Part shown: positions 1 through 64,000 of the stretch, piece by piece
How the letters are laid out: every line of letters begins with the position of its first letter
How positions within the stretch are numbered: position 1 is the first letter of the stretch
Source of the DNA: a virus
Taxonomy: Duplodnaviria > Caudoviricetes
Reading direction: 5' to 3' (one strand)
IMG/VR virus record: IMGVR_UViG_3300033463_000076
Span: 16,113-80,112 of that record
Length of the DNA: 64,000 bases
Program-made: the position numbers and the translations under genes
Notes under the pieces: generated by a model
Database searches by the model: none
Told to the model about the DNA's origin: nothing
Seen by the model: the letters and a program-made list of their open reading frames with translations, nothing else

Positions 1-2716
1 CGTCGAAGTTCTTCGCCTTCGTCTTCAGCGCCCATGCCGCATCGTTGGCCGCGTCACCTGAGTCACGCCTTATCTCCCACGACGTCACGGTGTTCGTGAT
101 ATCCTCCATACCGCCCTTTATGACCTTACACGTCAGGACGGTGGACTCTCCCCACGCAATCACGAAGCCCATCGACGACTCTATCTCGAGCTTCGTCATC
201 AGGCGTTCGAACACGTCGATGGTGCCGAATATGTAGGCATTTCCGAAAATCTGTCCCACGCCGTGGAACACCTTCGTATACTGGTTGCCGCTCTGGTCAA
301 TGGCAGGCAGGGCGAACCCCTCGAGGTTACCACGCACCTCTATGTAGTTGCTCGGCTGGAACTCCCACGTGTTGACGTCAGCAAGCCATACGGTATAGTC
401 GGTAGTCGAGTACTTGAAGGCCTGACGTGTGGCGTCGTTCGGGTTGCCTCGCTGTACGAAGTGCATCCCTGCAAACGGATGTATGCCGTTGCCACCCTCT
501 TCGTCGGTCCTCAGCCTGTACGTGAATATCGAGTTATCGGCCTCAGTTACGTCGACGATCTGGAAATAGACGGTCTTGAATCCTGCGAACGTGAACTTAC
601 CCTTTCGGTCATCCGTGTCCTCTTCGGAGTTACCGCCGTTATGGTCGTGCCATATACCCATGCAGAAATCAAATTCTGCAACGGCACCTATCTCGCCTTC
701 CTCGAGCTTCAGTTTACACCAGCCCTCGGTCTCTGATGTCTGATGCACCTCCTCGATGATACCGCCACCCTTGGACTGCATCTTTACACCCACCTCGACG
801 TTTGCCCTGTTGAACCTCAGTTCAGGAACCTCGAGCCACGTCCTGAGAGACAGCGACTCCAGTTCCGCACGGCCCTGACCGTCGATGCTGCCGCCCTTTC
901 CCACAAGACCAGGAACGAACGTATCACCGAACTGCGCTCCCTTCTCCTCGATGGACTTCTCCTTGAACGTTATCTGCTTCTCGGCTGTGTCGGCCTTGTT
1001 GCGTCTGAGGAAATCCTTATCAGTACGGGCTGCAGAATAGGCGTTGTAGTCACTCGACGGCGTGGTGTCCGTGGTCGTTATCAGGTAGACGGTAGAACCG
1101 CCTCCACCCTGGCCACCTCCACCGCCTGAGCCACCGCCGCCATAGTACACGACGGAACCGGCATAGGCCACTCCGTTGACGGTTATCGACTCCAGCTTCT
1201 GCTCCATGGCCTTCGTTCTGGAGTAGGCGAGGGCTTCACCGATGATGTACTGGGGGGAATCGTAGGGGATATCCAATTTCAGTTCATAGCCGATAACCCG
1301 TGAGCTACGACCCGTCAAAAAGTAGGCGATGTTATTCAGGAAGACAGGCTGACCCAATGAGAATACGACGCTGTTATTCGACTTCATCCAATCGTAGTAC
1401 CAATCGGAATACATATCGCAGGTGTACGTGTTCGGATCAACCTTCATTTCCTCGAGCTTCGCCCTTGCGGCAATCTCCAGCTCTGCCTCCGCATCGTCGA
1501 TAAGGCCAGTACCGCCTATCTTCGTGGAGTCCCAGCCGTAGAGTACGAACGAGTCGCCCACCGACGGATGCAGTGCCTCGTCCGGCAGTTCCCGTCCATA
1601 GTCCTCGTTCACCACCACCTCATAGTACTTCTCCGCATCATCGTAGTGACACTCGAAGTCCATGCCGTTCATCACTCCCGACTGGAACAGGATGTGCAGC
1701 GTCTCACCTTCCAGTATGTAGTCGCTGGAGAAATTCAGACCCGACGAGTCCTTCAGGCGGTAGAACGTCTTCGTGGTGGTCGTACCGTCCTCATTCTCCA
1801 CCGTTGCCTCATATTCAATCACCTCGGACACCACGCAGGCAGTCTTCGGGTATATCTGGTCATCGACATACACGCCCTCGATGGCCTCCGTCTCGTTCTG
1901 TACGTCGCTGTCCTGGATATATCCCAGCGGACAGGTCGTAACGGGCAGCATGAGCCTCTTCTGGACTATGCCGTCACGTGTGATATCCGCCGAGTCGTTC
2001 TTGCGGTAGTCCTTCGGCAAATTCCTCGTCGAGCCGAAAGCGATGATACGAGTGGCGTACTCATTACTTGACTCCGAGCTCTGCATCTTCTCGACGTTGA
2101 TATCTATCGAGAACTGTACGTCCTGACCCGTCAGCAGACACTTGCCAAGGTATATCACGTTACCCTCTACCCACCACTCACACTCAAAAGCCGTAGCGAT
2201 GGCGTTCAGGGCCGATATGATACCCATTTCGGAATACTGGACGTACTTGGCCACTCCGTCCTTCGACGTTGGGAAGTTCCTCAGCTCGAAGCGGAACTGC
2301 TGGCCGTTGTAGAGATACGAACGATCCTTCTCTCCCAGTGCGTTGACATTCCTTATGATAAGGCTCATGTGAACGTCGGCAGTCGCCGTCAGGTGGAAAC
2401 TTACCTCGTTCGAAGTAGACTCAGGCAGGTACTTGCACTTCTTGTTCTCCCACTTCAGGTAGTAAGCCTCCAGCTCCAGCGTGTAGTCGAATCCGCTTGT
2501 CTCTGGGTTGTACTTCGGACGGTAGGGCTTCGTCAGCTCGAACCTTCCGAAATCGTTCTCGAGATAGTCGCCAACCCTGAAATAGACAGGGGCGACGAGA
2601 GTAAACGGAACCTTGACGAAGTGGTCGGCCATCAGCTCCCTGTGAACCAATGAACCCGTCGGCACCTCCTCAAAGGATATGACAGTCTCTCCGCTTATTC
2701 TCTTAATCTCTAACAT
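1..2716 (-). CDS. Large minor tail / host-specificity protein, C-terminus runs off the left edge
   Basis: Hand translation from ATG at 2716 (MLEIKRISGETVISFEEVPTGSLVHRELMADHFV...) stays open to base 2 (...ALKTKAKNFD), about 905 aa. It has a Gly-rich linker near 1100-1140 and follows the tape measure and Dit-like genes. It is absent from the ORF track, presumably because no stop lies in the window. Confidence 0.85.
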   Translation of the reverse strand, partial: MLEIKRISGETVISFEEVPTGSLVHRELMADHFVKVPFTLVAPVYFRVGDYLENDFGRFELTKPYRPKYNPETSGFDYTLELEAYYLKWENKKCKYLPESTSNEVSFHLTATADVHMSLIIRNVNALGEKDRSYLYNGQQFRFELRNFPTSKDGVAKYVQYSEMGIISALNAIATAFECEWWVEGNVIYLGKCLLTGQDVQFSIDINVEKMQSSESSNEYATRIIAFGSTRNLPKDYRKNDSADITRDGIVQKRLMLPVTTCPLGYIQDSDVQNETEAIEGVYVDDQIYPKTACVVSEVIEYEATVENEDGTTTTKTFYRLKDSSGLNFSSDYILEGETLHILFQSGVMNGMDFECHYDDAEKYYEVVVNEDYGRELPDEALHPSVGDSFVLYGWDSTKIGGTGLIDDAEAELEIAARAKLEEMKVDPNTYTCDMYSDWYYDWMKSNNSVVFSLGQPVFLNNIAYFLTGRSSRVIGYELKLDIPYDSPQYIIGEALAYSRTKAMEQKLESITVNGVAYAGSVVYYGGGGSGGGGGQGGGGSTVYLITTTDTTPSSDYNAYSAARTDKDFLRRNKADTAEKQITFKEKSIEEKGAQFGDTFVPGLVGKGGSIDGQGRAELESLSLRTWLEVPELRFNRANVEVGVKMQSKGGGIIEEVHQTSETEGWCKLKLEEGEIGAVAEFDFCMGIWHDHNGGNSEEDTDDRKGKFTFAGFKTVYFQIVDVTEADNSIFTYRLRTDEEGGNGIHPFAGMHFVQRGNPNDATRQAFKYSTTDYTVWLADVNTWEFQPSNYIEVRGNLEGFALPAIDQSGNQYTKVFHGVGQIFGNAYIFGTIDVFERLMTKLEIESSMGFVIAWGESTVLTCKVIKGGMEDITNTVTSWEIRRDSGDAANDAAWALKTKAKNFD

Positions 2717-2723
2717 AACGGCA

Positions 2724-2756
2724 CAAAAATAGTTAATTCTATTTGAAAAACAAATA
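2724..2756 (-). promoter_or_regulatory. Bacteroidota-type promoter (-7 TATTTTTG) with overlapping operator TATTTG-N5-CAAATA
   Basis: -7 box at 2724-2731. Inverted repeat at 2740-2756, whose distal half supplies the -33 TTTG at 19-nt spacing. Confidence 0.7.
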
Positions 2757-2768
2757 AAAACGTCAAAT

Positions 2769-3203
2769 TTAAGAGTTTTTATCAGTTTCGTCCCTGTTCG
2801 TCGGGTCTGGTTCCGACAGCTTCAGCGAGAACTTCGCCATCTGCTGGACGAACTGACTGAACTGAGTGCATGACAGATAGATGCAGCGGTAATAGACGGT
2901 TGGCTGGAAACTCGTACGAATCTCCAACACTCCCTTCTTCAGCTCATTGCAGAAATCACCGTACCGCTGGTAGAACGTGCTCCTGTCGGGTGCAGTGATA
3001 TGCACCTCAAGGTTCATTTCCCTCGAATCCTGCACGACATCCTTCGGTATTACCTTCTTGCCTGGCAGCTTCCTGTATGCACTCTCTATCAGTGACTTGT
3101 TGGGCGCAGGGGTCATCAGTGCCGACAGCGCACCGTCGGACAGCGACAGACCGTACTCGTCGTATGCGTCCTTACTGTTTATGAACAACTCTCCCTTTGG
3201 CAT
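2769..3203 (-). CDS. Distal-tail (Dit)-like protein
   Basis: 144 aa, between the tape measure and the large tail gene; positional and size inference. Confidence 0.55.
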   Translation of the reverse strand: MPKGELFINSKDAYDEYGLSLSDGALSALMTPAPNKSLIESAYRKLPGKKVIPKDVVQDSREMNLEVHITAPDRSTFYQRYGDFCNELKKGVLEIRTSFQPTVYYRCIYLSCTQFSQFVQQMAKFSLKLSEPDPTNRDETDKNS

Positions 3204-3205
3204 GG

Positions 3206-6200
3206 CTATAAATTCTTAGTGTTGTTAGCAATATCCTCGAGCGAACCGCCCAGCTTCACATACATCAGCTTGGCATATCGCACCATATCCTCCAAATAGC
3301 CCGTCGATGTGAACACGAGGGCACGAATCTCAGAGACGTCACTGGCCATGGACGAACTGAACGTCACGATGCTTGTCAGGTGCTCCACAGCGAGAATCAT
3401 CTGACTGCTGATCGCGTCGTTCGATATCTGCAGGGCGGTAAATCGGCCGTTCAGCTCCTCGCCAGTGTCCTGACTCATGGCCTCGAAGCCCTTGGAACTG
3501 GCTTCCTGAGTGTAGGCACCGCCCGACCATCCCATAGACTTACGCAGTTCGTCACGCTCCTTCAAGGCATCGTTGACGATATCCTGGTACTCCTTCTTCA
3601 AGGCGTCCTGCTCCTGCTTCGTCAGTTCGCTTCCCGACTCAGAGGCTTCGGCGAAACTCTTGTACCACTGCTCCAGACGTGCCTTGTACTTCGACAGCAT
3701 CAGGCTCGAGATAATGGCGTTCTGCATATACTTCTCGAACTTCTCCGTGAACGTCTTGGCATCAGAGTCCATATCCATCAACTGGCTCTTGAAGTCCGAC
3801 GTGAGAGAGTCGAACGACATTCCAGTCAGCTGCTCACGTGCCTCCTCGACAGCCTTCTTCATTTCATCGTCTGCCTCGATAATCATGTCAAGGTACTTAC
3901 GGGCTTCCTCAGACAGCGACTGCCAGAACTGACGGTTGCTGTACTTCAGGTCACGCAGTTCGTCGGCAGACAGGTCAAACAGCCTTGATATATCACCGTT
4001 GGCTACATATTGGAACTGAGTACCCATAAAGTTCCTCAGCTCGGCACCCATACGCTTCGCCAGTTCGGGATCACTCTCCCACAGATATCCCCAGTTCGCG
4101 TCTCTGTTAGCCTCATAGCCGTTCGAGTGTGAGAACCAGCCGGCACCGTCAGAGGCCCAGGCACGGTACATTTCCGCTGCGGCCTTCTGCGTCAGTTCAA
4201 GGTCTCGCTCGGTCTTCGTCATAATAGCGGAAACACCCTCACCGTAGGCTTCCTCCATCAGCTTCTTCTCGTACTCAAGGTTATCCTTCCACGTGTCGAG
4301 CAGCCAGCCCCACTTCTTCGTAGCAGCCTCGAAGTTCTTAGTACCACCTCCGAAGACACCACTCATGTCGAAGCCGAACAGGCCACCTATACCCGATACC
4401 ACACCGCCGATGATATTACCCACGCCCTGTACGACGTTGGCGATAATCTGCGGCAGGTCTTTAAGGATGGCCTCAATGACCTTTGCAATCTTATTCAGGA
4501 TATCCTCGATGAACTGTGCAGGGTCTTCACCCAGCGCGTCGATAATCTGCAGGATGGCACCGATGATACCACCGACCTTTCCGCCTATCTCGCTGAACGT
4601 AGCGGCCACCTTCTTGCCGCTTCCAGATATCTGATTGATAAGGTTATAAATACCAGTTGCGAAGCCTCCCAGCGATCCCGACGTCAGCTGTCCCAGTATG
4701 GTGTCGAACTTCCTCAGTCCCTGAGTAGCGGAATCAGTAGCGCCTTTCAGGTTCTGGTTGGCCTTGTTCTTCTCCTCCTCGGTCTTCTTGACGGCCTCTG
4801 AGGACTCTGCGACGGCCTGGTTGGCCATGTCGACCTTCATCTGAGCCATCATCTTAGCGGTAGGCGTTGTGGCCTCCTGCAGCTCCTTCTCGGCTGCAAT
4901 CAGCTTATCGACAGCGTTCTTATGTGTCTCTTGTGCGTTCAGGAAATCCCTAACCCTCTGCTTGTACTCGTCGGCATACTTGGCGATATCATCCCACGTC
5001 GATGCCTTGAACGGGCTGGCACTCTGAACACCACCTGCATCCACCAACTGGCTTCTGAGGTCATAGTAGGCTTTCTTGTCAGCAGCGTCGAGTTCCTTGA
5101 ACTCCTTCGTGTTCATGTATTCATCGACCTTCTGAAGCGTCTCTCTTGCGATACCCTCGAGGACGTTACCGATACCACCAAACACCTGATTCCAGTCGAT
5201 GCTCATAGCCATAGCCTGAGCGTTCACCTTAGACAGTGCGCTCTTCTTGTCAGCCTCGAGCATCATTTTACGGCTCTTGCTGTGTTCCTCGGCGATACGG
5301 CGGTCATACTCCTTGGATATGGCATAGCGCTGCTGTTCGAGCGTACCGTACTGCTTCAGGTAGTCGTACATGCCAGTCAGCTCGTCGACGTACCTCTGCT
5401 GTATGATACGTGAATAGTCGTTCTGCTCCTTCTCCAGCTGAGCCTTTATGAGATTGTTCTGGTCCTCGGACAGCGTGACACCCTGCCAGCCCGCCTTACC
5501 CTCGGCTGTGTCCTCATAGACACCATCCTTGTGGGCATTCTCCCAGACGCGCTTGTTATGCTCATAGACGGCCTTCTTCATTTCCTCGGCCTGCTCCTCG
5601 ATCTGACGGATGTTACGGCGGTGCTGTTCGTCCTGCTCGGCACGTTCACGCTCGCCCTCGTTCCTTATATATGATATACGCACGTCACTGCGTGCATCGT
5701 CAAGTCTCTTGCGGAGGTCATCAAGCTCCTCCTGCCAGCGTCTCTCCTCCTGGAGTGCAGCGGCACGTCTCTTTGCGACATCGTTCGTACCGCCCTTCTT
5801 GCCAGAGGTGGAACCGCCATACTTCTGATACTGCTTCTTAGCGTCATCGACATCGGCCTGAAGCTGCTCGACCTTCTTATCAAACGTTTCCTTATCGACC
5901 TCGTCCTTCTGCTTGTAGTAGTCATCAAGGGCTTTCTCAGCGGCCTTCCACTTCGAGTAGGCATCGGCCTTCCACTGGGCTGCGGTCTTGGTAGGAGCGG
6001 CGCTTGCGCTTCTCTCGTACTTGCCAGTGACATAGTTGAAGTACATACCCTCCTTGCCGTTGTTCCTCGCATTCTCAAGACCCTCCTCGGCCTCCTTGTA
6101 GTGAATCTGGAAATACAGCGGAATGGTCGTGGCGCCAGTGGCCACCCAGCCGGCCTTCATGTTCAGGATATCGTCGAGGGCCTTCTGCTTCTCCTCCAGC

Positions 6201-8107
6201 GCGAGTCTCAGCTTGATATCGGCAGGACTCTCGGCGACCTTCTTTCTGAGGTCTTCAACCTCTTCCTGCAGGTCACTGATAAGGTCATCGTATTTCTTGC
6301 GGACATCCTCGGCGACCTTCTCGTAGTCTGTGGGTATGTTCGTGTTCGATATCGTACCCTCGGCGATATCATGAGCCTCCTTGAGCATACCGGCGAGATC
6401 AGCGGCCTTCTTGTAGAACTTGTATATCTCCTCCTTCGCCTGGACGTTCTCGTTGGCTTCCTGAATCTTTATCTCGAGAGGCTTGCTGTTCTCAGCTATC
6501 TCCTGTCTGATGCGATTCATTTCAACGAGCTTAGAGATATAGATATCCAGTTCGGCCTCGGCCTCCTCCACATCTTTCTTCGATGTGTTATTGGTAGTCG
6601 TATATCCATACGTCGCAGCGTTCACCGTTTCCTCATAAGCGGCCTTAGTCACCTCAAGCTTTTCCCTCAGTTCGTCAACCTTCTGCTGGATATGCTCGAA
6701 GTTGGCTTCGTTCATCTGCTGGTTCAGCTCACGGTTGGCCTGAGCCAAGTCCATAGTGGCCACCTCTGCCTTCGAATACTTCTCCGTAAGGGTAGGAGCG
6801 GCCTTCGACAGCATTTCCCACGCTACGGCCTTATCGTATTCCGTCGCGCTTGCATCCTGCAGGGTGTTGATATAGCCCTGAATCTTATTCTTCTGCTCGT
6901 CGAGACCGTCGGCGAACTTCTGCATTTCCTCGTTGGCCTTACGACGGGCGATAGTCTCTGCATCCTCGGCGGTAGCGAGCTTGTATGTCAGCACCACCAG
7001 CGTAGTGATGGCTGCTGCAGCCCACACGTAGGGGTTCATCAGGGTAGCCGCTGCGAGTTCCTTCGTGGCGACTATCAGTGAACGGCGAACGTTTGTAAGC
7101 ATGACCTCCATAGCTGCCTGACGTGCCTGTCCTGCCGTCAGTGCATGGCCAGCGGCCGTTGCGAGAGCCTGCTGTACCGCTGCCTCTGCCATCAGGGCAT
7201 TGTTGGCCTTCTGAATGGCATTGACGGCAATCATGACAGCCTTGTACGATCCGATGGCAACTGCAGCCGTGCCGATAGCCTCACCGACACCTCTCCAGTT
7301 CTCGACGAGGTACGAGACGGCACCCAGTCCGGCGTTGATGACACCCTCAGACTGCTTACCCATATCGTTGAACATCATATCGACGGCATCCTCGATGTTC
7401 GATATCTGTCCTACGATGGTCTTCGACTGCTCCTTCATGAGACCGCCGAACTTGCTGCCCTCGTTCGTCATATTGATAAACGCCTGATGGAACACATCGG
7501 CCGTCACCTTACCTGCTGTTACCAAATCGGGTATCTGGTTCTTCGTGACGTTCAGCACCTTTGCAATCTCCTCGGCGATAGGAATACCTCGGCCCTGGAA
7601 CTGCCTCAAGTCCTGCGTGAACATCCTACCCTGAACCATAGTAGTACCGTAGAGGTACACCAAATCGCTCAACTGGATAGACATACCTGCAGCGACATCA
7701 CCCAGACGGACAATCATTTCGTTAACGTCATCGACGGCAGTGCCGTAGGCAAGCAACTGCTTGGCACCGTCGGCCACGCCTTTCAGGTCGAACGGGGTGG
7801 TGGCTGCAGTCTTGACCAGCTGATCCATCAGCTTCTGTGCGGCCTGTTCGCTTCCGAGCATCGTCTTGAAGGCCACCTCCAGCTGCTGGAACTGACCACG
7901 CACATCCATGATATCGCTTATCAGTTCCTTTGCGGAGAATCCTGCGAACGACAAAGCAGCCGCCTTCTTCAGACGGTCAAACATCTGCTCGACACCCATA
8001 CCGGACTTCTCCACGTCCTGCATGGTAGAGCGGACACTGTTACGTACACCCTCCATCGACGTGAGGAATCCCTTGTTATCTCCAGTTATAGCGAACTTTA
8101 TAGGCAT
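3206..8107 (-). CDS. Tail tape measure protein
   Basis: 1633 aa, helical and Ala/Glu/Lys-rich. N-terminal tape-measure segment (TAATTPFDLKGVADGAKQLLAYG...GRMFTQDLRQFQGRGIPI). Confidence 0.93.
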   Translation of the reverse strand: MPIKFAITGDNKGFLTSMEGVRNSVRSTMQDVEKSGMGVEQMFDRLKKAAALSFAGFSAKELISDIMDVRGQFQQLEVAFKTMLGSEQAAQKLMDQLVKTAATTPFDLKGVADGAKQLLAYGTAVDDVNEMIVRLGDVAAGMSIQLSDLVYLYGTTMVQGRMFTQDLRQFQGRGIPIAEEIAKVLNVTKNQIPDLVTAGKVTADVFHQAFINMTNEGSKFGGLMKEQSKTIVGQISNIEDAVDMMFNDMGKQSEGVINAGLGAVSYLVENWRGVGEAIGTAAVAIGSYKAVMIAVNAIQKANNALMAEAAVQQALATAAGHALTAGQARQAAMEVMLTNVRRSLIVATKELAAATLMNPYVWAAAAITTLVVLTYKLATAEDAETIARRKANEEMQKFADGLDEQKNKIQGYINTLQDASATEYDKAVAWEMLSKAAPTLTEKYSKAEVATMDLAQANRELNQQMNEANFEHIQQKVDELREKLEVTKAAYEETVNAATYGYTTTNNTSKKDVEEAEAELDIYISKLVEMNRIRQEIAENSKPLEIKIQEANENVQAKEEIYKFYKKAADLAGMLKEAHDIAEGTISNTNIPTDYEKVAEDVRKKYDDLISDLQEEVEDLRKKVAESPADIKLRLALEEKQKALDDILNMKAGWVATGATTIPLYFQIHYKEAEEGLENARNNGKEGMYFNYVTGKYERSASAAPTKTAAQWKADAYSKWKAAEKALDDYYKQKDEVDKETFDKKVEQLQADVDDAKKQYQKYGGSTSGKKGGTNDVAKRRAAALQEERRWQEELDDLRKRLDDARSDVRISYIRNEGERERAEQDEQHRRNIRQIEEQAEEMKKAVYEHNKRVWENAHKDGVYEDTAEGKAGWQGVTLSEDQNNLIKAQLEKEQNDYSRIIQQRYVDELTGMYDYLKQYGTLEQQRYAISKEYDRRIAEEHSKSRKMMLEADKKSALSKVNAQAMAMSIDWNQVFGGIGNVLEGIARETLQKVDEYMNTKEFKELDAADKKAYYDLRSQLVDAGGVQSASPFKASTWDDIAKYADEYKQRVRDFLNAQETHKNAVDKLIAAEKELQEATTPTAKMMAQMKVDMANQAVAESSEAVKKTEEEKNKANQNLKGATDSATQGLRKFDTILGQLTSGSLGGFATGIYNLINQISGSGKKVAATFSEIGGKVGGIIGAILQIIDALGEDPAQFIEDILNKIAKVIEAILKDLPQIIANVVQGVGNIIGGVVSGIGGLFGFDMSGVFGGGTKNFEAATKKWGWLLDTWKDNLEYEKKLMEEAYGEGVSAIMTKTERDLELTQKAAAEMYRAWASDGAGWFSHSNGYEANRDANWGYLWESDPELAKRMGAELRNFMGTQFQYVANGDISRLFDLSADELRDLKYSNRQFWQSLSEEARKYLDMIIEADDEMKKAVEEAREQLTGMSFDSLTSDFKSQLMDMDSDAKTFTEKFEKYMQNAIISSLMLSKYKARLEQWYKSFAEASESGSELTKQEQDALKKEYQDIVNDALKERDELRKSMGWSGGAYTQEASSKGFEAMSQDTGEELNGRFTALQISNDAISSQMILAVEHLTSIVTFSSSMASDVSEIRALVFTSTGYLEDMVRYAKLMYVKLGGSLEDIANNTKNL

Positions 8108-8123
8108 ATCTCAAAACAATTAG

Positions 8124-8855
8124 TTACTCGAAATCAACATTTTTCAGCTTACCCTTCAGCTTATCCATGGCCTGCGGGTCGTTAGCGTCTATCATAGTGC
8201 CGCCTACCTCGTCGGGCAGGCTCTTCAGTTCATCGTCCGACAGGTAGACGGATGTCATCTTATCGGCAATCATCATCCTCAGATAGCAGTAGCCCTTCTC
8301 GTACAGAATCTCGTCATCGGAGTAGCCCATTTCCTTGAGCTGTCCGATGAACGTACCGAACAGACTGAGGCCACCGAACGATATATTGTTCTTATCGTCC
8401 TTCTTGACCTTCATTATCTTCGCACGTCTCACCGCCTCCTTATCCAGTCCGATATGCCTGTAGAGGGCGTCGGTCTTATCCCACGTCAGGACATAGACCA
8501 TCATCGTGGCGATATCCTCATACGACAGTTTCTCCTTGAAGCGATCAAAGCGCTTCTCGATGGCATCGTAGTCGTACAAATCCTTATAGGTGTTAGGGGC
8601 TGTGAAAACGGCAATGATACGGCAGCAGACCTCAGTATGTTCCTCCGCAAGCCTGACAGCCTCCATATAGGCGTTCAGCCTTACGTTCTCCTCACTGAAA
8701 TCAAGCTCGTCGAAATACCGCTTGAGCAGGAACATCTTCGCCAGCGTCATAGGATAGAGGCGAAACCTGTCCTTCTCTACGAAAAAATCATGCGGCGCAC
8801 CGATGATAACATCCGCAAGGTCATACTCAATATCTGTCTTCTTATGCTCGTCCAT
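8124..8855 (-). CDS. Tail assembly chaperone (putative)
   Basis: 243 aa, between tail tube and tape measure genes. Confidence 0.55.
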   Translation of the reverse strand: MDEHKKTDIEYDLADVIIGAPHDFFVEKDRFRLYPMTLAKMFLLKRYFDELDFSEENVRLNAYMEAVRLAEEHTEVCCRIIAVFTAPNTYKDLYDYDAIEKRFDRFKEKLSYEDIATMMVYVLTWDKTDALYRHIGLDKEAVRRAKIMKVKKDDKNNISFGGLSLFGTFIGQLKEMGYSDDEILYEKGYCYLRMMIADKMTSVYLSDDELKSLPDEVGGTMIDANDPQAMDKLKGKLKNVDFE

Positions 8856-8857
8856 AG

Positions 8858-8936
8858 TGCCCGTGACTGGAATCGAACCAGCGCGTACCCCTGAAAGGAG
8901 GATAAAGGAGGTGTTCTACCGCTGAACTACACGGAC
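8858..8936 (-). tRNA. tRNA-like element with abnormal expanded anticodon loop (possibly a degenerate Glu-TTC)
   Basis: Acceptor GTCCGTG/CACGGGC, D-arm GTTC-AGCGGTA-GAAC, T-arm GCTGG-TTCGATT-CCAGT. The anticodon arm carries a tandem CCTCCTTT duplication. Confidence 0.6.
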
Positions 8937-8937
8937 T

Positions 8938-8968
8938 AAAAAATGCCGCCCCAACGAATCGAGGCGGC
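8938..8968 (-). terminator. Intrinsic terminator after the tail tube gene
   Basis: GCCGCC/GGCGGC hairpin followed by a T-run on the minus strand. Confidence 0.7.
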
Positions 8969-8976
8969 TATTGTGG

Positions 8977-9435
8977 TTAATCACCGTCTTCAGGGTCTAC
9001 TGCAGGAGTGGCACCCTTCTTGTGGAAGGTCACGTCGGTCAACTTACCGTTGTCGTCGTGGGCACCCTTCGTCTTGTAGGTGTAGACGGCTACCAGACCA
9101 TCGGTAGAATCGAACTTCACACTGATGCTGCGTGAACAGCTGCTCAGCTTGACGCCGATAGCACCGGCATTCTCAGGGATAACCTCTGCGTCGCCAGCGT
9201 TCTCGACAAATCCTACCTCAACCTCATTCTCGGAACCGATACGACGGTTGTAGGTCAGCGTATACTTGTCAGGCTCTCTCTTACGAGCTTCAGCCTCACC
9301 ACCTTCGATCAGGGCCTCAGTCTCCTGGCCTTCCTCGACGGAAAGGGCGGTAGAACCCTGCACGATGTCGTTGTGGGTAGTATTGCCGTTCTTGACAGCG
9401 CACTTACCCCAACCGATAATTTTCTGTTCTGCCAT
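8977..9435 (-). CDS. Major tail tube protein
   Basis: 152 aa, beta-rich (IGWGKC...TALSVEEG...IEGGEAE), in the canonical position. Confidence 0.7.
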   Translation of the reverse strand: MAEQKIIGWGKCAVKNGNTTHNDIVQGSTALSVEEGQETEALIEGGEAEARKREPDKYTLTYNRRIGSENEVEVGFVENAGDAEVIPENAGAIGVKLSSCSRSISVKFDSTDGLVAVYTYKTKGAHDDNGKLTDVTFHKKGATPAVDPEDGD

Positions 9436-9440
9436 AATTC

Positions 9441-9842
9441 TTACTCGTTAACTATTTCGTACAACAATCTGTTATTTATCACGTGCTCCCTCTCGTTCCC
9501 TGCATCAATGGTGTGCTGGGTCTCGAGGTGTATTCTGGCGGTGCCAATCCAAAAGACATCCATTATCTCAGCGGCCAGCTTGCTCAGCTCACCGAGCCGT
9601 TCGCCGTGTTCCTCGTACTGACCGTTCTTCTTGACGTTCTGGTCCTGTACGTAGATGTTGACATTGACCACAGCCTGCTGACGCTGTTCGTTGACGTTAG
9701 CAAGCACGGAGATAACGATATCCTCGTTCTTCGAGTTTAGCGGGCGCTTACGGGTTGTTACGACACCACTGACCTCGTTGGCCAGTTCCGTGCCTTTGAT
9801 GAACTCGAATATCTCTTCCTTTATCTCCTGGTCTGTCTTCAT
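9441..9842 (-). CDS. Tail terminator / completion protein
   Basis: 133 aa with a VNVNIYVQD strand; position between gp10-like and tube genes. Confidence 0.6.
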   Translation of the reverse strand: MKTDQEIKEEIFEFIKGTELANEVSGVVTTRKRPLNSKNEDIVISVLANVNEQRQQAVVNVNIYVQDQNVKKNGQYEEHGERLGELSKLAAEIMDVFWIGTARIHLETQHTIDAGNEREHVINNRLLYEIVNE

Positions 9843-10336
9843 GCTGCTGCGAGAAACTTGTTTATCCGCTTTTCCGCACGCTCCTGCGTACGTTTCATGT
9901 AGTCTTCTATCTTAGCCCTTGCCCACAGCTCAGTAGATGCGAGCACGTCCTTAGACTCGATGGCCTCGACATATTCAGCGTAGCTCATACCTGCAACGAC
10001 CACGAGGGCGTACGCCTTGGCGAACTCAGAAGCCAGTTCGGAAATGTACTTCTTACTGGCTGCTTCACCCTCGCTACCGTCCATGACAACCTCAAAGGCG
10101 CTTTCCATCTGCTTCTTGCCGTACTCGAAGACGGCATAGCCGATTGAACTGCGGAGGTTACCCGTCCGGTCGATCCAGCTCTCCTCTGCGGAACGGTCCC
10201 TGATGCGTCTGTTACACTGCTCTCCGAGGTACTTGAGCGTTCTCAGAACCTCCTCCCGAATGATACGGGCGATGCCGAGAAACATCTTATCCAAGTCCTG
10301 CTTCGAGTTGGTACACTTTACTCCCATCAGACCCAA
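9839..10336 (-). CDS. HK97 gp10-like neck protein
   Basis: DRTGNLRSSIGY and GMSYAEYVE motifs typical of the gp10-like family. Confidence 0.75.
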   Translation of the reverse strand: MGLMGVKCTNSKQDLDKMFLGIARIIREEVLRTLKYLGEQCNRRIRDRSAEESWIDRTGNLRSSIGYAVFEYGKKQMESAFEVVMDGSEGEAASKKYISELASEFAKAYALVVVAGMSYAEYVEAIESKDVLASTELWARAKIEDYMKRTQERAEKRINKFLAAA

Positions 10337-10659
10337 ATCTTACACTGGTGCTGGTAGCGGTGGAACCCTACGACCTCATAGTCCGTTTCATCGTCCTTTC
10401 CGAAAAGCGAAATCCTGACGATCTCGCCAAGTCTGAAGTCACGACATTTGCGGTCGTACACGTGTATGGTATAGGAATAGGGCTTTGTGCTTCCGTCAGG
10501 CAGGGGAATCTCTGCGGCCTTTCCTGCAGGCACCACGTCGCACTTGACGTACCGTTTCCACTCGGAACTACCCTCATGATAACGGCCCTTTTCATCGTCG
10601 TAACCCTCGCTTTCCTCGAGAGTCATCAGCCAATGAGGGTGCATATCCAGTACAGGCAT
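10327..10659 (-). CDS. Head-tail joining (closure) protein
   Basis: 110 aa; position in the neck module. Confidence 0.55.
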   Translation of the reverse strand: MPVLDMHPHWLMTLEESEGYDDEKGRYHEGSSEWKRYVKCDVVPAGKAAEIPLPDGSTKPYSYTIHVYDRKCRDFRLGEIVRISLFGKDDETDYEVVGFHRYQHQCKIWV

Positions 10660-11018
10660 CAGCAGTATCTCCTTTTCCTACGTCTCTTACCATAGCCCAT
10701 AGTGACCTTCGGCTCCCCAGTCTCTAAGAGCGGTTCACCGATTTCACCATACAGGGCATTCGCCTTCTTCAATATGAGCTTCCGCTGCTCGTCGGTCAGT
10801 GGCTGGATAGTCTTGTCTGCCTCCGAGAAGCCGATAGCCTGAATCAGAGAAGCAAGGCAGTCCGCGACGGCACCCTTGAAGCCCTCGCTGGTCTCGACCT
10901 CGATATCATACGTGTCGTCGCCGTTGAGCCTACGCCTCGTGATCACGTTCTCGACGTAACCTTCTGGGACTGGGTAGAACACTTCGTCCCTCAGTGCTTC
11001 GCGGACTGTCCTTTCCAT
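10659..11018 (-). CDS. Head-tail adaptor (DUF6706-like)
   Basis: 119 aa directly after the capsid gene; resembles Bacteroidales phage adaptors. Confidence 0.55.
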   Translation of the reverse strand: MERTVREALRDEVFYPVPEGYVENVITRRRLNGDDTYDIEVETSEGFKGAVADCLASLIQAIGFSEADKTIQPLTDEQRKLILKKANALYGEIGEPLLETGEPKVTMGYGKRRRKRRYC

Positions 11019-11020
11019 GA

Positions 11021-12334
11021 CTAATCACCGTTTACGACGTATTCGGCTACAGCCTCAATCAGTGCCTCCTCGTCCTCGTCAGAGAGTTCGTTGGCCTTCT
11101 TGATGACGGTATCGTCCTTCGTCTTAGCGTTATACTTGCTGCCAGCAATCTTATTCAGAGCACGTACGAAGCCCTCCTTGGTGTAGGTGACCTCCTTGTA
11201 GGTAATCTGAACGTCCTCAACGTCTGCAGCCTCCTTGACCTCGTCAACCTCAGCGGCCTCGTCGATGTCGAGGGTGTAAATCTGGTCAACGTCCTCCAGG
11301 ATAGGAGCAACGAAGGCCTGACCACTTGTAACCTCGCGCAGCGGGTCAACCTTAGAGTAGTTCGAGATCAGCTTGAAGACGTCGACGAGCTTGTAGTTAA
11401 CCCACTTGACAGGGTTAGACTGCTCAGCCAGACGGCCGTAAACCAGCGTACCGACAACCTCGTTACAGATGAATACGAGGACGTTGCTTGCCCATGGCTT
11501 AACAGACTTCTTCTTGCCGTTCTTCTCACGGATGATGGTACGGTCGATGACACGGAAGGTCACGCCATACTCGTCCTCGAAGGCAGCGTTGAAGTTCTTG
11601 CTGTTAGGCACACCCAGACTGGTGTCGTCAGTGAACGAACGGCCCTCGAAAGAGGCAACCAGCTCACGTGCTCCACGGGTCTGACGCAGACGGTCGTATG
11701 CGGTCTTGGCGATACAAATCTGAATGATGCTGTTCTGGTCACGGTCACGTGCGGTGTCGAGTACACGCTTGATGTCCTCGATGGTCAGCTCACCCTTGGT
11801 GGTGACACCAAACTTATTCTTCTTCAGATAGTTGAAGTTCAGACGCATCAGAGACTTCTCAGGTGCATCGGGGTCTTCATCCTTAATGGCCACATAGCCG
11901 TGAGAGAGGGCGAACAGGAACGCATACTCATTCTGCTCGTCGATACCGACTGCACAGGCGACAGCATCGTCAGCAAGACGCTTGGCGATCTTCTGAGCGT
12001 TACCGCCCTGGGCAATCATCACGTTCAGGTTGTTGATGTCGGACTCCTTGAGGTACTTCTTCATACCAACCTTCGGGAGCTTACCATTTGCCGAAGCAAT
12101 GGTGTCACGGCTCTTCAAGGGGAGCTCAGAGTCAACAGCCACATAGTCGGCAGCAACGAACGTAGTGTTTACGGACGTGCTTTCCCACTTGTTATCGGGG
12201 GCAAACTCAGTGCCCAGCATTTCCTTATGGAGATAGGTCAGAGGGCGAGTGCGCTTCTCGTTGACCTTCTCGATGTAGCGCTGGAGTTTCGGGAAAAACT
12301 TCGCAACGTACTTGTAGAACAAACTTTTCTGCAT
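11021..12334 (-). CDS. Major capsid protein
   Basis: 437 aa; ADYVAVDSELPLKSR...GKLPKVGMKK resembles lambda-E-like capsids of Bacteroidales phages. C-terminal extension. Confidence 0.85.
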   Translation of the reverse strand: MQKSLFYKYVAKFFPKLQRYIEKVNEKRTRPLTYLHKEMLGTEFAPDNKWESTSVNTTFVAADYVAVDSELPLKSRDTIASANGKLPKVGMKKYLKESDINNLNVMIAQGGNAQKIAKRLADDAVACAVGIDEQNEYAFLFALSHGYVAIKDEDPDAPEKSLMRLNFNYLKKNKFGVTTKGELTIEDIKRVLDTARDRDQNSIIQICIAKTAYDRLRQTRGARELVASFEGRSFTDDTSLGVPNSKNFNAAFEDEYGVTFRVIDRTIIREKNGKKKSVKPWASNVLVFICNEVVGTLVYGRLAEQSNPVKWVNYKLVDVFKLISNYSKVDPLREVTSGQAFVAPILEDVDQIYTLDIDEAAEVDEVKEAADVEDVQITYKEVTYTKEGFVRALNKIAGSKYNAKTKDDTVIKKANELSDEDEEALIEAVAEYVVNGD

Positions 12335-12347
12335 GGCTTACAAATTT

Positions 12348-12746
12348 TTAATCGTGTTGAAAATCAATGTGAGGCAATGCTGTCTTCAACGTAGCCTTGA
12401 GAGCGGCAGTGATAGGATAAGGGCTTGCGAGGTCGTTCACCTCACCCCAAGTCATAATACCTACGAACGGCTCCTTGACGGACTTCGTCGCACGGCATAC
12501 ACCAGCATACTCGTAGCCATTTGGAAGGCTAACGTAGCTGCCATTCGAAACACCCAGAGGCTTGTACTCAGGGTCTTCCTTGTCCGATTCACGGATAATC
12601 AGCTGGCCGGCACGGATGTAATCCTCGTTGTAACCGTCAACGTTGAGCACCTTGCCACCCTCGATACCCTTGAAGTCAGCTCGGATGACGATAGGGTCAT
12701 TCTCGAAGCTGAAGGACTCCATAGAACCAATGTCAATTTTACCCAT
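12348..12746 (-). CDS. Head decoration protein (putative)
   Basis: 132 aa directly upstream of the capsid gene. Confidence 0.55.
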   Translation of the reverse strand: MGKIDIGSMESFSFENDPIVIRADFKGIEGGKVLNVDGYNEDYIRAGQLIIRESDKEDPEYKPLGVSNGSYVSLPNGYEYAGVCRATKSVKEPFVGIMTWGEVNDLASPYPITAALKATLKTALPHIDFQHD

Positions 12747-12783
12747 TTTACTTAATCTTTTTTGTGACTCCGAAACCAGCGGA

Positions 12784-13590
12784 CTACATATCTACGAGCT
12801 CGTCGATCTCATCGTCGGTGTACGGCTCCTCTTCCTGACTGTCGTCGTCTTCCGACTTGGAACCCTTAGTGCTGGGGGGAGCACCTAACTTACCCAGACC
12901 ACTCTTCTTGCGTTCCTTATTCATTTCCTCGAGGTCGTCACGAACTTCGTCCAGGAACTCCTCGAAATCGTCCTCGTCATCGAACTCCTGCTTTTCGAAG
13001 CGGCGGAGTACCGACTTGCCGAACGTTCCCGTGTTTTCCAGGACCTTCTCAAGACGCTTGCGGCGGCGGTCAACGGTCTTGTCACCCTTGAGCTTGGCGA
13101 TTTCGTCGTTCTGACTCTTCACCAGCTTTGTCAGATTCTTGATCTGTCTGGAGAGATAGTCGTTGTGACCGTCGTCATCGTCATCCTCGTCGTCATCTTC
13201 GTCATCGTCCTTAGACTTCTTGGACTTACCGCCCTTCTTGGACTTCTTCGACTTCTTTGGTTTCTTGCCTTTCGGCTCGTCATCATCGTCATCGTCGTCG
13301 TCATCATCCTCGTCATCATCGTCCTCGTCATCATCATCGTCATCCCCACGGGCTGCTTCCAACTTGCGACGGACAATGCGGCTCGAATGTTTCTGAGCGG
13401 CTTCGATGTAAGGGATTGCGTCATCGATAGCATTTTCGATGGCATTCGCTACATCCTCGTCAGAGGCGTCTTCCTCGATGTCGAGTTTTTTGGCAATGGT
13501 AGCGGCAAAACTCTCAACATCCTTGCGCTCGAATCCGTACCTCTTCACCTTCGGTTTCAGCGCTTTGATTACTTGCTGTAAATACTTCAT
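12784..13590 (-). CDS. Capsid scaffolding-like protein with a poly-Asp/Lys low-complexity tract
   Basis: Likely start MKYLQQVIK at 13590; long acidic runs; position upstream of the decoration and capsid genes. Confidence 0.55.
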   Translation of the reverse strand: MKYLQQVIKALKPKVKRYGFERKDVESFAATIAKKLDIEEDASDEDVANAIENAIDDAIPYIEAAQKHSSRIVRRKLEAARGDDDDDDEDDDDEDDDDDDDDDDEPKGKKPKKSKKSKKGGKSKKSKDDDEDDDEDDDDDGHNDYLSRQIKNLTKLVKSQNDEIAKLKGDKTVDRRRKRLEKVLENTGTFGKSVLRRFEKQEFDDEDDFEEFLDEVRDDLEEMNKERKKSGLGKLGAPPSTKGSKSEDDDSQEEEPYTDDEIDELVDM

Positions 13591-13621
13591 TACTCTTTGC
13601 TTTAGTTTAATGATTATTACT

Positions 13622-13729
13622 AAAAAAGGTCCACGCAGAGCCGAAACGCTGCGCAGACCGGACACTCTATAAGAGCAATGAGAGTCTTTTCGTCCTTACT
13701 GGGTGGCGTACAGCTTCATACGCTTTCTG
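13622..13729 (-). ncRNA. Candidate small RNA / structured leader displaying CAUUGCUCUUA in a hairpin loop
   Basis: Promoter at 13734-13764; hairpins GCGTA/TACGC and ACTCT-[CATTGCTCTTAT]-AGAGT; terminator GCGCAG/CTGCGT plus GTCC/GGAC and T6. Confidence 0.6.
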
Positions 13730-13733
13730 ACCG

Positions 13734-13766
13734 CAAAAATAGTTAAATCTATTTGAAAAACAAATA
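13734..13766 (-). promoter_or_regulatory. Promoter (TTTG-N19-TATTTTTG) with TATTTG-N5-CAAATA operator
   Basis: -7 box 13734-13741, operator 13750-13766. Confidence 0.7.
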
Positions 13767-13804
13767 AACTACGCATTTTTAACAATCTTTATTATATAAC
13801 AATA

Positions 13805-13832
13805 GGAGTAGGCGAGAAATCCCACCTACTCC
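13805..13832 (-). terminator. Intrinsic terminator
   Basis: GGAGTAGG/CCTACTCC 8-bp hairpin downstream of the 13863 gene. Confidence 0.65.
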
Positions 13833-13862
13833 CTTGAAACAAGTGTTAGCAATGAAACGGCC

Positions 13863-14429
13863 TCAGAAATTGAAGTCGTAGAACTTATACGGTTTCATCT
13901 GGGGGACATACCTCAGACCATAGGCATCATACCAACGACCGTCGGCGTGCAAGCGGATGGCCACCACCTCGCCCTCTGGATCGGGTTCTATCTTCCAGTC
14001 CTGAACCGAGTTATCGAAATGGCCGAGGAAACCGCCCATGACGAACGAAGTAGACCGTCTCTGCTTGCTCTCCTCCGTTTCCTCTGCCTTCATACGTCTT
14101 ACCATCCACAGCTTCTCCGTGCGCTCCTCGATGACCTCATAGGGATTGGCGTCGGAGTGCAGGCACTGGGCCATGTACTTCTTCTCCAGTGACATGAAGG
14201 TGGCGTGCTGCAGCTCCTCCTTCAGCGACTTTATCTTCTCCTGGTACGGCTTCATCTTCGGCCAGTAGGCTTCCCATGCAGTATGCCTTGCCTCCTCAGT
14301 ACCGCCACTGGCTACAATATGTGACACACGCTCCATATTGACCTCATTCAGTTTCAACTCGTTGTCTGCAATGAGCTGGTTCAGCTCCATTGCGTAGGAA
14401 ATCCATTCTTCTCTTTTCATATCAAACAA
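13863..14429 (-). CDS. Hypothetical phage protein
   Basis: 188 aa ORF tightly packed in the early-gene operon. Confidence 0.7.
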   Translation of the reverse strand: MFDMKREEWISYAMELNQLIADNELKLNEVNMERVSHIVASGGTEEARHTAWEAYWPKMKPYQEKIKSLKEELQHATFMSLEKKYMAQCLHSDANPYEVIEERTEKLWMVRRMKAEETEESKQRRSTSFVMGGFLGHFDNSVQDWKIEPDPEGEVVAIRLHADGRWYDAYGLRYVPQMKPYKFYDFNF

Positions 14430-14659
14430 ATATAACCGTTATATCCACTCTTCTCCATAGCCCTGCCTATCTTCACCAGTCTGTTAAAGAACAGCGTGGC
14501 CGTCACGAAATCCGCCATGGCCTTGTTCCACTGGCGCTTGCCCTTCGGCGGGTCATCGAACGTATAGATGACATCCTTTCCGTTGCTGAGGTGCCAAGCT
14601 ATAGCGTTGTCGTTATGGCTCAGGTCACCCAGTGCTGCCGTCTCTTCTATCCTAATCAT
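14417..14659 (-). CDS. Hypothetical protein
   Basis: 80 aa, overlaps its neighbours as in an operon. Confidence 0.6.
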   Translation of the reverse strand: MIRIEETAALGDLSHNDNAIAWHLSNGKDVIYTFDDPPKGKRQWNKAMADFVTATLFFNRLVKIGRAMEKSGYNGYICLI

Positions 14660-14879
14660 CTTTCTTTTCTATCAACTTGTTCAACGTCTCTATCTGAACA
14701 CTTACACCGAGAATCGCATCAGCCTTTGAACTGACAAGACCTGCAAGCCTCTGATCATCCTTCGACTTACGGCCGTACTCATTGAAGAAGTTCTGACTGA
14801 TACGGCTGATAGCGTCTGCCTCCTTCCTCAGACGCCCTGCCACGTTCTCCAGTTCCCTGACGATGTACTGCCTTTCCAT
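14652..14879 (-). CDS. Hypothetical protein
   Basis: 75 aa, operon packing. Confidence 0.6.
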   Translation of the reverse strand: MERQYIVRELENVAGRLRKEADAISRISQNFFNEYGRKSKDDQRLAGLVSSKADAILGVSVQIETLNKLIEKKDD

Positions 14880-14880
14880 A

Positions 14881-15375
14881 CTACCTACCGAAATCAGTGA
14901 TATCTACAACCTCCACACCAAAGCCTCTTTCCCTCAGATAGTCGGCGTACTTCTGGAAACGCTCACTATCGATGTAGACGAAATCGTAATTGTCAGGCTC
15001 CGAACAGCAGAGCCTCAGACCAAGCATCCCTGAAACCAATCGTGCATCAGTGAACCAAGCCGTGTACTGGTGCTGCTCCTTGAAGAACAGCAGCTTGCGT
15101 TCGTAACCGACGGACTTCGTGATATACGTCTCGAGCATGAACTTCTTCAGTGCCATGCTCCCAAGTTCACCAAGGGCTACGTGCAGGAACATCGTACCGA
15201 TATCATCGGGCGTTGCCTCGTCATTGTCACTGCGAACTATCAGCGTGCAGTTGCCGGCATAGTTCGAATACTTGACCTGCAGTCCCAGATACGACTTGCC
15301 GTCCATGACCTTCTGCATCGTCTTGCAGGTCTGCTCCGTGAAGAAACCCAGTTCCTCAAATATCTTCTCTACCAT
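14881..15375 (-). CDS. Hypothetical protein
   Basis: 164 aa, operon packing. Confidence 0.65.
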   Translation of the reverse strand: MVEKIFEELGFFTEQTCKTMQKVMDGKSYLGLQVKYSNYAGNCTLIVRSDNDEATPDDIGTMFLHVALGELGSMALKKFMLETYITKSVGYERKLLFFKEQHQYTAWFTDARLVSGMLGLRLCCSEPDNYDFVYIDSERFQKYADYLRERGFGVEVVDITDFGR

Positions 15376-15376
15376 A

Positions 15377-15700
15377 TTACTCTCCTTTCGTTGCGTTTAA
15401 CAATTCATCTATCTTCTCCATCTGGCCCATCAGCTTCCTGTTGACGAACTCCAACTGGTCTGCGATGCTCTCAAGCCGTGTGATATCCTCTCCGGCCATC
15501 AGGTGTAACTCGAACGACTGATAAGGCTCCCAGACGTTCTTGTTGAACCACTCGTCGGTGACGTTGCCTTTCTTCAGCTCCTCAAGCCAGTGGTCATACC
15601 AGTCAGACTTCTTACAACTGGCCTCATTGTACTCCTTTCTCAGTTCGAGGGCTGCAGCCTTCATCATGCAGACGACCTCGTGCAATCTCTTCTTATCCAT
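15377..15700 (-). CDS. Hypothetical protein
   Basis: 107 aa, operon packing. Confidence 0.6.
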   Translation of the reverse strand: MDKKRLHEVVCMMKAAALELRKEYNEASCKKSDWYDHWLEELKKGNVTDEWFNKNVWEPYQSFELHLMAGEDITRLESIADQLEFVNRKLMGQMEKIDELLNATKGE

Positions 15701-15703
15701 GGC

Positions 15704-16012
15704 TTAACACTTTGTTACTGAACCTGAAACGATGTACGTCTTAACAGCGAACTTGGCTGCTATCTCATAGGGGACACGCTCACAGTGATGGTCCATTTCC
15801 CACTTCTGACAGAACTGCTCACCCTCCTGGGATATGCAGAGGACTATCTTGCCCTCAGCTGAGCGGTTGACCATTTCCTGCAAGGCGTTGATGCAATCGA
15901 GGCAGAGATAAGCACTGCTGCGCCTCATTGACTTCGGATCAAACGAATAGACGTTGAACTTTCCGTCTGTCTGCTTGTAGTATTCTACTACTTTCTTCTG
16001 TGTTACTTTCAT
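15704..16012 (-). CDS. Hypothetical early protein (TAAGAGCAATG-tagged)
   Basis: 102 aa, first gene after repeated promoter block 1. Confidence 0.7.
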   Translation of the reverse strand: MKVTQKKVVEYYKQTDGKFNVYSFDPKSMRRSSAYLCLDCINALQEMVNRSAEGKIVLCISQEGEQFCQKWEMDHHCERVPYEIAAKFAVKTYIVSGSVTKC

Positions 16013-16160
16013 TGCTCTTACTTGTTTAAAACGATGTTTCTTAATGTTCCTTTATTATGGTGTAAAGGTAGTGATTTTTTTCCAATTATGCAAGCAAAAC
16101 ACCCATTATTTTGTTAACCAGACTTAACCAGCGGAAAGTTTAACTTTACCTAACTTTTGC
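16010..16160 (-). repeat. Repeated early promoter/leader block, copy 1
   Basis: TTGC...ACTACCTTTACA promoter (16071-16080), CATTAAGAAAC box (16036-16046), TAAGAGCAATG start, upstream TTAAC/CAAAAGTTAGG motifs. Confidence 0.8.
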
Positions 16161-16164
16161 AACG

Positions 16165-16259
16165 AAAAACGCGCCCTAACCTCACGGTCCGGACGCGCAA
16201 GAGAGCTTGGTCAGTCGCTAAGAGCAATCCAAACGACTGCCTTCTCTCATTAAGAAACG
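16165..16259 (-). ncRNA. Candidate antisense small RNA complementary to both leader boxes of the early genes
   Basis: Consensus promoter TTTG(16291-94)-N20-TATCTTTG(16263-70); GTTTCTTAATG at the 5' end; ATTGCTCTTA in the loop of a CAGTCG/CGACTG hairpin; terminator CGCGTCC/GGGCGCG with GTGA tetraloop plus T5. Confidence 0.7.
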
Positions 16260-16308
16260 CTGCAAAGATAGAACATTTTTTCTGTCCTACCAAATTTTCT
16301 ACGATATT

Positions 16309-17880
16309 TCATCTTCTCGGCCTAATCTTTCTCATAATCTCGGCGTCTGACATCGTATCGATCTTCGGATAGAACGTGTTGGCCAGTGCATCCATCCAGT
16401 CGGGCGACCGTCCGAGGCGTTCCTTGATATCGTCCTTCGGCTCTATGATGATACGGCCGTCGCTCTGGAACTTCCAGTGCGTATTGATAGCCTCCTCCAT
16501 CAGTTGCTCACACGGCGGCAGTGCTGGGTAGTAGCCGTTCTTCGGGTCGAGCCATTCCCTGACCTTCCAATACAGGTACGCCCTCATGTTGGCGAACTCT
16601 ATCTGCCCAGTGCTGTCCTTGAACCCCTTGACACCCTCCGAGAACTTGCAGGAATAGACGTTCATCTTATACGTAGCCCTCGACTGCTCGTTCAGCTCCT
16701 TCAGCCTCGAGTAGACACCGGCACCCTCACCGATGGTATCGATGAAGGCCTTGTCACGCTTCCTGTCCGTCAGGGCATTGACAACCATGCCGACAACGTG
16801 CATATGGTCGGCCTGACCTGCCGACTGGTGGGCAATGAACTGCGGCACGTAGTTGCCGTATCGGGGACACAGGATAGAAGCGTCTCGACCCATACCGGCC
16901 ACGTCGACACCCAGCAGGCATGACTTCTTGGGCTTGAACTTCTCTTCCTGCAGCTCCTTCCACCTGTTGACGGCCAGCTCGATCCACTCGTACGGTATGA
17001 GGGTATCGGTAGACACCTTCGGGAACAGACCCAGCACCTTGACACGGAACAGGTCGTTAGGACGGTAGTAGTTACCCTCCCACTCGAAATCGCCGTCGCC
17101 TACGATGAAGTCGTCCTTACTGATCTTCGTGCACCACGTCTTGACCTTCTCGGCCACCCACCTATAGTCCACCTGACCAGGAATCAGGTTCTGCTTCGTC
17201 ACGACATTCTCAGCATTGAGCGAGTTCAGACGGAACTTCTGAAAGCGGTCCTGAGTCATCGCCTTGGCGGCATAGCCCGTAGGGATGTTAGGGTTGAACA
17301 CCAGCAGCAGACGAGAGTTACCTTGCAGGTTACCCTCGATGGCGTTGAAAATCGTCTCTGAGATACCAGTGGCCTCGGTCACGACGAACATCACGTTAGC
17401 GGCATGGAATCCTGACCACGCCTCCGTAGCGTTGTTGTCGGCCTTGAATCCCGTCAAGAACCACTCGGCATAGTCCGTACGGATATCGTTCGCCACCAGT
17501 CTGCCAGGACAGGCAAACGGGAACTTGGCCCTTGCGGCCTTAACAAGTCTGTGGATTTCAGGCTTCATGATGTTCTCCACCTGACGGCCTGTAGGTGCGG
17601 TCATGGCGACCTTCGTGTTTTCCGACAGTATCTTTCCCGTAGGGTCGAACCTCGGCGTGAGATACATGAAGCATAATGAAGCGCAAGCGGCCACGAAGTC
17701 CTTACCTCGCGCTGTGCCGCTTGCTACTGCGGTCAGTGGATTGACCTGCACGGACTCAATGATAGCCTGCTGCTCTCTGTCAAGCCTTGCGCCCAACACG
17801 TCGCGTACAAACCTGTTCCAATCCTCTGCCCAATACTTAATCGCTTCATTTATCAGCCTCTGTCTCTCGGTGAGATTCAT
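16309..17880 (-). CDS. terL: Terminase large subunit
   Basis: Walker A-like VASGTARGKD, Walker B-like VVTEATG, nuclease GVDVAGMGRD and C-terminal GRSPDWMDAL. Confidence 0.92.
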   Translation of the reverse strand: MNLTERQRLINEAIKYWAEDWNRFVRDVLGARLDREQQAIIESVQVNPLTAVASGTARGKDFVAACASLCFMYLTPRFDPTGKILSENTKVAMTAPTGRQVENIMKPEIHRLVKAARAKFPFACPGRLVANDIRTDYAEWFLTGFKADNNATEAWSGFHAANVMFVVTEATGISETIFNAIEGNLQGNSRLLLVFNPNIPTGYAAKAMTQDRFQKFRLNSLNAENVVTKQNLIPGQVDYRWVAEKVKTWCTKISKDDFIVGDGDFEWEGNYYRPNDLFRVKVLGLFPKVSTDTLIPYEWIELAVNRWKELQEEKFKPKKSCLLGVDVAGMGRDASILCPRYGNYVPQFIAHQSAGQADHMHVVGMVVNALTDRKRDKAFIDTIGEGAGVYSRLKELNEQSRATYKMNVYSCKFSEGVKGFKDSTGQIEFANMRAYLYWKVREWLDPKNGYYPALPPCEQLMEEAINTHWKFQSDGRIIIEPKDDIKERLGRSPDWMDALANTFYPKIDTMSDAEIMRKIRPRR

Positions 17881-18353
17881 TTACCCTTCTTCTTATCTTC
17901 CTGCTTATAGGAATCGGTAAGTGACTTCAATGCCTTTGCCCAGTCGTCATTGTTCAGATCAACGTCATGCTTATCCTTCCAGTGCTCTGGGTCACGGTTC
18001 TTCAACCAGAATATACAAGCCGTCACATCGGGCGGTACGTCCTCCTCGTATATCTCGATGCGGGCGGGCTTCTGACTGCCGTCATCGCCTCCTGCCTGAA
18101 TGACCGTGCGCTTCTTCGTTATCTTGTAGCCCATGGCACGCTGATACAGCGACATCTCTACCTGGCTGTCAGCGAATCCGCGCCCCTTTTTTATGGCCTC
18201 CGATAACTCTTCGTTCTCCGCCACCCACTTGCTGAGTGTGGAGGGTGCTACCTCCAAATCGTTAGCAATCTCCTCGATGGTGTAGCCTTTCTGTGCCAGC
18301 CCCTTTATCCACGGGTCGTGGTACTTTGGGTTGTACTTTGACGGTCTTGCCAT
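17877..18353 (-). CDS. terS: Terminase small subunit (HTH)
   Basis: MARPSKYNP, HTH (IANDLEVAPSTLSKW), PPDVTACIFWLKNRDPEHWKDK; adjacent to terL. Confidence 0.85.
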   Translation of the reverse strand: MARPSKYNPKYHDPWIKGLAQKGYTIEEIANDLEVAPSTLSKWVAENEELSEAIKKGRGFADSQVEMSLYQRAMGYKITKKRTVIQAGGDDGSQKPARIEIYEEDVPPDVTACIFWLKNRDPEHWKDKHDVDLNNDDWAKALKSLTDSYKQEDKKKGK

Positions 18354-19051
18354 TCTTCAACTTCCTTTAGTGCCAGCTCCGTGAGGAACTGAATCGTCGC
18401 ACCGATTGACTTGATGTTCTTCGTCTTTCCGAACTGGACCATCGCCTTGCTAAAGTCGTCGAAGAGGGCGAGGGGTGCGACCCCAACCATTTCCGCCTTG
18501 CTGTCGATGGCCTTGACGAGAGTCTGGAAGTCCTTCAGCTGCTCCGGCAGGAACGTAAGCTGAATCGTCCTCCAGTCGAAGTCCAGCTGCGGCAAGTCCA
18601 TGACGGGGCTTGCGGCCTCTATGGAGTTCAGGTACTTCTCGGGCAGACCCGACGCGATGATATCGTCGATCTCCTTCATCTGCTTGACCAACTGGCCAAG
18701 GATTTCAGAGTCGGCAGTACCGACGAGCTCGTTGTGGGCAATCTGCTTTGACACTACCTGGGACTTCGTGAGTTCAGTAGTCTCTACAAGGGCGTAGATA
18801 TACTTCAGTCCTGCTGCGTTGGCTGCTCTTACCCTGTGGTGGCCACTGATAATCGTGAACGTGTCGCCTTGCTTCAGGACGTAGGGCAGTGACTCCAGCG
18901 CTCCACGGTTCTTGATGTTTGCCGTCAGTATCTTCATACGGCGGTCATCCATCACCTGGGCGTTGATGTCCTGCTCCTTCAAATTACTGATGACGAGCTT
19001 CCATATCTCAAGCCCGCCATCCAGTTCCGCAATCTTAATGTTTTTTTCCAT
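18305..19051 (-). CDS. ParB/Srx-like domain protein
   Basis: NAQVMD...IISGHHRVRAA...QIAHNELVG matches the ParB-N fold. Confidence 0.8.
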   Translation of the reverse strand: MEKNIKIAELDGGLEIWKLVISNLKEQDINAQVMDDRRMKILTANIKNRGALESLPYVLKQGDTFTIISGHHRVRAANAAGLKYIYALVETTELTKSQVVSKQIAHNELVGTADSEILGQLVKQMKEIDDIIASGLPEKYLNSIEAASPVMDLPQLDFDWRTIQLTFLPEQLKDFQTLVKAIDSKAEMVGVAPLALFDDFSKAMVQFGKTKNIKSIGATIQFLTELALKEVEEWQDRQSTTQSTTTRG

Positions 19052-20489
19052 CTGCGTACCTTTCTTCTACCGTTAGAAAATCATTCAATATCTCGTTTTC
19101 ATCCTTCTCATTCAGGTCACCATAGTACGACAGGGCATTCAGCTCGTCGGACATCTTCTTCTTCGACTCGATCTTCATCAGACCACGTAGGCCTTTCACC
19201 TCATGATATCGTGAGTACTCCACCGTACAGATTCTGTTCGCCTGAACGAGATAGAACGTGTACTGGTTGGCCGTCGAGTTCACCAGGCACTTGTTGATAA
19301 TCTTCTTGCTCTTGGCGATATGCACCAGCAGACGGGCCATACGCATCTGAGTGTTCGGTGCGGGTACGGCATACGACAGGATAAAGAAATCCTTCGTGTC
19401 CTGATACGACCGTACCAGCGGATTGAAGTCAAGGCCGATGAATCCCATCAGGTAGCCGTCCACGACCACGCAGAGGTTGAACGACACGCCCTTTCCGTTG
19501 ATACGGTGCAGCCATATACGGCGGTAGTACTCGGCCACCTGTGTCTTCTCTATGAACACAGAGACCTTCGAATCCCTCGTGACACGGTAGTCAGTGGGCA
19601 TGATAGGGTACTTCGACTTCAGGCGTACGGCCTCGTTCAGCGTGGCACCCTTCAGGCCGTTGATACGCTCCACCTCCTCGGGGCGGTTGCTGTTATAATA
19701 GACGTTCTGTGTCAGCGACAGGTATCTGGAGAACACTGGGTGCTCAGTAGCCGCCTTGCCCTTGTTGGCCTGTTGCAGCAGGAATATCAGCGGCTTGGCA
19801 TCGACGGCCTTCTCCATCAGCTGCTTGCAATGGATGGAGCCGTCCCATATCTCATACTGGAAATCATCACCCGACCAGGTGATACGGCCTCCAGTGTCGA
19901 AGAACTTCTCATACGCTCCCTTGTACGTCGGCGGGTTGCTTATCATGAACGTGTCCTCGCTGTCCTTCTCCTTCTCGAAGGCATCCCAGATATACAGGTG
20001 CTCGAAATGGAGTCCGTGCAGCTGTTCGTCCATTCGTCTGACCCTCGAGGCGATATACTCGATATGGTGGTCACGCCTCGACCTCATATCCTGCAGCAGC
20101 AGCTTGAAGTAGTATATCTCCTTGGCCTTGTCAAGACGTGCCAGCGCCTGCTCATAAAGCAGGATGGCGGCGTTCTCCACGTAGTCCTTTCCCGTAAGGG
20201 GTATAGGCTCACCGTCGAGGCGCACGTCCAGCTCTGCCACGTCCTTCCCTGAGAACGTATAGCCGAGGATGTTCGAATACAGCGATATGTCGTAGCAGTA
20301 CATATCCTCCGGCTTCATACCCTGCGAAGCGACAACGAGAGGCATGGCGAAACCGCCAGCGTACAGCTCGACATACTTTTTATAACCTTCTTTTCTTAAC
20401 TTGGGAACTATTTCTGCCATATAACGACGATCAAGTGCGTCGTAGGTGTTCAGAAACATGATGTTCGGAGAATTAAAACCACCTGCCAT
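19035..20489 (-). CDS. Putative DNA adenine methyltransferase-like protein with an uncharacterised, possibly GNAT-like, C-terminal domain
   Basis: Motif-I-like VELYAGG and motif-IV-like SNPPTY; about 180-aa extra C-terminal domain. Confidence 0.55.
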   Translation of the reverse strand: MAGGFNSPNIMFLNTYDALDRRYMAEIVPKLRKEGYKKYVELYAGGFAMPLVVASQGMKPEDMYCYDISLYSNILGYTFSGKDVAELDVRLDGEPIPLTGKDYVENAAILLYEQALARLDKAKEIYYFKLLLQDMRSRRDHHIEYIASRVRRMDEQLHGLHFEHLYIWDAFEKEKDSEDTFMISNPPTYKGAYEKFFDTGGRITWSGDDFQYEIWDGSIHCKQLMEKAVDAKPLIFLLQQANKGKAATEHPVFSRYLSLTQNVYYNSNRPEEVERINGLKGATLNEAVRLKSKYPIMPTDYRVTRDSKVSVFIEKTQVAEYYRRIWLHRINGKGVSFNLCVVVDGYLMGFIGLDFNPLVRSYQDTKDFFILSYAVPAPNTQMRMARLLVHIAKSKKIINKCLVNSTANQYTFYLVQANRICTVEYSRYHEVKGLRGLMKIESKKKMSDELNALSYYGDLNEKDENEILNDFLTVEERYADGKKH

Positions 20490-20505
20490 AACTCGGGATT
20501 TTAAG

Positions 20506-20577
20506 ACCGCCGTGAAGGATTCAAACCCCCAACTCCAGCTACGAGTGCTGGGCTTTATTCAGTTAAGCTAACGGCGG
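20506..20577 (-). tRNA. tRNA-Arg(TCG)-like, non-canonical loops
   Basis: Acceptor CCGCCGT/ACGGCGG; D-arm GCTT..AAGC; anticodon stem CCAGC/GCTGG with loop ACTCGTA; T-loop TTTGAAT. Confidence 0.65.
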
Positions 20578-20612
20578 AAATTAAACTACAGCATTTCTTC
20601 TTAAAAGCGATG

Positions 20613-20644
20613 CAAATATACAAACATTATTTGAAAAACAAATA
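20613..20644 (-). promoter_or_regulatory. Promoter (-7 TATATTTG) with TATTTG-N5-CAAATA operator
   Basis: -7 box 20613-20620, operator 20628-20644; drives the tRNA-MTase-ParB-terS-terL unit. Confidence 0.65.
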
Positions 20645-20688
20645 GAATTAACTAAAACTTTAACGAATTTTAGCGACTGAGAGCATTT

Positions 20689-21381
20689 CTATATCGATTC
20701 CATCGTCTTATTCAGGACACATACCAGACGGTCGAGCATATCGTCCTGACTGACGTTCTTGAACTGCGGGTACATGGCCTTCGCCTTGTCATCCATGACG
20801 ACCACATCGTCGATGGCACGTATGCTGACGAACGGCACGGCGTTCTTATGGCAGACCTGAGCGATAGCGGCGCTTTCCATATCACAGGCCTTGGCCTTAC
20901 TGAAGTGGTTGCGTATGCCGTTGGCCGTCTTCCTGTTGCCGATGATGCTGTCACCGCTGACCACGAGACCCTGATGGAACGACAGGCCCACATCGACCAT
21001 ACGGCTTACGATCCTGTCATCGGAACGGTAGAACGACGGTTCACCAGGATATCGTCCGAACTCGTTGTTTATACCATAGCAGACATCATAGTAGCAGAAG
21101 TGCGAGCCTACGACGATACTGCCCGGCAGCAGGGCACTGACGAGCGACTTCGCCATTCCTATCGTGATGACAGCATCGGGCTTCACCTCACTGATAAGCG
21201 AACCTGCAGTAACGGCGAGGTTCACCTTCCCCACAGCAGACAGGCAGACGAGTACCTGACTGTTTCCCCAAAAACCAAGCAGCCCGCCGTTGGAACGGAC
21301 GGGCGCAGTACCATCGAACAGGATATCGGAAATCCTGCCTTGCAGACTGCTCAACGACGTAATAATACCTATCTTCTTCAT
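20689..21381 (-). CDS. MTA/SAH nucleosidase-like (PNP/UDP superfamily) protein
   Basis: VGKVN, SGD, DMESAAIAQVC and PFVSIRAIDD motifs of the MtnN/Pfs family. Confidence 0.85.
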   Translation of the reverse strand: MKKIGIITSLSSLQGRISDILFDGTAPVRSNGGLLGFWGNSQVLVCLSAVGKVNLAVTAGSLISEVKPDAVITIGMAKSLVSALLPGSIVVGSHFCYYDVCYGINNEFGRYPGEPSFYRSDDRIVSRMVDVGLSFHQGLVVSGDSIIGNRKTANGIRNHFSKAKACDMESAAIAQVCHKNAVPFVSIRAIDDVVVMDDKAKAMYPQFKNVSQDDMLDRLVCVLNKTMESI

Positions 21382-21470
21382 AACTCAGTACTGAAACTTA
21401 CTCGTGAAAAAACAGCAGGCCGGCGATCAACCGATATCATCCCCAATCACAATGACTTCCTGCTGTGTCG

Positions 21471-21543
21471 TGGCGGGAAACGGACTCGAACCGCTGACCT
21501 TGAGTGTATGACGCTCACGAGCTACCAACTGCTCCATCCCGCT
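21471..21543 (-). tRNA. tRNA-Met(CAT), initiator-like
   Basis: A1:C72 mismatch, D-arm GAGC-AGTTGGTA-GCTC, central CAT, T-arm AGCGG-TTCGAGT-CCGTT. The anticodon stem lacks the three G:C pairs of true initiators. Confidence 0.8.
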
Positions 21544-21618
21544 CTCCAGCCGTCTTCCCAGACAACTGGACTCATTACCAATAACTAAAAACCTATTACT
21601 TACTATGAATTACAACAA

Positions 21619-22023
21619 CTAACCGAATAAATCAGCCTGCGTGTACTTCGGATTCTTGCTGACACCGAACTCAGGAACCTCGATTCCCAGATTCTGCTCC
21701 AGCCACTCCGCAACCAGGAAACGGTGACATTTGTCATCAGGCTTCTCATAACAACAGAGGGCCACATCCTTGCCGTGCCCTAACTGCTTCAGTTTCTCGT
21801 AGAACTCCTGCGGATTGACCTTGCCCAGAACCTCACGACGGAAACGGGGATTGTAGACCTCGTCCGGCGCATTGCTCATAGCGAAAATCTGAGGAGTCGG
21901 AGCGACCTCCCTCAGATTGGGACCGTAGAACCACTTGGGAGGGTACAGCGTGATACCGATAACCATCACTCCCGCCTTCGAGAGCTTCGCGCTGTTGCCG
22001 AAATATGACGTATATACTTTCAT
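21619..22023 (-). CDS. DUF488-family protein
   Basis: YTSYF N-terminus and LCCYEKPDDKCHR motif. Confidence 0.75.
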   Translation of the reverse strand: MKVYTSYFGNSAKLSKAGVMVIGITLYPPKWFYGPNLREVAPTPQIFAMSNAPDEVYNPRFRREVLGKVNPQEFYEKLKQLGHGKDVALCCYEKPDDKCHRFLVAEWLEQNLGIEVPEFGVSKNPKYTQADLFG

Positions 22024-22039
22024 ATTGTTTGTATTATTG

Positions 22040-22073
22040 TGTAAAGGTAGTAAATTTATTTGAAATACAAATA
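22040..22073 (-). promoter_or_regulatory. TACCTTTACA promoter with TATTTG-N5-CAAATA operator
   Basis: Promoter core 22040-22049, operator 22057-22073. Confidence 0.65.
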
Positions 22074-22104
22074 GAATTAACTCTTAAAATGCTTATCTTT
22101 ATGA

Positions 22105-22641
22105 TTATTTAACTGATTGACGCACAACTCTTAACCTACATCCGTCACCTCCACCGTGCAAGTAGTCGCCGATGGCCTCGTCAGCGGATCGGTAGTGCAG
22201 CCACTTCCTCAGCTTGTTGATGTAGACTGGAGGGACGTAATACCTGAACACTCCGCTTTCAAGTTCCTCGATCTCCTTCAGGATGCGCCGGCGCTTCTTC
22301 TCACGGGCTTCCGACGTGAATCCGAACAGGTCATCATCGACCTGCTTGTCTAACTTCGACAACTGACTGCGCTTGCCTTTCAGCAGCGTCTTCGTCTTCA
22401 CCTCGATATAGTCCTGACCGAGCGGCAAATCCTGACGGCCACAATAGAACTCAACCCTCCGTTTCGGATTGGCGACCTTCACCAGTGCCGCAAGATACTC
22501 AAAGTACCACTTCCACCTGACAGACAATTCCAAAGGAAGGTTGCCACGGTAATAGACAACCTCCTCGGTGATTCCAGGATATTGTAGCATCGATATCGTA
22601 ATCTTCGCACAACACTTAACTCTCGAGTCCACCTTCTCCAT
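22105..22641 (-). CDS. Hypothetical protein
   Basis: 178 aa ORF, operon packing. Confidence 0.65.
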   Translation of the reverse strand: MEKVDSRVKCCAKITISMLQYPGITEEVVYYRGNLPLELSVRWKWYFEYLAALVKVANPKRRVEFYCGRQDLPLGQDYIEVKTKTLLKGKRSQLSKLDKQVDDDLFGFTSEAREKKRRRILKEIEELESGVFRYYVPPVYINKLRKWLHYRSADEAIGDYLHGGGDGCRLRVVRQSVK

Positions 22642-22642
22642 A

Positions 22643-22870
22643 TCACAATGTCTTTACCTCTTCCTCGACAGCTTTGATTCTTTCCTTAACACTACATAGA
22701 ATTGCCTCCTTTGTGTCTCGGTCACGAATAACTCCGAAAGTGTCCTCAGAATTACCTACGACTTTTACATAACCGCCACCTGACAACAGATCACGGCATA
22801 ATTTCAACTCCTCGAGTTCTTTTCCCAACTCATTTGCTCTTTTCAGATTCTTAATATCCATAATCAACAA
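22643..22870 (-). CDS. Hypothetical protein
   Basis: About 72-75 aa, helical. Confidence 0.55.
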   Translation of the reverse strand: MLIMDIKNLKRANELGKELEELKLCRDLLSGGGYVKVVGNSEDTFGVIRDRDTKEAILCSVKERIKAVEEEVKTL

Positions 22871-23028
22871 ATTTATAATCTACTAAATTACTGATAGGGA
22901 CAGTCTGGATGTCTTTTCCCATCCGGACAACCAAACTGTCACCTTCGATACCTAAGAAAACAGGTGTGTTAGCGATAGACCTCTTAACGAAAGCCCTTAT
23001 ACGCCTCCATTTCGCAAGACTGACATTC

Positions 23029-23457
23029 TTAGCAGTCCTTTGTGGTTTCCTCCTGTTCTTCCTGCTCATTGTCTTCACGGAATACAATTTCCTTCTTAGT
23101 GTCGAACTTCCACTTTGCAAGTTCGTCAGTGAGCATCTTTGCAATCCTTATGGAACGGTCAACGAGACTCTCGTCCCGCCAATTACCACCGTTACTCAAC
23201 TGACCCTGCATGGCCATACCTGCGAACATACAGAAATGCGTCTCAGCAGCTTTCTGATGCTCACTCTTACCATACTTCTCGTCCCAGTCCAAATCGTCGA
23301 AGTCCCAGTAGAAATTCAAACCCTTCGTCATGGGATGCTCCTCGAGCTTGCTGTCGATGTAGCTTACCCAGTCCGTCTTTCTTCTCTTGTCACCCTCGCC
23401 TTGCCATTGCGTGACAAGAACGATCTCTCCAGTCTTAATGTTCTTCTTCTTAAACAT
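23029..23457 (-). CDS. Hypothetical protein
   Basis: 142 aa; FAGMAMQGQLS...SIRIAKML is a common phage motif. Confidence 0.6.
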   Translation of the reverse strand: MFKKKNIKTGEIVLVTQWQGEGDKRRKTDWVSYIDSKLEEHPMTKGLNFYWDFDDLDWDEKYGKSEHQKAAETHFCMFAGMAMQGQLSNGGNWRDESLVDRSIRIAKMLTDELAKWKFDTKKEIVFREDNEQEEQEETTKDC

Positions 23458-23460
23458 AAC

Positions 23461-23673
23461 TTAAACACTTTGATTACTAAACTCTATTCTATAGCCCTTG
23501 CCTATCAGCGACGGGCGTTTTTCTTCAACAAACCGCTTGATATCATCACCGTCGTATGTAGGTAGAATTACCCCACCCACTACAGACGGGAACGGACGAC
23601 CCAGATACTTCAACTGGCATACGAAACGCTCTCCAATCATCACGTCTATCAACAGAAAATTAGGTATCTTCAT
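23461..23673 (-). CDS. Hypothetical protein
   Basis: 70 aa, resembles Bacteroidales phage small proteins. Confidence 0.55.
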   Translation of the reverse strand: MKIPNFLLIDVMIGERFVCQLKYLGRPFPSVVGGVILPTYDGDDIKRFVEEKRPSLIGKGYRIEFSNQSV

Positions 23674-23674
23674 A

Positions 23675-24034
23675 TCATTCGAAATTTATACATAACTGCA
23701 CAGGCTTATTGCCGTGCTTTTCCTTCGTTCTCGCATATATGGGACACTTGTCTCTGTAGGCGCACCGTCCTGCTTTTGCATCAGCGAAACGGATATCCCA
23801 CAGCTCTGCGTATTCAGGCGTTCCCATCTTAGCCTCCTCGTTCAGATATCCGACCAGCTTCATGCAGAAGAACCCACGTTCCTGAGTCTTCTCGCCGAAT
23901 ATCTCAACCAGTCCGTTTCCTGCAGGTGTTCCCATATCATTTCTTACGTTTGAACTTAACATCGAATCCGTCAGCCCTGTCTTCACCCATACAATAGCAG
24001 TCAGGGCATTTGATACCACTCGGCTCGAAGACAC
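23675..24034 (-). CDS. Hypothetical protein (true start probably near 23935)
   Basis: C-terminal CAYRDKCPIY motif. Confidence 0.5.
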   Translation of the reverse strand: MSSSRVVSNALTAIVWVKTGLTDSMLSSNVRNDMGTPAGNGLVEIFGEKTQERGFFCMKLVGYLNEEAKMGTPEYAELWDIRFADAKAGRCAYRDKCPIYARTKEKHGNKPVQLCINFE

Positions 24035-24314
24035 AGCCAGTACATCCTTCCTCTGCCTTGGTGCAGACGTACTTCTGACCGTTCAGGACAATCACCGTGC
24101 CTATCGGGATATCACAGTTCTTACTATCGACGATATCGGAAAGCAGGTTCCTGATCTCCTCGTTCGTCGAGCCTTTCTTACCCAGGTGTACGACCTCTGA
24201 GCTGGCCTCACCCAGCATGACCTTCATATAAACGTCACCATCGTCACCGATTGCAATCCGTAATTTGACGTTAGGGTTGTCATCACTGATAAGCGTAGCG
24301 CGTTTGTAACTCAT
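23937..24314 (-). CDS. Hypothetical Cys-containing protein
   Basis: 125 aa with CxxC motifs. Confidence 0.55.
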   Translation of the reverse strand: MSYKRATLISDDNPNVKLRIAIGDDGDVYMKVMLGEASSEVVHLGKKGSTNEEIRNLLSDIVDSKNCDIPIGTVIVLNGQKYVCTKAEEGCTGCVFEPSGIKCPDCYCMGEDRADGFDVKFKRKK

Positions 24315-24703
24315 AACCTGCCTCCTTTCATCATTTCGGGGTTGTCATGTATATTCCCGACAATGGCGTAGTGCGAACAGAACGCCTTATCCAATGGCAG
24401 CATCCAGCTCTTTTCCACGTCTGTCCTGAGAACGAAACGACCCATGTCAACCTCATAGACAACCTTGATACGGAACTCTCTGAGGTCGAAGATATCGCCC
24501 TCGTATATCGGCTTGCCCTTCTTGTCATACAAGCCCGTGAACTGGCCTATCGTCTCAGGTACGACACCATTGATATCCAGCAGCCCGTCAGTGATTACGT
24601 GCCGGCCTCTCTGACCGTCGTACAGGTAGTAGCCAGTACACCACTTGCCCACGAAGTTCCGACCTCTGAACTCGAACGGCTTCCTCTTTACATCAGTACT
24701 CAT
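24311..24703 (-). CDS. YopX family protein
   Basis: FEFRG...VVPETIGQFTGLYDKKGKPIYEGDI...VGNIHDNPE. Confidence 0.9.
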   Translation of the reverse strand: MSTDVKRKPFEFRGRNFVGKWCTGYYLYDGQRGRHVITDGLLDINGVVPETIGQFTGLYDKKGKPIYEGDIFDLREFRIKVVYEVDMGRFVLRTDVEKSWMLPLDKAFCSHYAIVGNIHDNPEMMKGGRL

Positions 24704-25016
24704 ACCTCTCCAGCTTATTATTCAACTCCTCGACCCTCGGATCATGACCATAGTCGAAATCCTCTTGCTCTTTCAGTTCATCGTCCATATCACGTAAACC
24801 AAATATCGTTCAACATAAACTGCTCCTCGATGTTCTCGGACTCGATGACAGCCACTACCTCACCACTCTCAGCCTCCTGAGCCTCTGGCTTCACCGGCTG
24901 TACTCTTGCAAACTCTCTATCTTTCATACTCATTGGGTTGTTTTACTCTACTCAACTGCTCGTAATACGCTTTGTTGGGAAACGCTCCAAGGCCATGCCA
25001 GCCCTGGTTCTGACGC

Positions 25017-25814
25017 TCAAGACGTCTTTCCTTTCTTTTCTGATACACTCTGTTCATAGTTCTCTATCTTTATCGGGTTTACTTTCATCGTCTCGAGATT
25101 GACGAACGCTCCCTGCGTGTCGATCACTCCCTTGAACATCTTCCATAACAGGGCACATCCGACCTGTGCCAGCGTCGAGTTGATGAACAAATCCTGCTTG
25201 CGTAACGCTGCAGCCAGTGAACAGCTCGGTCCGCTGTCATCATCCTTGACGGCTTTCAGGTCGTAATACTCTGCCACCGTGCGAAGACTGGCAATACCAT
25301 TCTCCTTCGGCTGCTTGTACTCCTTGCCGACCGTACCGAGAATAACCTGGCCACGGTCAGTCATATTGCCGAAGTCCAACCAGTACATCGGCTTATCGTA
25401 GTCGTAATTCCTATCCTTTGACCTCAGACGGCTTGCTATGACCATACGGGCCTTGACGGTATCAACACAGGATATCGTTATATTGGCACGCTTCGACTTG
25501 CTCCCGTACATCTTCGGAACACAAGACCATCTGGTACCGAAAAACATATTGACCTTCGTGGTCAGCACCTCAGCCTTGTTATGGCCTATCTCCTGCATGG
25601 AGAACAACTGTCGGCCACAATTAGCCTCAGTGACGATATCACCGTCATAGACCGTCACCTGCAGACCAGGATGTCCCAGCTGCTGCAAAGCATAACTGAT
25701 ACGGCCGAGTGATGTCAGGACTTGCGAACCTGTACCGCCACAGCCTATCAACGAGACCGTCACAGGGTGGTACGGATTCAGCAGATACTCATTTACATAA
25801 TGCACTTGCTTCAT
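25017..25814 (-). CDS. PRTRC system ThiF/E1-like protein
   Basis: IGCGGTGSQV nucleotide-binding loop, NCGRQLF, SCVD, GPSCS...QDLFIN. Confidence 0.9.
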   Translation of the reverse strand: MKQVHYVNEYLLNPYHPVTVSLIGCGGTGSQVLTSLGRISYALQQLGHPGLQVTVYDGDIVTEANCGRQLFSMQEIGHNKAEVLTTKVNMFFGTRWSCVPKMYGSKSKRANITISCVDTVKARMVIASRLRSKDRNYDYDKPMYWLDFGNMTDRGQVILGTVGKEYKQPKENGIASLRTVAEYYDLKAVKDDDSGPSCSLAAALRKQDLFINSTLAQVGCALLWKMFKGVIDTQGAFVNLETMKVNPIKIENYEQSVSEKKGKTS

Positions 25815-26524
25815 ACGAACAGCGAATTAAACGTTTTACTAATCTTGACCATTTGTTCCGTCGGGAACTGCTTGCCTGTAGCAATACACTCCTTCGTGAT
25901 CACTGCGAGGTTACTCCTGACAGGATTGTTACCGATAAGGGATGCAAACTCAGACTTCCAAAACATATCCTCCCAGTAGGCTATCCAGTTCTCGAACGTG
26001 TTATCTTTCGGCTTCTGTACCTTTGCCGAACCAAGGCAGATACCACCGTCGCTATATACGTTGAAGAACGGGGCGGCATACAGGATGTTCTTCGGCTTCT
26101 TGCCCTTGAAAGCAAAGACACTTAGCCTTCGGCCATCGGCTACGTATATCAGCCCAGGCACCCACATCATGCCGTTCTCTATTCCCAGACCCTTTGCGAA
26201 ATACATCATCCTTTTCTCAGGGCCACGCCACCAAATCATCTTGTGGTGCTCCATACTGCTATTCGTGTATAGGAGGTTTGACGGTACTCTGCCGTGCATC
26301 GTAACAAGAGACGTGTTCTTGCCGACGTACTTGCTGACCGTCTTCATTATCTTTGCAAGCGTGTTAATCTCTAACGGACTGCCAGCACCAAACTGGCCGT
26401 TGTCGATAGGACGATGCTCGACGAACGTTCCTTCCTTACTGCCTATCTTCTGCGTCGGCTTATAGAAAATGATAGCATCCGTCGGCTGCAGCTTGCTCTT
26501 TAACAAATCACTAAATGTACTCAT
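25811..26524 (-). CDS. PRTRC system protein B (prokaryotic E2-like)
   Basis: APFFNVYSDGGICLGSAK with conserved Cys and WEDMFWKSEF; adjacent to ThiF. Confidence 0.85.
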   Translation of the reverse strand: MSTFSDLLKSKLQPTDAIIFYKPTQKIGSKEGTFVEHRPIDNGQFGAGSPLEINTLAKIMKTVSKYVGKNTSLVTMHGRVPSNLLYTNSSMEHHKMIWWRGPEKRMMYFAKGLGIENGMMWVPGLIYVADGRRLSVFAFKGKKPKNILYAAPFFNVYSDGGICLGSAKVQKPKDNTFENWIAYWEDMFWKSEFASLIGNNPVRSNLAVITKECIATGKQFPTEQMVKISKTFNSLFV

Positions 26525-27719
26525 CCTCTTCTTCTTGAATCTTATCGAATTTCTTTACTGCGTGATAGAAGTCGACTATCCACTTCGAAAATCTGGAACC
26601 AAGGTCTATCGCTTCTGCGAACTCCCTGATATCATCGTCTTTCAATTCCTCACTGAGCCAAAGATGCAGGTTGTAGTCCACAGGATTGACACCGCAGTTA
26701 TAATCGTTCTCCAGCGCTTGGATAAGCGCATCCTCGATACCGTCATTGTCGCTATAGAGAATCGCCTGCTGTGAAAACACCTCGATATATCCGTCACCCT
26801 CTTCGGTGAAACCGTCGACATCAGGATTGAAATCAAACCAGTGGATATTCATCTGCTTGACTACCGGCAACCCGTCAACGATAACCTTGAAAAGATGACA
26901 CACATCGAAATCATCACACTCCTCGATGTACTGCTCCATCCTCTCCTTCAGGTTCTCAGGATGCAGCCGTCGTATCTCCTCGAACAGCTTTTCATACTTA
27001 CCGCCCTCTCGATAGGCAGCGACCGTATCACGACGCTTCTGAAGATGCTCCCTGTCCTCTCCTTCAAGTTCCTCGATGTCCTGGTCTGGGTCATCGTGGT
27101 AATTCATAATCATATCGAGGTAGTAGTTATCGCTGTTGGCACCGATATAGATACACATCGAATCCGACACGAAACTGATGAACTCCTTGTATAGCTCAGC
27201 AGCTTTAGGCGGTAGCGTTTCCGCTGGCGAGGCGATAAAGACGATAACCTTCATTTCCAACTCGGCGCACGGACTGTAGACCACAAAGTCGATATCTGCA
27301 CAGTCTTCGTCATACGGATCATGCTTCAACGTCGCCAACTGGAATCCAAGTTCCTCCACCTTCGGCTCAAACCAGGAAATAAGCCCATCGAGCTTTTCCA
27401 CGATACTGGAACGCTTCTTCGGTGCGAAGTCGAACGGCTTACCGAAGAATCTCATGAAGCGCTCGACCGTACGACAAAGCCGGTCGTAGCTGCTGGCAAT
27501 GTTCAGATTATAACAACTGCTCAGCTGCTCTTCCTTGACCGGCTTATCCTTCAGCTTGACATTCAGAAAAGCAAAGGGGTCATTCCAACAGGGGGCAACA
27601 GCATTTGACTCTCTGACCTCTCGCCTCGGGCGTTCCTGAACGATCCGTGCAGGTCTTGCTCTACGATTTGATACAGGTCTCTGTGAAACTGACCTCTCTG
27701 CTCTTCCGTACATACACAT
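26511..27719 (-). CDS. PRTRC cassette-associated protein (protein F position)
   Basis: 402 aa between proteins C and B, as in Bacteroidetes PRTRC loci. Confidence 0.55.
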   Translation of the reverse strand: MCMYGRAERSVSQRPVSNRRARPARIVQERPRREVRESNAVAPCWNDPFAFLNVKLKDKPVKEEQLSSCYNLNIASSYDRLCRTVERFMRFFGKPFDFAPKKRSSIVEKLDGLISWFEPKVEELGFQLATLKHDPYDEDCADIDFVVYSPCAELEMKVIVFIASPAETLPPKAAELYKEFISFVSDSMCIYIGANSDNYYLDMIMNYHDDPDQDIEELEGEDREHLQKRRDTVAAYREGGKYEKLFEEIRRLHPENLKERMEQYIEECDDFDVCHLFKVIVDGLPVVKQMNIHWFDFNPDVDGFTEEGDGYIEVFSQQAILYSDNDGIEDALIQALENDYNCGVNPVDYNLHLWLSEELKDDDIREFAEAIDLGSRFSKWIVDFYHAVKKFDKIQEEEDEYI

Positions 27720-27726
27720 CGCTTCT

Positions 27727-27936
27727 TCATCCTTTAGTTCCTACCGTAGTCTTGAACTCATAGACGGCTACCTCGCCCTCCATCTTCGGGCCGTGGACGT
27801 TACTCGTCGTCAGCTCTGGATATGTGCCAGCGTAGAACTGCATCACCTCTTCGGGCGTCATTTCAGGGTCTGGGTCATCCAACTGACGGTTGCCGTACTT
27901 GAACTGTCTCTTTACTCCTTGAATCTGTAGTGCCAT
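27727..27936 (-). CDS. PRTRC system protein C (ubiquitin-like)
   Basis: RQFKYGNRQLDDPDPEMTPEEVMQFYAGTYPELT...FKTTVGTKG with C-terminal Gly. Confidence 0.9.
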   Translation of the reverse strand: MALQIQGVKRQFKYGNRQLDDPDPEMTPEEVMQFYAGTYPELTTSNVHGPKMEGEVAVYEFKTTVGTKG

Positions 27937-27939
27937 AAC

Positions 27940-28575
27940 TTACTCCTCCTCTTCTATTGGTTCATTATCAGTGTCATTGTCATCATCGTTCAGCTCCATA
28001 GCATCCTGAAACGCTGCTGCAGTAGCATCGTCTTCAGACGTCTTTACATCCTTGCCGTCAGACTTATCCTCCTCGGCTCCGAACATCAGGCCCTCACCGC
28101 TGACCTGAAGAATCTCCTTCTCTACGGTGGCGATCAGCTTCTTGTCTGCATCGGGTACGGCCTCGGCTTTCTTCAGGATAGCCTTTGCGTCCTTGAACTT
28201 GTGTTCGTCCTTGTTCTTACGGGCGAGGGCAATCAGGTCGTCGAACGTCTTCTTGTTCTTTGCCTTGATGTCCTTCTCTTTCTTCGCCATTTCAGAAGCC
28301 TTACGGGCGGTCTCTACGGACTCCTCGAACTCCTTGATGTTAGTCACGAGGCCCTGAGCCTTTCCGACGGACTGGAGGGCTTTGATGAAGCCTTCCTCGA
28401 ACTCCTCCGGCGTACCGTTGGCCACGATCGGGACGATGTTATCAACTGCCTTGTCTTTCACTCCTTTCGTGTCAGACAAGAGACTCATGGCGAGGTTCTC
28501 GCCGTTCTTGCGGATTGTCAACGTTATCTGCTGACCATCCTGCAGCACTGCTGCAATTTCCTTGAAAAATTCCAT
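27940..28575 (-). CDS. PRTRC system protein E
   Basis: Likely start MEFFKEI at 28575; PIVANGTPEEFEEGF motif. Confidence 0.8.
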   Translation of the reverse strand: MEFFKEIAAVLQDGQQITLTIRKNGENLAMSLLSDTKGVKDKAVDNIVPIVANGTPEEFEEGFIKALQSVGKAQGLVTNIKEFEESVETARKASEMAKKEKDIKAKNKKTFDDLIALARKNKDEHKFKDAKAILKKAEAVPDADKKLIATVEKEILQVSGEGLMFGAEEDKSDGKDVKTSEDDATAAAFQDAMELNDDDNDTDNEPIEEEE

Positions 28576-28626
28576 ATCACTTACGTTAAAAACTTGTTTC
28601 TTAATGCTGGCCAACCGGCCGCTCTC

Positions 28627-28782
28627 TTACTTGTTCAATGCTGAATAGTTCATCAACCAGGTTGCCGCTGTCTGCTGGCTTGCTCCTGTCTCTGTGACTA
28701 TCTTCTCCAGTGTGCCCAGAAACGACTCTTTCTGAGCACGTGCGGAGTCGATTATCTTCCGCACGTTCTCAGGCGTTTCCAT
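28627..28782 (-). CDS. Small hypothetical protein
   Basis: METPENVRKIID..., 51 aa, abuts the stop at 28784. Confidence 0.45.
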   Translation of the reverse strand: METPENVRKIIDSARAQKESFLGTLEKIVTETGASQQTAATWLMNYSALNK

Positions 28783-28783
28783 A

Positions 28784-29440
28784 TTACAGGTTGTCTTTGT
28801 AGTCCGAAACATTCTCCGCGCAGCTGATCTGAGTGGCACCGCGACGGTTAACGAAATACTTCTCCAGCGTTCTCTTGATGCGGATGACCTGAATCTGGCA
28901 GTATTCCATGCCGACAGGGAAACCATCTTCCGAGTTGTCGAAGTAACCGAGGGTACGGAACGACTTCAGGCCTACAGACTTGGCAGCTGCGCTTCCTTCG
29001 TCGTACTTGTCAAAGCCAGTACCGTCAGACTTGACGAACATTCGAGTGAAGCGGACGGTATCGGTGTCGCTTGACTGCTTGAAGTACTCCTGAACGATAC
29101 AGAACTGGTTCAGCAGTGGGTCGTTACTGCGAAGAAGCTCGTCGATCCAGTAAGGCGAGAACGTTCCAGTGGTAGCCACGTCGAACTTGTAAGGCTCCTG
29201 TTTCTCCTCCTTAGCCTCTGCCGGCTGCTCGGGCTCTACAGGCTCCAGGTCTTCCTCTTTCTCCACTCGGACATTACCCTGATACTGCTTCTTCAGGGAA
29301 GCCTTCAATGCTGATACACTGCGCTTACCTTTCAACTCCTCCAGCTGCTTGAAAAGCTCCTCGGACTTGATGGTTGCTGACTCGAAGTTCTCACTCTCGA
29401 AAATGCTCTTAATCTGAGCCTTAATCTCTTTTTCTTTCAT
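28784..29440 (-). CDS. Hypothetical early protein (TAAGAGCAATG-tagged)
   Basis: 218 aa, first gene after promoter block 2. Confidence 0.7.
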   Translation of the reverse strand: MKEKEIKAQIKSIFESENFESATIKSEELFKQLEELKGKRSVSALKASLKKQYQGNVRVEKEEDLEPVEPEQPAEAKEEKQEPYKFDVATTGTFSPYWIDELLRSNDPLLNQFCIVQEYFKQSSDTDTVRFTRMFVKSDGTGFDKYDEGSAAAKSVGLKSFRTLGYFDNSEDGFPVGMEYCQIQVIRIKRTLEKYFVNRRGATQISCAENVSDYKDNL

Positions 29441-29590
29441 TGCTCTTAATTTTTTAAAAACGTTTCTTAATATGTTTATTGTTTACACTTGTAAAGGTAG
29501 TGAATTTTCTCGAATTGTGCAAGGGTTACGCTCTTTATTTTGTTAACCGGACTTAACTGGCGAAGAGTTTAACCTTTCCTAACTTTTGAC
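29438..29590 (-). repeat. Repeated early promoter/leader block, copy 2
   Basis: TACCTTTACA 29490-29499, ATTAAGAAAC 29462-29471, TAAGAGCAATG start. Confidence 0.8.
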
Positions 29591-29592
29591 CC

Positions 29593-29778
29593 TTAGTTGG
29601 CGAACATACGCTTTACGTTCGGCCTTGACAGCAGGTGGTCTTTCAGCAGGATTGCCTTGCCCTGGAAGTAGTATCCATATCTCCACAGCTCAACGAGGAA
29701 ACCTTTCTCCCAGTATCGCTCTACGAAATAGGTCTCTTTGCCTATCTCTATCTTCTTATGGAGGCTAACGACTGTCAT
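29593..29778 (-). CDS. Small hypothetical protein
   Basis: 61 aa. Confidence 0.45.
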   Translation of the reverse strand: MTVVSLHKKIEIGKETYFVERYWEKGFLVELWRYGYYFQGKAILLKDHLLSRPNVKRMFAN

Positions 29779-29781
29779 GGC

Positions 29782-29973
29782 TTAATACATTTTCTGGACG
29801 AACAGCTTTGTATTCCAGTCATTGACATACGTGAAATACTTCTCACGGGGCTCACAGACCAGGTTGACTTTCTTCTTCTTGTCCTCAAACCACTGATCTG
29901 CTTCTTCCTGAGTCTTGAACCTCTTGGTCTCTCTCCTCAGTGACTTCTCGTTTAAAATGATGATTCTGACCAT
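29782..29973 (-). CDS. Small hypothetical early protein (TAAGAGCAATG-tagged)
   Basis: 63 aa after promoter block 3. Confidence 0.65.
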   Translation of the reverse strand: MVRIIILNEKSLRRETKRFKTQEEADQWFEDKKKKVNLVCEPREKYFTYVNDWNTKLFVQKMY

Positions 29974-30120
29974 TGCTCTTACTTCTTTTAGTTGTTTCTT
30001 AATGTTTTATTTTTATGATGTAAAGGTAGTGAAAAAGCGCGATATATGCAAGGTTTTCGGCGAAAAAATACTTAAAAAGTGTTCAGCGACCGATTATTTA
30101 ACCTTACCTAACTTTTGCAG
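29971..30120 (-). repeat. Repeated early promoter/leader block, copy 3
   Basis: TACCTTTACA 30019-30028, CATTAAGAAAC 29994-30004. Confidence 0.8.
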
Positions 30121-30125
30121 CGTCA

Positions 30126-30323
30126 CTACTCCTCCAGCCAGTAATCACGGTACTTCATCGCAGCCTCATACGTGATGCCATGCTTCTTTGCTTCCTCAGT
30201 CACCTGCTCCTTGGTGGCCGACCTGTCAAGAACCAGCCACACACATCCCGCACGGTGCCGTATCTCCGTCTCTTTCGAGATCACGAACTCTGAGTGCATC
30301 TTTTCTGTCAGTTCCTCTTTCAT
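30126..30323 (-). CDS. Small protein, candidate immunity protein for MuF-GNAT
   Basis: 65 aa directly downstream of MuF; TAAATTTG box 4 nt before the ATG. Confidence 0.5.
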   Translation of the reverse strand: MKEELTEKMHSEFVISKETEIRHRAGCVWLVLDRSATKEQVTEEAKKHGITYEAAMKYRDYWLEE

Positions 30324-30346
30324 GCCGCAAATTTACGAATAAAAAT

Positions 30347-32095
30347 TCACATTCCGATATAATCATGCAAATATTTCATCTGCGTGCCGTTCTTCAGGTC
30401 GATAAGGCCTTCCCACGACGAGTTAAGCAGCAGCCTGTTTCCGAATCCTGAGTAGGCCAGTTTCTGCATAGGAACGTAATCACCGCACTGACTGATGAAA
30501 CTCATTGCTTCATCAAGCTCCTGCTGTGTAATCTTTCCTCTTGCAGCGGCTTCCTCGACCATCCACGTGATATCCTTCTTCCTGGCCATGGCGCCATACT
30601 TGGCCCAGCACAAACCGCCTCTTTCCATATTGGCCTTGATATACACCTTCTGAATACCGCACAACTCATACTGCTCGAACAGATCACGGAACACACGCTT
30701 TCCGATTCCGATACCCTGCATAGGCTCAGGCAGAACAAATTCCTCATGGTCGACCACAGGAATCTTAGAACCACCGGACTGCTCAAACCTGAACAGACGG
30801 GTAAGGGTCAGCTTGGCATCATCCTTATCACGTGCGCTGTATTTCAAACGAACCTCTCCATCACCGCAGTCAATCAGGTGCTTATAGCCAATCCTGCACT
30901 CGTATTCATCACATATCCCCTCAAACTTCCTGTCGAACCTGCTGACGTTGAAGCCGGCCATCGCACTCTTATTGAAGGCCTCAACAGCCACAGCCCTCTT
31001 AGAGAATCCTCGGGTAATCAGCTCACTGCGTATCTCCTCAGTCATTTCAAACGGCTGCAGGGCCTTGCTTGCCTCATTCACCAACGACCTGTTATCACGC
31101 AGCCAGTAGGGGAGCGTGCCCTTCTTACTGGCCTTGACGATCTCGGCGGCGTGGTCTGCCAGCCAGTTCTTCATGTTATCAGGAACATCCGTCACCTCGT
31201 TCTTGCTCGGATCGTCATCATCAGCCCAGAAATCATCCTCGTCTTTCAGGATAGGAACGACGTAGCACATATCGTTAGGATGCCAGCCCGTCCACTTAAT
31301 CGTTTTCGGGTACTTTCCTGCAAGCATATCGCAGATATCGCCGTTCGGCATACGGTCATGATGGCTCTTGCTCAGTTTTATCTCGAAGCCGATGACGAAG
31401 TCCATCTGCTGCCAGCGGGTCCACTCGGCTGTACGGTAGGCCATGTTTATCTCTGAACGGGCGAGACGGAGGGAACGGTACTCACAGTCCTCGCACTCGA
31501 CGGCCTTTCCGTACCTCTCCTTGTAGTCATCCTTCAGCCTGTCGAAGTCCTTCAGGTACTTACTGAGACGCTTGCTGAGGGTAACGGCATCGATACCCTT
31601 CTCCAGTGCCGACGAAATGGCGTACTCCATTTCCTGCTTCATGTTCTCCGACTGGTCCCAGATTGCTTCCGACAGGTGGAACTCCCCACTGATCTTGCGC
31701 TGCTGGAAAGCCTTCAACACGTCGCTGTTCGTCTGATAGTACACCTTGTGCTTCTCACCTCCGGCCTTGGAACCGTAGTATTTCAGCACCTTGTCAGCCA
31801 ACAAGTCCTGAACGATGTTACTCTGCTTCCACTCGTCGCTTGTACCACGATGTATGATAGCGCCGATATCCTCGACGAAGCGGCTCTGCACCTTCCTCAT
31901 CGCGTCCTTCGTCTCAGGGAAGTCGGAGAAACGGAACGGTACATCACTGGCGGCATATCCAGTACGCTCGGCTATCTTTGCCGTCTCGAGACTACACGCA
32001 TCAAAGACACCCTGAACCAATAACAGGTATCGGTTCAGGCGGGCGTTCAACGACGTGTACTTACCCTTCTGGTTTATCCCCCTCGGTGTTCCCAT
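30347..32095 (-). CDS. MuF (SPP1 gp7-like) head protein fused to a C-terminal GNAT-like domain
   Basis: RLARSEINMAY...CDMLAGKYPK...WHPNDMC MuF core; FVLPEPMQGIGIGK acetyl-CoA-binding motif in the C-terminus. Confidence 0.8.
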   Translation of the reverse strand: MGTPRGINQKGKYTSLNARLNRYLLLVQGVFDACSLETAKIAERTGYAASDVPFRFSDFPETKDAMRKVQSRFVEDIGAIIHRGTSDEWKQSNIVQDLLADKVLKYYGSKAGGEKHKVYYQTNSDVLKAFQQRKISGEFHLSEAIWDQSENMKQEMEYAISSALEKGIDAVTLSKRLSKYLKDFDRLKDDYKERYGKAVECEDCEYRSLRLARSEINMAYRTAEWTRWQQMDFVIGFEIKLSKSHHDRMPNGDICDMLAGKYPKTIKWTGWHPNDMCYVVPILKDEDDFWADDDDPSKNEVTDVPDNMKNWLADHAAEIVKASKKGTLPYWLRDNRSLVNEASKALQPFEMTEEIRSELITRGFSKRAVAVEAFNKSAMAGFNVSRFDRKFEGICDEYECRIGYKHLIDCGDGEVRLKYSARDKDDAKLTLTRLFRFEQSGGSKIPVVDHEEFVLPEPMQGIGIGKRVFRDLFEQYELCGIQKVYIKANMERGGLCWAKYGAMARKKDITWMVEEAAARGKITQQELDEAMSFISQCGDYVPMQKLAYSGFGNRLLLNSSWEGLIDLKNGTQMKYLHDYIGM

Positions 32096-32324
32096 CTGTC
32101 TTAGGCGTAAAATGTTCCTTACAAGCAGGCGAAGACAACAGGACGCAAAACTCTCCGTCCATATAGTGCGGACACTTGCCCAGTGTCGGCTTCCTGTCCT
32201 TAACGGTCAGGGTGTGGAAACGGGTCACTTCAACCACATTCCCACACTCTCCACACTTCTTGCCTTCCCAAATCTTAGGCTCCGGCGGTGTCTTCGGCCT
32301 TTGGACTGTCCTTCTTTGGGGCAT
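32061..32324 (-). CDS. Small Cys-rich protein
   Basis: CGEC...CPH...C...C pattern; likely start MPQRR. Confidence 0.55.
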   Translation of the reverse strand: MPQRRTVQRPKTPPEPKIWEGKKCGECGNVVEVTRFHTLTVKDRKPTLGKCPHYMDGEFCVLLSSPACKEHFTPKTDGNTEGDKPEG

Positions 32325-32649
32325 AGACGTACAGCTTACCGTAAACCTTTGCTTCAAACAGGCCCTTCTTCACTTCGAAGTTGACAAGACCGTACTGCTC
32401 AGCACCCTTGGCGATATCCATGATAATCAACCGCTTCGTATCTTCTATCAGGGACTTCATGCCCTTGCGATACGAATCATCCTCTGGATGCTCCTTTACG
32501 TACTTCTTCAGGTCGCTCTTCTTCAACTGGTAGGCACTACCCAAAACCATAGGCTCATAACCTACAAGCTCCTCGATGACCTTCTCCCGTGCCGACGGAC
32601 TAATCTTAAACGCCAGCCACACCATGAACTTTGCTAATCTTTTTCTCAT
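32275..32649 (-). CDS. Hypothetical protein
   Basis: 124 aa after the portal gene. Confidence 0.55.
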   Translation of the reverse strand: MRKRLAKFMVWLAFKISPSAREKVIEELVGYEPMVLGSAYQLKKSDLKKYVKEHPEDDSYRKGMKSLIEDTKRLIIMDIAKGAEQYGLVNFEVKKGLFEAKVYGKLYVYAPKKDSPKAEDTAGA

Positions 32650-32659
32650 AACTTGTGCT

Positions 32660-34108
32660 TTATACTGCTCCCTCCTGTAAGAGCGAGCTTAACGTTGACT
32701 TGTTCTCTTCTGTCTGTTCCTGCTGAATCTGCTCCAGCGTCTTAACTGGGTCTTTCGACTTTCCATAGCGGATAATGGACTCCAAATGGCTCTCGATGGC
32801 CTTGCCACCGTTGGCCTTCAGACGCTTCTCGATCTCCTGCATTTCGTCCTTCGGGATGTACGGCGTAATGACGTGCTTGATACGGACGTTATCGACCTCC
32901 TTCTCCCACTCAGGGTCATCGGACATAATCTTCAGGAACGCCTTGATGACATTACCCTCACGACGGTATGCCTGAAGTAGCGGCTTGGACTCCTGGCCAA
33001 TCTTCAGGAACACGTCAATGAATATCGTCATACGGGCATCGTAGCCGATAGAGTTGAGCTGTATCATCTTCTCTACGCTGATATCGGCCATCTGGTTAAT
33101 CTGCCAAAAGAACGACAGGCTTCTGTCGATGTGGTTCTTGTTAGCATCATTCGACTGATCCCACGAGACATACGATACATCGCCTGTGTTCTCCACACGG
33201 AAAATACGACGGCTCTCACCCTTATCCTCGTCGCCCTGCAGCTGACCGGCAATCTTCAGGATTGGCGTAGCATTCCAGGCGATAACGTCGCTGTCCCTCG
33301 AGTGGGTGTACTCCACATCCTCGCGCAAGTCGCTCGAACCCTGCTTCCACGTCTTTTTCTTACGCCAAGCATACACTCCAGGAATCTTCAGGATGACAAC
33401 CTCGTCGCCATACGTGACATTTCCCTCTGCATCTTCATACAGGATGACAGGCTCCCAGTCGCCACCGTCCTTGCACCACTTGTACTTCCTGTCCTTCGTA
33501 TAGGTCTCGAAGAACTCCAGTTCCTTGTCACCGACGGTCTTCTTGTAGTAGAACGACATGGCCAGCATATCATCCATTTCGTCCATCAGCGGGTACAGGA
33601 CGACATCGTCATTCATCGGCGAATACACCTTGCACTTCAGCTTGTAGTCCGAATGGAAGCCGTACAGGTCATTCTCCTTCTTGACTGCATACCACAACGT
33701 GAACATTTCGCAAGCGGCAAAGTACGCCAGTCCTCGTTCCATGTTCACGGTGTCGATGTCTGCCTCCTCATAGATACGCTCTATGGCGGTGGCGATCTTC
33801 TGACGAACCTCGTTATCGTCGATATCCTGGTACTCACGCTTGACGGGTATGGTGTGCATGAACTGATTGATACGGTTGACCAGCAGCTCTTCAAGTCCTA
33901 TGGCTATCTGAGCGGCTTCGTCAACAGTGCCGTCGTCATGAACAACGTCAACACGTCCAGAGTCATCACCTGCTATCTTATGCTTGCTTGCATACAGCTC
34001 TTCCTTCAACTTATCCCACGCTGGCGGGTTGGTCGATTTCTTCATCAGGTCATTAACTATGGCATTACTGCCACGAGACCAGTCGAGTATCTTCAAAAGT
34101 TCGTCCAT
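32660..34108 (-). CDS. Portal protein (SPP1-type)
   Basis: Likely start MDELL at 34108; YTHSRDSDVIAWNATPILKI...GDVSYVSW segments typical of SPP1 gp6-like portals; upstream of MuF. Confidence 0.85.
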   Translation of the reverse strand: MDELLKILDWSRGSNAIVNDLMKKSTNPPAWDKLKEELYASKHKIAGDDSGRVDVVHDDGTVDEAAQIAIGLEELLVNRINQFMHTIPVKREYQDIDDNEVRQKIATAIERIYEEADIDTVNMERGLAYFAACEMFTLWYAVKKENDLYGFHSDYKLKCKVYSPMNDDVVLYPLMDEMDDMLAMSFYYKKTVGDKELEFFETYTKDRKYKWCKDGGDWEPVILYEDAEGNVTYGDEVVILKIPGVYAWRKKKTWKQGSSDLREDVEYTHSRDSDVIAWNATPILKIAGQLQGDEDKGESRRIFRVENTGDVSYVSWDQSNDANKNHIDRSLSFFWQINQMADISVEKMIQLNSIGYDARMTIFIDVFLKIGQESKPLLQAYRREGNVIKAFLKIMSDDPEWEKEVDNVRIKHVITPYIPKDEMQEIEKRLKANGGKAIESHLESIIRYGKSKDPVKTLEQIQQEQTEENKSTLSSLLQEGAV

Positions 34109-34132
34109 CGATGTATTTTTGTTATAACGGCG

Positions 34133-34175
34133 CAAATATAGCAAAAAAACTCCGAAACTATTTGAAAAACAAAGA
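34133..34175 (-). promoter_or_regulatory. Portal promoter (-7 TATATTTG) with a variant operator
   Basis: -7 box 34133-34140; TATTTG-AAAAA-CAAAGA at 34159-34175. Confidence 0.55.
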
Positions 34176-34349
34176 GAATTAACATTCTTTGTCAAAATAG
34201 CCTCGGAGTAACATTAAGAAACTTGCTCGTAAAAAAGCAATGAAACGCCTCACGGCGGTATTTCCTAAACTAACTATTATTCCACCTAACTCGCATAGCG
34301 GCGACTGGCGTGTAGTGGGGTAGGATTCATTAGCTACACGCCAACTACG

Positions 34350-34886
34350 TCACCCTTTGAAGTTCTCAAAAACCCATGACAACAGCTTTTCACGGTTATT
34401 CTTATCCAACTCGAGCATGAAACGGTTCATGTCACGTCCGTACTTCTCAAAGTTCCGCTTCAGGTGCTCATGGAACATCTTATCGCTATCCTTCCAGACG
34501 GCTTCTATCCAGTTCGGCGGATAGTTGAACGTGAACAGCGACCAGTTCCTGGCATTCTTGGCGTACTGATCTCTCGTCACCATACGCTCCACATCCATGC
34601 TGTACGTATCGATGACCTCATGTGCCGGCTTATCGCCTCTTAACTTTTCCTGCATCTGTGCGCCATACACTGGGAACAACTCTACAGCCTTCTCAAAGAT
34701 GAACTTCATCTGCGGATATCGGCTCATGTTCATGATGACCAAGGCCATCAGCGTATGAAGGTCGCCACTCATTATACCACGATCATTCTTGTCTGCGAAG
34801 AACATGACACTGACGTCCTCGCCTTTCAGCTTCTCCAGGTCCTCGTGGATGTCCTGCAGCAGCTCTCTAATCTCTTTGTCTGTCAT
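34350..34886 (-). CDS. Hypothetical protein
   Basis: 178 aa; followed by a TGGCGTGTAG/CTACACGCCA hairpin near 34305-34345. Confidence 0.65.
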   Translation of the reverse strand: MTDKEIRELLQDIHEDLEKLKGEDVSVMFFADKNDRGIMSGDLHTLMALVIMNMSRYPQMKFIFEKAVELFPVYGAQMQEKLRGDKPAHEVIDTYSMDVERMVTRDQYAKNARNWSLFTFNYPPNWIEAVWKDSDKMFHEHLKRNFEKYGRDMNRFMLELDKNNREKLLSWVFENFKG

Positions 34887-34897
34887 AATCTGTATCT

Positions 34898-35080
34898 TTA
34901 TTCGTTCTCTAATTCTTCACCAGTCTCGATGACATATCCAGGACCACAATTCGGGCACTCCAAATCCTTCAGCTTGCATACCTTCGGACGTACACAAATC
35001 CACCGCTTCAGGCACTTTACGCAGATAACCTCTGACACCTTGTGCGGCTGGTTCTCCTCGATGTTCACCACTTTCGTCAT
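34898..35080 (-). CDS. Small zinc-ribbon protein
   Basis: CVKC...CPNC. Confidence 0.65.
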   Translation of the reverse strand: MTKVVNIEENQPHKVSEVICVKCLKRWICVRPKVCKLKDLECPNCGPGYVIETGEELENE

Positions 35081-35083
35081 AAC

Positions 35084-35380
35084 TCACAGTCTATAGATGT
35101 AACAATACTTGGCGTGGCCATACTGGACGGCACTGCCATACTCGATAATCGTATTCGGCTTCTCGTCGGTGTGCAGACGGTTGTCATAGACAATCATCGC
35201 TGCACCTTTCAGCTTCAGGTGACCTTTCACCACTCTGGCACCAGCATTGATACAAGTCCGACAAAAATCAGCCTTTGTCTCAAACTGCTCCATCTTCTCT
35301 ACGATCTTGATGTTTCTGTCAGCCCACGTGAGGGCTTTCGCTAACTCTAACTTTGTCATAGCTCCAATAACTCTTTCCAT
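35084..35380 (-). CDS. Hypothetical protein
   Basis: 98 aa, operon packing. Confidence 0.55.
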   Translation of the reverse strand: MERVIGAMTKLELAKALTWADRNIKIVEKMEQFETKADFCRTCINAGARVVKGHLKLKGAAMIVYDNRLHTDEKPNTIIEYGSAVQYGHAKYCYIYRL

Positions 35381-35544
35381 TCTGCATACGTATATAGTCC
35401 ATATCTCTTCCGTGCTTCCTCACGCTCGATGCCGAATTTAGTGCAAGCTAAACTCAGCAGCTCTGCGTAGTGGCCAGTGGTGGGCAATACCCTGACCTTA
35501 CAATTCAGGAACCTCTCTAACGACTTATTCATATCACTTAGCAT
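35356..35544 (-). CDS. Hypothetical protein
   Basis: 62 aa. Confidence 0.5.
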   Translation of the reverse strand: MLSDMNKSLERFLNCKVRVLPTTGHYAELLSLACTKFGIEREEARKRYGLYTYAEWKELLEL

Positions 35545-35821
35545 TTAATTCAGCGACGGCCTCCGTGAAGCACTGGAACGTGCTCAGGTGGTCGATCACC
35601 TCCTGTCTCTTCTTAAACTCGTACTTCATGTTCTGGAACCTGGCACCGACCCAACGGCCATTCTCGAAACGATACGTCTCAGCGGTCCAGTGCCATCCCT
35701 GATATCTCGTCACTCCGTTGTACTGCGATATTATAGCCCTGCGAGTGGCCACGAAACGGAACTTGCCGTCGTTGCTGTCAACGGAGATACACTTGCCGTC
35801 ACCTCTATACACTCTGCTCAT
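35534..35821 (-). CDS. Hypothetical protein
   Basis: 95 aa. Confidence 0.55.
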   Translation of the reverse strand: MSRVYRGDGKCISVDSNDGKFRFVATRRAIISQYNGVTRYQGWHWTAETYRFENGRWVGARFQNMKYEFKKRQEVIDHLSTFQCFTEAVAELNAK

Positions 35822-36051
35822 ACCTCGATATCTTCAAACGTGAAACTACTACCAGTGCTTGCGAGGACGTGGGTCGTGTACCTTTTCAGGTCTTCCATGG
35901 CCAACCTGTCCTGCTCGCAATCCTCATAACTTGCAACCGAATCGTAACAACCGGCCTTGCTGGCTTCCCATTCGTTAGCGAGGCGGTTGTTGTGGTTCAC
36001 CTTCCTGACAACCAGGAACGAACCGTCTGTGACCAATCGAATCTTCTTCAT
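35818..36051 (-). CDS. Hypothetical protein
   Basis: 77 aa; ATGA overlaps with its neighbours. Confidence 0.55.
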   Translation of the reverse strand: MKKIRLVTDGSFLVVRKVNHNNRLANEWEASKAGCYDSVASYEDCEQDRLAMEDLKRYTTHVLASTGSSFTFEDIEV

Positions 36052-36326
36052 CGTTCAACGTATTTATGTGGGTACATTTTCATTATCTCTTCCATCTGCT
36101 CAGCTGCTGTCATGGCTTGCCAATCTGGTCTGAGATACACATAACCACTACCACCGAACAGCATTCCTTTTACCTTCAGTTCATTAACAAGCGACTCCCA
36201 GCCAATACCGAAACGCTTCTCCAAACTATCCCAAGAGACTTTCGCTGTTCCATTATTCTTCCTGCCATTGACGGCACAAAAGATAGCGCAACTGCGGTAT
36301 CGTAAATTCATATCCACTCTTTTCAT
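36048..36326 (-). CDS. Hypothetical protein
   Basis: 92 aa. Confidence 0.55.
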   Translation of the reverse strand: MKRVDMNLRYRSCAIFCAVNGRKNNGTAKVSWDSLEKRFGIGWESLVNELKVKGMLFGGSGYVYLRPDWQAMTAAEQMEEIMKMYPHKYVER

Positions 36327-36433
36327 CTTTCTGTATTTTAAAGGGAGTACGGAGGGTTTGCTTTAACGTCTGCCTTATCTCCGATTTGCCAAGGGCGACA
36401 CTCCTTGTTTCAACGTTCCTCCCGTTAAACTTT

Positions 36434-36868
36434 CTACACGGCCGGCAGGAAACCGCGTCCCTGCCGAGTCGTATCTGTCGTACGTCCTAAATACTTCTTG
36501 ACCTCCCAAATGACGTCGCTGACGGTCTGGAAGTACACCTCAGAGCGTTCAATCTTAATACCGACGCTTTCGATCAACTTCTGCTGTGTCTTGTTGAAGA
36601 AATCAGCAGCCAGCTTACAGCTCTCCGTGTAGTTCATGCCACCGAAGCGGTAAACGATCTCCCAGAGCTTATCACGAACTTTCAGGTCTGCCTCAACCGC
36701 CTTGGCTATCTCCCTGGCTTTGTTGACACGGGCCTGATTCATCTTAACCCACAACTTACAGAACTCGTCTTTGTCGAGGTCTGACTGGTTGTAAACTTCG
36801 TTGATGTGCCAGTACTCGGCTTCTGAAACCTTCATCTGGACTCTTGCTTCAAATTCTGACTGTAACAT
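36434..36868 (-). CDS. Hypothetical early protein (TAAGAGCAATG-tagged)
   Basis: 144 aa after promoter block 4. Confidence 0.7.
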   Translation of the reverse strand: MLQSEFEARVQMKVSEAEYWHINEVYNQSDLDKDEFCKLWVKMNQARVNKAREIAKAVEADLKVRDKLWEIVYRFGGMNYTESCKLAADFFNKTQQKLIESVGIKIERSEVYFQTVSDVIWEVKKYLGRTTDTTRQGRGFLPAV

Positions 36869-36990
36869 TGCTCTTAATTCTTTAAAAAACCGTTTCTTAA
36901 TGTTTTATTTTGATAGTGTAAAGGTAGTGAAAAACGGCGATATACGCAAGTATTTCAGTCTTTATTTTCTTAAAAAGTGTTCAACCAAAA
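36866..36990 (-). repeat. Repeated early promoter/leader block, copy 4
   Basis: TACCTTTACA 36917-36926, CATTAAGAAAC 36892-36902. Confidence 0.8.
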
Positions 36991-37001
36991 ACTAAATAAA
37001 C

Positions 37002-37232
37002 TTAACGTAAATACCGCGCTTTCAGCAGTGCCTTGCACTTGAAAACCTCAGCTGCGACATCGATACCCAGGTCTCTGTACAGCCTGCCGTTTCCGTTGAG
37101 CGTGTCGGATGCAATCTCGATGGTTCTGATCTCGTCCGACGTGAATCCCAGTCGGAATGTCTTGGCTATGTTCATGGCCTTCGACCACTCTCCAGCCCGG
37201 ACATAACCAACAACTTGCTCGGTCTTTGTCAT
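37002..37232 (-). CDS. Hypothetical protein
   Basis: 76 aa. Confidence 0.55.
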   Translation of the reverse strand: MTKTEQVVGYVRAGEWSKAMNIAKTFRLGFTSDEIRTIEIASDTLNGNGRLYRDLGIDVAAEVFKCKALLKARYLR

Positions 37233-37390
37233 GCAGGGAAAAACTCTACTCCAGTATAGTCACTCTCGTCAAGGACGATCTCGCTGTCCCTATACTGACA
37301 CTCAACAATGTCAGCAGCTTCCTCAAAGCTGTCTGCCTCTACCTCGACCACTCTTTCAAGGGTCTCTACGATTTTCACTTTCTGTTTCAT
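37229..37390 (-). CDS. DpnD/PcfM-like small protein
   Basis: Hand-translated, below the ORF-track length: MKQKVKIVETLERVVEVEADSFEEAADIVECQYRDSEIVLDESDYTGVEFFPA. Confidence 0.75.
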   Translation of the reverse strand: MKQKVKIVETLERVVEVEADSFEEAADIVECQYRDSEIVLDESDYTGVEFFPA

Positions 37391-37674
37391 TCTTCACACG
37401 ATATTGAATAACCATTCATCGAGTCTGTCAACAACTCGTACATTTCCTCTCTCGTATATCTGTCTGCCAACCCTTTCGCCCTGCCATTGCAGAGGTCATA
37501 ACCGACACTCAGATCATCGTAGTACTGACTCAGCAAATCCTCACCGCTTTTTGTCAGCTCATGAACATCACCTGCGAGGTCATCAGGGTTTTCACTGCTC
37601 GTCCACATATCAGGTGTGAACACTGCATCATCATCGCCTTCGTAATAGGCTTCAGTCCTTCCGATATACATCAT
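37387..37674 (-). CDS. Acidic hypothetical protein
   Basis: 95 aa, D/E-rich. Confidence 0.55.
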   Translation of the reverse strand: MMYIGRTEAYYEGDDDAVFTPDMWTSSENPDDLAGDVHELTKSGEDLLSQYYDDLSVGYDLCNGRAKGLADRYTREEMYELLTDSMNGYSISCEE

Positions 37675-37817
37675 AGCTCAATACTTTTTCAACAACTTAC
37701 CATCCTTATAACACCTTTCGCCAATCGGCCTTGAACCGTCGATACCGTAACCGCATCCTTCTGGAAAATCGCTGCCAGTCTCATGCCAACAGTGCTCACA
37801 TTTCATACAATCACGTC

Positions 37818-38489
37818 TCATGACTTGCCTCCTTTCTCTCTCCACTCCAAGAACTCTATCGTGGCCTTCGCATTTCCAAGGTCTTTTTCCTTGAACCAGC
37901 TGCCATCCTTACGCTGTACCCTTATCGTGTCACCTGCCTTACTGGCAAACTGAACCTCAACCTTACTGAAAAGCTCAGAGCCATCGATATCGCTCGTAAT
38001 GGTATTGTCACCCCAGTCATCACGAACAAAGTGAATCGGCTCCGACAGCTTCCACTTCCTGACCGTGACAGGGAAATAGAACGCCTGACTCGGTCCGGCT
38101 CCTTTACGTCCCCAGTCCATGAACTGGCGTACTACATCATCCTCGACCTTCTCGAACATACAGACGTGTGAATGAGTGAACGGACCACCACTGACAGACA
38201 GACTGATTTTGGCATACTCCTGGCTTACAAACGGTACATACGGATAATAGCAAACCTCTGCCACTCCGTTCTCCAACTTGCATATCAAGCCCTCATTGTA
38301 CTCACGCTTGCCGTTATAGAACGACCCACAGACCATATCACCGACCTGCGGAGTCTTAACGTTACGATGCCAGTAGTCAACGATATCGATATGACTCTGG
38401 GCGATCTCCAGCTCCTTCTCGGTAACTCCGAAATTGTGCTGATAGTCGTGATTCCACTCTACCAGCTGCTCTAACGTCAACTTATCCAT
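37818..38489 (-). CDS. DUF4121-like hypothetical protein
   Basis: PQVGDMV...VCYYPYVPFV...SVSGGPF...FMDWGRKGA resembles Bacteroidales mobile-element DUF4121 proteins. Confidence 0.55.
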   Translation of the reverse strand: MDKLTLEQLVEWNHDYQHNFGVTEKELEIAQSHIDIVDYWHRNVKTPQVGDMVCGSFYNGKREYNEGLICKLENGVAEVCYYPYVPFVSQEYAKISLSVSGGPFTHSHVCMFEKVEDDVVRQFMDWGRKGAGPSQAFYFPVTVRKWKLSEPIHFVRDDWGDNTITSDIDGSELFSKVEVQFASKAGDTIRVQRKDGSWFKEKDLGNAKATIEFLEWREKGGKS

Positions 38490-38494
38490 ATCCT

Positions 38495-38671
38495 CTACAA
38501 TCTACCGAAGTGGGCATCTGCTCCACGCTTCGCTGATAAACAACTCGGATAGCCAGTAGCGTGCGTTACCATACTTCCATCATCCTGCACGGTTCCAACG
38601 TGCCAGTCCGGACGTGCAAACCTCTTTCCTGCGTTTGCGTTCCAAATCGAATAACCTTTGTACTTAATCAT
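38495..38671 (-). CDS. Small hypothetical protein (TAAGAGCAATG-tagged), missing from the ORF track
   Basis: 58 aa MIKYKGYSIWNANAGKRFARPDWHVG... starting at the conserved tag. Confidence 0.6.
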   Translation of the reverse strand: MIKYKGYSIWNANAGKRFARPDWHVGTVQDDGSMVTHATGYPSCLSAKRGADAHFGRL

Positions 38672-38676
38672 TGCTC

Positions 38677-39141
38677 TTATTTCTTTAGCGTTTCCAAAAT
38701 AACCATATTCTCCTTACACTTGCTGACGATGAAGCGATACGACCAACCACCTTCCGAGAACTCCTCACGGAACTTCAGTCCCAGCTCTTTCAGCTTAGAA
38801 CGGACACCCTGCTTCTTCTCGTCCAACTTCCAAAGAGTATCGACACTCACACCAAATGACGTAGCCTGAATGCCAAACAGCGGCTTCAGGTACTGGTAGA
38901 GGTCGATGTACGTATTCTTAACCTCAGCGAACAGGCGCTGTGATATCCACTCCCACGTTACTTCTTTCTCCTTCGGGGTCTTCATCCACTTCGAATAGTA
39001 CTGACCGTCGCCACCCTCGAAGCCTGAAACCAAAATCTTAACGGCTTTCTGCGGTGTCGTCTCGTAGCACAGATCATCCACGAAGTCTATCACGAAACCT
39101 TCTGACTTGACTCTCTCGATTGTCTCTTTGCTGATATTCAT
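38677..39141 (-). CDS. Hypothetical protein
   Basis: 154 aa. Confidence 0.6.
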   Translation of the reverse strand: MNISKETIERVKSEGFVIDFVDDLCYETTPQKAVKILVSGFEGGDGQYYSKWMKTPKEKEVTWEWISQRLFAEVKNTYIDLYQYLKPLFGIQATSFGVSVDTLWKLDEKKQGVRSKLKELGLKFREEFSEGGWSYRFIVSKCKENMVILETLKK

Positions 39142-39145
39142 ATCT

Positions 39146-39382
39146 CTAACAGATTTCGAGGTTCTTCATTTCGTTCTCGTCGAAGGTGTAGCCCATCTTA
39201 GCCATTTCCTTCACTGCAGCTTTCTTGGCACCACTGGCTGTACTATAGATGCGACCCTTACCGATAGAAAACCAGTACTCGCCGTCCTGGATAGCAGTCA
39301 CCATTATCTCGTCTTTCTGTCCTCCGTTAAGCGAGAACTTTACCGACTTTCTTTCCGAATTGTTACACTTGATTGTTACCAT
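39146..39382 (-). CDS. Hypothetical early protein (TAAGAGCAATG-tagged)
   Basis: True start likely MVTIKCNN at 39382; the longer track start lies inside the promoter. Confidence 0.65.
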   Translation of the reverse strand: MVTIKCNNSERKSVKFSLNGGQKDEIMVTAIQDGEYWFSIGKGRIYSTASGAKKAAVKEMAKMGYTFDENEMKNLEIC

Positions 39383-39526
39383 TGCTCTTACTTCTTTTTG
39401 ATGTTTCTTAATGTTTTTATTTATGGTGTAAAGGTAGTAAAAAAACACGATATTTGCAATAGATACACTCTTTATTTTGTTAACGAAACTTTAGCAGCGG
39501 AAAGATTAACCTTTCATAACTTTAGC
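39380..39526 (-). repeat. Repeated early promoter/leader block, copy 5
   Basis: TACCTTTACA 39427-39436, CATTAAGAAAC 39403-39413. Confidence 0.8.
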
Positions 39527-39908
39527 GCTTCAAAGCCTCCTCGATAGCATCCGCAAAGAAGCCTACGAGATAGGCGTGAGGCTCGTCATTCGTCGGATCG
39601 ACACTGGCACCTATGAAGTCGTATATGGCATTGGCCGCGTGGTCTGACTCATGGGCTATCGTACCAGTAGTGACCAGCTTCGGCGTATGCAGCCACGTCA
39701 ACACTCCCTTCTGGCCATCACTGACTGCGATGACTGGGTCAAACGTAAGGGCTGCAGACGACTTTATCCTCGAGTCCCTAATCTCGATCTCCTCATGCTC
39801 GATATCTACGAACATATCCTTAACGTCTGCCTTGGTTCCGTTCTTCGCCACCCAGAACTTGAACGGATAAATCACGGGGTCAAACTCTAAAACTTCAAAC
39901 TTAGCCAT
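39522..39908 (-). CDS. HExxH-motif (zincin-like) phage protein
   Basis: TIAHESDHAA...DEPHAYLVG. Confidence 0.65.
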   Translation of the reverse strand: MAKFEVLEFDPVIYPFKFWVAKNGTKADVKDMFVDIEHEEIEIRDSRIKSSAALTFDPVIAVSDGQKGVLTWLHTPKLVTTGTIAHESDHAANAIYDFIGASVDPTNDEPHAYLVGFFADAIEEALKR

Positions 39909-40055
39909 AGCTGGAACTCTTTTATATTTCTCATAACTCGTGTAGCGGCAATCGACTTATATAGTTGGTGGGTTGCGCTGGTAAACTCGAAATTTGCGGC
40001 AAGTAGCGAATCGGGGTTATCCCTCAGATACTGCCGATACTCTCTATCATATTGC

Positions 40056-40391
40056 TTAATACACTTCATCTTCAAACAGCTTTAACGACTTATCCTTATC
40101 TGCCTTCGTCTGCATCCTCGACTTCCTGTGATGCTCTGCGTCGTATCTGAGGTGACACGACTGACACAATGCCCTCAGATTCTCAGGCCTGCAGTCCTCT
40201 GGAACATGATTAAGGTGGGCTATCGTCAGCACCACCCTAACCATCTTCCTCGTCTTCTCGTTGAAATAGAACGTGTGGTTTCTGCGACCACAGAACTCAC
40301 AGCAGTCATTCGCCCGCTTCAGGATAGCCGGTCGTATCTCCGACTTCCAGTTCTTCGGGTAACGGGCTTTGTTCTCAGGCTTTATCGGCAT
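40056..40391 (-). CDS. HNH-like endonuclease
   Basis: MPIKPENKARYP...CEFC...LTIAHLNH..ENLRALCQSCHLRYD. Confidence 0.85.
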   Translation of the reverse strand: MPIKPENKARYPKNWKSEIRPAILKRANDCCEFCGRRNHTFYFNEKTRKMVRVVLTIAHLNHVPEDCRPENLRALCQSCHLRYDAEHHRKSRMQTKADKDKSLKLFEDEVY

Positions 40392-40392
40392 A

Positions 40393-40644
40393 TCAATACG
40401 GGTTCGTGTTAATAACCAGGAAATGCTTATAAATCGGGTCTTCTCCATAATCGCCACCGTCTCGTTCTCCAGTCTCTGGGTTTATCTCTTTCTTAGCCCA
40501 GCCGACGATCTCCTGACGATAGCACAAATCCTTATCCGTGACAGGGTGGCAATTCTCAGCCTTGACAGCCGTATTGAACACTATCTGCGTATTATCAGGC
40601 ATATTCTGAAATACACGATTCTCTAACAATTCCTTCTTTGTCAT
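40393..40644 (-). CDS. Hypothetical protein
   Basis: 83 aa. Confidence 0.5.
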   Translation of the reverse strand: MTKKELLENRVFQNMPDNTQIVFNTAVKAENCHPVTDKDLCYRQEIVGWAKKEINPETGERDGGDYGEDPIYKHFLVINTNPY

Positions 40645-41237
40645 TTTCTTATCGGGTTTATATATGGACCACCATACATCATATACTCCAGCACCTCCTT
40701 CAAATTCAGGTTGTAATCCGTCGTTACATCACAGACACTGGTCTTAAATATTTCCTCCCACGGTTTCTGATCCTTCGGAACTGCAATAGGGATAGAGAAT
40801 AACAGACGTAACGGCATATTTGATGAAGGCTCAAGGAGCGTACACTTGAAACACTTACTCTCAATAATCAGCTTAGATATATCTTTACCAAACTGAAACA
40901 TCGAACGCTCGAGAAAATCCTTGAATATCATTACAGCCGTTTCTTCTATATTCATGTCACACTTGCTATACTGCTTCAAATCTAAATATATGTCACTAAA
41001 TGATACACCGAATTTCTGTTCTAACGTTCTAATCTCAAACTCCTGACGTGGTGGCATTGGAGTCGGTGCGAACTTAGCATAATAAACACTACGGTCTGCC
41101 TTTTCTGCAGCCTTCAACATTTGCTTTGCAGCTATCTTTCTGACAAAGCCAGTGATATCTCCGTTGCCCATATCCGGACCGTCCAAGATACAGCCAACAG
41201 AGTATATCACGAACAGGAAAATAACCAGTGCTACCAT
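40641..41237 (-). CDS. Hypothetical protein with an N-terminal hydrophobic anchor
   Basis: MVALVIFLFVIYSVGC N-terminus. Confidence 0.55.
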   Translation of the reverse strand: MVALVIFLFVIYSVGCILDGPDMGNGDITGFVRKIAAKQMLKAAEKADRSVYYAKFAPTPMPPRQEFEIRTLEQKFGVSFSDIYLDLKQYSKCDMNIEETAVMIFKDFLERSMFQFGKDISKLIIESKCFKCTLLEPSSNMPLRLLFSIPIAVPKDQKPWEEIFKTSVCDVTTDYNLNLKEVLEYMMYGGPYINPIRK

Positions 41238-41240
41238 AAC

Positions 41241-42437
41241 TCAGAACTTTCTCGTTTCCTTTGCCTTGAAATTGTACACTGGCTTGATAACCTCAAGCAC
41301 CTCCACCGTAGGCTCTATGCAGTCGATAATCTCCTGCATCGGCTTATAGACCATAGGACTCTCGTCGAGGGTTTCAGGACAGACGGACGTAGAATACACA
41401 TCCTTCATTTCTGACTTGAACTGCTCTACATCGAGCGTCTGGAAGGCTTTCTTTCGGCTCATTAAGCGTCCAGCTCCGTGCGGTGCAGAATACAGCCAAT
41501 CAGGATTGCCCTTACCGACACAAATCAGCGAACCGTCGCGCATATTCATCGGGATAATCAGACGCTCACCTCTCATAGCCCTCACGGCACCCTTACGGAC
41601 TGTCAGGCGGTTCATGCTGTTGTCGATGTAGTTATGCACCGTCTGGAACATATCGTATGCGTGGAGTTCCATCTTCTTACAGATCGTTCTCATTATCACA
41701 TGACGATTCAGCTCTGCATACTTCTGAGCAATCATCATATCATTGATATAGTCGGCAATCCACTCAGGACCGATGCCGGCCAAATCACCATCGACTGACG
41801 GAATTTTCAACTTCTGCAGCTCGCTCTGGATATCCTTCTGACGTCCTTCCTTCTTCAGTCTGTCAATCAATTCCTGCCTCTGCTTTTCATCGATCTTCTT
41901 CGCTATGCCACAAGCAGCCTCAATTCCTTTCTGCTGATAATACTCACAGATACGGACACCGAGGTTACGGCTTCCTGAATGGATGACGATATAGAAACGG
42001 CCGTCCTTATCCACGTTCGCCTCGATGAAGTGGTTACCACCACCCAGCGTACCGAGCGAACGATAATCGTTATCGATATTGATAATCGACTTCGCTTTCA
42101 GGAACAGCAGTTCCGGCATCTGCTCTATGGCCTCCTTATGGATATTGAACCCAGACGGAACGAACTCGTTAATCACTTCGTCGAGCTTCTTCAGATCGAC
42201 CTCAGCGTGCTCGAAGTTGGCTACGAGCATACCACATCCGATATCCACTCCTACGGTGTTCGGCACTACCTGGTCTTTCAGTTCGATGACCGTCCCGATA
42301 GTACAGCCTTTCCCCGCATGGCAGTCAGGCATAACTCTAATCTTGCAATCCTTATAGGCATCGCACTCACTCATTTTCTCAATCTGCCAAGTGGCTTCAT
42401 CTTCCACCGTCTTAGCGAAAATCTTAACTCTTTCCAT
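41241..42437 (-). CDS. rtcB: RtcB family RNA ligase
   Basis: MPDCHAGKG, GVDIGCG, GTLGGGNHF, HSGSR, HNY and HGAGR motifs all present. Confidence 0.95.
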   Translation of the reverse strand: MERVKIFAKTVEDEATWQIEKMSECDAYKDCKIRVMPDCHAGKGCTIGTVIELKDQVVPNTVGVDIGCGMLVANFEHAEVDLKKLDEVINEFVPSGFNIHKEAIEQMPELLFLKAKSIINIDNDYRSLGTLGGGNHFIEANVDKDGRFYIVIHSGSRNLGVRICEYYQQKGIEAACGIAKKIDEKQRQELIDRLKKEGRQKDIQSELQKLKIPSVDGDLAGIGPEWIADYINDMMIAQKYAELNRHVIMRTICKKMELHAYDMFQTVHNYIDNSMNRLTVRKGAVRAMRGERLIIPMNMRDGSLICVGKGNPDWLYSAPHGAGRLMSRKKAFQTLDVEQFKSEMKDVYSTSVCPETLDESPMVYKPMQEIIDCIEPTVEVLEVIKPVYNFKAKETRKF

Positions 42438-42615
42438 TGCTATTATTCTTACGTTTAACGTGTTCTCTTCTCTTTACTCTTGCTGACAGGCTCTGGTTCT
42501 TATTCCATCCCTTCGGCACAAGCATGAAATCCTCATTGAACGGAACAGGAACAGGGCGTATCATATCCGCTGCATCCTTGCAAAACTCCTTCAAGAACTT
42601 CTTCAGATCGCTCAT
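42424..42615 (-). CDS. Small hypothetical protein
   Basis: 63 aa. Confidence 0.45.
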   Translation of the reverse strand: MSDLKKFLKEFCKDAADMIRPVPVPFNEDFMLVPKGWNKNQSLSARVKRREHVKRKNNSNGKS

Positions 42616-42618
42616 ACT

Positions 42619-42828
42619 CTATTCATGTTTACATTCAATACTATCATCATCAACCTGGCCACCATAATGCTTGCACATCTGGCAAGCAATAGAGCCGACC
42701 ATCATCTTACCACCGCCGAACATCGGCCGTTCTCCGTGCGGACATGGATTCGTGAAATAATTCACAGGCCCAGCCATTCCGCAAATGACTTCGCTTTCCG
42801 CTTTAAGGACTGCCATACGCTTCCACAA
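42619..42828 (-). CDS. Small Cys-rich protein
   Basis: CPHG...VGSIACQMCKHY; similar pattern to the 42762 ORF. Confidence 0.5.
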   Translation of the reverse strand: MWKRMAVLKAESEVICGMAGPVNYFTNPCPHGERPMFGGGKMMVGSIACQMCKHYGGQVDDDSIECKHE

Positions 42829-43046
42829 TTACATTTGATAAACATCTGCTTCGACGGATCACTCTCTACGTAACCGCCGAAGTGCATACACTTCTCACAA
42901 TCTCTGCTTCCGACAAACACGGGCAATATCATTTCCTTCTTGAAGGCCTCGACGAAAGTCTTCTGCATCTTACCGTACGGACACTTGGCGATAACTCTGT
43001 AGCTTTTCTCCTTGACGTCCGTCTTTTTTACTTCTAACTTTGCCAT
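42762..43046 (-). CDS. Small Cys-rich protein
   Basis: CPYG...VGSRDCEKCMHF. Confidence 0.55.
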   Translation of the reverse strand: MAKLEVKKTDVKEKSYRVIAKCPYGKMQKTFVEAFKKEMILPVFVGSRDCEKCMHFGGYVESDPSKQMFIKCNCGSVWQSLKRKAKSFAEWLGL

Positions 43047-43204
43047 ATTCTCTGATTAAATCTCTGATAACAACCACTTTCATCAGCCAGCAGTACTTCG
43101 GGTCGTCGAATCTGAATCATCTGTACACTGCATTCTTTCGACTTGACATCTGCTGACAGAACGGACAATACTTCCGATTACATTTCTTGGCTAATTCTCC
43201 CATA

Positions 43205-43657
43205 TCACTTACATCTTGAACGAATACGATTCCAAAAGTTCTTCGGCTTGAAGTTACGGCGCTTATCGTACTTAGCGAGTTTCTGACGGTAGGGTATCGG
43301 CTCCTCCTTCGGCTGCTCGATAGGCTCCAAGAACCTGATATCAGGGATATCGATTTCCTTCAACTCGAACCTTACGGGTGGTATGTAGTAGGGCTGTGGC
43401 AGAACAACGACTACCTCCTCCGATTCATCATTGAAGTACTCCAGACGATTCTCGATGCCATTCAGCCAAGCCTCTTTCGTTACCATACCAGGGAACCACT
43501 CTTCGCCGATTCTGATCAAGTCGTCGAAACCATGGCCAATCTCCTTCTTTCCACACTCGTCAAAAGTATAGATGAAGCCAACAAGGCCACTCAGCAGCTC
43601 CTCTCGTCTCTCAGGCGAACAATCTGCCAACTCCTTACGAACATCCGCTACCGTCAT
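43205..43657 (-). CDS. Hypothetical protein
   Basis: 150 aa. Confidence 0.55.
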   Translation of the reverse strand: MTVADVRKELADCSPERREELLSGLVGFIYTFDECGKKEIGHGFDDLIRIGEEWFPGMVTKEAWLNGIENRLEYFNDESEEVVVVLPQPYYIPPVRFELKEIDIPDIRFLEPIEQPKEEPIPYRQKLAKYDKRRNFKPKNFWNRIRSRCK

Positions 43658-43971
43658 TCTCCTTTCAGCTTCTTTTCAAACATAATCTTCAAGGCTTCCT
43701 CGTCACGTCCCATCTTCATCATCATTTCGGCTACGTTAGTATCGAAATCACCGCTTTGGACGGCTATCAATGCAATCAGCGCCAAATGCTTAATCTGGTC
43801 TGACTGGATGGCAGTCACCTCAATCACCTTCTCGAGCATACCTTCCTGACTGAAGCCACGCTCTTTCATTCCACGAAGTCCTATCATGTACTTCTGGGAC
43901 CTCTCCATCATCGTCAGGATGTACTTAATCAGTCCCTTCTTGTCTTTCAGCAGTTCTGCAATATCATTCAT
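43654..43971 (-). CDS. Hypothetical protein
   Basis: 105 aa. Confidence 0.55.
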   Translation of the reverse strand: MNDIAELLKDKKGLIKYILTMMERSQKYMIGLRGMKERGFSQEGMLEKVIEVTAIQSDQIKHLALIALIAVQSGDFDTNVAEMMMKMGRDEEALKIMFEKKLKGE

Positions 43972-44615
43972 TTCTCTATCAGTTTATAGTCAAACACCCA
44001 TACCCAGGGATTACTCTCCCACGTTCCTTTTCCACAGACAGCGTTTATCAGTCCTGCGAAAGCGTCTCTTGCATTCGAGTAAACGATATGCTCAATCCTT
44101 TTCTTCGATATCACGAGGTAGGCGAAATCTCCAATCTCTCCAGTCTTGACATCCTGAGCCTGAATAGGAGCGTGAACAATACCCTCACGCATGATATCCT
44201 CGTCCGTGATATCCTGCAGCCGTTCAAAACGTACGTCCGTGACCTCCACGAAGTGCTTCATTAGGTCTGCCTTGACGAACATCTTGTTACTCCAGCCCTC
44301 TTCGCTTCCCAGACCGTCCTCATGACCGGCAGGGCAGTACATCGGATCATAGCCGAGACGCTTGTAACTCTCAGCTATGGCCACAACCTCACCGACCATG
44401 TACGGCGGTCTCATTACACCGTGTGCATCGTCGCCGTAGATATACTCCATATAACCCTTGAAATGACCTTCCTTAATCAGTCCTACGGGTCGTACGAAAT
44501 TATCCTCTATGCCTTTGGCGAGGCGACTCGTCCGCGTCTTCAGACGTTTCAGAGTCAGCCACGTCAAACCGCGCTTGTCATCAAACAGATATTTCTTCAT
44601 CTTAGTACTTTCCAC
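43968..44615 (-). CDS. ASCH/PUA-like phage protein
   Basis: LKTRTSR...NKMFVKADLMKHFVEVTDVRFERLQDITDEDIMREG...WESNPWVWV, a widespread ASCH-related phage family. Confidence 0.7.
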   Translation of the reverse strand: MESTKMKKYLFDDKRGLTWLTLKRLKTRTSRLAKGIEDNFVRPVGLIKEGHFKGYMEYIYGDDAHGVMRPPYMVGEVVAIAESYKRLGYDPMYCPAGHEDGLGSEEGWSNKMFVKADLMKHFVEVTDVRFERLQDITDEDIMREGIVHAPIQAQDVKTGEIGDFAYLVISKKRIEHIVYSNARDAFAGLINAVCGKGTWESNPWVWVFDYKLIEK

Positions 44616-45171
44616 AAACCTTATCGTAAATCTGATGACTCAGCTCAATGTCATAGAAGGCATCGTGCAGCTTCTCCTCTTCGACCTTGACACCCAGGGC
44701 CTCCGCTACCGACGACTGCTTGAAGTCCTTCATCTGCGAACGCTTGTCAACGAGATACGGAGTGGCCAGCACGATACAATCGAGGTAGTTCGACCAAAAG
44801 TAACTGCCAAACCACTTCTCACCACAACGGGCAAACCACGCTCTCAGGAACTGGTTGTCGAACGGACCGATATTGAAACCGCACAGGTAGAACTTATCAG
44901 CCTTATCGTACTTGCTGATGTACTTCTCCAGCATCATCTTGAACTTCTGGAACTGAACCATGTGGCTTGTATAGCCAGCAATCTGCTCACGGGTCACACC
45001 GCTTACCCTCAGCGCTTCATCCGTGATTTCAGCACCATCATGCGGACGCAGCTTCAGGTTGAACGTCTCTTTTACCTCTCCATCGATCACCACCTTACCG
45101 GACAGCTGATGGATTGCACTCTTCTGACTGTCGAGACCTGTAGTCTCTACGTCGTAAATCAAAATCTTCAT
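44602..45171 (-). CDS. DnaQ-like 3'-5' exonuclease
   Basis: YDVETTG, GFNIGPFD and HDAFYDI DEDDh motifs. Confidence 0.9.
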   Translation of the reverse strand: MKILIYDVETTGLDSQKSAIHQLSGKVVIDGEVKETFNLKLRPHDGAEITDEALRVSGVTREQIAGYTSHMVQFQKFKMMLEKYISKYDKADKFYLCGFNIGPFDNQFLRAWFARCGEKWFGSYFWSNYLDCIVLATPYLVDKRSQMKDFKQSSVAEALGVKVEEEKLHDAFYDIELSHQIYDKVCGKY

Positions 45172-45175
45172 ATCT

Positions 45176-45814
45176 TTATGCTTTAGGGGTTAATAACTTC
45201 TTCTCATTCTCACAGAACTGGACGTTATGTATCAGCGTCATCACGTCACCGTAGGCATCGTGCTTGACCTGATTGCCGACAGGCGGTATCAACGAATACG
45301 GCTTTTCTACCTCGGGGTGGAACTGTCTCATGTGCTCCAGTATGAACGTGCGGCTGTCCCTCACCTCGTCATGTTTCCAAGGCATCGCCTCAATCTCACC
45401 CTTCGACCTCTTTTCACCGAACACCACAATATAGGCGTTCTTCAGGATCGGGCCGTCGAAGTCGGTGCCCTGCATCCATACCCTCACGCCGTCCGCATTG
45501 TGTTCAGACTTCCAAATCTCAAAGGCCTGATTCAGTTCAAACAGCGCCTCCCTCAGTGGAACCGAGTTTCCTTCGAGGAACGGCTTCTTTGCCTCGTCGC
45601 TCTGCTCACTCCACCACTTGATAGTTCCCTCAGCGAAATCCAGTCCATACATCGCACAACTGCTTGCATCGACCGTCGTAAAGAACGGTTCACCCTCAAC
45701 CGGCTTGCCATACCCGTCCAAGTCGAACGGGCTGGCAGCGATTGACATGATTGCGGCTGTCGGCCTGAGTGACAGCGTCTCGATATCGATTGCAATATCC
45801 AAAATCTTCTTCAT
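45176..45814 (-). CDS. 3'-5' exonuclease (Rv2179c/DUF5051-like)
   Basis: IDIETL, QGTDFD, RDSRT and HDAYGD motifs. Confidence 0.85.
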   Translation of the reverse strand: MKKILDIAIDIETLSLRPTAAIMSIAASPFDLDGYGKPVEGEPFFTTVDASSCAMYGLDFAEGTIKWWSEQSDEAKKPFLEGNSVPLREALFELNQAFEIWKSEHNADGVRVWMQGTDFDGPILKNAYIVVFGEKRSKGEIEAMPWKHDEVRDSRTFILEHMRQFHPEVEKPYSLIPPVGNQVKHDAYGDVMTLIHNVQFCENEKKLLTPKA

Positions 45815-45818
45815 GGCC

Positions 45819-46418
45819 TCAGAACTTTCCTACGTAATCAACCCAGATATCCTTAAACTGCTTCCCAGAGTAGTCCGCCAACGCTTCGCTTTTATAAGCA
45901 AGGCGGGAGCCGGAGGACGCATCCGGATACGACCAAGCGTTAGACGAGGAGACGCACCCGAGACCCGCAGCCGAGCCGTTATTCGCATCCGCGCCCACGA
46001 GACCCAACTTCTGCTTCTTCTCCTCGGTCATTTCCTCGATCTCCTCCTTCGTGTAATAGCGGAACCAGGGGAACCAGCGGTATTCGTCATCAGTAAACTT
46101 CGGCTTCCAGCCTTCGTTCAGGGCTGCTGTGATGATACACAGCTTCATGAAAGCCACGATACCACTCGTCTTTATGTTCTCAGCATTCGACTCGTAATCT
46201 GCCAACATGGTACCAGCGTCATCGTCACCACGCTCTGCTCTGGCGCCTAACACCTTGCAGGCATCCTCGAACGTCTTCACTCTCTCCGTGATAGGCAGCA
46301 GACAATCCAGCACTCCGTCGTTATCAGCCTCGATATCGAACTCTGACAACAGACCCTTCACTTTCTCTCCGAAATCCTGTGCCACATCATCGGGCACATT
46401 CAACATAATCTGTTTCAT
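45819..46418 (-). CDS. Conserved Bacteroidales phage protein
   Basis: RVKTFEDAC...ALNEGWKPKF...RWFPWF...SGSRLAYKS pattern. Confidence 0.7.
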   Translation of the reverse strand: MKQIMLNVPDDVAQDFGEKVKGLLSEFDIEADNDGVLDCLLPITERVKTFEDACKVLGARAERGDDDAGTMLADYESNAENIKTSGIVAFMKLCIITAALNEGWKPKFTDDEYRWFPWFRYYTKEEIEEMTEEKKQKLGLVGADANNGSAAGLGCVSSSNAWSYPDASSGSRLAYKSEALADYSGKQFKDIWVDYVGKF

Positions 46419-46421
46419 ATC

Positions 46422-47489
46422 TTACGACTTTAAATGGTGTAACTTCTCATTGAACTTCTTCGAGGTCTTCAGGATATCCTCAAAGCCTTTCTTCAGCAGT
46501 ACCAGCTCCTCGGCTTCATCCATATCATCCTCGAGGTATAGCGTAACGTCCTGTGGCGTGTATGCAGCCTGCTCGAACAGACTGACCAGCAGCGTCTCGA
46601 AATGGAGTCCGTCGCCCTCGATTTTAAGACTGTCATGTACCCTGTCAAGCAGCTCGGGATCACGTCTCACCTCTCTGTCCTGATAGGTGGTAAGGTGTCC
46701 TTCGTCATTGACAACTACGTTGAAGAGCCACATACAGTCAGTACCTCCACCGTCATCCACACAGGCCATCTTGCCCTCGGTTCCCTCTTCGTTCACCCAA
46801 TAGACGATGCAGTAGTCAGTGTAGTCGCTGTGGTCGAACACCAGCGTATCACCGACCTTCAGTTTCTGGACGTCCTTCTTCCTTACCTCCGTCTTATAGA
46901 ACAGGTCGAGTCCGGCTGCAGCCAGTGCGGCACCACGCTCCACATCCCGCTTGAAATCCTTCGGCTTGTAGAACTCCTTTTCAAACGGCCACTCGCTTAC
47001 CGAATCACCCTTACGGCCCAGCGCACTCATTAGGTACGATATCGCAGCCTCGATCAGTTCCTTCGGATCGTTCTGTTCGTCATGCTGCTCGTCGTAGCCC
47101 TCGCCGATGACCTGACGCTGGCGCTCTCTCTTGATAGCCTCCACTCCTGGACTGAAATACTTCTCCTTCTCCTGAATGTGGTTGGCTATGGCCTCCGCTA
47201 TCCTCATAGCCTCCTGCACTATGGCCTCCTCGTTTGGGTAAATCATCTGATTCACTCTCGGGTTGCCTTGAATGGACTGCATCTGACGGGCTGCTACACC
47301 AGGCAGCACGGCCATCAGTGCCTTGTGCTTGATTTCCTCCCAGTCAGGGGCGAACGGAATCTTAAACAACTCTGTCGGCCATATCGGGCCGTTCTTCTCC
47401 AACTGGAAGCCACACAGCCTACCAGTCTGACCGTCCACGACAGGGAATGCGTCGATCTCTGTTCGTGTCACTAAATCGAATACTCTCAT
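46422..47489 (-). CDS. Multidomain phage protein
   Basis: Internal ERQRQ..EGY..HD..EL..AA..Y..WP..KP domain, common in phages. Confidence 0.6.
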   Translation of the reverse strand: MRVFDLVTRTEIDAFPVVDGQTGRLCGFQLEKNGPIWPTELFKIPFAPDWEEIKHKALMAVLPGVAARQMQSIQGNPRVNQMIYPNEEAIVQEAMRIAEAIANHIQEKEKYFSPGVEAIKRERQRQVIGEGYDEQHDEQNDPKELIEAAISYLMSALGRKGDSVSEWPFEKEFYKPKDFKRDVERGAALAAAGLDLFYKTEVRKKDVQKLKVGDTLVFDHSDYTDYCIVYWVNEEGTEGKMACVDDGGGTDCMWLFNVVVNDEGHLTTYQDREVRRDPELLDRVHDSLKIEGDGLHFETLLVSLFEQAAYTPQDVTLYLEDDMDEAEELVLLKKGFEDILKTSKKFNEKLHHLKS

Positions 47490-47492
47490 AAC

Positions 47493-47711
47493 TTAACTAT
47501 TTTGATTAGACAATTTCCTTTCCAGCCACTCGTCACGTTCCTCACGTGCATCCTTCAGCGTCTTGACAACCGTGCTGAACAGATCGCCGTCAGTGTGTCG
47601 GTAGTCGTACTGATATCTCGTTATCACCTTTCGGCCAACTCTCGTCTTGAACTTCTCATACTGCTCCTGACCTATCGGACAGGTACTGCAGCCGTTAACA
47701 TCTGTTTTCAT
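47493..47711 (-). CDS. DUF3873-like small protein
   Basis: NGCSTCPIGQEQYEKF...YQYDYRHTDGDLFS...ERDEWL. Confidence 0.7.
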   Translation of the reverse strand: MKTDVNGCSTCPIGQEQYEKFKTRVGRKVITRYQYDYRHTDGDLFSTVVKTLKDAREERDEWLERKLSNQNS

Positions 47712-47714
47712 ATC

Positions 47715-49262
47715 CTAACCGAATAACGTCGTTTGAACTGTCTCTGCCTTAGCTGCTGGCTTGCGCTTCTTCTCGGTCTTCTTGGGAAGGTTCCAGCCCT
47801 TACCCTTACTGGCCTCCACGTTGAACTTGTACCAGACATCTTCATCCAGGAACTCGAAGTGCATCGTACCCTTCTTGTAGCCGATACACTTGAAGAAACC
47901 CCACTCGAACCACTTACCCCAATCGGGCTTCAGACGGTTGACTGCATCGTTCAGTGTCTCGGTCTCGTCGAAGTTCGTACCGGTCAGGTAACACAGGGCC
48001 TTATGAACATCCTCGATGATATCCACGTTACCGCTTCCCCTGTATCTGATACTCAGCTTCTCCTTCTCCCACGAATAGTCGTTGCGTGTCATCCAGTCCA
48101 CTATGAACCGCTTGTTGACCATATAGTTCGCATTGGTCTTCCACGTCTCTCCAGCGGTGCTGTTCTCTGCAGACAGCGAACAAATCTTATCGAAGGCCTC
48201 GATGATAGCCCTCTGCATCCGCTGGCCGTTCGTCTGTACGACCATGTCGATCACCTTGTATATGTTACCCATCGTGAACGGCACCTGGCTCTGCTGCTCA
48301 ACGAACTTGTTTATCTGCTCCCTGAGCTGCTTGGTAGCATACTTCTCCATATTCATCTTGCGGAATATGATATGCCAGTAGTACTTCTGCAACACCTTCT
48401 TATACTCTTGGTGGGTAATGGTAGTGCCACTGCTGCTACTCTCGTCCCTGCTGACGATGGCGCCGAACGTGACAGGCAGATATCCGTAGGTCTGCTTGAC
48501 CTGCTTCACCTCTCCAGTCTTCTCGTCCCTCTCCGGACGGTAGTCGTAGAAATCAGCCATTTCGTTAATCTCCTTCGAGGCCTTCATGACGTTATCGAAC
48601 AACTTGACCGCCGAGACGTATCGGTTGACGATATCCCTTACGAAGTTGTACTGCATCAAGCCTTCGGTACTTCCTCCGGCGATATCCGTATCATACTGGT
48701 CGAAGAAATAGCCAGCGAACTCGTCTTCTCCCTGACCTTCCTTGTACAGCTTTACGAGCGAGACGTATACATTGGTACGTCTCTCAGCCTTCTTGAACAC
48801 GTCACCCAGGAACTCAGACCTACCATACAGCTTCACCGTCTCTAACAGCTTGGCATTCGTCTTATTCCACGAACTCTTCTCGAGGTTGCTGTCATTGCAG
48901 ATGGCAATCACCGTACAGCCTGGAGGCGCTATCTCGAAAGCGTGCAGTATGTGTTCTGCTCCTCGGCTAAACGGCGGGTTCATCACGATCATGTCGATGT
49001 GGCTGACCATTTCCGACGTGACCGTCAGGAAATCGTTCGCTATTATCTGACACTTACCCCTCAACAGCTTCAGGTTGTAGGGGTCGTTCTCACAGGCAAT
49101 CACCTCACGGGCTCCGTTTCTCTTGAGCCAGTCTACGATATTGCCCTTGCCGGCAGACGGTTCGAGAATCGTCTTGCCGACAAAATCATCACCCATCATC
49201 ATCTTTGCGATGACTTCATCGGGCGTGGGATAGAAATCAGGGTTTTCCGAAAAAATACTCAT
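47715..49262 (-). CDS. N6-adenine methyltransferase fused to a DUF4942-like domain (TAAGAGCAATG-tagged)
   Basis: DFYPTP, LEPSAGKG and MNPPF motifs; C-terminal FFKCIGYKKGTMHFEF. Confidence 0.85.
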   Translation of the reverse strand: MSIFSENPDFYPTPDEVIAKMMMGDDFVGKTILEPSAGKGNIVDWLKRNGAREVIACENDPYNLKLLRGKCQIIANDFLTVTSEMVSHIDMIVMNPPFSRGAEHILHAFEIAPPGCTVIAICNDSNLEKSSWNKTNAKLLETVKLYGRSEFLGDVFKKAERRTNVYVSLVKLYKEGQGEDEFAGYFFDQYDTDIAGGSTEGLMQYNFVRDIVNRYVSAVKLFDNVMKASKEINEMADFYDYRPERDEKTGEVKQVKQTYGYLPVTFGAIVSRDESSSSGTTITHQEYKKVLQKYYWHIIFRKMNMEKYATKQLREQINKFVEQQSQVPFTMGNIYKVIDMVVQTNGQRMQRAIIEAFDKICSLSAENSTAGETWKTNANYMVNKRFIVDWMTRNDYSWEKEKLSIRYRGSGNVDIIEDVHKALCYLTGTNFDETETLNDAVNRLKPDWGKWFEWGFFKCIGYKKGTMHFEFLDEDVWYKFNVEASKGKGWNLPKKTEKKRKPAAKAETVQTTLFG

Positions 49263-49287
49263 TGCTCTTAGTTCTTTATTGCGTTTC

Positions 49288-49584
49288 TTAATCTAAACTC
49301 AGCTCCTTATAGTTGAAGCACGGCCACTGGCTGATATCAACGAAATCGAAACATCCGTACTCGACCATTACGATCTCCTCGTCCTTAATCTCGTACAGGT
49401 GTCCGCTCCATGACTGCATTTCCTCCGGACCGTCGAGGAACATGACGGCCACCTGGCCAGCTTCCTCGTCTGTGAATACTCTGAAATCCTTGCGGGTCTG
49501 CTCGATACCTGTCAGCTTGAGACCGTCGGCTATCAGGTTGTCGACTTCCTTCAAGATGCTGCTCTTTGTCTTTTCCGTAATCAT
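49288..49584 (-). CDS. Hypothetical early protein (TAAGAGCAATG-tagged)
   Basis: 98 aa after promoter block 6. Confidence 0.65.
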   Translation of the reverse strand: MITEKTKSSILKEVDNLIADGLKLTGIEQTRKDFRVFTDEEAGQVAVMFLDGPEEMQSWSGHLYEIKDEEIVMVEYGCFDFVDISQWPCFNYKELSLD

Positions 49585-49730
49585 TGCTCTTACTTCTTTA
49601 AGTGTTTCTTAATGTTCCTTTTGATGTTGTAAAGGTAGTGAAAAAACACGATATTTGCAAGGTTTTCGCTCTTTATAAACTTAAAAAGTGTTCAACAGAC
49701 TCTTATTTAACCTTACCTAACTTTTGCATC
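49582..49730 (-). repeat. Repeated early promoter/leader block, copy 6
   Basis: TACCTTTACA 49628-49637, CATTAAGAAAC 49604-49614; very similar to copy 3. Confidence 0.8.
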
Positions 49731-49878
49731 CTCTCAGCCCTTTCTCTGAGGTACTTTCGGATGCTTCTCTCCCTGATTGCCACAGCCACCGTCAGGCACA
49801 CCACGAGAAGGACGATAATCACGAACAGGCCGTATATCGTCAGCGTCATATCAAACAGACCGTCTATGTGAAATCTTA

Positions 49879-50322
49879 CTACCATACTCCCAGAACCTCC
49901 AATAACGATCTCGGTACGTCGAACCACTCAAAGAACTTGTTGCCTACCAACAGGACCAGCAGACCGATAGAGACCACACTGTTCGCCCTGTCGAACCTTA
50001 CGTTATCGCTAATCGAAGCCTCCGACAATGTCCTGCTCCTCATTAACGACGTTACCAGTGTCAGCAGGAACAGACAGACGAAGAACACCCACTGGCTTGA
50101 CAGCAGACCCAATGCACTCCACACCATGTAGAAGAAATCGATCATGTACGCCCTCATGTAGTTCGGGTCGATATCACGACCGTCACCATGGCCGGTCCGC
50201 TTGACATCCTCGATGACCTTCTGAGCATACTTTGACTCAGTGATAATCTTTCTTGCATTCACAATCGCATACAGCTCAAAGTACACGAAGAACGCTGCTA
50301 AACCATAGAACACGTAAACCAT
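49879..50322 (-). CDS. Membrane protein
   Basis: 147 aa with 3-4 hydrophobic segments. Confidence 0.6.
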   Translation of the reverse strand: MVYVFYGLAAFFVYFELYAIVNARKIITESKYAQKVIEDVKRTGHGDGRDIDPNYMRAYMIDFFYMVWSALGLLSSQWVFFVCLFLLTLVTSLMRSRTLSEASISDNVRFDRANSVVSIGLLVLLVGNKFFEWFDVPRSLLEVLGVW

Positions 50323-50327
50323 AACTC

Positions 50328-50993
50328 TTACTTTTTATGCTTGTTAATATACTCTTGCGGCTCACATCCATACTTCTTCTTGAACATATTCACCATCAAC
50401 TTCCTGGAACTCTCCGACAGGTTGTACTCTGACAGAATACCCTCTGCAGACCTGATTCCCTGCTCGACGTCCTCGACGGGCTTCTTCTCTTTCTTCTCAG
50501 GCTTTCTCATAAAGGGGTGGGGTGTACCGACCTTTCCAGTCTTCTCACAATACTCCTCCCAGGTCATCTTGTTCTTTCTGGCCTCCTCCTCGGCTTTCTC
50601 CCTCTGCTCCTGCTCGTACTTCTCTATAATCATTACTCTCTCCTTCATGAACTCCCTCAGCGACGTCGTGATCACGAGCGGGTCGACTGAACCATAGAAC
50701 CTACCGAACTTGCCCGACTTGAACCAGTAGAAGAACAACATCAGCTCCGATATCTTCAGGTGTGCGAACTCCATCGATATGATGTAGGCGCACTGCTCCA
50801 GCGGCTTGCCCTGCAACTTATCCTTGCAGCCACAATACTCACTGAGGTCCATTAACTGCGGAACTAACCACGATGCCGTTGTGTTCTCTCCAAACGACAG
50901 CTTCATATCCGTAAGCGTCGGATAGTCACCGATGACACACAACGTCGGACTGTTGCATATCTTCAGCTGATAGTCTGGATTGTACGTGGTCAT
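50328..50993 (-). CDS. Replication-associated protein (DUF6633-like)
   Basis: Likely start MTTYNP just after the rep stop; KISELMLFFYWFKSGKFGRFYGSVDP motif. Confidence 0.65.
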   Translation of the reverse strand: MTTYNPDYQLKICNSPTLCVIGDYPTLTDMKLSFGENTTASWLVPQLMDLSEYCGCKDKLQGKPLEQCAYIISMEFAHLKISELMLFFYWFKSGKFGRFYGSVDPLVITTSLREFMKERVMIIEKYEQEQREKAEEEARKNKMTWEEYCEKTGKVGTPHPFMRKPEKKEKKPVEDVEQGIRSAEGILSEYNLSESSRKLMVNMFKKKYGCEPQEYINKHKK

Positions 50994-51000
50994 AAACGAC

Positions 51001-51951
51001 TCACGACTTCCCAGCTGCTTTTTCAGCGTCGTCTCTCGCCCACATCTTACTAATGATGTCTGCTCCTTCACGCAATCTTTCTTCAGCTCCTGACTGATTA
51101 CTGTTCCTATTGCTTCCATTTGACTTATTTTTTGCGGCTCTCGCCTGTGCTACTATTGCGTTATACTGCGAATTTATGATAGGTACGGTAAAGTTCTCCA
51201 GCACGAAGTTGTTACCGATAGAATCCAACAGCGCCTTCATACCCTCAACCAAAGAATCATCATCCGTACTCATATTCTTACTGGCTCTTGCGAAACATAT
51301 CTTTTTCAGCAAGTCCTTCATATTCTTGGCGTCCTTTGCCGTCCAATAGTACTCTGCCTCGAACGAATCCCTGAAATACGCTTCGAAAGCGTAACGGGCT
51401 TTGCTTATAAGGGTTGGCTCTTTCTTTGATTTAGATGACCTCTTTTGTGTATCTGAGCCCGCAGCCCCGTCAGGGGATGTCGGGAAAATATTTTCTTTAC
51501 TTTCTTCTATATCTTTTTCTTTGGTTACTTTCTTTTTGCCCTGTGTATCTGTTTGTGTATCTATTTGTGTATCTGTTTGTGTATCTGTTTGTGTATCTGT
51601 TTCGTCGTTTTTCGAGTCATCAACGATTTGGTATTTCTCGTATTTACAGATAGTTACGATATTTACGACGTTACTTTTCTGTGTATCTATCTTATCAGAA
51701 GCGGCCAATTCTTTCAGGAACGACTGGACTTTATTGACTCCCCACTGCCAACGAACGGCCAACTCTCGTATAGATAATGCCAACTGGCCACGTTCCAACG
51801 GAACCTTTATTCCACGGACACACAAGACTCTCGGCTTATACTCTGCAAGCAGCAGCAGATCAAGCCATGCTTGCATTCTGGTGAACTTTTCAGCGAAGTA
51901 AAGTTCATCATCCATAATCGACCGATATATCTTTATCCACCCGTCACTCAT
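51001..51951 (-). CDS. Replication initiator (lambda O-like)
   Basis: MSDGWIKIYR...AWLDLLLLA...RGQLALSIRELAVRW N-terminus; internal iterons. Confidence 0.85.
   Translation of the reverse strand: MSDGWIKIYRSIMDDELYFAEKFTRMQAWLDLLLLAEYKPRVLCVRGIKVPLERGQLALSIRELAVRWQWGVNKVQSFLKELAASDKIDTQKSNVVNIVTICKYEKYQIVDDSKNDETDTQTDTQTDTQIDTQTDTQGKKKVTKEKDIEESKENIFPTSPDGAAGSDTQKRSSKSKKEPTLISKARYAFEAYFRDSFEAEYYWTAKDAKNMKDLLKKICFARASKNMSTDDDSLVEGMKALLDSIGNNFVLENFTVPIINSQYNAIVAQARAAKNKSNGSNRNSNQSGAEERLREGADIISKMWARDDAEKAAGKS
51542..51601. repeat. Five 12-bp tandem repeats (TGTGTATCTGTT): putative replication-origin iterons
   Basis: Direct repeats inside rep, next to a T-rich tract; extra TGTGTATCT cores near 51446 and 51680. 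Confidence 0.75.
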
Positions 51952-52079
51952 GAGACTCCAATTCTTCTTAATGACAGACAATCTATCCGGCTGAAGAATA
52001 TCCAGCCACCCCTTTTGCCACTTTCGGCTTTAAATATGCTCTTTGTATCCATATCGACACTTTTTAATAACACCGACCA

Positions 52080-52201
52080 TTAAAAGCAAAAGCAGGAAGG
52101 GCGGTCGATTTACCCTTATCAGCGGCTCATGACTTCCGCCTATCCTGCTTGTTTGTTTGAATTGTGCGGTAAAGTTAAGTATTTTATTTGAGAAACAAAT
52201 A
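52080..52201 (-). promoter_or_regulatory. rep promoter with TATTTG-N5-CAAATA operator and a terminated structured leader
   Basis: -7 variant TAACTTTA 52170-52177, operator 52185-52201; AAGCAGGA/TCCTGCTT and GGCGG/CCGCC stems followed by T-runs. Confidence 0.55.
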
Positions 52202-52236
52202 CTTTTAACTCTTAAATTGCTCATTCTTAACTTTAT

Positions 52237-52725
52237 TTATAGATTGACCTTGATATCTTTCAACCTACTCAACCTGTGAACTTCAGCGGTGTAGTGGTCG
52301 ATCTTCTCCTGGAGTTCATCGTCCGTCCACTTCTTCGTTGACTTGGCTCTCAGGCGTAGCGTATCGAATCTGGCGACACCGATTTTCCTTATCAGATTCT
52401 CCTGATAGTAAATCAGGTGGTCTGCACTCACCCTGTTACAGCCGATACATTCAGCGTGGCAATTATCCTCGTCGAACCTCGTGGCCATATTGGTACGGCC
52501 GTAGAAGTGACCACAATCCAGCTCTTTGTACGGCTTAATCTTACCACAGCTGATACACTTACCGAATCCGCTCGGCATCACATCCCTGAGTCTGATATAC
52601 AGGGCAAACACTTTGTCGAGCCTCTTTACCAGGTCCGGCTTCTCAGGCTTCTTCCTCGGCTTGCGCTCCTTGGGCGCATCGTCCGACTTCTTCTTTTTCT
52701 TCTTGTATCTGTAATATGGGAACAT
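52237..52725 (-). CDS. NinG/Rap-like nuclease
   Basis: CISCG...DCGHF..R..MATRFDEDNCHAECIGCN. Confidence 0.9.
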   Translation of the reverse strand: MFPYYRYKKKKKKSDDAPKERKPRKKPEKPDLVKRLDKVFALYIRLRDVMPSGFGKCISCGKIKPYKELDCGHFYGRTNMATRFDEDNCHAECIGCNRVSADHLIYYQENLIRKIGVARFDTLRLRAKSTKKWTDDELQEKIDHYTAEVHRLSRLKDIKVNL

Positions 52726-52728
52726 AGC

Positions 52729-53907
52729 TTATCTGAATGGTACGTTTGTTAACTGTCTTCCTTTCGAGTATATCGCCCACCTCTGCGAGTTAGGCGGGCA
52801 CCATATCTGCAGATCGGCCACTGCACCGAACCGCTTGTAGTTTCCTGCGAGGTCTATCACCCAGCCCTGCTTACCCTCATACGGTCTTATCGCACGTCCG
52901 ACCATCTGGTAATACAATCCGAGCGACTTGGTAGGTCTGCCCAGCACGACGGTATCTAACTCAGGGTAGTCGAAGCCTGTTGTGAGCGTCCCGACGTTGG
53001 CGACCACCTCTATCTCTCCACTCTTGAACTTGGCCAGTACCGACTCTCTCTCCTTCTTGGGCGTTTCTCCCGTAACAATGGCGGCTTGCTTGTTCTCCTG
53101 CTTCAGCTTCTGAACAAGTTCCTCCGCTTCCTTGATGAACGACGTGAACACCAGTACACCGTTTCGTGGAATACCGCTCTTAGGCTTCAGCACCCTGAGT
53201 ACCGTCGATGTCAGCTTGTCATAGAACCCGCTGCGCTCAAACTCCTCCCTCAGACTCTTCTCGTCGTAGTCGGCTCCCGTCGAGTTGGCTTTCACCCTCT
53301 CGAGGTTGAGCGATGTCAGGTCGTAGTAGTCGAGGTCTGCGAGGTAGCCCTTTGCAAGCAGTTCCTGAATCTGGCAGTAGTACAGCACCTTACTGAACGT
53401 CCTCGTCTTCGTGCGAGTCAGGAACTTCAGCATCGAGCGTCCGAAGTCTGCACGTGCCAGTCTGTACGGCGTGGCCGTCAGTCCTATCACTCGTCTGCTC
53501 TCTGCGTCAAAGAACTGCTTGTACTGGCCTTCCTTCGAATTGACGTAGTGGCATTCATCGACCAGGATATTCCTGAAGTGTGCGAAATCCTCCATGTGGT
53601 TCATCACGCTTCCAATGGTGGCGAACGTGATACGGTTGATATCCTTACGTCCGACACTTGCCGAATAGACACCGCAGTCCCACGATCCGTAGGACTGCAG
53701 CTTGGCGAAATTCTGCTCCAGTATCTCCTTCGATGGCTGGAACACCAACAGCGGGCCGTCGAGACGTGACGCTATATCTGCTATCACGAGACTCTTTCCC
53801 GCACCTGTAGGCAATATCAGCAGTCCGTTCTCATCCTTCTTCCCGTTGAAGGCCGTTACGGCTGCGTCGCTTGCCAGTTTCTGATATGTCCTTAACTTAT
53901 ACTTCAT
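52729..53907 (-). CDS. SF2 DEAD/DEAH-box helicase
   Basis: LPTGAGKS, DECH, GLTATP, LTTGFD and QMVGRAIR motifs. Confidence 0.93.
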   Translation of the reverse strand: MKYKLRTYQKLASDAAVTAFNGKKDENGLLILPTGAGKSLVIADIASRLDGPLLVFQPSKEILEQNFAKLQSYGSWDCGVYSASVGRKDINRITFATIGSVMNHMEDFAHFRNILVDECHYVNSKEGQYKQFFDAESRRVIGLTATPYRLARADFGRSMLKFLTRTKTRTFSKVLYYCQIQELLAKGYLADLDYYDLTSLNLERVKANSTGADYDEKSLREEFERSGFYDKLTSTVLRVLKPKSGIPRNGVLVFTSFIKEAEELVQKLKQENKQAAIVTGETPKKERESVLAKFKSGEIEVVANVGTLTTGFDYPELDTVVLGRPTKSLGLYYQMVGRAIRPYEGKQGWVIDLAGNYKRFGAVADLQIWCPPNSQRWAIYSKGRQLTNVPFR

Positions 53908-53915
53908 AACTCTTG

Positions 53916-54031
53916 AAGGAGCGGCAGGATTCGAACCTGCGCTTACAGAAACGAGCTGTCTTGTCTTACGCTGCCACTCAAGGGCTCGCCGCTTTGCTCT
54001 CTGCCGTTCTAACCTCTTTAACTACACTCCT
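53916..54031 (-). tRNA. tRNA-like gene with a 43-nt insertion in the anticodon arm (possible intron; spliced anticodon GCA, Cys)
   Basis: Acceptor AGGAGTG/CGCTCCT, U73, D-arm GTT..GG..AAC, T-arm GCAGG-TTCGAAT-CCTGC; the anticodon stem GCAGA/TCTGT encloses the insert. Confidence 0.6.
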
Positions 54032-54042
54032 TGCCTTTTCAA

Positions 54043-54783
54043 CTATTCATCTTCATCATCGTCCTGACGGCTTGCAGGTGCCTGGCCGTTGTCGTCGCCC
54101 TCGTCACCGAAGGGCAGGTCATTGCCGTTATTGTCCTTGCCGTCCTCGGCTTCCTTCTGCTCGTTTGGATTCTCGACCTCTGGGAACTCCAGCCCGAACA
54201 CCTCGAGCATGGCCTTGCGGTTCTTCTCCTCATTGGCCCAAATCTCCGAACGGTCTGGGATAGGATAGGCGTTGGCCAGTACGAACTTCTTCAGGCCTTC
54301 ATCCCACACGTAGATGCAGTAGTGACCGGCGATGGCTATGCTGAACACCTCGGTAGACTTCAGGCGGATATCCTTCGTACCAAGTTTCACCTCCGCTGCA
54401 TACTTCTCGATCTCGAGCAGCACTGAGTTGTAGGCATCCTCGGCCTCCTTCTTCATCAGCTTGATACGCTCCAGCGTCTCTTGCAGGTGGTCCTTGCGCT
54501 TCTTGACCTCGTTCTCCTGAAGCATACAATACTCCTCTCTGATGTTGTGAATCTCGAACTCGTCGAGCTTACGGGTCACTAACTCATTGTCAGGGAACGT
54601 CGAAGTGAAGTGCTTTGCGACGAACTTCAGCGCATCACTCTTCGTCTTCAACGGCTTCTCACCAAGCAGGTTGGCCTTCTTCAGACCGAGGAAATCCAGC
54701 TCGAGCGGGAACTGTTCCTTTACTGCTTCTTCCAGTACGTACTCGATGTGCTCAGGTACGTAGTTCTTCAAATCTTTCTTCAT
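54043..54783 (-). CDS. Conserved Bacteroidales phage protein
   Basis: 246 aa, coiled coil with an acidic C-terminal DLPF. Confidence 0.65.
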   Translation of the reverse strand: MKKDLKNYVPEHIEYVLEEAVKEQFPLELDFLGLKKANLLGEKPLKTKSDALKFVAKHFTSTFPDNELVTRKLDEFEIHNIREEYCMLQENEVKKRKDHLQETLERIKLMKKEAEDAYNSVLLEIEKYAAEVKLGTKDIRLKSTEVFSIAIAGHYCIYVWDEGLKKFVLANAYPIPDRSEIWANEEKNRKAMLEVFGLEFPEVENPNEQKEAEDGKDNNGNDLPFGDEGDDNGQAPASRQDDDEDE

Positions 54784-54804
54784 AATTCGTTTAAATTAAA
54801 GGGG

Positions 54805-55260
54805 TTATAAATAATTCTCATACGCTGCAATCTGCTTCATTGCCTCGATGTAGGCATCTGTGCCGTCTGCAGGCTCAGGGATATACAGCCCTGCGTAGTT
54901 CTGGCTCCAGTTCCTGAAGTGCTCTATCGCGTCCGTCATTTCCTTCTTGTCAAGGTCTGACGTGCTTCGCATATAGGTCACTACCTGGTGTCTGCGGTTC
55001 ATCCTCTGACGTGCGAAGATGTTATAGTTCACCTGACGCTTGAAGATATCCTGCTTCACCTCCTCGAGCATATAGCCGAACTCGCTGGCGAAGTACGACA
55101 GGCAGTAGTGCAAATATGCGTTCTGCGAGGTGGAGCGTGGAGCGTGCTTCTTCTTCACCTCCACGATGAAGCCCTTCTGCAAGGATGCCTTGTACAAGTC
55201 GTTGACATAGCTCTTGAAGTCAGACCTATCCACCTCGTTATTCATATTGAACACTGCCAT
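54805..55260 (-). CDS. NinB-like / HNHc_6-type recombination protein
   Basis: RSTSQNAYLH...RSTSDLDKKEMTDAIE...YIPEP. Confidence 0.8.
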   Translation of the reverse strand: MAVFNMNNEVDRSDFKSYVNDLYKASLQKGFIVEVKKKHAPRSTSQNAYLHYCLSYFASEFGYMLEEVKQDIFKRQVNYNIFARQRMNRRHQVVTYMRSTSDLDKKEMTDAIEHFRNWSQNYAGLYIPEPADGTDAYIEAMKQIAAYENYL

Positions 55261-55263
55261 AGC

Positions 55264-55830
55264 TTAGAACGGTAAGTCGTCTGCATTATCCTGCTGTTCT
55301 ACAGGCACACCCGTCACTGGATCAACCTGCGGAGGGAACGGAGCGGGCGCCGGCTGCGGTGCCGTCTGCATCGGTGCGGGCTGTGGCTGATATCCACTCT
55401 GCGGAACCTGCTGCTGAGGGAACCCGTTGTACGGCTGTCCCTGATAACCAGGATTGAAACCTTGCCCGTAGCCGCCCTGCTGTGGGTAGTTGGTTGGACC
55501 GCCCTGACCCTGCTGATATGGCTGATAGGGTACGACGTTCTTTCCGACCAGCTTGTTAAAGTACGACCTCTGGCCGTCCTTATCGGACGAATTGCCCTGT
55601 ATGACGAACGATATCGTCACCTTCATGCCGACCTGATACATCGCTGGGATGTTCACCTGGTCGCCGACGAACTCGAATATCGGGTGGTTGTCGTACTTCT
55701 CTCCATTCTCACGGCTGTACCATGAGCAATCCAAAACGACGTCTCTCTTGTAGAACGTACCGTTTCTTCCCTGAATGGGAACTGGCTGTCCTATGACCTC
55801 CAGTTTCCCGACGATATTATATACTGCCAT
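55264..55830 (-). CDS. DUF3127 single-stranded DNA-binding protein
   Basis: OB-fold N-terminus, Q/P/G-rich linker, DDLPF tail. Confidence 0.85.
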   Translation of the reverse strand: MAVYNIVGKLEVIGQPVPIQGRNGTFYKRDVVLDCSWYSRENGEKYDNHPIFEFVGDQVNIPAMYQVGMKVTISFVIQGNSSDKDGQRSYFNKLVGKNVVPYQPYQQGQGGPTNYPQQGGYGQGFNPGYQGQPYNGFPQQQVPQSGYQPQPAPMQTAPQPAPAPFPPQVDPVTGVPVEQQDNADDLPF

Positions 55831-56783
55831 TACACTTCAATGCTTTCAAAGTTAATACCTCTCTGCTTCATGAACTCAGCGATCTCAGTCAGCTGTGCCT
55901 TCGTGGCCGTCACCTTGAAGCCTCTGGTGTACATCGGCTCCGTAGGCATGGCCTGTGTACCCTGACCGAGTGCCGCTGCGAAGGCGTCCGCTGCGTCCAT
56001 ATCCTCACTGCTGATATGCTGACCCTCGGCCTCCTGCTTCGGTTCAGGCTCAGGTGCTGCGGTCTGCGGTGCAGGCTCCTGCTTTGGTACCTCCGGCTTC
56101 GGCTCTTCCTTCGCTTCCTCCTTCGGCTTGCTGGCCTCACGTGCCTCCTTCAGCTGATTGGCGTAGGCGACTGTCTCGTTCAGGTTCAGATTCTCCTTGT
56201 AGCGGACAACCAGGGCGTCGTAGTCCTCTGAGAACGATTTCAGCGTCTCGAGGTCTGCCTTGAACTGGGCAATCCTCTCGTTAATCTCCTTCTCGACAGC
56301 CTTCAGTGACGTGCCCTTGTTCAGCCACTTGTCATTCCAAATCTTATCGAGCTTGATGCCGACCTCCTCCAGTCCGCACTTCTCAGCGACCTTCTCGCAC
56401 TCCTCACGCTTGAGCTTCTTGGCCTTCTCGTCCACGTCCTTGATGACGATATCGATCTGGCCGACTGCATCGTTGATGTAGCCGATAGCCTCGTTGACGA
56501 TGGCCTTGAACTCCTCGAACGGGGCGTTGAAAGCCTTCTCGAGCTTGATACGCTCGTCATTCAGGGCTTTCTTTGCCTTGTTCAGCTTCGTCTTGTCAGC
56601 CTTGGCCACATCCACGTTCTCCTCGTTGTAGTTCTCTGCCTTGTACTGGCTGGCAGCGGACTTCACGAGGTCACGAATCTGCTCTGCGTTCGTCTTGAGC
56701 GTTCCAAGGGTCTGCTCCTTGACGGACAGCTGCAGGTTCTCCTCCTCCAGCACTAACAGCTGGGTCTCGTTTTCTTTCTTCAT
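55830..56783 (-). CDS. DUF1351 family protein
   Basis: AKADKTKLNKAKKALNDERIKLEKAFNAPFEEF...WNDKWLNK. Confidence 0.85.
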   Translation of the reverse strand: MKKENETQLLVLEEENLQLSVKEQTLGTLKTNAEQIRDLVKSAASQYKAENYNEENVDVAKADKTKLNKAKKALNDERIKLEKAFNAPFEEFKAIVNEAIGYINDAVGQIDIVIKDVDEKAKKLKREECEKVAEKCGLEEVGIKLDKIWNDKWLNKGTSLKAVEKEINERIAQFKADLETLKSFSEDYDALVVRYKENLNLNETVAYANQLKEAREASKPKEEAKEEPKPEVPKQEPAPQTAAPEPEPKQEAEGQHISSEDMDAADAFAAALGQGTQAMPTEPMYTRGFKVTATKAQLTEIAEFMKQRGINFESIEV

Positions 56784-57616
56784 CTTAGTCCAAATATTTT
56801 CTCATTCTTGATTAAACTCCTATTCTCATTCAGGAACTTTATCAGCTCCTCGCAATGCTCCGTGAGATACGGCACGTCCCTCTCCGGACGGAACAGGTAG
56901 CTCTCCGTATAGGTCTCGTAGTAGGTCTTGCCCATTTCCACGATGTTATACTCGAACTCCCTGACATCGCAGCCGTTCTGAATCAGAGCGTAGGGATAGA
57001 CGAGGTGCTGGAAGTGTGACTGGAACGAGCCCACTCCCATGTACCTGCCTGTGGTCTTCAGATCGTGGGTCTTGAACGGCATCAGATAGTCGATGTAGCC
57101 GTACAGCATGACCTCGCCGAACGTCGTCGGTAGCATGGCCTGTACGTACTGCTGGCAGAGGGCACCCTTGTAGTAGTCGGCGACCTCACGTACCATCCTG
57201 AGCGGAAAGTAGAACTCCCTGCCGTTGTACCTGGCCCTGACTCCAGTGACCTGACGATACTCGTCACGCACCTTCGTTATCAGCATCTTCGTGCTGTTCT
57301 GGCCGAGTACGATGCAGTCGATGACCTCATTGAAAGCCGTTCCCTTGTCTGCTGCCTCACTATCGAACGGCACCCTGTTGATGCTGTCGATCAGCGACTT
57401 GAACTTCTCTTCGTGGAACTCCTCGGGGGAGTACTTGGGATTCTCGGAGAAACCCCAGTACTGCTCCCAAATGGAATCGCTGTTCTCGTACTCGAAGAAC
57501 TTGTCGAGAAGTGAGGCGTAGAACTTGAACTTAGGCTTGTGCTGCATCCTCGTACTGCTTAGACTCCTTGTTATAGACCAGACCGAGCGCCTTGACCTTC
57601 TTGCCGAACAGGTCAC
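56780..57616 (-). CDS. PD-(D/E)XK-type exonuclease (true start probably near 57546)
   Basis: AADKGTAFNE...LYGYIDYL...HDLKTT...QHLVYPY. Confidence 0.7.
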   Translation of the reverse strand: MTCSARRSRRSVWSITRSLSSTRMQHKPKFKFYASLLDKFFEYENSDSIWEQYWGFSENPKYSPEEFHEEKFKSLIDSINRVPFDSEAADKGTAFNEVIDCIVLGQNSTKMLITKVRDEYRQVTGVRARYNGREFYFPLRMVREVADYYKGALCQQYVQAMLPTTFGEVMLYGYIDYLMPFKTHDLKTTGRYMGVGSFQSHFQHLVYPYALIQNGCDVREFEYNIVEMGKTYYETYTESYLFRPERDVPYLTEHCEELIKFLNENRSLIKNEKIFGLR

Positions 57617-58478
57617 GTGCCTTCATAATCAGCGAGTTTCCGAATCCCGAGTACTCACCGATATGCTGCAGGAAATGGTTGGCACCTCCCGCATCGGTTA
57701 TCGTACTGATGGACTCCTCGATCTCGGCGAGTGCCTTGTTGTACTCGTCGACCTTAGCCTGCTTGTTGCCAATCATCTGCTGATACTTGGCGATAATCTG
57801 CTTCTCGATGAAGTCGTTTGCGCCAGTAGGCTTGCCGTTCTTATCGAGAATCGTCTGCAGGAACATCACGCCTGGCAGCATACAGGTGTTCTTGCCGTCG
57901 TTGACATCCGTCGGGTCGAACGTGATGGAGCGCTTCACATATCCCTGCTCGTTCTTCATTTCGAGATATCCCAACAGGTCGAGCTCAGTCACGATGCTGT
58001 TGTAGTTCTTCTCTCGGAGGGCTGGGATGTAGACCGTATCGTCCTTGGCTCCCTTACGGGTGTCACGGTGGGCGACGAAGATGATGTGCTTGCCGAGTCC
58101 CGACAGTCTGTCTACGAAGTTCTTGAACTCCGTGTTGATGGCCGTCCAGTCCTGAACCTTCGGCTGTTTCTGTCCGCACTTGAAAGCGATGATGAAGTCC
58201 ATCATCTTTCCGACGGTATCGACCACGATCGTCTGATAGTCCGACAGGTCCTCGTTCAGCACGTTCAGGACATCCTGCCAGCAGGTTACCTGTACGATAC
58301 CGACGGAGTCATTCAGGTGGTTCTCATTGACACGCTTGACACCGTTGTCGAAGTCAAGCAACAGCGGCTTCGGAGCCGACAGTGCGAGGGTTGTCTTACC
58401 CATACCAGCCTGACCGTAAATCATCATCTTGACGGTCGTCTGGATTTGAAGTTCATTACTCTTACGAATTAAACTCAT
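57531..58478 (-). CDS. AAA_24 / Sak4-like ATPase annealing protein (TAAGAGCAATG-tagged)
   Basis: IYGQAGMGKTT, LDFDNG, VVDT and FVAH motifs. Confidence 0.88.
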   Translation of the reverse strand: MSLIRKSNELQIQTTVKMMIYGQAGMGKTTLALSAPKPLLLDFDNGVKRVNENHLNDSVGIVQVTCWQDVLNVLNEDLSDYQTIVVDTVGKMMDFIIAFKCGQKQPKVQDWTAINTEFKNFVDRLSGLGKHIIFVAHRDTRKGAKDDTVYIPALREKNYNSIVTELDLLGYLEMKNEQGYVKRSITFDPTDVNDGKNTCMLPGVMFLQTILDKNGKPTGANDFIEKQIIAKYQQMIGNKQAKVDEYNKALAEIEESISTITDAGGANHFLQHIGEYSGFGNSLIMKARDLFGKKVKALGLVYNKESKQYEDAAQA

Positions 58479-58512
58479 TGCTCTTAATTTTTTAAAATGT
58501 TAAACACTAAAA

Positions 58513-59070
58513 CTACTTATCTCTAAAAATGTTATTATTGTCAGCATATTTCACAAACTCGGCCTTCTCGTGGATTCCGAGCTTCAGATAGACGTTCTTC
58601 CTGTGAGTCTTAATCGTCTCGGGCGACTTGAAAAGACGCTCTGCGATCTCGTCGACCTCCAGGCCGTCGTAGTACATCTTCATCACCTCCAGTTCCGTCT
58701 TCGACAGCTTGGAGTTGAAGCGTGGCATACATACTCTGTCCTGCATGAAGCACTCACCCCTCAGCGGACACTCCACCTTCTCGAAGTGGAAACGTCCCGA
58801 ACGGTCAATGTCCGTCTTTGTCGTGTCGAGCTTTCCGAAGTTGCACTTGCAGAACCTCCGGACGATCAGGAACAGGTAGTACGTGACGTTGGCCGAACTC
58901 TTCTCGTAGTGCTTTGACAGCAGCTTGTAGGCCTCGGGATAGAACTCACGTATCATGTCAATCATTTTCTGAATGACATCGGTCATCCCCTCCTCCAGCT
59001 TGGCAGTCCGTCCGTCATCGGTGTGGAACCACAGCTCGTCGTTGATTGTGTAGAACTCTAATCCTTCCAT
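58513..59070 (-). CDS. LuxR-type HTH regulator
   Basis: C-terminal LSKTELEVM...IAERLFKSPETIKTHRKNVYLKLG; N-terminal CxCxxG...CPxRGEC motif. Confidence 0.88.
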   Translation of the reverse strand: MEGLEFYTINDELWFHTDDGRTAKLEEGMTDVIQKMIDMIREFYPEAYKLLSKHYEKSSANVTYYLFLIVRRFCKCNFGKLDTTKTDIDRSGRFHFEKVECPLRGECFMQDRVCMPRFNSKLSKTELEVMKMYYDGLEVDEIAERLFKSPETIKTHRKNVYLKLGIHEKAEFVKYADNNNIFRDK

Positions 59071-59312
59071 ATCTCTTCCACTGGAATACCTGTCTTCTTC
59101 GATAGATACTGGCGGTGCTCCTCCTTTTCAGGCTTGGTCTTGCCGTGCATCCAGTTATGCACCGTGGCCACTGACACACCGCAATCCTGAGCGGTCTCAT
59201 TCACGAAGCTCGTCTTTGGAAACGTCGCTTCCGGCAGACTGTCGTAATACCCCTCGAGGGGGAATTTTTGAACTTTTTCTGCTTTTTTGTTTGTACTTTC
59301 ATTCATTTTCAT
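59058..59312 (-). CDS. Cro-like HTH protein
   Basis: AQDCGVSVATVHNWMHGKTKP; divergent from cI. Confidence 0.75.
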   Translation of the reverse strand: MKMNESTNKKAEKVQKFPLEGYYDSLPEATFPKTSFVNETAQDCGVSVATVHNWMHGKTKPEKEEHRQYLSKKTGIPVEEIWKD

Positions 59313-59400
59313 TACCTTTGTATCGTTTTAATTAGAATTACAGTGTAAAGGTAGTAATATTTTTCGAGAATTACGTAATATTACACGGAAATATTACCTA
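59313..59400. promoter_or_regulatory. Lysis-lysogeny switch: overlapping divergent promoters and GTAATATTAC operators
   Basis: Rightward TACCTTTG 59313-59320, leftward TACCTTTACA 59344-59353, palindrome 59375-59384 plus half-sites. Confidence 0.7.
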
Positions 59401-59429
59401 TCTTAGATATTTTTAACTTGGCTAAAGGT

Positions 59430-59816
59430 ATGTTTAGACTTAGAGACTTTCGGACTGACCTCGGACTGACGCAGAAGGAACTTATGACAATCCTGAACGT
59501 CAGCCAGACAAGCGTTTCTTTCGTGGAGAACGGTACGCGCAATCTCACCAAGGAACAGATGCAGATTCTCATTGACAGGTACGGCGAGGAAACGGTGGCC
59601 AAGTACCAGACTGACGACGATATTACACCCTCAGATAATATTCGACGTAATATTACAGCAGAACTGCCCCGTGAGCCGAGCGAGGTCTATCTTTCGCTTG
59701 TTGACATCATCAACCACCAGCAGGTTCAGATGGATGCCCTTCTCGAGAACAACACCCTCCTGCAGCGTCGCATAGACAAGCTGCTGTCGATCATCGAAAA
59801 ACAATACCAGGCATAA
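59430..59816 (+). CDS. CI-like XRE HTH repressor
   Basis: LRDFRTDLGLTQKELMTILNVSQTSVSFVENG. Confidence 0.85.
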   Translation: MFRLRDFRTDLGLTQKELMTILNVSQTSVSFVENGTRNLTKEQMQILIDRYGEETVAKYQTDDDITPSDNIRRNITAELPREPSEVYLSLVDIINHQQVQMDALLENNTLLQRRIDKLLSIIEKQYQA

Positions 59817-59817
59817 C

Positions 59818-60234
59818 ATGGCACTACTCAAACCCGAAGAGGCCCACCGCCTCGCAGCATATCTCCCAGAGGACTACGCCTTCGTTGCGTGGGACACCGA
59901 GACATCTATAGCGGTTCCTGACCCCGTCGTTAACGAGGCAATGAATAAATATATTACTTATAAGGTGAAACTTCCCAAGGCCTCCGAGACGAACAACCTG
60001 GGCATTTCCCTCGAGAAAGAGGGTAGGGTACGGGAGGCCATCGAGGCATACGAGCGCAACATCACGGAGGATGCCTACCTCACACGGCACCCATACGACC
60101 GCCTTGCCGTCCTGTATCGGAGGGCAAAGGACTACGACAACGAGATACGAGTACTAACCCTTGCCTTCGAGCGGACCGGCGACGACAAATACGCCGAGCG
60201 TCTGCACAAGGCAGAAGAACTGAGAATCAGATGA
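59818..60234 (+). CDS. TPR-like protein (lysogeny-side accessory gene)
   Basis: NNLGISLEKEGRVREAIEAYE...PYDRLAVLYRRAKDYDNEIRVL. Confidence 0.7.
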   Translation: MALLKPEEAHRLAAYLPEDYAFVAWDTETSIAVPDPVVNEAMNKYITYKVKLPKASETNNLGISLEKEGRVREAIEAYERNITEDAYLTRHPYDRLAVLYRRAKDYDNEIRVLTLAFERTGDDKYAERLHKAEELRIR

Positions 60235-60530
60235 ACATATCACCCGACGGCATAGCCATCACCAAGCGTTTCTTCCTGGCGCTCGACGTGCTGATCACGC
60301 AGAAGCGAATCCGTGGCCTCAACACGTTCACCACGAAGTACGACATCAACTACTGGAACCTGTGCACGCTCAGGAAAGACCCTAACGTCCGTGTGCTGAA
60401 GCCCGAGTGCCTGACCTACCTCGTCAGGGACTTCGACGTCTCTGCCGAGTGGCTGCTGACCGGCAAAGGCAGTATGCTCACGATAACCGCCGAACAACTG
60501 TCCGAATCAAAGAAACGACCCAAACGATGA
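60231..60530 (+). CDS. Conserved Bacteroidales mobile-element protein, probable HTH
   Basis: ITKRFFLAL...YLVRDFDVSAEWLLTGKG. Confidence 0.7.
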   Translation: MNISPDGIAITKRFFLALDVLITQKRIRGLNTFTTKYDINYWNLCTLRKDPNVRVLKPECLTYLVRDFDVSAEWLLTGKGSMLTITAEQLSESKKRPKR

Positions 60531-60826
60531 AACGACTGCTTCTTATCCTGCTGGCGGCGATATCCCTTGCAGCCTGTCAGCCCGAGTCCGTCACTCGAGG
60601 CAGGAAGACCTACCAGCGATACTTCAGCAAGGTGCTCAAAGACCCTGAGTCCTTCAAGGTCTACGAGGAAACGGTGGAACCGCTCAACGAGCATTCCGCA
60701 CGGTGGACGCTCGACTACGGGGCGAAGAACAGCTACGGAGCCATGGAGCGCAGGACTGTCACGTTCAAGACCACCGTCGACCTTATCGAGATCGACGGCA
60801 GGATAGTAAACGTGAGGGACCTGTAA
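60527..60826 (+). CDS. Lipoprotein (candidate exclusion / lysogenic conversion)
   Basis: MKRLLLILLAAISLAAC lipobox; true start 60527. Confidence 0.7.
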   Translation: MKRLLLILLAAISLAACQPESVTRGRKTYQRYFSKVLKDPESFKVYEETVEPLNEHSARWTLDYGAKNSYGAMERRTVTFKTTVDLIEIDGRIVNVRDL

Positions 60827-60895
60827 CGGATGACGGCCACCACCCTCACGGGCAGCAGCCGCCGAAACTCAACTCATATATGAAGTTAACGTACC

Positions 60896-61099
60896 TTACG
60901 CCATCGTCTTCCAGAACAGCACTATGGCACGTCCGAGGTACAGCTTCTTTCCTGTAGCCTTGTGGACGACGTGCCTGAGCTGTCCGCTGTCGGTGTACTT
61001 CTTCACCGTGTTCCTCGACATACCGAGCAGTTTCACTGTCTGCCCGATGGTGTACCTCGCTTCGGGGTTCACCACTGGCTCAACAGCAACCATCGGCAA
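60896..61099 (-). CDS. Excisionase-like winged HTH protein
   Basis: YTIGQTVKLLGMSRNTVKKY..G.L; located near attP/int. Confidence 0.75.
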   Translation of the reverse strand: MPMVAVEPVVNPEARYTIGQTVKLLGMSRNTVKKYTDSGQLRHVVHKATGKKLYLGRAIVLFWKTMA

Positions 61100-61349
61100 T
61101 CTCCTTCAGTTTACGCTCCACCCTTGCGGCATAGCCTGCGGAGGCCTGCCATGCACGGAAATACTTCTCGTACAGGTGCTTGTACTTCTCTACCTCGAGG
61201 CGGAGCAGCTTGTTCTCCTTCAGAATCCTGTCCGCATACGCCCTTTCCTGGGTTGCGAAACGACCTCGGTTGTCCCTCGGCTTCTGGCTCTTATCGTCAG
61301 CAAACAGATCCTTTTCCATTCTCTGTACTACTCTTAGCTGGTTTCTCAC
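61080..61349 (-). CDS. Hypothetical protein
   Basis: RDNRGRFAT motif, coiled coil. Confidence 0.55.
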   Translation of the reverse strand: MRNQLRVVQRMEKDLFADDKSQKPRDNRGRFATQERAYADRILKENKLLRLEVEKYKHLYEKYFRAWQASAGYAARVERKLKEIADGCC

Positions 61350-61449
61350 TCCACGCTACCAGTGCGCACACTACGAAGAACAGGCACATCCAGTCAGGGA
61401 ACGTCAGTGCCGCCAGTGTCACAGACACGATAATGTTTACTTGTCTCAT
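61297..61449 (-). CDS. Small membrane peptide (TAAGAGCAATG-tagged)
   Basis: Likely start MRQVNIIVSV at 61449; two hydrophobic stretches. Confidence 0.5.
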   Translation of the reverse strand: MRQVNIIVSVTLAALTFPDWMCLFFVVCALVAWSEKPAKSSTENGKGSVC

Positions 61450-61469
61450 TGCTCTTACTTTTTTGTTTC

Positions 61470-61817
61470 TTAACTGCGCAGGTTCAGCCACTGGTATCTC
61501 TCCTGGGCCTCCCACTGCATCTTACTCTCTTGCGCGTCTCTCTCGGCGTCCGACCATTTGGGCAGCGCCTTGCTGATGGCTTCCTCGATCCTCGGCGAGC
61601 GGTGCCAGTAGTTCGGGTGTACGACCACAACGGACTCCGCTGTCGGAGTTTCCCATGCGGGCATTTCCACCTCTATGAACACCTCGCCCACCTTGAACTG
61701 CAGGAACGCGTACGAACGTCCGTCGGCTATCGTCTGCTTCATCTCCTCGAACATCTCGGAGCTGATGGACTTGGCCAGATGGCTGACGTCTTTCGGGTTG
61801 AGTTTCACGTATTCCAT
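61470..61817 (-). CDS. Hypothetical early protein
   Basis: 115 aa, first gene after the 61890 promoter. Confidence 0.6.
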   Translation of the reverse strand: MEYVKLNPKDVSHLAKSISSEMFEEMKQTIADGRSYAFLQFKVGEVFIEVEMPAWETPTAESVVVVHPNYWHRSPRIEEAISKALPKWSDAERDAQESKMQWEAQERYQWLNLRS

Positions 61818-61858
61818 AAATAACCTTAAAAAATTAGCGCACTTCCAGCATTTTTTAC

Positions 61859-61951
61859 TACCTTTGTGCCGTTTTAATTAGAATTATAGTGTAAAGGTAG
61901 TGAATTTTGGCGATATTACCTAATATTACGTAATAATTTATGTAATATTAC
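61859..61951. promoter_or_regulatory. Second copy of the switch-type divergent promoter with GTAATATTAC operators
   Basis: Rightward TACCTTTG 61859-61866, leftward TACCTTTACA 61890-61899, palindrome 61942-61951. Confidence 0.7.
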
Positions 61952-62054
61952 AGGTTCTTAACAAAACGTAACACCTGCGCACTGATTGTTTAACGCATAT
62001 AATATATAAGGTATGACAGGATGTTTCTCTATGGTGTTCAACGGCTTGGCAGGG

Positions 62055-62340
62055 CAAAAAACCTGCAAATAGCCTGCAAGTATCAAAGCGAGTTTTTCGC
62101 AGTCCGTTTAAATAAAGGGGGTTCAGGGCTTTTGCGGCACGTCTGGAAAGCGTGTAAACGACAAAATCGTTTCGCAGGTTCGAATCCTGTTCTCTCCGCA
62201 GCGAAACCCCGATAAACAGAGGGCTTGCGACATCATTAAGAAACAACAAAAGGCTGTCAGAAACTTGCAAAAAACGTCAGGTTTGCGCAAAAACACCTGC
62301 AAATAACCTGCAAAACCTGCAAATAACCTGCAAGCCTGAA
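62055..62340. mobile_element. attP region with ACCTGCAA arm-type repeats
   Basis: CCTGCAA repeats on both sides of the tRNA-Ser fragment (about 62061-62080 and 62297-62333), directly upstream of the integrase. Confidence 0.75.
62133..62198 (+). pseudogene. 3' two-thirds of tRNA-Ser(GGA): att core
   Basis: CACGT-CTGGAAA-GCGTG anticodon arm, long variable arm, T-arm and 3' acceptor strand TCTCTCC-G; the matching 5' acceptor and D-arm are absent. Confidence 0.85.
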
Positions 62341-62353
62341 ACATTTAAGAGCA

Positions 62354-63634
62354 ATGGCTACGACGAAATTCTATCTCGACACCCGTGCCGTGTCCGCTGG
62401 CGAACCGGCACCCCTCAAGATTGCTGTCACCAAGCACGGCAAGACAGCGCTGTACTCCCTCGACGTGAAGCTGCAGCCCTCCCAATGGGACAATCACAGG
62501 CAGGTCATCCTCAACCACCCCAACAAGCTACGCCTGAACAACTTCATCATGAACCGCAAGACGGTTTTCGACAACTACCTCATGGAACTGACCAATGCCG
62601 GCGAGCTGGCACTGATGTCAGCGACTCAGATCAAGAACAGGATAGCAGGGCTTATCAATCCCGACTATGCTCCTGAGCGTGCCGACCTGTTCATACCGAG
62701 GTACCTTGCATTCGCCGAAACGCGCAACGCCGAGCGTACCCGTGAAATCTATCTCGAGACCCACAAGAAGATACTGCGCTTCGACTCCAAGGCCAAGCGG
62801 CTGTCCTTCGAGGACATCACCAAGTCATGGCTCGACCGCTTCGAGCACTACCTTTCGAGTGAGGAACACCTCGCACCGAACACCATAGCCATCCACCTGC
62901 GCAACATCCGCGCCGTAGTGAACGAGGCCATCGATGACGAGGTGACGGGCACCTACGCCTTCCGCAAGAAGAAAATCAAGTACCAGGCAACACCCAAGCG
63001 CTCCTTCACCCTCGAGCGGCTGCAGGAACTCTGGAACTATCCGTGCGAGCCTTTCCAGCAGAAATACATCGACGCCTTCAAGCTGTCCTTCCTGCTCATA
63101 GGAATCAACGTCGTGGATATCTGCAAGCTGACCTCCCAGAACATCGTCGACGGACGGCTGGAGTACATACGCTCCAAGACCGGACGCTTCTACAGCATCA
63201 AACTCGAGCCCGAGGCCATCGAGATACTGGAGAGGTACAAGGGCAAGGAACTGCTCTTCGGCCCTGCCGAGGGCTTCAAGAAGTACAAGACGTTCTCCAA
63301 CTCCCTCGACCGAGGGCTGAAGAACATCGGGCCTGTCATCCAAGTCCCTAACCCTGACTGGAAGCGGGGATGCAAGAAACACAGATACCACATCGAGCGC
63401 ACTTCCGCTTTCCCTGGCATATCGATCTACTGGGCTCGTCACTCATGGGCGACCATTGCCGCCGAGATAGACGTGCCTGACGCTACGATATCGGCAGGAC
63501 TGGGGCACGGCCACGGCGATAAGACGACGGCCATCTATGTAAACTTCAGGCAGAGGAAAGTCGATGAAGCGAACAGGGATATCATCGACTACGTCTTGGG
63601 TGTTGTTAGGCAATGTAAAGGTAGTAATTTTTAG
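62354..63634 (+). CDS. int: Tyrosine integrase (TAAGAGCAATG-tagged)
   Basis: Arm-binding N-terminus, SAM-like domain, YWARHSWAT and LGH...TAIY catalytic boxes. Confidence 0.95.
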   Translation: MATTKFYLDTRAVSAGEPAPLKIAVTKHGKTALYSLDVKLQPSQWDNHRQVILNHPNKLRLNNFIMNRKTVFDNYLMELTNAGELALMSATQIKNRIAGLINPDYAPERADLFIPRYLAFAETRNAERTREIYLETHKKILRFDSKAKRLSFEDITKSWLDRFEHYLSSEEHLAPNTIAIHLRNIRAVVNEAIDDEVTGTYAFRKKKIKYQATPKRSFTLERLQELWNYPCEPFQQKYIDAFKLSFLLIGINVVDICKLTSQNIVDGRLEYIRSKTGRFYSIKLEPEAIEILERYKGKELLFGPAEGFKKYKTFSNSLDRGLKNIGPVIQVPNPDWKRGCKKHRYHIERTSAFPGISIYWARHSWATIAAEIDVPDATISAGLGHGHGDKTTAIYVNFRQRKVDEANRDIIDYVLGVVRQCKGSNF

Positions 63635-63867
63635 CGATATAGGCAAGTTATTTATTCTTTATATTATACCTATTATATATTATTAACTCCCAAAAGGATG
63701 GGCGGAGCCTGTTTCACAACGGTCCCCGCCCAAAGCATAAGTTATCGAGATTTTTGAGAATACTCTTACGAAAGGGCAGCGGTCCGTCACGGACGGCCAC
63801 CCGAATAAACATTTTTTTTACTAACCTAAAACTATTAACTAACTACTAACTAATTAAAACTGTATAA

Positions 63868-63999
63868 CTAAAAATTAGCACTAACCGCTGTTAGCTGCTT
63901 CTTTTTCTTCTTCTCAGGGAACAGGTTGAACGTCACTCCGATGCCTACGAAGATATCGAGGTTCTTGTTCCTGACCCCGTAGCCGTAGCCGGCGGTTAC
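63868..63999 (-). CDS. C-terminal fragment of a lysis-region (DUF6808/spanin-like) protein, truncated at the right edge
   Basis: Hand translation VTAGYGYGVRNKNLDIFVGIGVTFNLF... resembles Bacteroidales phage lysis-cassette proteins. Confidence 0.5.
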   Translation of the reverse strand, partial: VTAGYGYGVRNKNLDIFVGIGVTFNLFPEKKKKKQLTAVSANF

Positions 64000-64000
64000 T

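Follow-up and report, generated by a model that had tools for sequence, protein, structure and literature searches.

The DNA analysed here, called the window, is a stretch of 64,000 nucleotides, running from base 16113 to base 80112 of a virus record in IMG/VR that is 80 kb long. It derives from a temperate Bacteroidales phage of the gut, having an integrase gene on the plus strand (62354-63634) and nearly all remaining genes on the minus strand. To our knowledge, regulation in Bacteroidales phages is almost unstudied, and their hosts possess no Hfq and initiate translation without Shine-Dalgarno pairing. At the locus, an accessory operon is followed by the capsid operon, in which the gene of an acidic scaffold-like protein comes first and that of the major head protein after it (Table 1). 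The terminator closing the accessory operon is also kept in L009, the closest relative, which was found through its capsid protein (89% identity). No protein family was assigned to the small proteins neighbouring the leader, and blastn against the phage collection returned no named phage relative, whether queried with the leader region or with the L019 lineage. In the accessory operon, between the terminase gene terL and the late leader, a 164-aa ORF (14881-15375, minus strand) matches MutS domain I with E = 1e-5.

Ahead of the scaffold gene lies a predicted transcript of about 108 nt, with a promoter and an intrinsic terminator at its ends and no conserved ORF on either strand, which is the untranslated 5' leader of the scaffold-capsid (late) operon. 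A preliminary description of this DNA had proposed a promoter at 13734 with an operator palindrome, a three-part leader of that length and a hairpin followed by T6 before the scaffold gene, and all of these were confirmed on the sequence and its predicted fold. The promoter matches TTTG/TAnnTTTG, the consensus of Bacteroides promoters, and it is invariant in L009; a sigma-70 scan gave no match to it, as expected for the Bacteroides form. The palindrome over the -33 element is identical in L009, L010 and L133, and further lineages have palindromes of other sequence in the same position over the promoter. It is probably a lineage-specific operator that gates the late promoter through presumed binding.

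The leader is composed of a 5' hairpin (P1), a nested domain (P2/P3) and the terminator, with the P3 loop sitting 20 nt ahead of the latter. The fold energy of the whole leader is not unusual (z = -0.77), so its structure is supported by comparative data and not by folding energy. Regarding known RNA families, a search of positions 12500-17000 with the Rfam covariance models gave no match to the leader at E values up to 1. The sole hit in that search was a sub-threshold one to ctRNA_p42d, at 16161-16198.

Table 1. Positions of the leader, of the genes around it, of start tags and anti-tag units, and of comparable elements in relatives
Feature	Position	Strand	Basis or remark
Bacteroidota-type promoter: -33 TTTG (13764-13761), 19-nt spacer, -7 TATTTTTG (13741-13734)	13734-13764	minus	read from sequence
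15-nt palindrome over the -33 element, operator-like	13751-13765	minus	read from sequence
P1, 6-bp hairpin with hexaloop GAAGCU	13706-13723	minus	predicted fold
P2/P3 domain: P2 arms 13695-13692 and 13663-13660, P3 arms 13685-13681 and 13668-13664	13660-13695	minus	MFE fold
P3 loop, 12 nt; 13670-13680 exactly complementary to the 11-nt start tag	13669-13680	minus	
Intrinsic terminator: 11+2-bp stem with UUCG-type apex (13659-13628), then U6 (13627-13622)	13622-13659	minus	predicted fold
Scaffold ATG	13590	minus	read from sequence
Acidic scaffold-like protein, 268 aa, first gene of the capsid operon	12784-13590	minus	phrog_5824 and phrog_29
Major head protein, after the scaffold gene	11021-12334	minus	phrog_5824 and phrog_29
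Intrinsic terminator closing the accessory operon upstream (genes from 16012 to 13863)	13804-13833	minus	terminator scan, 13 pairs
Large terminase (terL)	16309-17880	minus	
Anti-tag sRNA candidate behind terL	16165-16259	minus	fold z = -3.65
Tagged start with repeated promoter-leader cassette (example)	16010-16020	minus	
Other exact tags (start codons)	29440, 29973, 36868, 38671, 39382, 49262, 49584, 58478, 61449	minus	
Integrase tag	62346-62356	plus	
Cassette copies	16020-16110, 29450-29540, 29980-30070, 36880-36970, 39390-39480, 49590-49680	minus	
terL-proximal anti-tag units in relatives	L019 ~4770-4870; G002-G008 'anti' sites		L019 in leader orientation
P1-like hairpins in relatives	G001 32385, 25115; G002 8020; G003 29783		leader-oriented coordinates
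P1-like hairpins in relatives	G006 18166, 31847, 52859; G008 29252, 54178		leader-oriented coordinates

Start tags and the loop complementary to them

The start tag TAAGAGCAATG, of 11 nt, occurs in the window in 12 exact copies and in 16 copies with at most one mismatch, compared with 1.1 of the latter expected from shuffles of the window, and every exact copy ends in a start codon. The tagged genes are non-structural, encoding a Sak4-like annealing protein, a methyltransferase-like protein, the integrase and small ORFs, and the start of the RtcB gene is a tag with one mismatch. In all lineages examined, a phage contig carries between 5 and 10 tags and none or one copy of a control word. A role as a host-wide start context is ruled out, as the 10-mer of the tag is not enriched above its control word in two Parabacteroides host genomes, and so is pairing with the host 16S rRNA, which has no complement to the tag of 6 nt or more. 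Within the genomes compared, the start tag is a phage-specific feature. A promoter-leader cassette of ~90 nt, made of a -33 TTGC, a -7 TACCTTTA, a box CATTAAGAAAC and the tag, is found in at least six near-verbatim copies, and seven of the tags stand behind this repeated element.

By chance, about 0.015 exact copies of the tag would fall on the wrong strand of the window, whose coding strand bears exactly two complements of the tag, each in a short promoter-to-terminator unit. One of them is the P3 loop of the capsid leader. As claimed earlier, the loop of the middle hairpin contains the reverse complement of the entire tag, seen as an exact 11-nt match on the plus strand at 13670-13680. The 13-nt pairing announced for the targets at 38671, 49262, 58478 and 61449 was also reproduced, with contiguous duplexes of at least 13 nt and energies of -19 to -23 kcal/mol, where the P3 stem must open for any pair beyond the twelfth. 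The loop is mostly unpaired in the predicted ensemble, and opening it costs 1.4 kcal/mol in the window, within a range of 0.07-3.5 kcal/mol that holds for nearly all lineages, the exception being L017 with 9.2 kcal/mol; in some lineages, the first four loop letters are able to pair inside the loop.

The flanks of loop and tag do not covary, and the complementarity common to all lineages is limited to a core of 8-9 nt, which is itself too invariant in the loop for true loop-target covariation. Two variants bear on this point. The loop of L029 has two C-to-U changes, both of which still pair with a G of the tag as G-U, and in L112 the core has a C-to-A change, with tags that show fewer G and more T at the paired position (3/10 vs 10/108), the direction expected from pairing, as a trend at p = 0.08. 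A second box (ACAAAC) was considered as a target of the L019-type hairpin and dropped, being present in only 2 of 10 tag leaders.

The other complement belongs to the element behind terL. Between the window and L009, both antisense boxes of this element are unchanged, its linker varies and its terminator has compensatory changes. Other lineages have syntenic units of promoter, anti-tag, hairpin and U-run behind terL, including a lineage whose late leader lacks the anti-tag. Because its box order differs from that of an inverted cassette, the element is not a stray copy of it, and as judged by its comparison among relatives, this candidate sRNA is a conserved family of its own. Its layout consists of promoter, anti-tag, a hairpin with a GNRA-type loop and a U-run.

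The leader family among related phages

The family was defined by regular expressions, RNAalifold and stem statistics. A search with the P1 word led to 89 IMG/VR viral contigs and two Parabacteroides genomes, and the exact hairpin word of the window was present in no other record among the viral contigs. The family members include a prophage of the cultured Parabacteroides faecalis (L108). The leader of L009 is almost identical to that of the window, and the promoter, P1, the loop word and a terminator are all retained in relatives whose identity is 66% for the capsid and 33% for the scaffold protein. A second sampling, based on the capsid protein and independent of P1, yielded further lineages, some of them with other P1 stems; down to L017, with a capsid identity of only 49%, the leader type with the anti-tag loop is conserved. 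Some capsid relatives possess different leaders, without P1.

As seen by RNAalifold on 17 lineages, two P1 pairs are changed on both sides (GC/AU 12:5 and AU/GC 10:7) around an unchanged GAAGNU loop, and the terminator helix, present in nearly all lineages, contains several compensatory pairs. The loop core CAUUGCUC is kept in approximately 16 of the 19 distinct lineages with P1-type leaders, including ones found through the capsid only, and the stems around it fall into at least six unrelated classes, with 15 distinct stems in 19 flank variants. Taken one by one, the loop stems surpass shuffled flanks only mildly, the Fisher combination of the six class p-values being ~0.004, and the nested P2/P3 architecture is seen again in relatives with different arm sequences. 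These alignments establish the covariation of P1, P3 and the terminator, the conservation of the loop and the membership of the family; on this comparative basis, the leader is a member of a widespread structured RNA family that is uncatalogued, being absent from Rfam.

Conservation of the loop in relatives that keep the tag, on which the preliminary description had staked its antisense reading, thus has to be qualified: the core is kept in the lineages counted above and is missing in the most abundant one (61 of the 89 loci), which keeps its tags with no anti-tag in the middle hairpin. Two further lineages likewise keep the tags and have unrelated middle hairpins. Consequently, the leader loop is dispensable, and, as the most abundant lineage lacks it, it can at most duplicate what the terL-proximal sRNA does. 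In the L019 lineage, an apparent anti-tag was rejected, since it lies inside the capsid gene. In L133 (1647-1773), P1, P2 and the anti-tag are kept and the last hairpin is followed by no U-tract, so its terminator may be lost.

Besides the capsid leader, relatives carry P1-like hairpins, with the GAAGNU loop, covarying stems and always on the coding strand, after the promoters of two to four other operons, located 10-17 nt before the start codon and accompanied by neither loop module nor terminator; in the window phage, P1 is found in the capsid leader only. Since in relatives it also heads other late operons, P1 looks like a general late-transcript signal, and its conserved loop and stem would probably constitute a protein-binding site. 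As those other operons carry P1 alone, the loop and terminator look like an inserted sRNA module, and the capsid leader would then appear as P1 plus this module, with the same design as the stand-alone sRNA behind terL. The other late operons with such hairpins encode portal-like and large tail proteins, the hairpins coming after promoters or terminators. It was also observed that P1 (13706-13723) and the apex and 3' arm of the terminator (13628-13659) are complementary to each other beyond shuffles (mean z = -2.5). This complementarity is present in the window and 13 relatives, and both partners change together in three classes.

Termination and RNA-library data

The RNA data come from four standard metatranscriptome runs, whose libraries do not assay small RNAs. 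In the bovine run, a 4.7-kb contig from a near-identical phage, with a depth of 159, covers 12700-13689, being 96% identical overall and 100% identical over 13583-13689, and bridges the terminator and the scaffold start; it is one contig, and DNA carry-over is possible. With that reservation, it is compatible with read-through transcripts having their 5' end just before P3. The contigs of the RNA libraries stop at 13689 (X1), 13696 (X8) and 13627 (X2), and the end at 13689 may be a processed 5' end between the 5' arm of P2 and P3. The bovine contig continues after 13689 into Illumina adapter sequence. No contig of the four runs covers 13697-13815, which includes the promoter and P1, a lack of cover that is not evidence in itself.

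Regarding the passage of the terminator, it had been argued earlier that its presence implies antitermination for the expression of the capsid genes. A terminator does stand between the late promoter and the scaffold gene; the need for antitermination is a presumption, for which no N-, Q- or NusG-type protein was found. The 80-kb record contains no Phage_antitermQ or NusG domain and no identifiable N-like protein, so that the known antiterminator families were discarded as encoded candidates. A thermodynamic antiterminator switch or riboswitch was ruled out as well, as the terminator persists in the constrained folds of 7 lineages.

Possible roles of the leader

The best explanation, to which we give an even chance, is that of a late leader from an uncatalogued family whose loop acts as antisense to start tags. 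A host-type promoter, probably gated by an operator, would start the leader RNA with P1, the anti-tag P2/P3 domain and the intrinsic terminator. Transcripts stopping at the terminator, or processed 5' pieces of the read-through RNA, would carry the anti-tag loop, which would pair with the AGAGCAAUG start tags of early and accessory phage mRNAs, covering the start codon and so blocking initiation. Transcripts passing the terminator would become capsid mRNA, and the terL-proximal sRNA would exert the same repression as the loop. What we infer from sequence is that the promoter is used, that transcription terminates and a small RNA is freed, that pairing takes place in vivo, and with which sign and timing it acts. 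The leader probably doubles as a small antisense RNA, because its conserved loop is the exact complement of the early-gene start tag, and loop-tag pairing seems its most likely function, since the alternative needs two coincidences; overall, it is a credible antisense candidate with partial support. Against the antisense reading, Bacteroidota lack Hfq and no chaperone has been proposed. Shut-off of early translation at late times, as initially suggested, is one of several possible directions and timings, which presumably comprise either late shut-off or prophage silencing.

Small antisense RNAs made from operon leaders are exemplified by the c4 RNA of phages P1 and P7 and the CI RNA of satellite phage P4. 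Similarly, the RNA considered here would derive from a leader, and in those systems short loops pair at or near ribosome-binding regions and silence phage mRNAs. However, c4 and CI RNAs have two or three target sites, located in the operon that they come from, and their role is in prophage immunity, whereas the presumed targets here are about a dozen unlinked genes with a common start tag; in addition, this leader precedes the capsid operon of a Bacteroidales phage, shares no sequence similarity with them and has no Rfam match. In the literature on Bacteroides phages, no relevant described system was found. The leader can be described, with partial support, as a leader-derived phage antisense RNA candidate within a newly defined leader family.

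The order of a late promoter, a short leader and an intrinsic terminator just before structural genes resembles PR'-tR' of lambda, with its 6S RNA and Q antitermination, but no Q-family protein was found here, and the leader has a conserved 5' hairpin and a candidate antisense loop; we know of no trans target of the lambda 6S RNA. P1 also recalls the boxB of the lambda N/nut system, being a short promoter-proximal hairpin whose purine-rich loop is conserved and whose stem covaries, and which is repeated at other operons of relatives. Unlike boxB, its hexaloop is not a GNRA-like pentaloop, there is no boxA, no terminator in the other operons and no N-like protein. Likewise, SreA and SreB of Listeria are prematurely terminated riboswitch leaders that act in trans as base-pairing sRNAs, with read-through giving the mRNA, although the present leader has neither a ligand-binding fold nor an alternative structure.

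More broadly, we tentatively propose, at somewhat less than an even chance, that this family of temperate Bacteroidales phages uses a 'barcode' translation switch, in which a start tag unused by the host would mark early and accessory genes. Two anti-tag RNAs, the stand-alone one behind terL and the module within the capsid leader, would then turn off all tagged genes together, either upon firing of the late promoter or in the lysogen. If true, a phage-specific start tag together with antisense RNAs that fit it would constitute a novel means of controlling a set of genes through translation, and would also supply a compact, orthogonal control part for the engineering of gut Bacteroidales. Independently of the antisense reading, the large leader family outside Rfam and the P1 late-transcript hairpin are usable by annotation pipelines.

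Other readings account for part of these observations. The leader could act in cis only, through termination and read-through or through stabilization of the mRNA, in which case the P3 loop would serve to bind RNA polymerase or some protein, and its match to the tag would be functionless. This is unlikely, although the terminator in nearly all lineages, the sharing of P1 with other late operons, the middle hairpin that still occupies this place in lineages with no anti-tag and the contig bridging the terminator all agree with it. It leaves as a coincidence the exact 11-nt complement of the most over-represented word of the genome, and as another one the identical complement in a second conserved sRNA candidate; moreover, no N-, Q- or NusG-like protein was found and constrained folds give no structure that competes with the terminator. 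Those same folds, where no upstream segment out-competes the terminator, together with its retention in lineages lacking the loop, speak against the reverse direction of control, in which abundant tagged early mRNAs would pair with the nascent leader loop, alter termination and so time capsid transcription, following the model of antisense-driven attenuation in pT181- or pIP501-type plasmids. We regard this as improbable, even if the loop lies 20 nt before the terminator and the complementarity between P1 and the terminator apex (mean z = -2.5), with its covariation between classes, hints at a control of the terminator at the RNA level.

Two further readings deny the loop its role. The tag on the plus strand (13670-13680) has a perfect match with an ATG and opens a frame of 22 codons, named from the beginning as a possible refutation of the antisense RNA if this ORF, starting at 13678, were the expressed product. 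This expectation fails, as the frame is not conserved, ranging from 7 to 31 codons among relatives (7 in one lineage group) and being shifted between the window and its closest relative, and no promoter cassette is present on the plus strand; a real gene antisense to the leader is the least probable of all readings. The 11-mer could be there by chance or be what is left of an inverted promoter-leader cassette; as the cassette is repeated seven times in the window, stray copies are conceivable, but only the 11-mer is present in the leader and the rest of the cassette is absent. Furthermore, the 11-mer resides in a covarying hairpin conserved down to 49% capsid identity, and the box order of the terL-proximal sRNA is unlike that of an inverted cassette, so the conservation data make this origin very improbable.

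Finally, the loop could work in cis on the scaffold start 75 nt downstream, tuning the translation of the scaffold on read-through transcripts. The region of the scaffold start (13588-13597, minus strand) differs from the tag in one letter (C to T) and can pair with the loop through one G-U, and the duplex reaches -14.4 kcal/mol, or -15.9 kcal/mol with the whole leader. In the window and L009, such duplexes of -14 to -17 kcal/mol are matched by no shuffle, and L138 has the same scaffold start word. Yet in the other lineages only 5-8 pairs form at the start codon, with -4 to -10 kcal/mol and often within the range of shuffles. Since the match drops outside the window and L009, pairing with the scaffold start does not hold as a general rule and cannot explain the conservation of the loop across the family, and we assign it a small probability. 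Scaffold starts differing from the tag in one or two letters were also observed in L138 and L140, relatives without this type of leader.

Follow-up and report, generated by a model that had tools for sequence, protein, structure and literature searches.

Why should an identical 11-nt sequence, ending in the start codon itself, precede many unrelated genes of a single phage? The question is raised by a 64,000-nt stretch of DNA (the window) from the 80,112-bp contig of an uncultured rumen phage, the host of which is a Prevotella-like bacterium. The tag, TAAGAGCAATG, is present in the window as 12 exact copies, against a mean of 0.01 and a maximum of 1 in shuffled sequences, and zero copies occur in the remaining 16 kb of the contig. 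In eleven of the twelve the last three letters are the ATG of an ORF; ten of these ORFs are on the minus strand, and the remaining one, the integrase gene, is on the plus strand (Table 1). A sequence-only reading had already listed these eleven positions, all of them correctly, but had missed the twelfth copy, which starts no gene, the frame that it opens being just 22 codons long, and represents the antisense, or mirror image, of the tag within a minus-strand unit, sRNA-A, ahead of the head genes.

Table 1. Coordinates of tags, boxes and candidate antisense units in the window
Feature	Position (strand)	Start codon	Gene or context	Promoter	Box or other detail
Tag	16010..16020 (-)	16012	15704-16012, 102 aa, no assigned function	class A, -7 box 16061-16070	box 16036-16045
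Tag	29438..29448 (-)	29440	28784-29440, 218 aa	-7 box 29490-29499	box 29462-29471
Tag	29971..29981 (-)	29973	29782-29973, 63 aa	-7 box 30019-30028	box 29994-30003
Tag	36866..36876 (-)	36868	36434-36868, 144 aa, phrog_15742	-7 box 36917-36926	box 36892-36901
Tag	38669..38679 (-)	38671	38495-38671, 58 aa, internal gene	no promoter module	no box
Tag	39380..39390 (-)	39382	39146-39382, 78 aa	-7 box 39427-39436	box 39403-39412
Tag	49260..49270 (-)	49262	47715-49262, 515 aa, N6-methyltransferase-like domain + DUF4942	no own promoter	box 49283-49292
Tag	49582..49592 (-)	49584	49288-49584, 98 aa	-7 box 49628-49637	box 49604-49613
Tag	58476..58486 (-)	58478	57531-58478, 315 aa, Sak4-like recombinase (phrog_124)
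Tag	61447..61457 (-)	61449	61297-61449, 50 aa, small hydrophobic ORF		9-nt box core 61465-61473
Tag	62346..62356 (+)	62354	62354-63634, 426 aa, tyrosine integrase		lone box 62235-62244
Twelfth tag copy	13670-13680 (+)		not a gene start; mirror of the tag in sRNA-A
Lone box ATTAAGAAAC	28596..28605 (-)		upstream of gene 27940-28614		no tag
Antisense box copies	16249 (+); 34213 (+)		coding strand
sRNA-A (candidate)	13622..13741 (-)		leader of head operon	13734-13764, full-consensus TTTG-N-TATTTTTG	anti-tag CAUUGCUCUUA 13680-13670, 3' of a 5' hairpin; intrinsic terminator, T-run 13627-13622
sRNA-B (candidate)	16165..16294 (-)		just downstream of terL	16263-16294, full-consensus	anti-box GUUUCUUAAU 16258-16249, 5' single-stranded; anti-tag GAUUGCUCUUA 16229-16219, hairpin loop, 10/11 match; terminator with GTGA loop, T-run 16169-16165
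Possible third anti-leader element	34205..34262 (-)		3' UTR or intergenic

The tag spans -8 to +3 of the mRNA (UAAGAGCAAUG), and at approximately 60 sites in six phages it keeps the same register to the ATG. The eight upstream positions are invariant, an all-or-none pattern that is also seen in the bimodal distribution of mismatches: 12 copies are exact, 4 differ at one position and 16 at two, and chance alone would give 17 matches at a tolerance of up to two mismatches. Flanking positions vary freely, except for an A-rich stretch at -14 to -10 and an A at +4, and by folding the tagged leaders are nearly unstructured (MFE -1.9 to -5.6 kcal/mol).

A second element, the box, is found as 11 exact copies in the window versus 0.11 expected. 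Seven of these lie 12–15 nt upstream of a tag, two stand alone, and two are antisense copies. The boxes that had previously been placed before tags were borne out, seven as exact copies and one, at the small hydrophobic ORF, as the 9-nt core only, and so were the two lone boxes. A repeated promoter-leader module precedes only six of the eleven tagged genes, all of them first genes, and these modules are genome-specific. The tag-bearing gene set is here labelled the proposed AAGAGCAATG regulon. Its functional members named earlier, the Sak4-like recombinase, the methyltransferase with DUF4942 and the tyrosine integrase, were confirmed; the recombinase orthologues of two related phages, G001 and G003, are likewise tagged, and the integrase gene of G001 retains the tag core GAGCAATG. 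Regulators at 58513–59312 could be assigned to PHROG families.

The tag might mainly be a start context preferred by the phage, comparable to a Kozak sequence and recognised by ribosomes or initiation factors of the host, with any antisense copies incidental or secondary. The A-rich stretch and the +4 A are features that favour initiation in Bacteroidota (PMC7366714), and every tagged gene uses ATG. Further, a second start-associated 8-mer, GAGTTATG, marks 9 gene starts without any antisense copy, and a start motif, GAGATATG, occurs at 3; GAG at -5 to -3 recurs in both, and since GAGTTATG lacks an antisense counterpart, this GAG may partly be general start context. Against this, the concern that the tag might be equally common in the host fell away: across 301 genomes from what is probably the host family, 436 matches were counted, or about 1.45 per genome versus about 1.4 expected. 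Structural genes are devoid of the tag, and neither the invariance of eight upstream positions nor their all-or-none distribution fits a mere preference. Complementarity to 16S rRNA, in two host-family genomes, reaches at most 6 nt and lies off the 3' end, a length equally attained by 92% of shuffled tags. One Prevotella genome has the complete box-N11-tag leader in front of hsdM, which opens a Type I restriction-modification operon situated within a defence island. We regard a start context as an unlikely account of the tag, particularly as it leaves unexplained the exact mirror copies that form unpaired seeds in conserved promoter-terminator units.

Two such units were delineated in the window, and between them they take two of the four full-consensus promoters (TTTG-N-TAnnTTTG) on the coding strand (6 matches in the whole window, against 0.56 expected). 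The first, sRNA-A, is situated directly upstream of a head gene (13590–12787, phrog_5824) and the genes for the major capsid and tape measure proteins, a synteny that is kept in relatives. The second, sRNA-B, has two separate seeds, GUUUCUUAAU, complementary to the box, and AUUGCUCUUA, complementary to the tag. A possible third element consists of a CCGCCgtgaGGCG hairpin, CAUUGCUUUUU, a small hairpin and GUUUCUUAAUG, in that order; it mirrors box plus tag collinearly in antisense and is conserved in both G001 and G002. When the integrase gene's own tag, which is on the opposite strand, is left out, all antisense tag copies in six phages have a Bacteroidota promoter (TAnnTTTG) on one side and an intrinsic terminator on the other. 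Rfam cmscan of the whole window at gathering thresholds returned tRNA hits only, with no match to the C4 family.

Metatranscriptome contigs, which cannot reveal transcript ends or abundance, cover sRNA-A in two studies (13501–13717 and 13501–13713) and extend into the head gene; as they pass through its terminator, this RNA may chiefly be present as the leader of an mRNA. Others cover the tagged gene starting at 16012 (15413–16043). In the three studies concerned, the contigs over this gene and the sRNA-A leader end 10–15 nt before reaching the predicted transcription starts, which is a weak hint at the RNA level. No RNA contigs were found over sRNA-B, in libraries of a kind that usually lose short RNAs.

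The same tag is kept in more than 100 related viral contigs, and five relatives that were retrieved whole carry it on 9–12 genes each. Across eight phages the 84 tagged ORFs belong to 46 families, only about four of which are common to different lineages; as judged from these sequences, the tag moves independently of the genes it marks. In six genomes the structural module (9–32 kb) has zero tags, which are confined to the region upstream of sRNA-A and keep one orientation, the only reverse copies being the integrase tag and those of the sRNA units. Among 110 loci that share the sRNA-A hairpin, sense and antisense copies number 23 and 26, 40 and 26, and 3 and 8 in the tagged lineages, every one of which possesses one or more mirror-image RNA units; the corresponding numbers in untagged lineages are 0 and 0 (222 kb), 0 and 1 (107 kb), and 0 and 0 (66 kb). 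Tag and anti-tag co-occur with a Fisher odds ratio of 12 (p = 4e-8, phylogeny not corrected for). A search for an alternative tag in the sister lineages G007, G009 and G010 found none.

The box follows a similar pattern on a smaller scale. In G001 and G002 the leaders have the box and sRNA-B keeps the anti-box, while in G003–G005 the anti-box is absent and the promoter-driven leaders are without the box, which is retained by one internal gene alone. Six short-form sRNA-B sequences share the 14-mer TTTCATTGCTCTTA without variation and in unpaired form, while compensatory changes are seen at 7 of 9 terminator pairs; in the short forms the seed has an unpaired probability of 0.65–0.94. At 68 of 69 further loci the sRNA-B seed is intact, whereas the loop of the 5' hairpin varies. 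The anti-tag of sRNA-A is identical across five different flanking contexts, and CATTG has been lost from the sRNA-A of G003. In some units the anti-tag is partly paired (unpaired probability 0.37 in sRNA-A of G001 and 0.55 in sRNA-B of the window). Compensatory change between tag and anti-tag was not observed, as the seed never varies.

The sharing of an 11-nt tag and the existence of small RNA units that mirror it suggest that RNA pairing probably controls translation of the gene set. On balance we favour, as a probable explanation drawn from sequence comparison, that trans-acting antisense RNAs of the phage mask the tagged start codons, the tag being their shared target site. The sequence-only reading had proposed a shared trans-acting translational regulator, and at the level of sequence this gains support from candidate antisense units that co-occur with tags across lineages. 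What the sequences show is the complementarity, the anatomy of the units, their conservation and their co-occurrence with tags; that the small RNAs are expressed, that they pair with the tag in vivo, and that the effect is repression with a given timing, is inferred. Transcribed from consensus host-type promoters, sRNA-A and sRNA-B would present the complement of the tag, the former acting as a terminated leader of the head operon and the latter additionally pairing with the ATTAAGAAAC box through its 5' seed; the same may hold for the third element, near 34.2 kb. Pairing over the start codon of unstructured, SD-less leaders would block binding of the 30S subunit. The whole tagged set, comprising the six first genes, the Sak4-like recombinase, the methyltransferase, a small membrane peptide, the integrase and other non-structural mRNAs, would then be turned down jointly, either in the lysogen (by sRNA-B), or upon firing of the late promoter (by sRNA-A), or both. 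To our knowledge Hfq is absent in Bacteroidota, and no chaperone was identified here, which counts against an antisense-RNA reading.

A protein could take the place of the RNA if the tag served as operator, at the RNA level, for an RNA-binding protein of phage or host, for example a translational repressor similar to RegA of T4 or a nuclease similar to RegB that acts at start regions. RegA is a single factor that binds many early start regions, and the fixed AUG register, the presence of the tag on many unrelated mRNAs and its confinement to non-structural genes would all suit such a factor. Among the genes scanned, no candidate RNA-binding protein was recognised, and an operator predicts neither the antisense copies nor that a single small unit should hold anti-box and anti-tag together; we consider this, too, unlikely. 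Action at the level of DNA, as a repressor site similar to the stoperators of mycobacteriophage L5 or as a micro-homology junction for cassette exchange between co-infecting phages, is very unlikely in our estimation. The tag is asymmetric, has one orientation relative to transcription and is limited to non-structural regions; its 46 unrelated families and genome-specific leader modules resemble mosaic boundaries, and the phage encodes a Sak4-like annealing protein. A strict ATG register, however, is not required of a DNA site, 11 bp is short for recombination, and the reverse copies are unpaired segments of structured small transcription units with covarying stems. Such a role could coexist with the RNA model without replacing it. 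Lastly, pairing that activates or stabilises the mRNAs, by RNase protection of the 5' region or by ribosome recruitment, shares the pairing evidence and is suggested by internal tags of relatives, often 8–10 nt past a GC hairpin without a U-tract, as for processing or stability signals, but has similarly poor prospects, as the AUG itself is covered, the leaders are already open and offer no inhibitory structure to relieve, and known start-codon-spanning sRNAs of Bacteroides repress (PMC7366714).

The proposed antisense masking of the start codon has several relatives among known systems. GibS of B. thetaiotaomicron pairs a single-stranded seed across start codons and represses SD-less mRNAs (Ryan et al. 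2020, PMC7366714). It shares host phylum and promoter type with the units described here, but is chromosomal and pairs imperfectly with few targets, whereas here seed and tag match exactly, and do so on many genes of one phage. StxS is a terminated late leader that acts in trans as a base-pairing sRNA, on phage mRNA as well (Sy et al. 2020, PMC7547250). The arrangement of sRNA-A, with a promoter, an RNA of about 110 nt, a terminator and then late structural genes, is similar to that of StxS and of the lambda PR'-tR' '6S' RNA. StxS differs in being Hfq-dependent and proteobacterial, with rpoS and stx1 as targets instead of a tagged phage regulon.

In c4 RNA, two short exposed segments pair with two sites of the ribosome-binding region and silence genes of the lytic pathway. 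Both c4 of P1 and P7 (immI) and the related CI RNA of satellite P4 are phage-encoded small antisense RNAs (PMC8198154). The two seeds of sRNA-B for two leader elements are a parallel; c4, however, acts on a single operon and derives by processing from that operon's own transcript, while here about 11 dispersed mRNAs would be targeted by separately transcribed units.

The closest known case is the SAS/ESAS system of Cluster K mycobacteriophages, in which a short asymmetric motif lies directly before the ATG of 10–20 unrelated genes (Pope et al. 2011, PMC3203893), and whose function was still stated to be unverified in 2025 (PMC12699233). Neither motif is found in the structural half of the genome, and each keeps one orientation save for a reverse copy, the only one in SAS, that lies away from gene starts; in both, about half of the sites have a second upstream element that differs by sub-lineage, the ESAS corresponding to the box/leader module. 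SAS is essentially absent from the Cluster K host genome, and the tag is at chance level in its likely host family. The sequences are unrelated: SAS (GGGATAGGAGCCC) pairs with 16S rRNA through an SD core, while the tag includes the start codon and lacks an rRNA match; and the reverse tag copies belong to promoter-terminator RNA units, a partner not described for SAS. The reverse SAS copy of phage Anaya, for its part, folds into a hairpin loop within a gene-free gap. It is conceivable, though we would give it little weight on sequence grounds, that tag and anti-tag constitute a phage-wide RNA switch based on start-codon masking, that sRNA-B may also silence host hsdM, and that the reverse SAS of Cluster K is the same device. 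If so, a phage RNA could silence host restriction through the hsdM leader, and the SAS of Cluster K would be explained after 15 years.

The 11-nt tag, TAAGAGCAATG, ends in the start codon and marks what is termed here the AAGAGCAATG regulon. It occurs 12 times in the window against 0.01 copies expected, and the box, ATTAAGAAAC, an element of the upstream leader, 11 times against 0.11. Eleven tagged starts had been listed by the sequence-only reading; all were correctly placed, and every ATG opens an ORF (50–515 aa). The twelfth copy lies on the plus strand and opens only 22 codons, while its minus-strand reading falls inside a candidate RNA unit, sRNA-A. Inexact copies number 4 with one mismatch and 16 with two, the chance expectation for up to two mismatches being 17, and with so few near-copies beyond chance the tag is a discrete word rather than the top of a fuzzy consensus. 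A recurring module, about 95 nt long, precedes six of the tagged genes. Aligned with one another, the six modules display four invariant blocks, TTGC / ACTACCTTTACA (−7 box) / ATTAAGAAAC (box) / TAAGAGCAATG (tag), separated by spacers that vary, which argues that the blocks are constrained elements and not recent duplications. The remaining five tagged genes have nothing in common but the tag, although the box or its core is also present at two of the five.

Features of the window and its RNA contigs discussed in the text
Feature	Position (nt)	Strand	Remarks
Tagged genes with ~95-nt module	16012, 29440, 29973, 36868, 39382, 49584		
Twelfth tag copy	13670–13680	plus	
sRNA-A, candidate anti-tag unit	13622–13741	minus	5' hairpin GCGUAugaagcugUACGC; CAUUGCUCUUA; strong terminator; head genes directly after
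sRNA-A promoter	13734–13764	minus	full consensus
sRNA-B, candidate anti-tag unit	16165–16294	minus	terminator hairpin with GTGA loop
sRNA-B promoter	16263–16294		full consensus; just after terL
Third antisense element	34205–34262	minus	structured, 3'-UTR or intergenic; CAUUGCUUUUU-N9-GUUUCUUAAUG
RNA contigs, sRNA-A leader	13501–13717, 13501–13713		run on into head gene
RNA contigs, tagged gene and leader	15413–16043		
ATG after GAGTTATG	53907, 50322, 41237, 35080, 21381, 20489 and others		late-looking genes among them
Gene start with GAGATATG	8107		tape measure protein; one of 3
Promoters with TTTGTTTTTCAAATA	2724–2754, 13734–13764, 20613–20642; also ~22058, 34140, 52177	minus	near-palindromic −33 region
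Promoters with −7 box TACCTTTACA	59300–59360, 61840–61900	minus	leader of a different kind
RtcB RNA ligase gene	41241–42437	minus	one-mismatch tag TAATAGCAATG at start
Rfam tRNA matches	8858–8936, 53916–54031	minus	missed by ARAGORN; one, of 116 nt, possibly with an intron
Probable attP, arm-type integrase sites	62150–62340	plus	upstream of int; tRNA 3'-end-like segment GGTTCGAATCC; four direct repeats of ACCTGCAA

We consider it rather likely that the phage produces antisense RNAs which mask the tagged start codons. Only 4 full-consensus promoters are found on the coding strand, and those of sRNA-A and sRNA-B are two of these four. The first bases of sRNA-B, GUUUCUUAAU, are the exact antisense of the box, and its hairpin loop, GAUUGCUCUUA, is complementary to 10 of the 11 nt of the tag. 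No Rfam family matched either unit. A third antisense element is collinear with, and complementary to, the whole box-plus-tag leader; its opposite strand is free of ORFs, it is conserved in two related phages (G001 and G002), and it could act as a third regulator or as a sponge. In the G001 and G002 versions an upstream box-like arm can pair with the anti-box. RNA contigs from metatranscriptomes of three studies cover, between them, the sRNA-A leader and a tagged gene with its leader; the predicted transcription starts lie 10–15 nt beyond the ends of the covering contigs. In four metatranscriptome runs no contig lay over sRNA-B. The contigs over the sRNA-A leader and the tagged gene give a weak hint in favour of the model, such contigs showing neither transcript ends nor levels. 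Whole-sRNA duplex energy (RNAduplex, each sRNA against every start region) was discarded as a test, as it did not separate tagged from untagged genes; the metric fails because GC-rich stems produce spurious duplexes.

A search for the box-plus-tag pattern gave 20 matching stretches, which belong to at least 12 IMG/VR contigs and have coding DNA either 65–82% identical to the window or unalignable. Five relatives taken whole carry 9–12 main-strand tags and 1–2 reverse copies apiece, and all reverse copies in these genomes, the integrase's own tag excepted, lie inside a promoter-to-terminator unit of the sRNA-A or sRNA-B family. The gene order is conserved (terL, sRNA-B, tagged promoter module, about 2 kb, sRNA-A, head genes), and in six genomes all tags are upstream of sRNA-A, with none in the structural module. 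The tag is universal across genomes and the promoter-leader modules are genome-specific; the 84 tagged ORFs represent 46 protein families, about 4 of them common to different lineages. The window's phage (G000), G001 and G002 combine the box in leaders with an anti-box in sRNA-B. In G003–G005 the promoter-driven leaders lack the box, which one internal gene retains, and sRNA-B lacks the anti-box. Internal tags of the relatives are often preceded, at 8–10 nt, by a GC-rich hairpin that lacks a U-tract (G003 18991, G004 15444 and G005 6461, oriented; L055, L062, L065). One such conserved tag opens an ORF of only 3 codons (ATG AAA TGT TAG), and may be a decoy or mark a leader peptide.

The relatives G003–G006 and G008 have a short form of sRNA-B with the classical layout, in which a 5' hairpin is followed by a single-stranded seed (unpaired probability 0.65–0.94 by computed folding) and a terminator. 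Six short-form sequences, when aligned, share an invariant, unpaired 14-mer, TTTCATTGCTCTTA, and show compensatory changes at 7 of 9 terminator pairs. Among 69 further sRNA-B loci recovered by a terminator-anchored search, the seed is exact in 68, and the 5' hairpin loop is variable. Even the distant low-GC phages G006 and G008 retain the core, GAGCAAUG / CAUUGCUC. The 5' hairpin of sRNA-A is common to more than 110 contigs and is followed by differing sequence. When loci with this hairpin were grouped by lineage, sense and antisense copies of the core numbered 23 and 26 in G008-like loci (200 kb), 40 and 26 in G004-like loci (113 kb), and 3 and 8 in G006-like loci (52 kb). The corresponding counts were 0 and 0 for G009-like (222 kb), 0 and 1 for G010-like (107 kb), and 0 and 0 for one further lineage (66 kb). 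A de novo search found no alternative tags in the tagless sister lineages G007, G009 and G010. Searches anchored on the sRNA-A hairpin and the sRNA-B terminator gave no variant seed with a matching new tag, and the only seed-region variants were altered flanks (CATTGCTCTAA, CATTGCTCACT) and two deletions, one in G003 and one of 1 nt in L242. In the proposed mechanism about ten targets share one seed, and changes to the seed would be strongly counter-selected, which would explain why the word is frozen in more than 100 contigs and why covariation was not found.

The tag may in part reflect start context. A second start-associated word, the 8-mer GAGTTATG, has 10 copies in the contig against about 1.2 expected, 9 of them at ORF starts, and GAGATATG occurs at 3 further gene starts. 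Neither has an antisense copy (for GAGTTATG, on the coding strand), so the GAG at −5 to −3 may to some extent express a general preference, which speaks for a context effect. A generic initiation context common to host gene starts, which the sequence-only reading had raised against itself, is not what was found: 301 genomes, from the family of the one Prevotella genome with a match, hold 436 tags, or about 1.45 per genome against about 1.4 at random, and tag density in the phage is about 300 times higher. Pairing of the tag with 16S rRNA was rejected, complementarity being no greater than chance.

The window forms part of an 80,112-bp viral contig, the two ends of which have about 9 bases in common, and its genes lie almost throughout on the minus strand. 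Family searches identified the tape measure protein, major head protein, large terminase, a ParB-like protein, RtcB, a Sak4-like recombinase, transcription regulators and a Bacteroidota-type tyrosine integrase with an Arm-DNA-bind_5 domain. Public runs containing window DNA derive from cattle, sheep and other gut metagenomes. No nucleotide match to a cultured relative was present among 50,697 GenBank phage records, and the top TerL match has 30% identity. Promoters follow the Bacteroidota consensus TTTG / TAnnTTTG, as summarized in PMC7366714. The sRNA-A promoter and other late-looking promoters have the TTTGTTTTTCAAATA motif in common. This second promoter class stands before tail, head, tRNA and other blocks, and is probably a co-regulated set, perhaps a late one. 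In leaders of the TACCTTTACA type the −7 box recurs in inverted form (AAAGGTA) immediately ahead of the start codon of small regulator-like genes, and this repeat could form a hairpin or an operator.

Under masking of tagged starts by antisense RNAs, sRNA-B would be transcribed from its plain consensus promoter, and sRNA-A would be the terminated leader of the head operon. Both would pair with positions −8 to +3 of tagged mRNAs, sRNA-B additionally with the box close to the 5' end, and pairing would stop initiation. The leaders fold weakly (MFE −1.9 to −5.6 kcal/mol) and have no inhibitory structure, which makes repression the simplest effect of pairing. The outcome would be a second silencing layer over genes for recombination and modification, accessory genes and the integrase gene, at work either in the lysogen or once the late switch has occurred, or in both situations.

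A single instance of the full phage-type leader was seen in a host, before hsdM in a Prevotella MAG contig (CAMJGE010000009.1; L180 4340–4400, G011:C9:20364–20392). It reads TAACTTTGC (−7 box), then ATTAAGAAAC, 11 nt and TAAGAGCAATG. This hsdM (581 aa) opens a Type I R-M operon, with hsdS and hsdR next in line and WYL and AAA_15 genes adjoining, and a search of viral contigs found no relatives of the tagged gene. Judging from sequence complementarity, sRNA-B of the window, which matches both sites of the leader, could silence the host restriction system; alternatively, a phage cassette may have been taken up by the defence island. In 596 Gb of genome contigs the box-plus-tag pattern gave 4 matches, against an expectation of about 4, so that those three lying outside Bacteroidales appear to be chance hits. 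Another match in Prevotella (G322) was set aside, since it opens an ORF of only 14 codons.

If confirmed, the system would show that temperate phages put dispersed, unrelated genes under one post-transcriptional switch via a common start-codon tag, and would give Bacteroidota a first well-defined phage sRNA regulon. To our knowledge, these bacteria are without SD-led initiation and without Hfq. Engineering of Bacteroides or Prevotella would then also gain a compact and portable module for repression, made up of the 11-nt tag with the RNA that matches it.

In the literature searched, the tag motif gave only chance matches in unrelated papers. The nearest anatomical match is to the start-associated sequences (SAS/ESAS) of Cluster K mycobacteriophages, the lone reverse copy included. 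As a feature of phage genomes SAS have gone without explanation since 2011, and their function is still unexplained (PMC3203893, PMC12699233). The tag system presents a like anatomy in another phylum, together with a probable sRNA partner that mirrors the tag, and so offers a testable hypothesis for SAS. In mycobacteriophage Anaya (JF704106), the only reverse SAS copy (record ~59845–59905; L201 29845–29905) falls within 385 nt of gene-free DNA following a terminator. There the anti-SAS, CCUCCUAUCC, makes up the loop (10 nt) of a long hairpin (z = −2.8, and z = −4.8 for 141 nt), the same design as in the anti-tag units of the window. For the proposed action of the sRNAs, the mechanistic analogues are the base-pairing RNAs c4 of P1/P7, StxS and GibS.

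Follow-up and report, generated by a model that had tools for sequence, protein, structure and literature searches.

Results

The phage and the unit downstream of terL

The window, by which we mean the whole 64-kb stretch of DNA analysed, is part of an 80,112-base phage record and carries its genes almost entirely on the minus strand. The source phage is a temperate phage of gut Bacteroidales bacteria, with a gene set that includes terminase, portal, major head protein, integrase, a Sak4-like protein, RtcB, a methyltransferase-like protein and an XRE repressor candidate. Relatives of its terminase large subunit (55-90% identity) were found nearly all in Bacteroidota genomes or prophages, the nearest being in Prevotella, Bacteroides and Parabacteroides, and by description only the phage is like the Quimbyviridae/LoVEphage-like phages in size, host, integrase and RtcB (PMC8008677). 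The XRE-family protein may form a protein layer of immunity, and no S24-type repressor domain was found in the phage. A LuxR/GerE-type HTH regulator (58513-59070, minus strand) lies just 5' of the Sak4-like gene, the 3' portion of a probable Ser(GGA) tRNA gene lies immediately before the integrase and is likely attP (62140-62199, plus strand), and four tRNA-like genes were seen on the minus strand (8858-8936, 20506-20577, 21471-21543 and 53916-54031, one of them 116 nt long with an insertion).

59418..59816, plus strand: XRE-family HTH repressor candidate (HTH_3, 35.8 bits, above cut-off)
16309..17880, minus strand: terminase large subunit gene, terL (phrog_2, E 1e-28), directly upstream of sRNA-A
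16263..16294, minus strand: Bacteroidetes consensus promoter (-33 TTTG at 16294-16291, 20-nt spacer, -7 TATCTTTG at 16270-16263)
16165..16260, minus strand: sRNA-A, a predicted non-coding RNA of ~95 nt, with positional homologues after terL and without a conserved ORF relative to L002
16248..16258, minus strand: seed A', the 5' tail, exact complement of leader box A
16212..16239, minus strand: seed-B' hairpin, a 6-bp stem (16239-16234/16217-16212) around a 16-nt loop (16218-16233)
16165..16198, minus strand: intrinsic terminator, a GC-rich hairpin (16198-16170) with a GUGA tetraloop, then U5

Every sequence element named in the original prediction was found between 16165 and 16294 on the minus strand. 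As had been claimed, a consensus promoter stands right after terL, the unit closes with a GC-rich terminator bearing a GNRA tetraloop, the complement of box A near the 5' end is exact (16258-16248), and the plus-strand copy of the tag reads AATC and not ATG; the 5' end of the RNA is itself a prediction only (16260-16258). Seed B', at 16228-16219, is the complement of the start tag (box B) through the AU of AUG. It had been proposed to be exposed in a 16-nt loop, and stem, loop and complement are indeed present, but the minimum free energy fold closes most of the loop and leaves 4 nt of it, with a cost of ~4.8 kcal/mol to open the seed. The window's RNA also has a G in place of the C with which its relatives pair to the G of AUG. 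The predicted RNA is more stable than its shuffles (fold z = -3.67). Compared with L002 (labels of this kind, such as L002 or L084, denote related phage loci compared with the window), the seed-B' hairpin is unchanged although its flanks diverge, and the terminator shows one C-G to U-A change. Reading frames are not kept in L002, which rules out a small protein. A generic promoter and terminator scan, which is unsuited to Bacteroidetes, overlooked the terminator.

For both box complements to fall within 80 nt of each other anywhere in the genome, ~1e-6 occurrences would be expected under a Markov-2 model, a figure calculated post hoc. The order of the two complements is swapped relative to an inverted leader and the spacer differs as well, so that the unit is not a flipped leader copy or simple inverted duplicate.

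A start tag on dispersed early and accessory genes

Allowing at most one mismatch, the window holds 11 copies of box A (0.89 expected) and 19 of box B (3.6 expected), counts that no shuffle reached. Box B runs into the start codon of 11 genes; an exact box A lies upstream in five of these exactly tagged starts, or in 7-8 when one-base variants are admitted. In the two-box leaders, box A stands 7-15 nt 5' of tag B, the integrase being an exception at ~100 nt. The targets are dispersed over 46 kb, from 16010 to 62356, and most have their own promoters.

16010..16073, minus strand: tagged leader (A and B) with its own promoter, of a 102-aa gene directly downstream of sRNA-A
28596..28606, minus strand: box A without tag B, 5' of the PRTRC protein E gene
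29438..29472, minus strand: tagged leader (A variant and B), from box scans
29971..30004, minus strand: tagged leader (A and B), from box scans
36866..36902, minus strand: tagged leader (A and B), from box scans
38669..38679, minus strand: tagged start (B, with a degenerate A only)
39380..39413, minus strand: tagged leader (A and B), from box scans
49260..49293, minus strand: tagged start (A variant and B) of a 515-aa DNA-methyltransferase-like/DUF4942 gene
49582..49614, minus strand: tagged leader (A and B), from box scans
58476..58486, minus strand: tagged start (B only, without box A) of the Sak4-like annealing protein
61447..61475, minus strand: tagged start (A variant and B, short spacer)
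62234..62356, plus strand: integrase leader (box A at 62234-62244, tag B at 62346-62356)

The figure of about 11 dispersed genes, which one RNA was proposed to silence, agrees with the 11 tagged starts, but both boxes are found on only 7-8 of them. A variant of the start tag is also carried by the RtcB ligase gene (41241-42437).

The tag is concentrated in prophages. In Prevotella sp. KH2C16, 14 of the 26 copies fall in one 53-kb contig out of 3.2 Mb, and elsewhere in host genomes the tag occurs close to chance level; this near-chance frequency rules out a general host start motif. The tag has a G at position -3, where Bacteroidetes starts favour A (PMC7366714). The target boxes are predicted to be accessible, with 0.1-3.5 kcal/mol needed to open them. 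When the 464 candidate starts of the phage were ranked by seed duplex, tagged starts took 8 of the top 12 places with both sRNA-A seeds combined; with the loop alone they rank 6-46.

Further antisense copies at late-operon borders

The antisense copy after terL is one of three, all of which lie at late-operon borders (the terL end, the capsid leader and the portal).

13620..13730, minus strand: sRNA-B, capsid-operon leader, with three predicted helices and a full anti-start seed; conserved
34195..34265, minus strand (provisional): third element, a GNRA hairpin followed by B' and A' in linear form, 5' of the portal promoter

sRNA-B is predicted to be a second regulator acting on the same start tag. 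Its seed is easier to open than that of sRNA-A (1.4 against 4.8 kcal/mol), and it ranks the 11 tagged starts 1-9, 11 and 13 among the 464. Since sRNA-B has the seed in common with sRNA-A and places the tagged starts nearer the top, sRNA-A would not be the sole master of the regulon, and the description of it as a 'master' RNA was overstated. Some tagged phages (L086, L162, L163, L181 and L197) have sRNA-B and lack sRNA-A. The third element keeps both boxes in the sister phage L223.

Some further features were seen around these elements. The next gene after sRNA-B, which probably starts at 13590, carries a C to U variant of the tag at 13588-13598 on the minus strand, found also in L002, for which a G-U wobble with the seed would be expected. 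At 13785-13863 (minus strand) a short copy of the anti-start seed follows a stop codon and precedes a strong terminator, in a flank that resembles the third element at 34241. A 3'-end element of the L084 lineage (L234-L236), comprising the anti-start seed, part of A' and a terminator, is like the third element of the window. In the sRNA-B homologues of L086, L004, L100 and L181, the 3' arm of helix 1 seems complementary to the terminator loop, with matching changes, which would make a possible antiterminator; this pairing is weak in the window's copy.

Conservation and seed-leader covariation

Of 212 related loci from Bacteroidales phages, 152 have a unit of promoter, seed and terminator directly after the terL stop. 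These represent 43 distinct sequences (terL identity 63-100%) and about 15 distinct lineages, most of the loci being near-identical human-gut phages. Homologues are carried by, among others, Prevotella vespertina A2879, Prevotella sp. KH2C16 and Parabacteroides faecalis AGMB00274. All the units have an exposed anti-start-codon seed and a terminator, usually in the order 5' hairpin, unpaired seed, and terminator with a GUGA loop. No run other than the seed is invariant in 20 diverse homologues, the seed has a mean unpaired probability of 0.81 against 0.05 for its flanks, and in the terminator two-sided compensatory changes occur family-wide in 7 of 8 consensus pairs. A -7 box of the same type precedes the unit in ~150 of the 152 loci, partly by construction of the search; no recognisable promoter was found for sRNA-A in the lineages L083, L170 and L085.

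The form seen in the window has a 5' tail and places the seed inside a loop. It is common to L002 and L084, with L003 intermediate, and these loci form one terL clade with the window (98%) in a quick tree in which many forks are open. A family covariance model built from the usual form, whose sequence-only alignment took in the terminator helix alone, matches the RNA of the window over its terminator half only (18.8 bits, E 0.03), and homology of the window's RNA to the family therefore rests on position, seed and the L003 bridge. In L032 (11580-11625) and L157 the terminator hairpin has the opposite orientation to that of every relative, through either recombination at the inverted repeat or an assembly artefact.

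Covariation of seeds with leaders is the strongest evidence for pairing in these comparisons. The longest complement to the cognate leaders is 12 nt in the window, 12 nt in L003, 17 nt in L084 and 14 nt in L092, compared with 6-10 nt for cross pairs among the four. In each of these lineages the 5' seed has changed in step with the leader of its own phage, a pattern that speaks for pairing between RNAs (permutation p 4e-4, calculated across 16 lineages that are not fully independent). The hairpin loop of L171 holds a 14-nt complement of the common gut-type leader (that of L004 and L009). At box B, L084 and L085 change leader G to A together with seed C to U.

In about 12 of the 16 lineages the 5' part of sRNA-A has no cognate leader match longer than 8 nt; two-site recognition would accordingly be optional. 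When entire prophages were searched, no partner for box A turned up in L093, L095, L100, L107 and L110. The original idea of an antisense RNA directed against both leader boxes is well backed by conservation, by covariation within the structure and by seed-target covariation, but recognition at two sites applies in some lineages only. In the most frequent human-gut type, the complement A' is located 5' of the predicted -7 box (intact in 66 loci and with a one-base deletion in 48). At ~11530-11545 of L009, and in 65 like loci, a 13-nt complement of the early leader 5' end is found between the terL stop and the predicted -7 box. Tag and RNA co-occur with p 6e-6, mostly inside one terL clade, so that kinship inflates this value.

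Promoters and timing

The sRNA-A promoter is a consensus promoter without the late-promoter palindrome and without the early-promoter motif. The absence of both operator types from it had been predicted, and both of these motifs, which are putative operators, are indeed absent. A 10-bp palindrome beside the XRE gene occurs only at two immunity-region promoters and is absent from six dispersed tagged promoters. Together, these features would suit a burst of expression at infection that RNA then silences in the lysogen, and it is plausible from the promoter sequence that sRNA-A is active in the lysogen. In L083, L170 and L085, where no promoter is recognisable, the terminase transcript would include the seed, an arrangement in keeping with late shut-off. 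A burst followed by silencing both in the lysogen and late in the lytic cycle is favoured by a small margin over late shut-off only.

The copies of the 10-bp palindrome, at 59370, 61915 and 61925, are candidate repressor operators by the XRE gene. A palindrome of the form TTTG-N5-CAAATA was seen at the -33 box at 13752-13764, 20630-20642, 22059-22071, 34161-34173, 52187-52199 and 2742-2754, including the promoters before capsid and portal, and may be an operator or a general strong-promoter context.

Discussion

The sRNA-A unit is real and conserved and is very probably a functional antisense RNA, and it appears on sequence grounds to control a tag-defined phage regulon together with at least one further regulator. 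Its role is best explained, and probably so, as that of a trans-acting antisense RNA that represses translation of the tagged early and accessory genes. The RNA would be made from its own host-polymerase promoter and ended by the intrinsic terminator. Its loop seed B' would pair in vivo from the bases before the start codon into the codon itself at the ~11 dispersed genes, with the 5' tail providing, in the window lineage, a second contact at box A, 11-15 nt upstream, on 7-8 of them. Blocking of translation initiation is the most likely action, the covered initiation region being closed to ribosome loading, and sRNA-A would share the repression of the tagged genes with sRNA-B. As the RNA would be absent at infection, the tagged genes would be expressed in a burst, and they would be silenced in the lysogen and late in the lytic cycle as sRNA-A builds up.

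Other readings of these data were weighed against translational repression. The direction of control could be reversed, with the early leaders as the signal, either through seed pairing that alters read-through into the late operons as in an attenuator or through titration of the small RNAs. Every antisense copy does adjoin a terminator at its late-operon border, and by eye the 3' arm of helix 1 and the terminator loop look complementary in several sRNA-B homologues; however, sRNA-A and the next gene have separate promoters, which leaves read-through without obvious use, the seed lies outside the terminator stem in nearly all homologues, and in sRNA-B of the window the proposed switch helix is weak, making a reversed direction unlikely. 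It is quite unlikely that a phage protein binds the boxes, as DNA or as RNA, with the inverted copies as autoregulatory sites or decoys. Box A is positioned just past transcription starts, and in the commonest human-gut type its complement sits inside the predicted promoter spacer, but without exception the sense copies are placed at a start codon, the antisense copies occupy regions of structured units that are left unpaired, a decoy would require the same sense and not the complement, and each of five different box A sequences has a complement of 11-17 nt.

Pairing might instead activate or stabilise the tagged mRNAs, or aid initiation at an adenine-poor start context, as the G at -3 could suggest; this is very unlikely, as in most homologues the start codon itself falls within the duplex and the predicted open state of the target boxes leaves nothing for pairing to unfold. 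The core seed is nearly invariant across genera and could silence related incoming phages, yet we find it highly improbable that host mRNAs or competing phages are the main targets and the phage's own tags secondary, given that the tag is near chance in host DNA and the box A complement tracks the phage's own leader. A terminator after terL would be expected anyway, but chance, or a relic of an inverted leader beside it, is barely credible in view of the low expected number of paired complements, the swapped box order, and the conservation and covariation.

Translational repression as proposed for sRNA-A has counterparts among phage and host RNAs. C4 RNA recognises its target at two sites and is processed out of an operon transcript, whereas the sRNA-A unit has its own promoter and terminator. 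The C4 antisense RNA of phages P1 and P7 (RF01695; Citron and Schuster 1990, as cited in PMC8201110) is like sRNA-A in being a temperate-phage antisense RNA that controls phage gene expression, and its pairing of two target elements with two parts of the RNA is found computationally in sRNA-A, in the window lineage only. It differs in controlling its own icd-ant operon, where sRNA-A would target ~11 genes over 46 kb, and sRNA-A gives no match to the RF01695 covariance model, which rules out that it is a C4 RNA. sRNA-A would work like C4 and P4 CI RNA, both two-target phage antisense RNAs (PMC8201110, PMC4825925). CI RNA arises by processing of the transcript under its control and makes transcription end prematurely (PMC4825925); its targets flank the RNA in the controlled leader, in contrast to the stand-alone promoter-terminator unit of sRNA-A, whose seed would cover the start codons of unlinked genes.

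GibS (PMC7366714) and FopS (PMC11697453), trans-acting sRNAs of B. thetaiotaomicron of 65-145 nt with their own promoter and terminator, act at start regions to repress translation in Bacteroides despite the lack of Shine-Dalgarno sequences; GibS has two seeds (PMC7366714), and the FopS paralogues have a common seed and block initiation (PMC11697453). sRNA-A is predicted to share with them an unpaired seed over the target start region followed by an intrinsic terminator. They are host-encoded, with metabolic targets and imperfect pairing, whereas the targets of sRNA-A carry a near-identical, co-evolved tag; the R1 seed is not shared with sRNA-A and the published FopS consensus differs. No match to sRNA-A beyond terminator-level noise was found in Rfam at gathering and E-value thresholds. 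Prevotella-2 RNA (RF03043) is similar in outline to the family (hairpin, linker, GUGA terminator) but scored 21.5 bits on one sRNA-A homologue, far under its 72.1-bit cut-off, and an RF03043 search of five prophage-bearing genomes gave no match, with its controls also blank.

A repeated start tag is known from Cluster K mycobacteriophages, in which the short asymmetric SAS, of unknown function, stands at the starts of at least 11 non-structural genes, with a Shine-Dalgarno core inside it and a single inverted copy per K1 genome (PMC3203893). Sequence and host are unrelated to those of our phage and no antisense RNA was described (PMC3203893). In phage Angelica (HM152764, L243:33635) the single inverted SAS has 2 mismatches and stands after a strong hairpin, inside the annotated gp92. 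No description of the present tag-and-seed system was found in the literature searched, which under-represents subscription papers.

Known phage antisense RNAs mostly act on one linked gene or operon each. The tag-and-seed system would put any newly gained accessory gene under common control through a 10-nt start context, and would occur in very common gut phages. It would allow a direct test of anti-defence gene timing without a dedicated protein repressor and might account for the repeated start tags of other phages, and RNAs of the sRNA-A type could serve as natural long-seed silencers for Bacteroidales genetics. More tentatively, and with a likelihood that we place somewhat short of even, widespread Bacteroidales temperate phages may have an RNA-only regulon, in which dispersed, start-tagged early and anti-defence genes with unrepressed promoters are silenced jointly by two or three antisense RNAs at late-operon borders. 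If true, the tagged genes would be expressed in a burst when the phage infects, control would act as a threshold switch, and phages with a common tag would be cross-immune, the variable second seed setting specificity.
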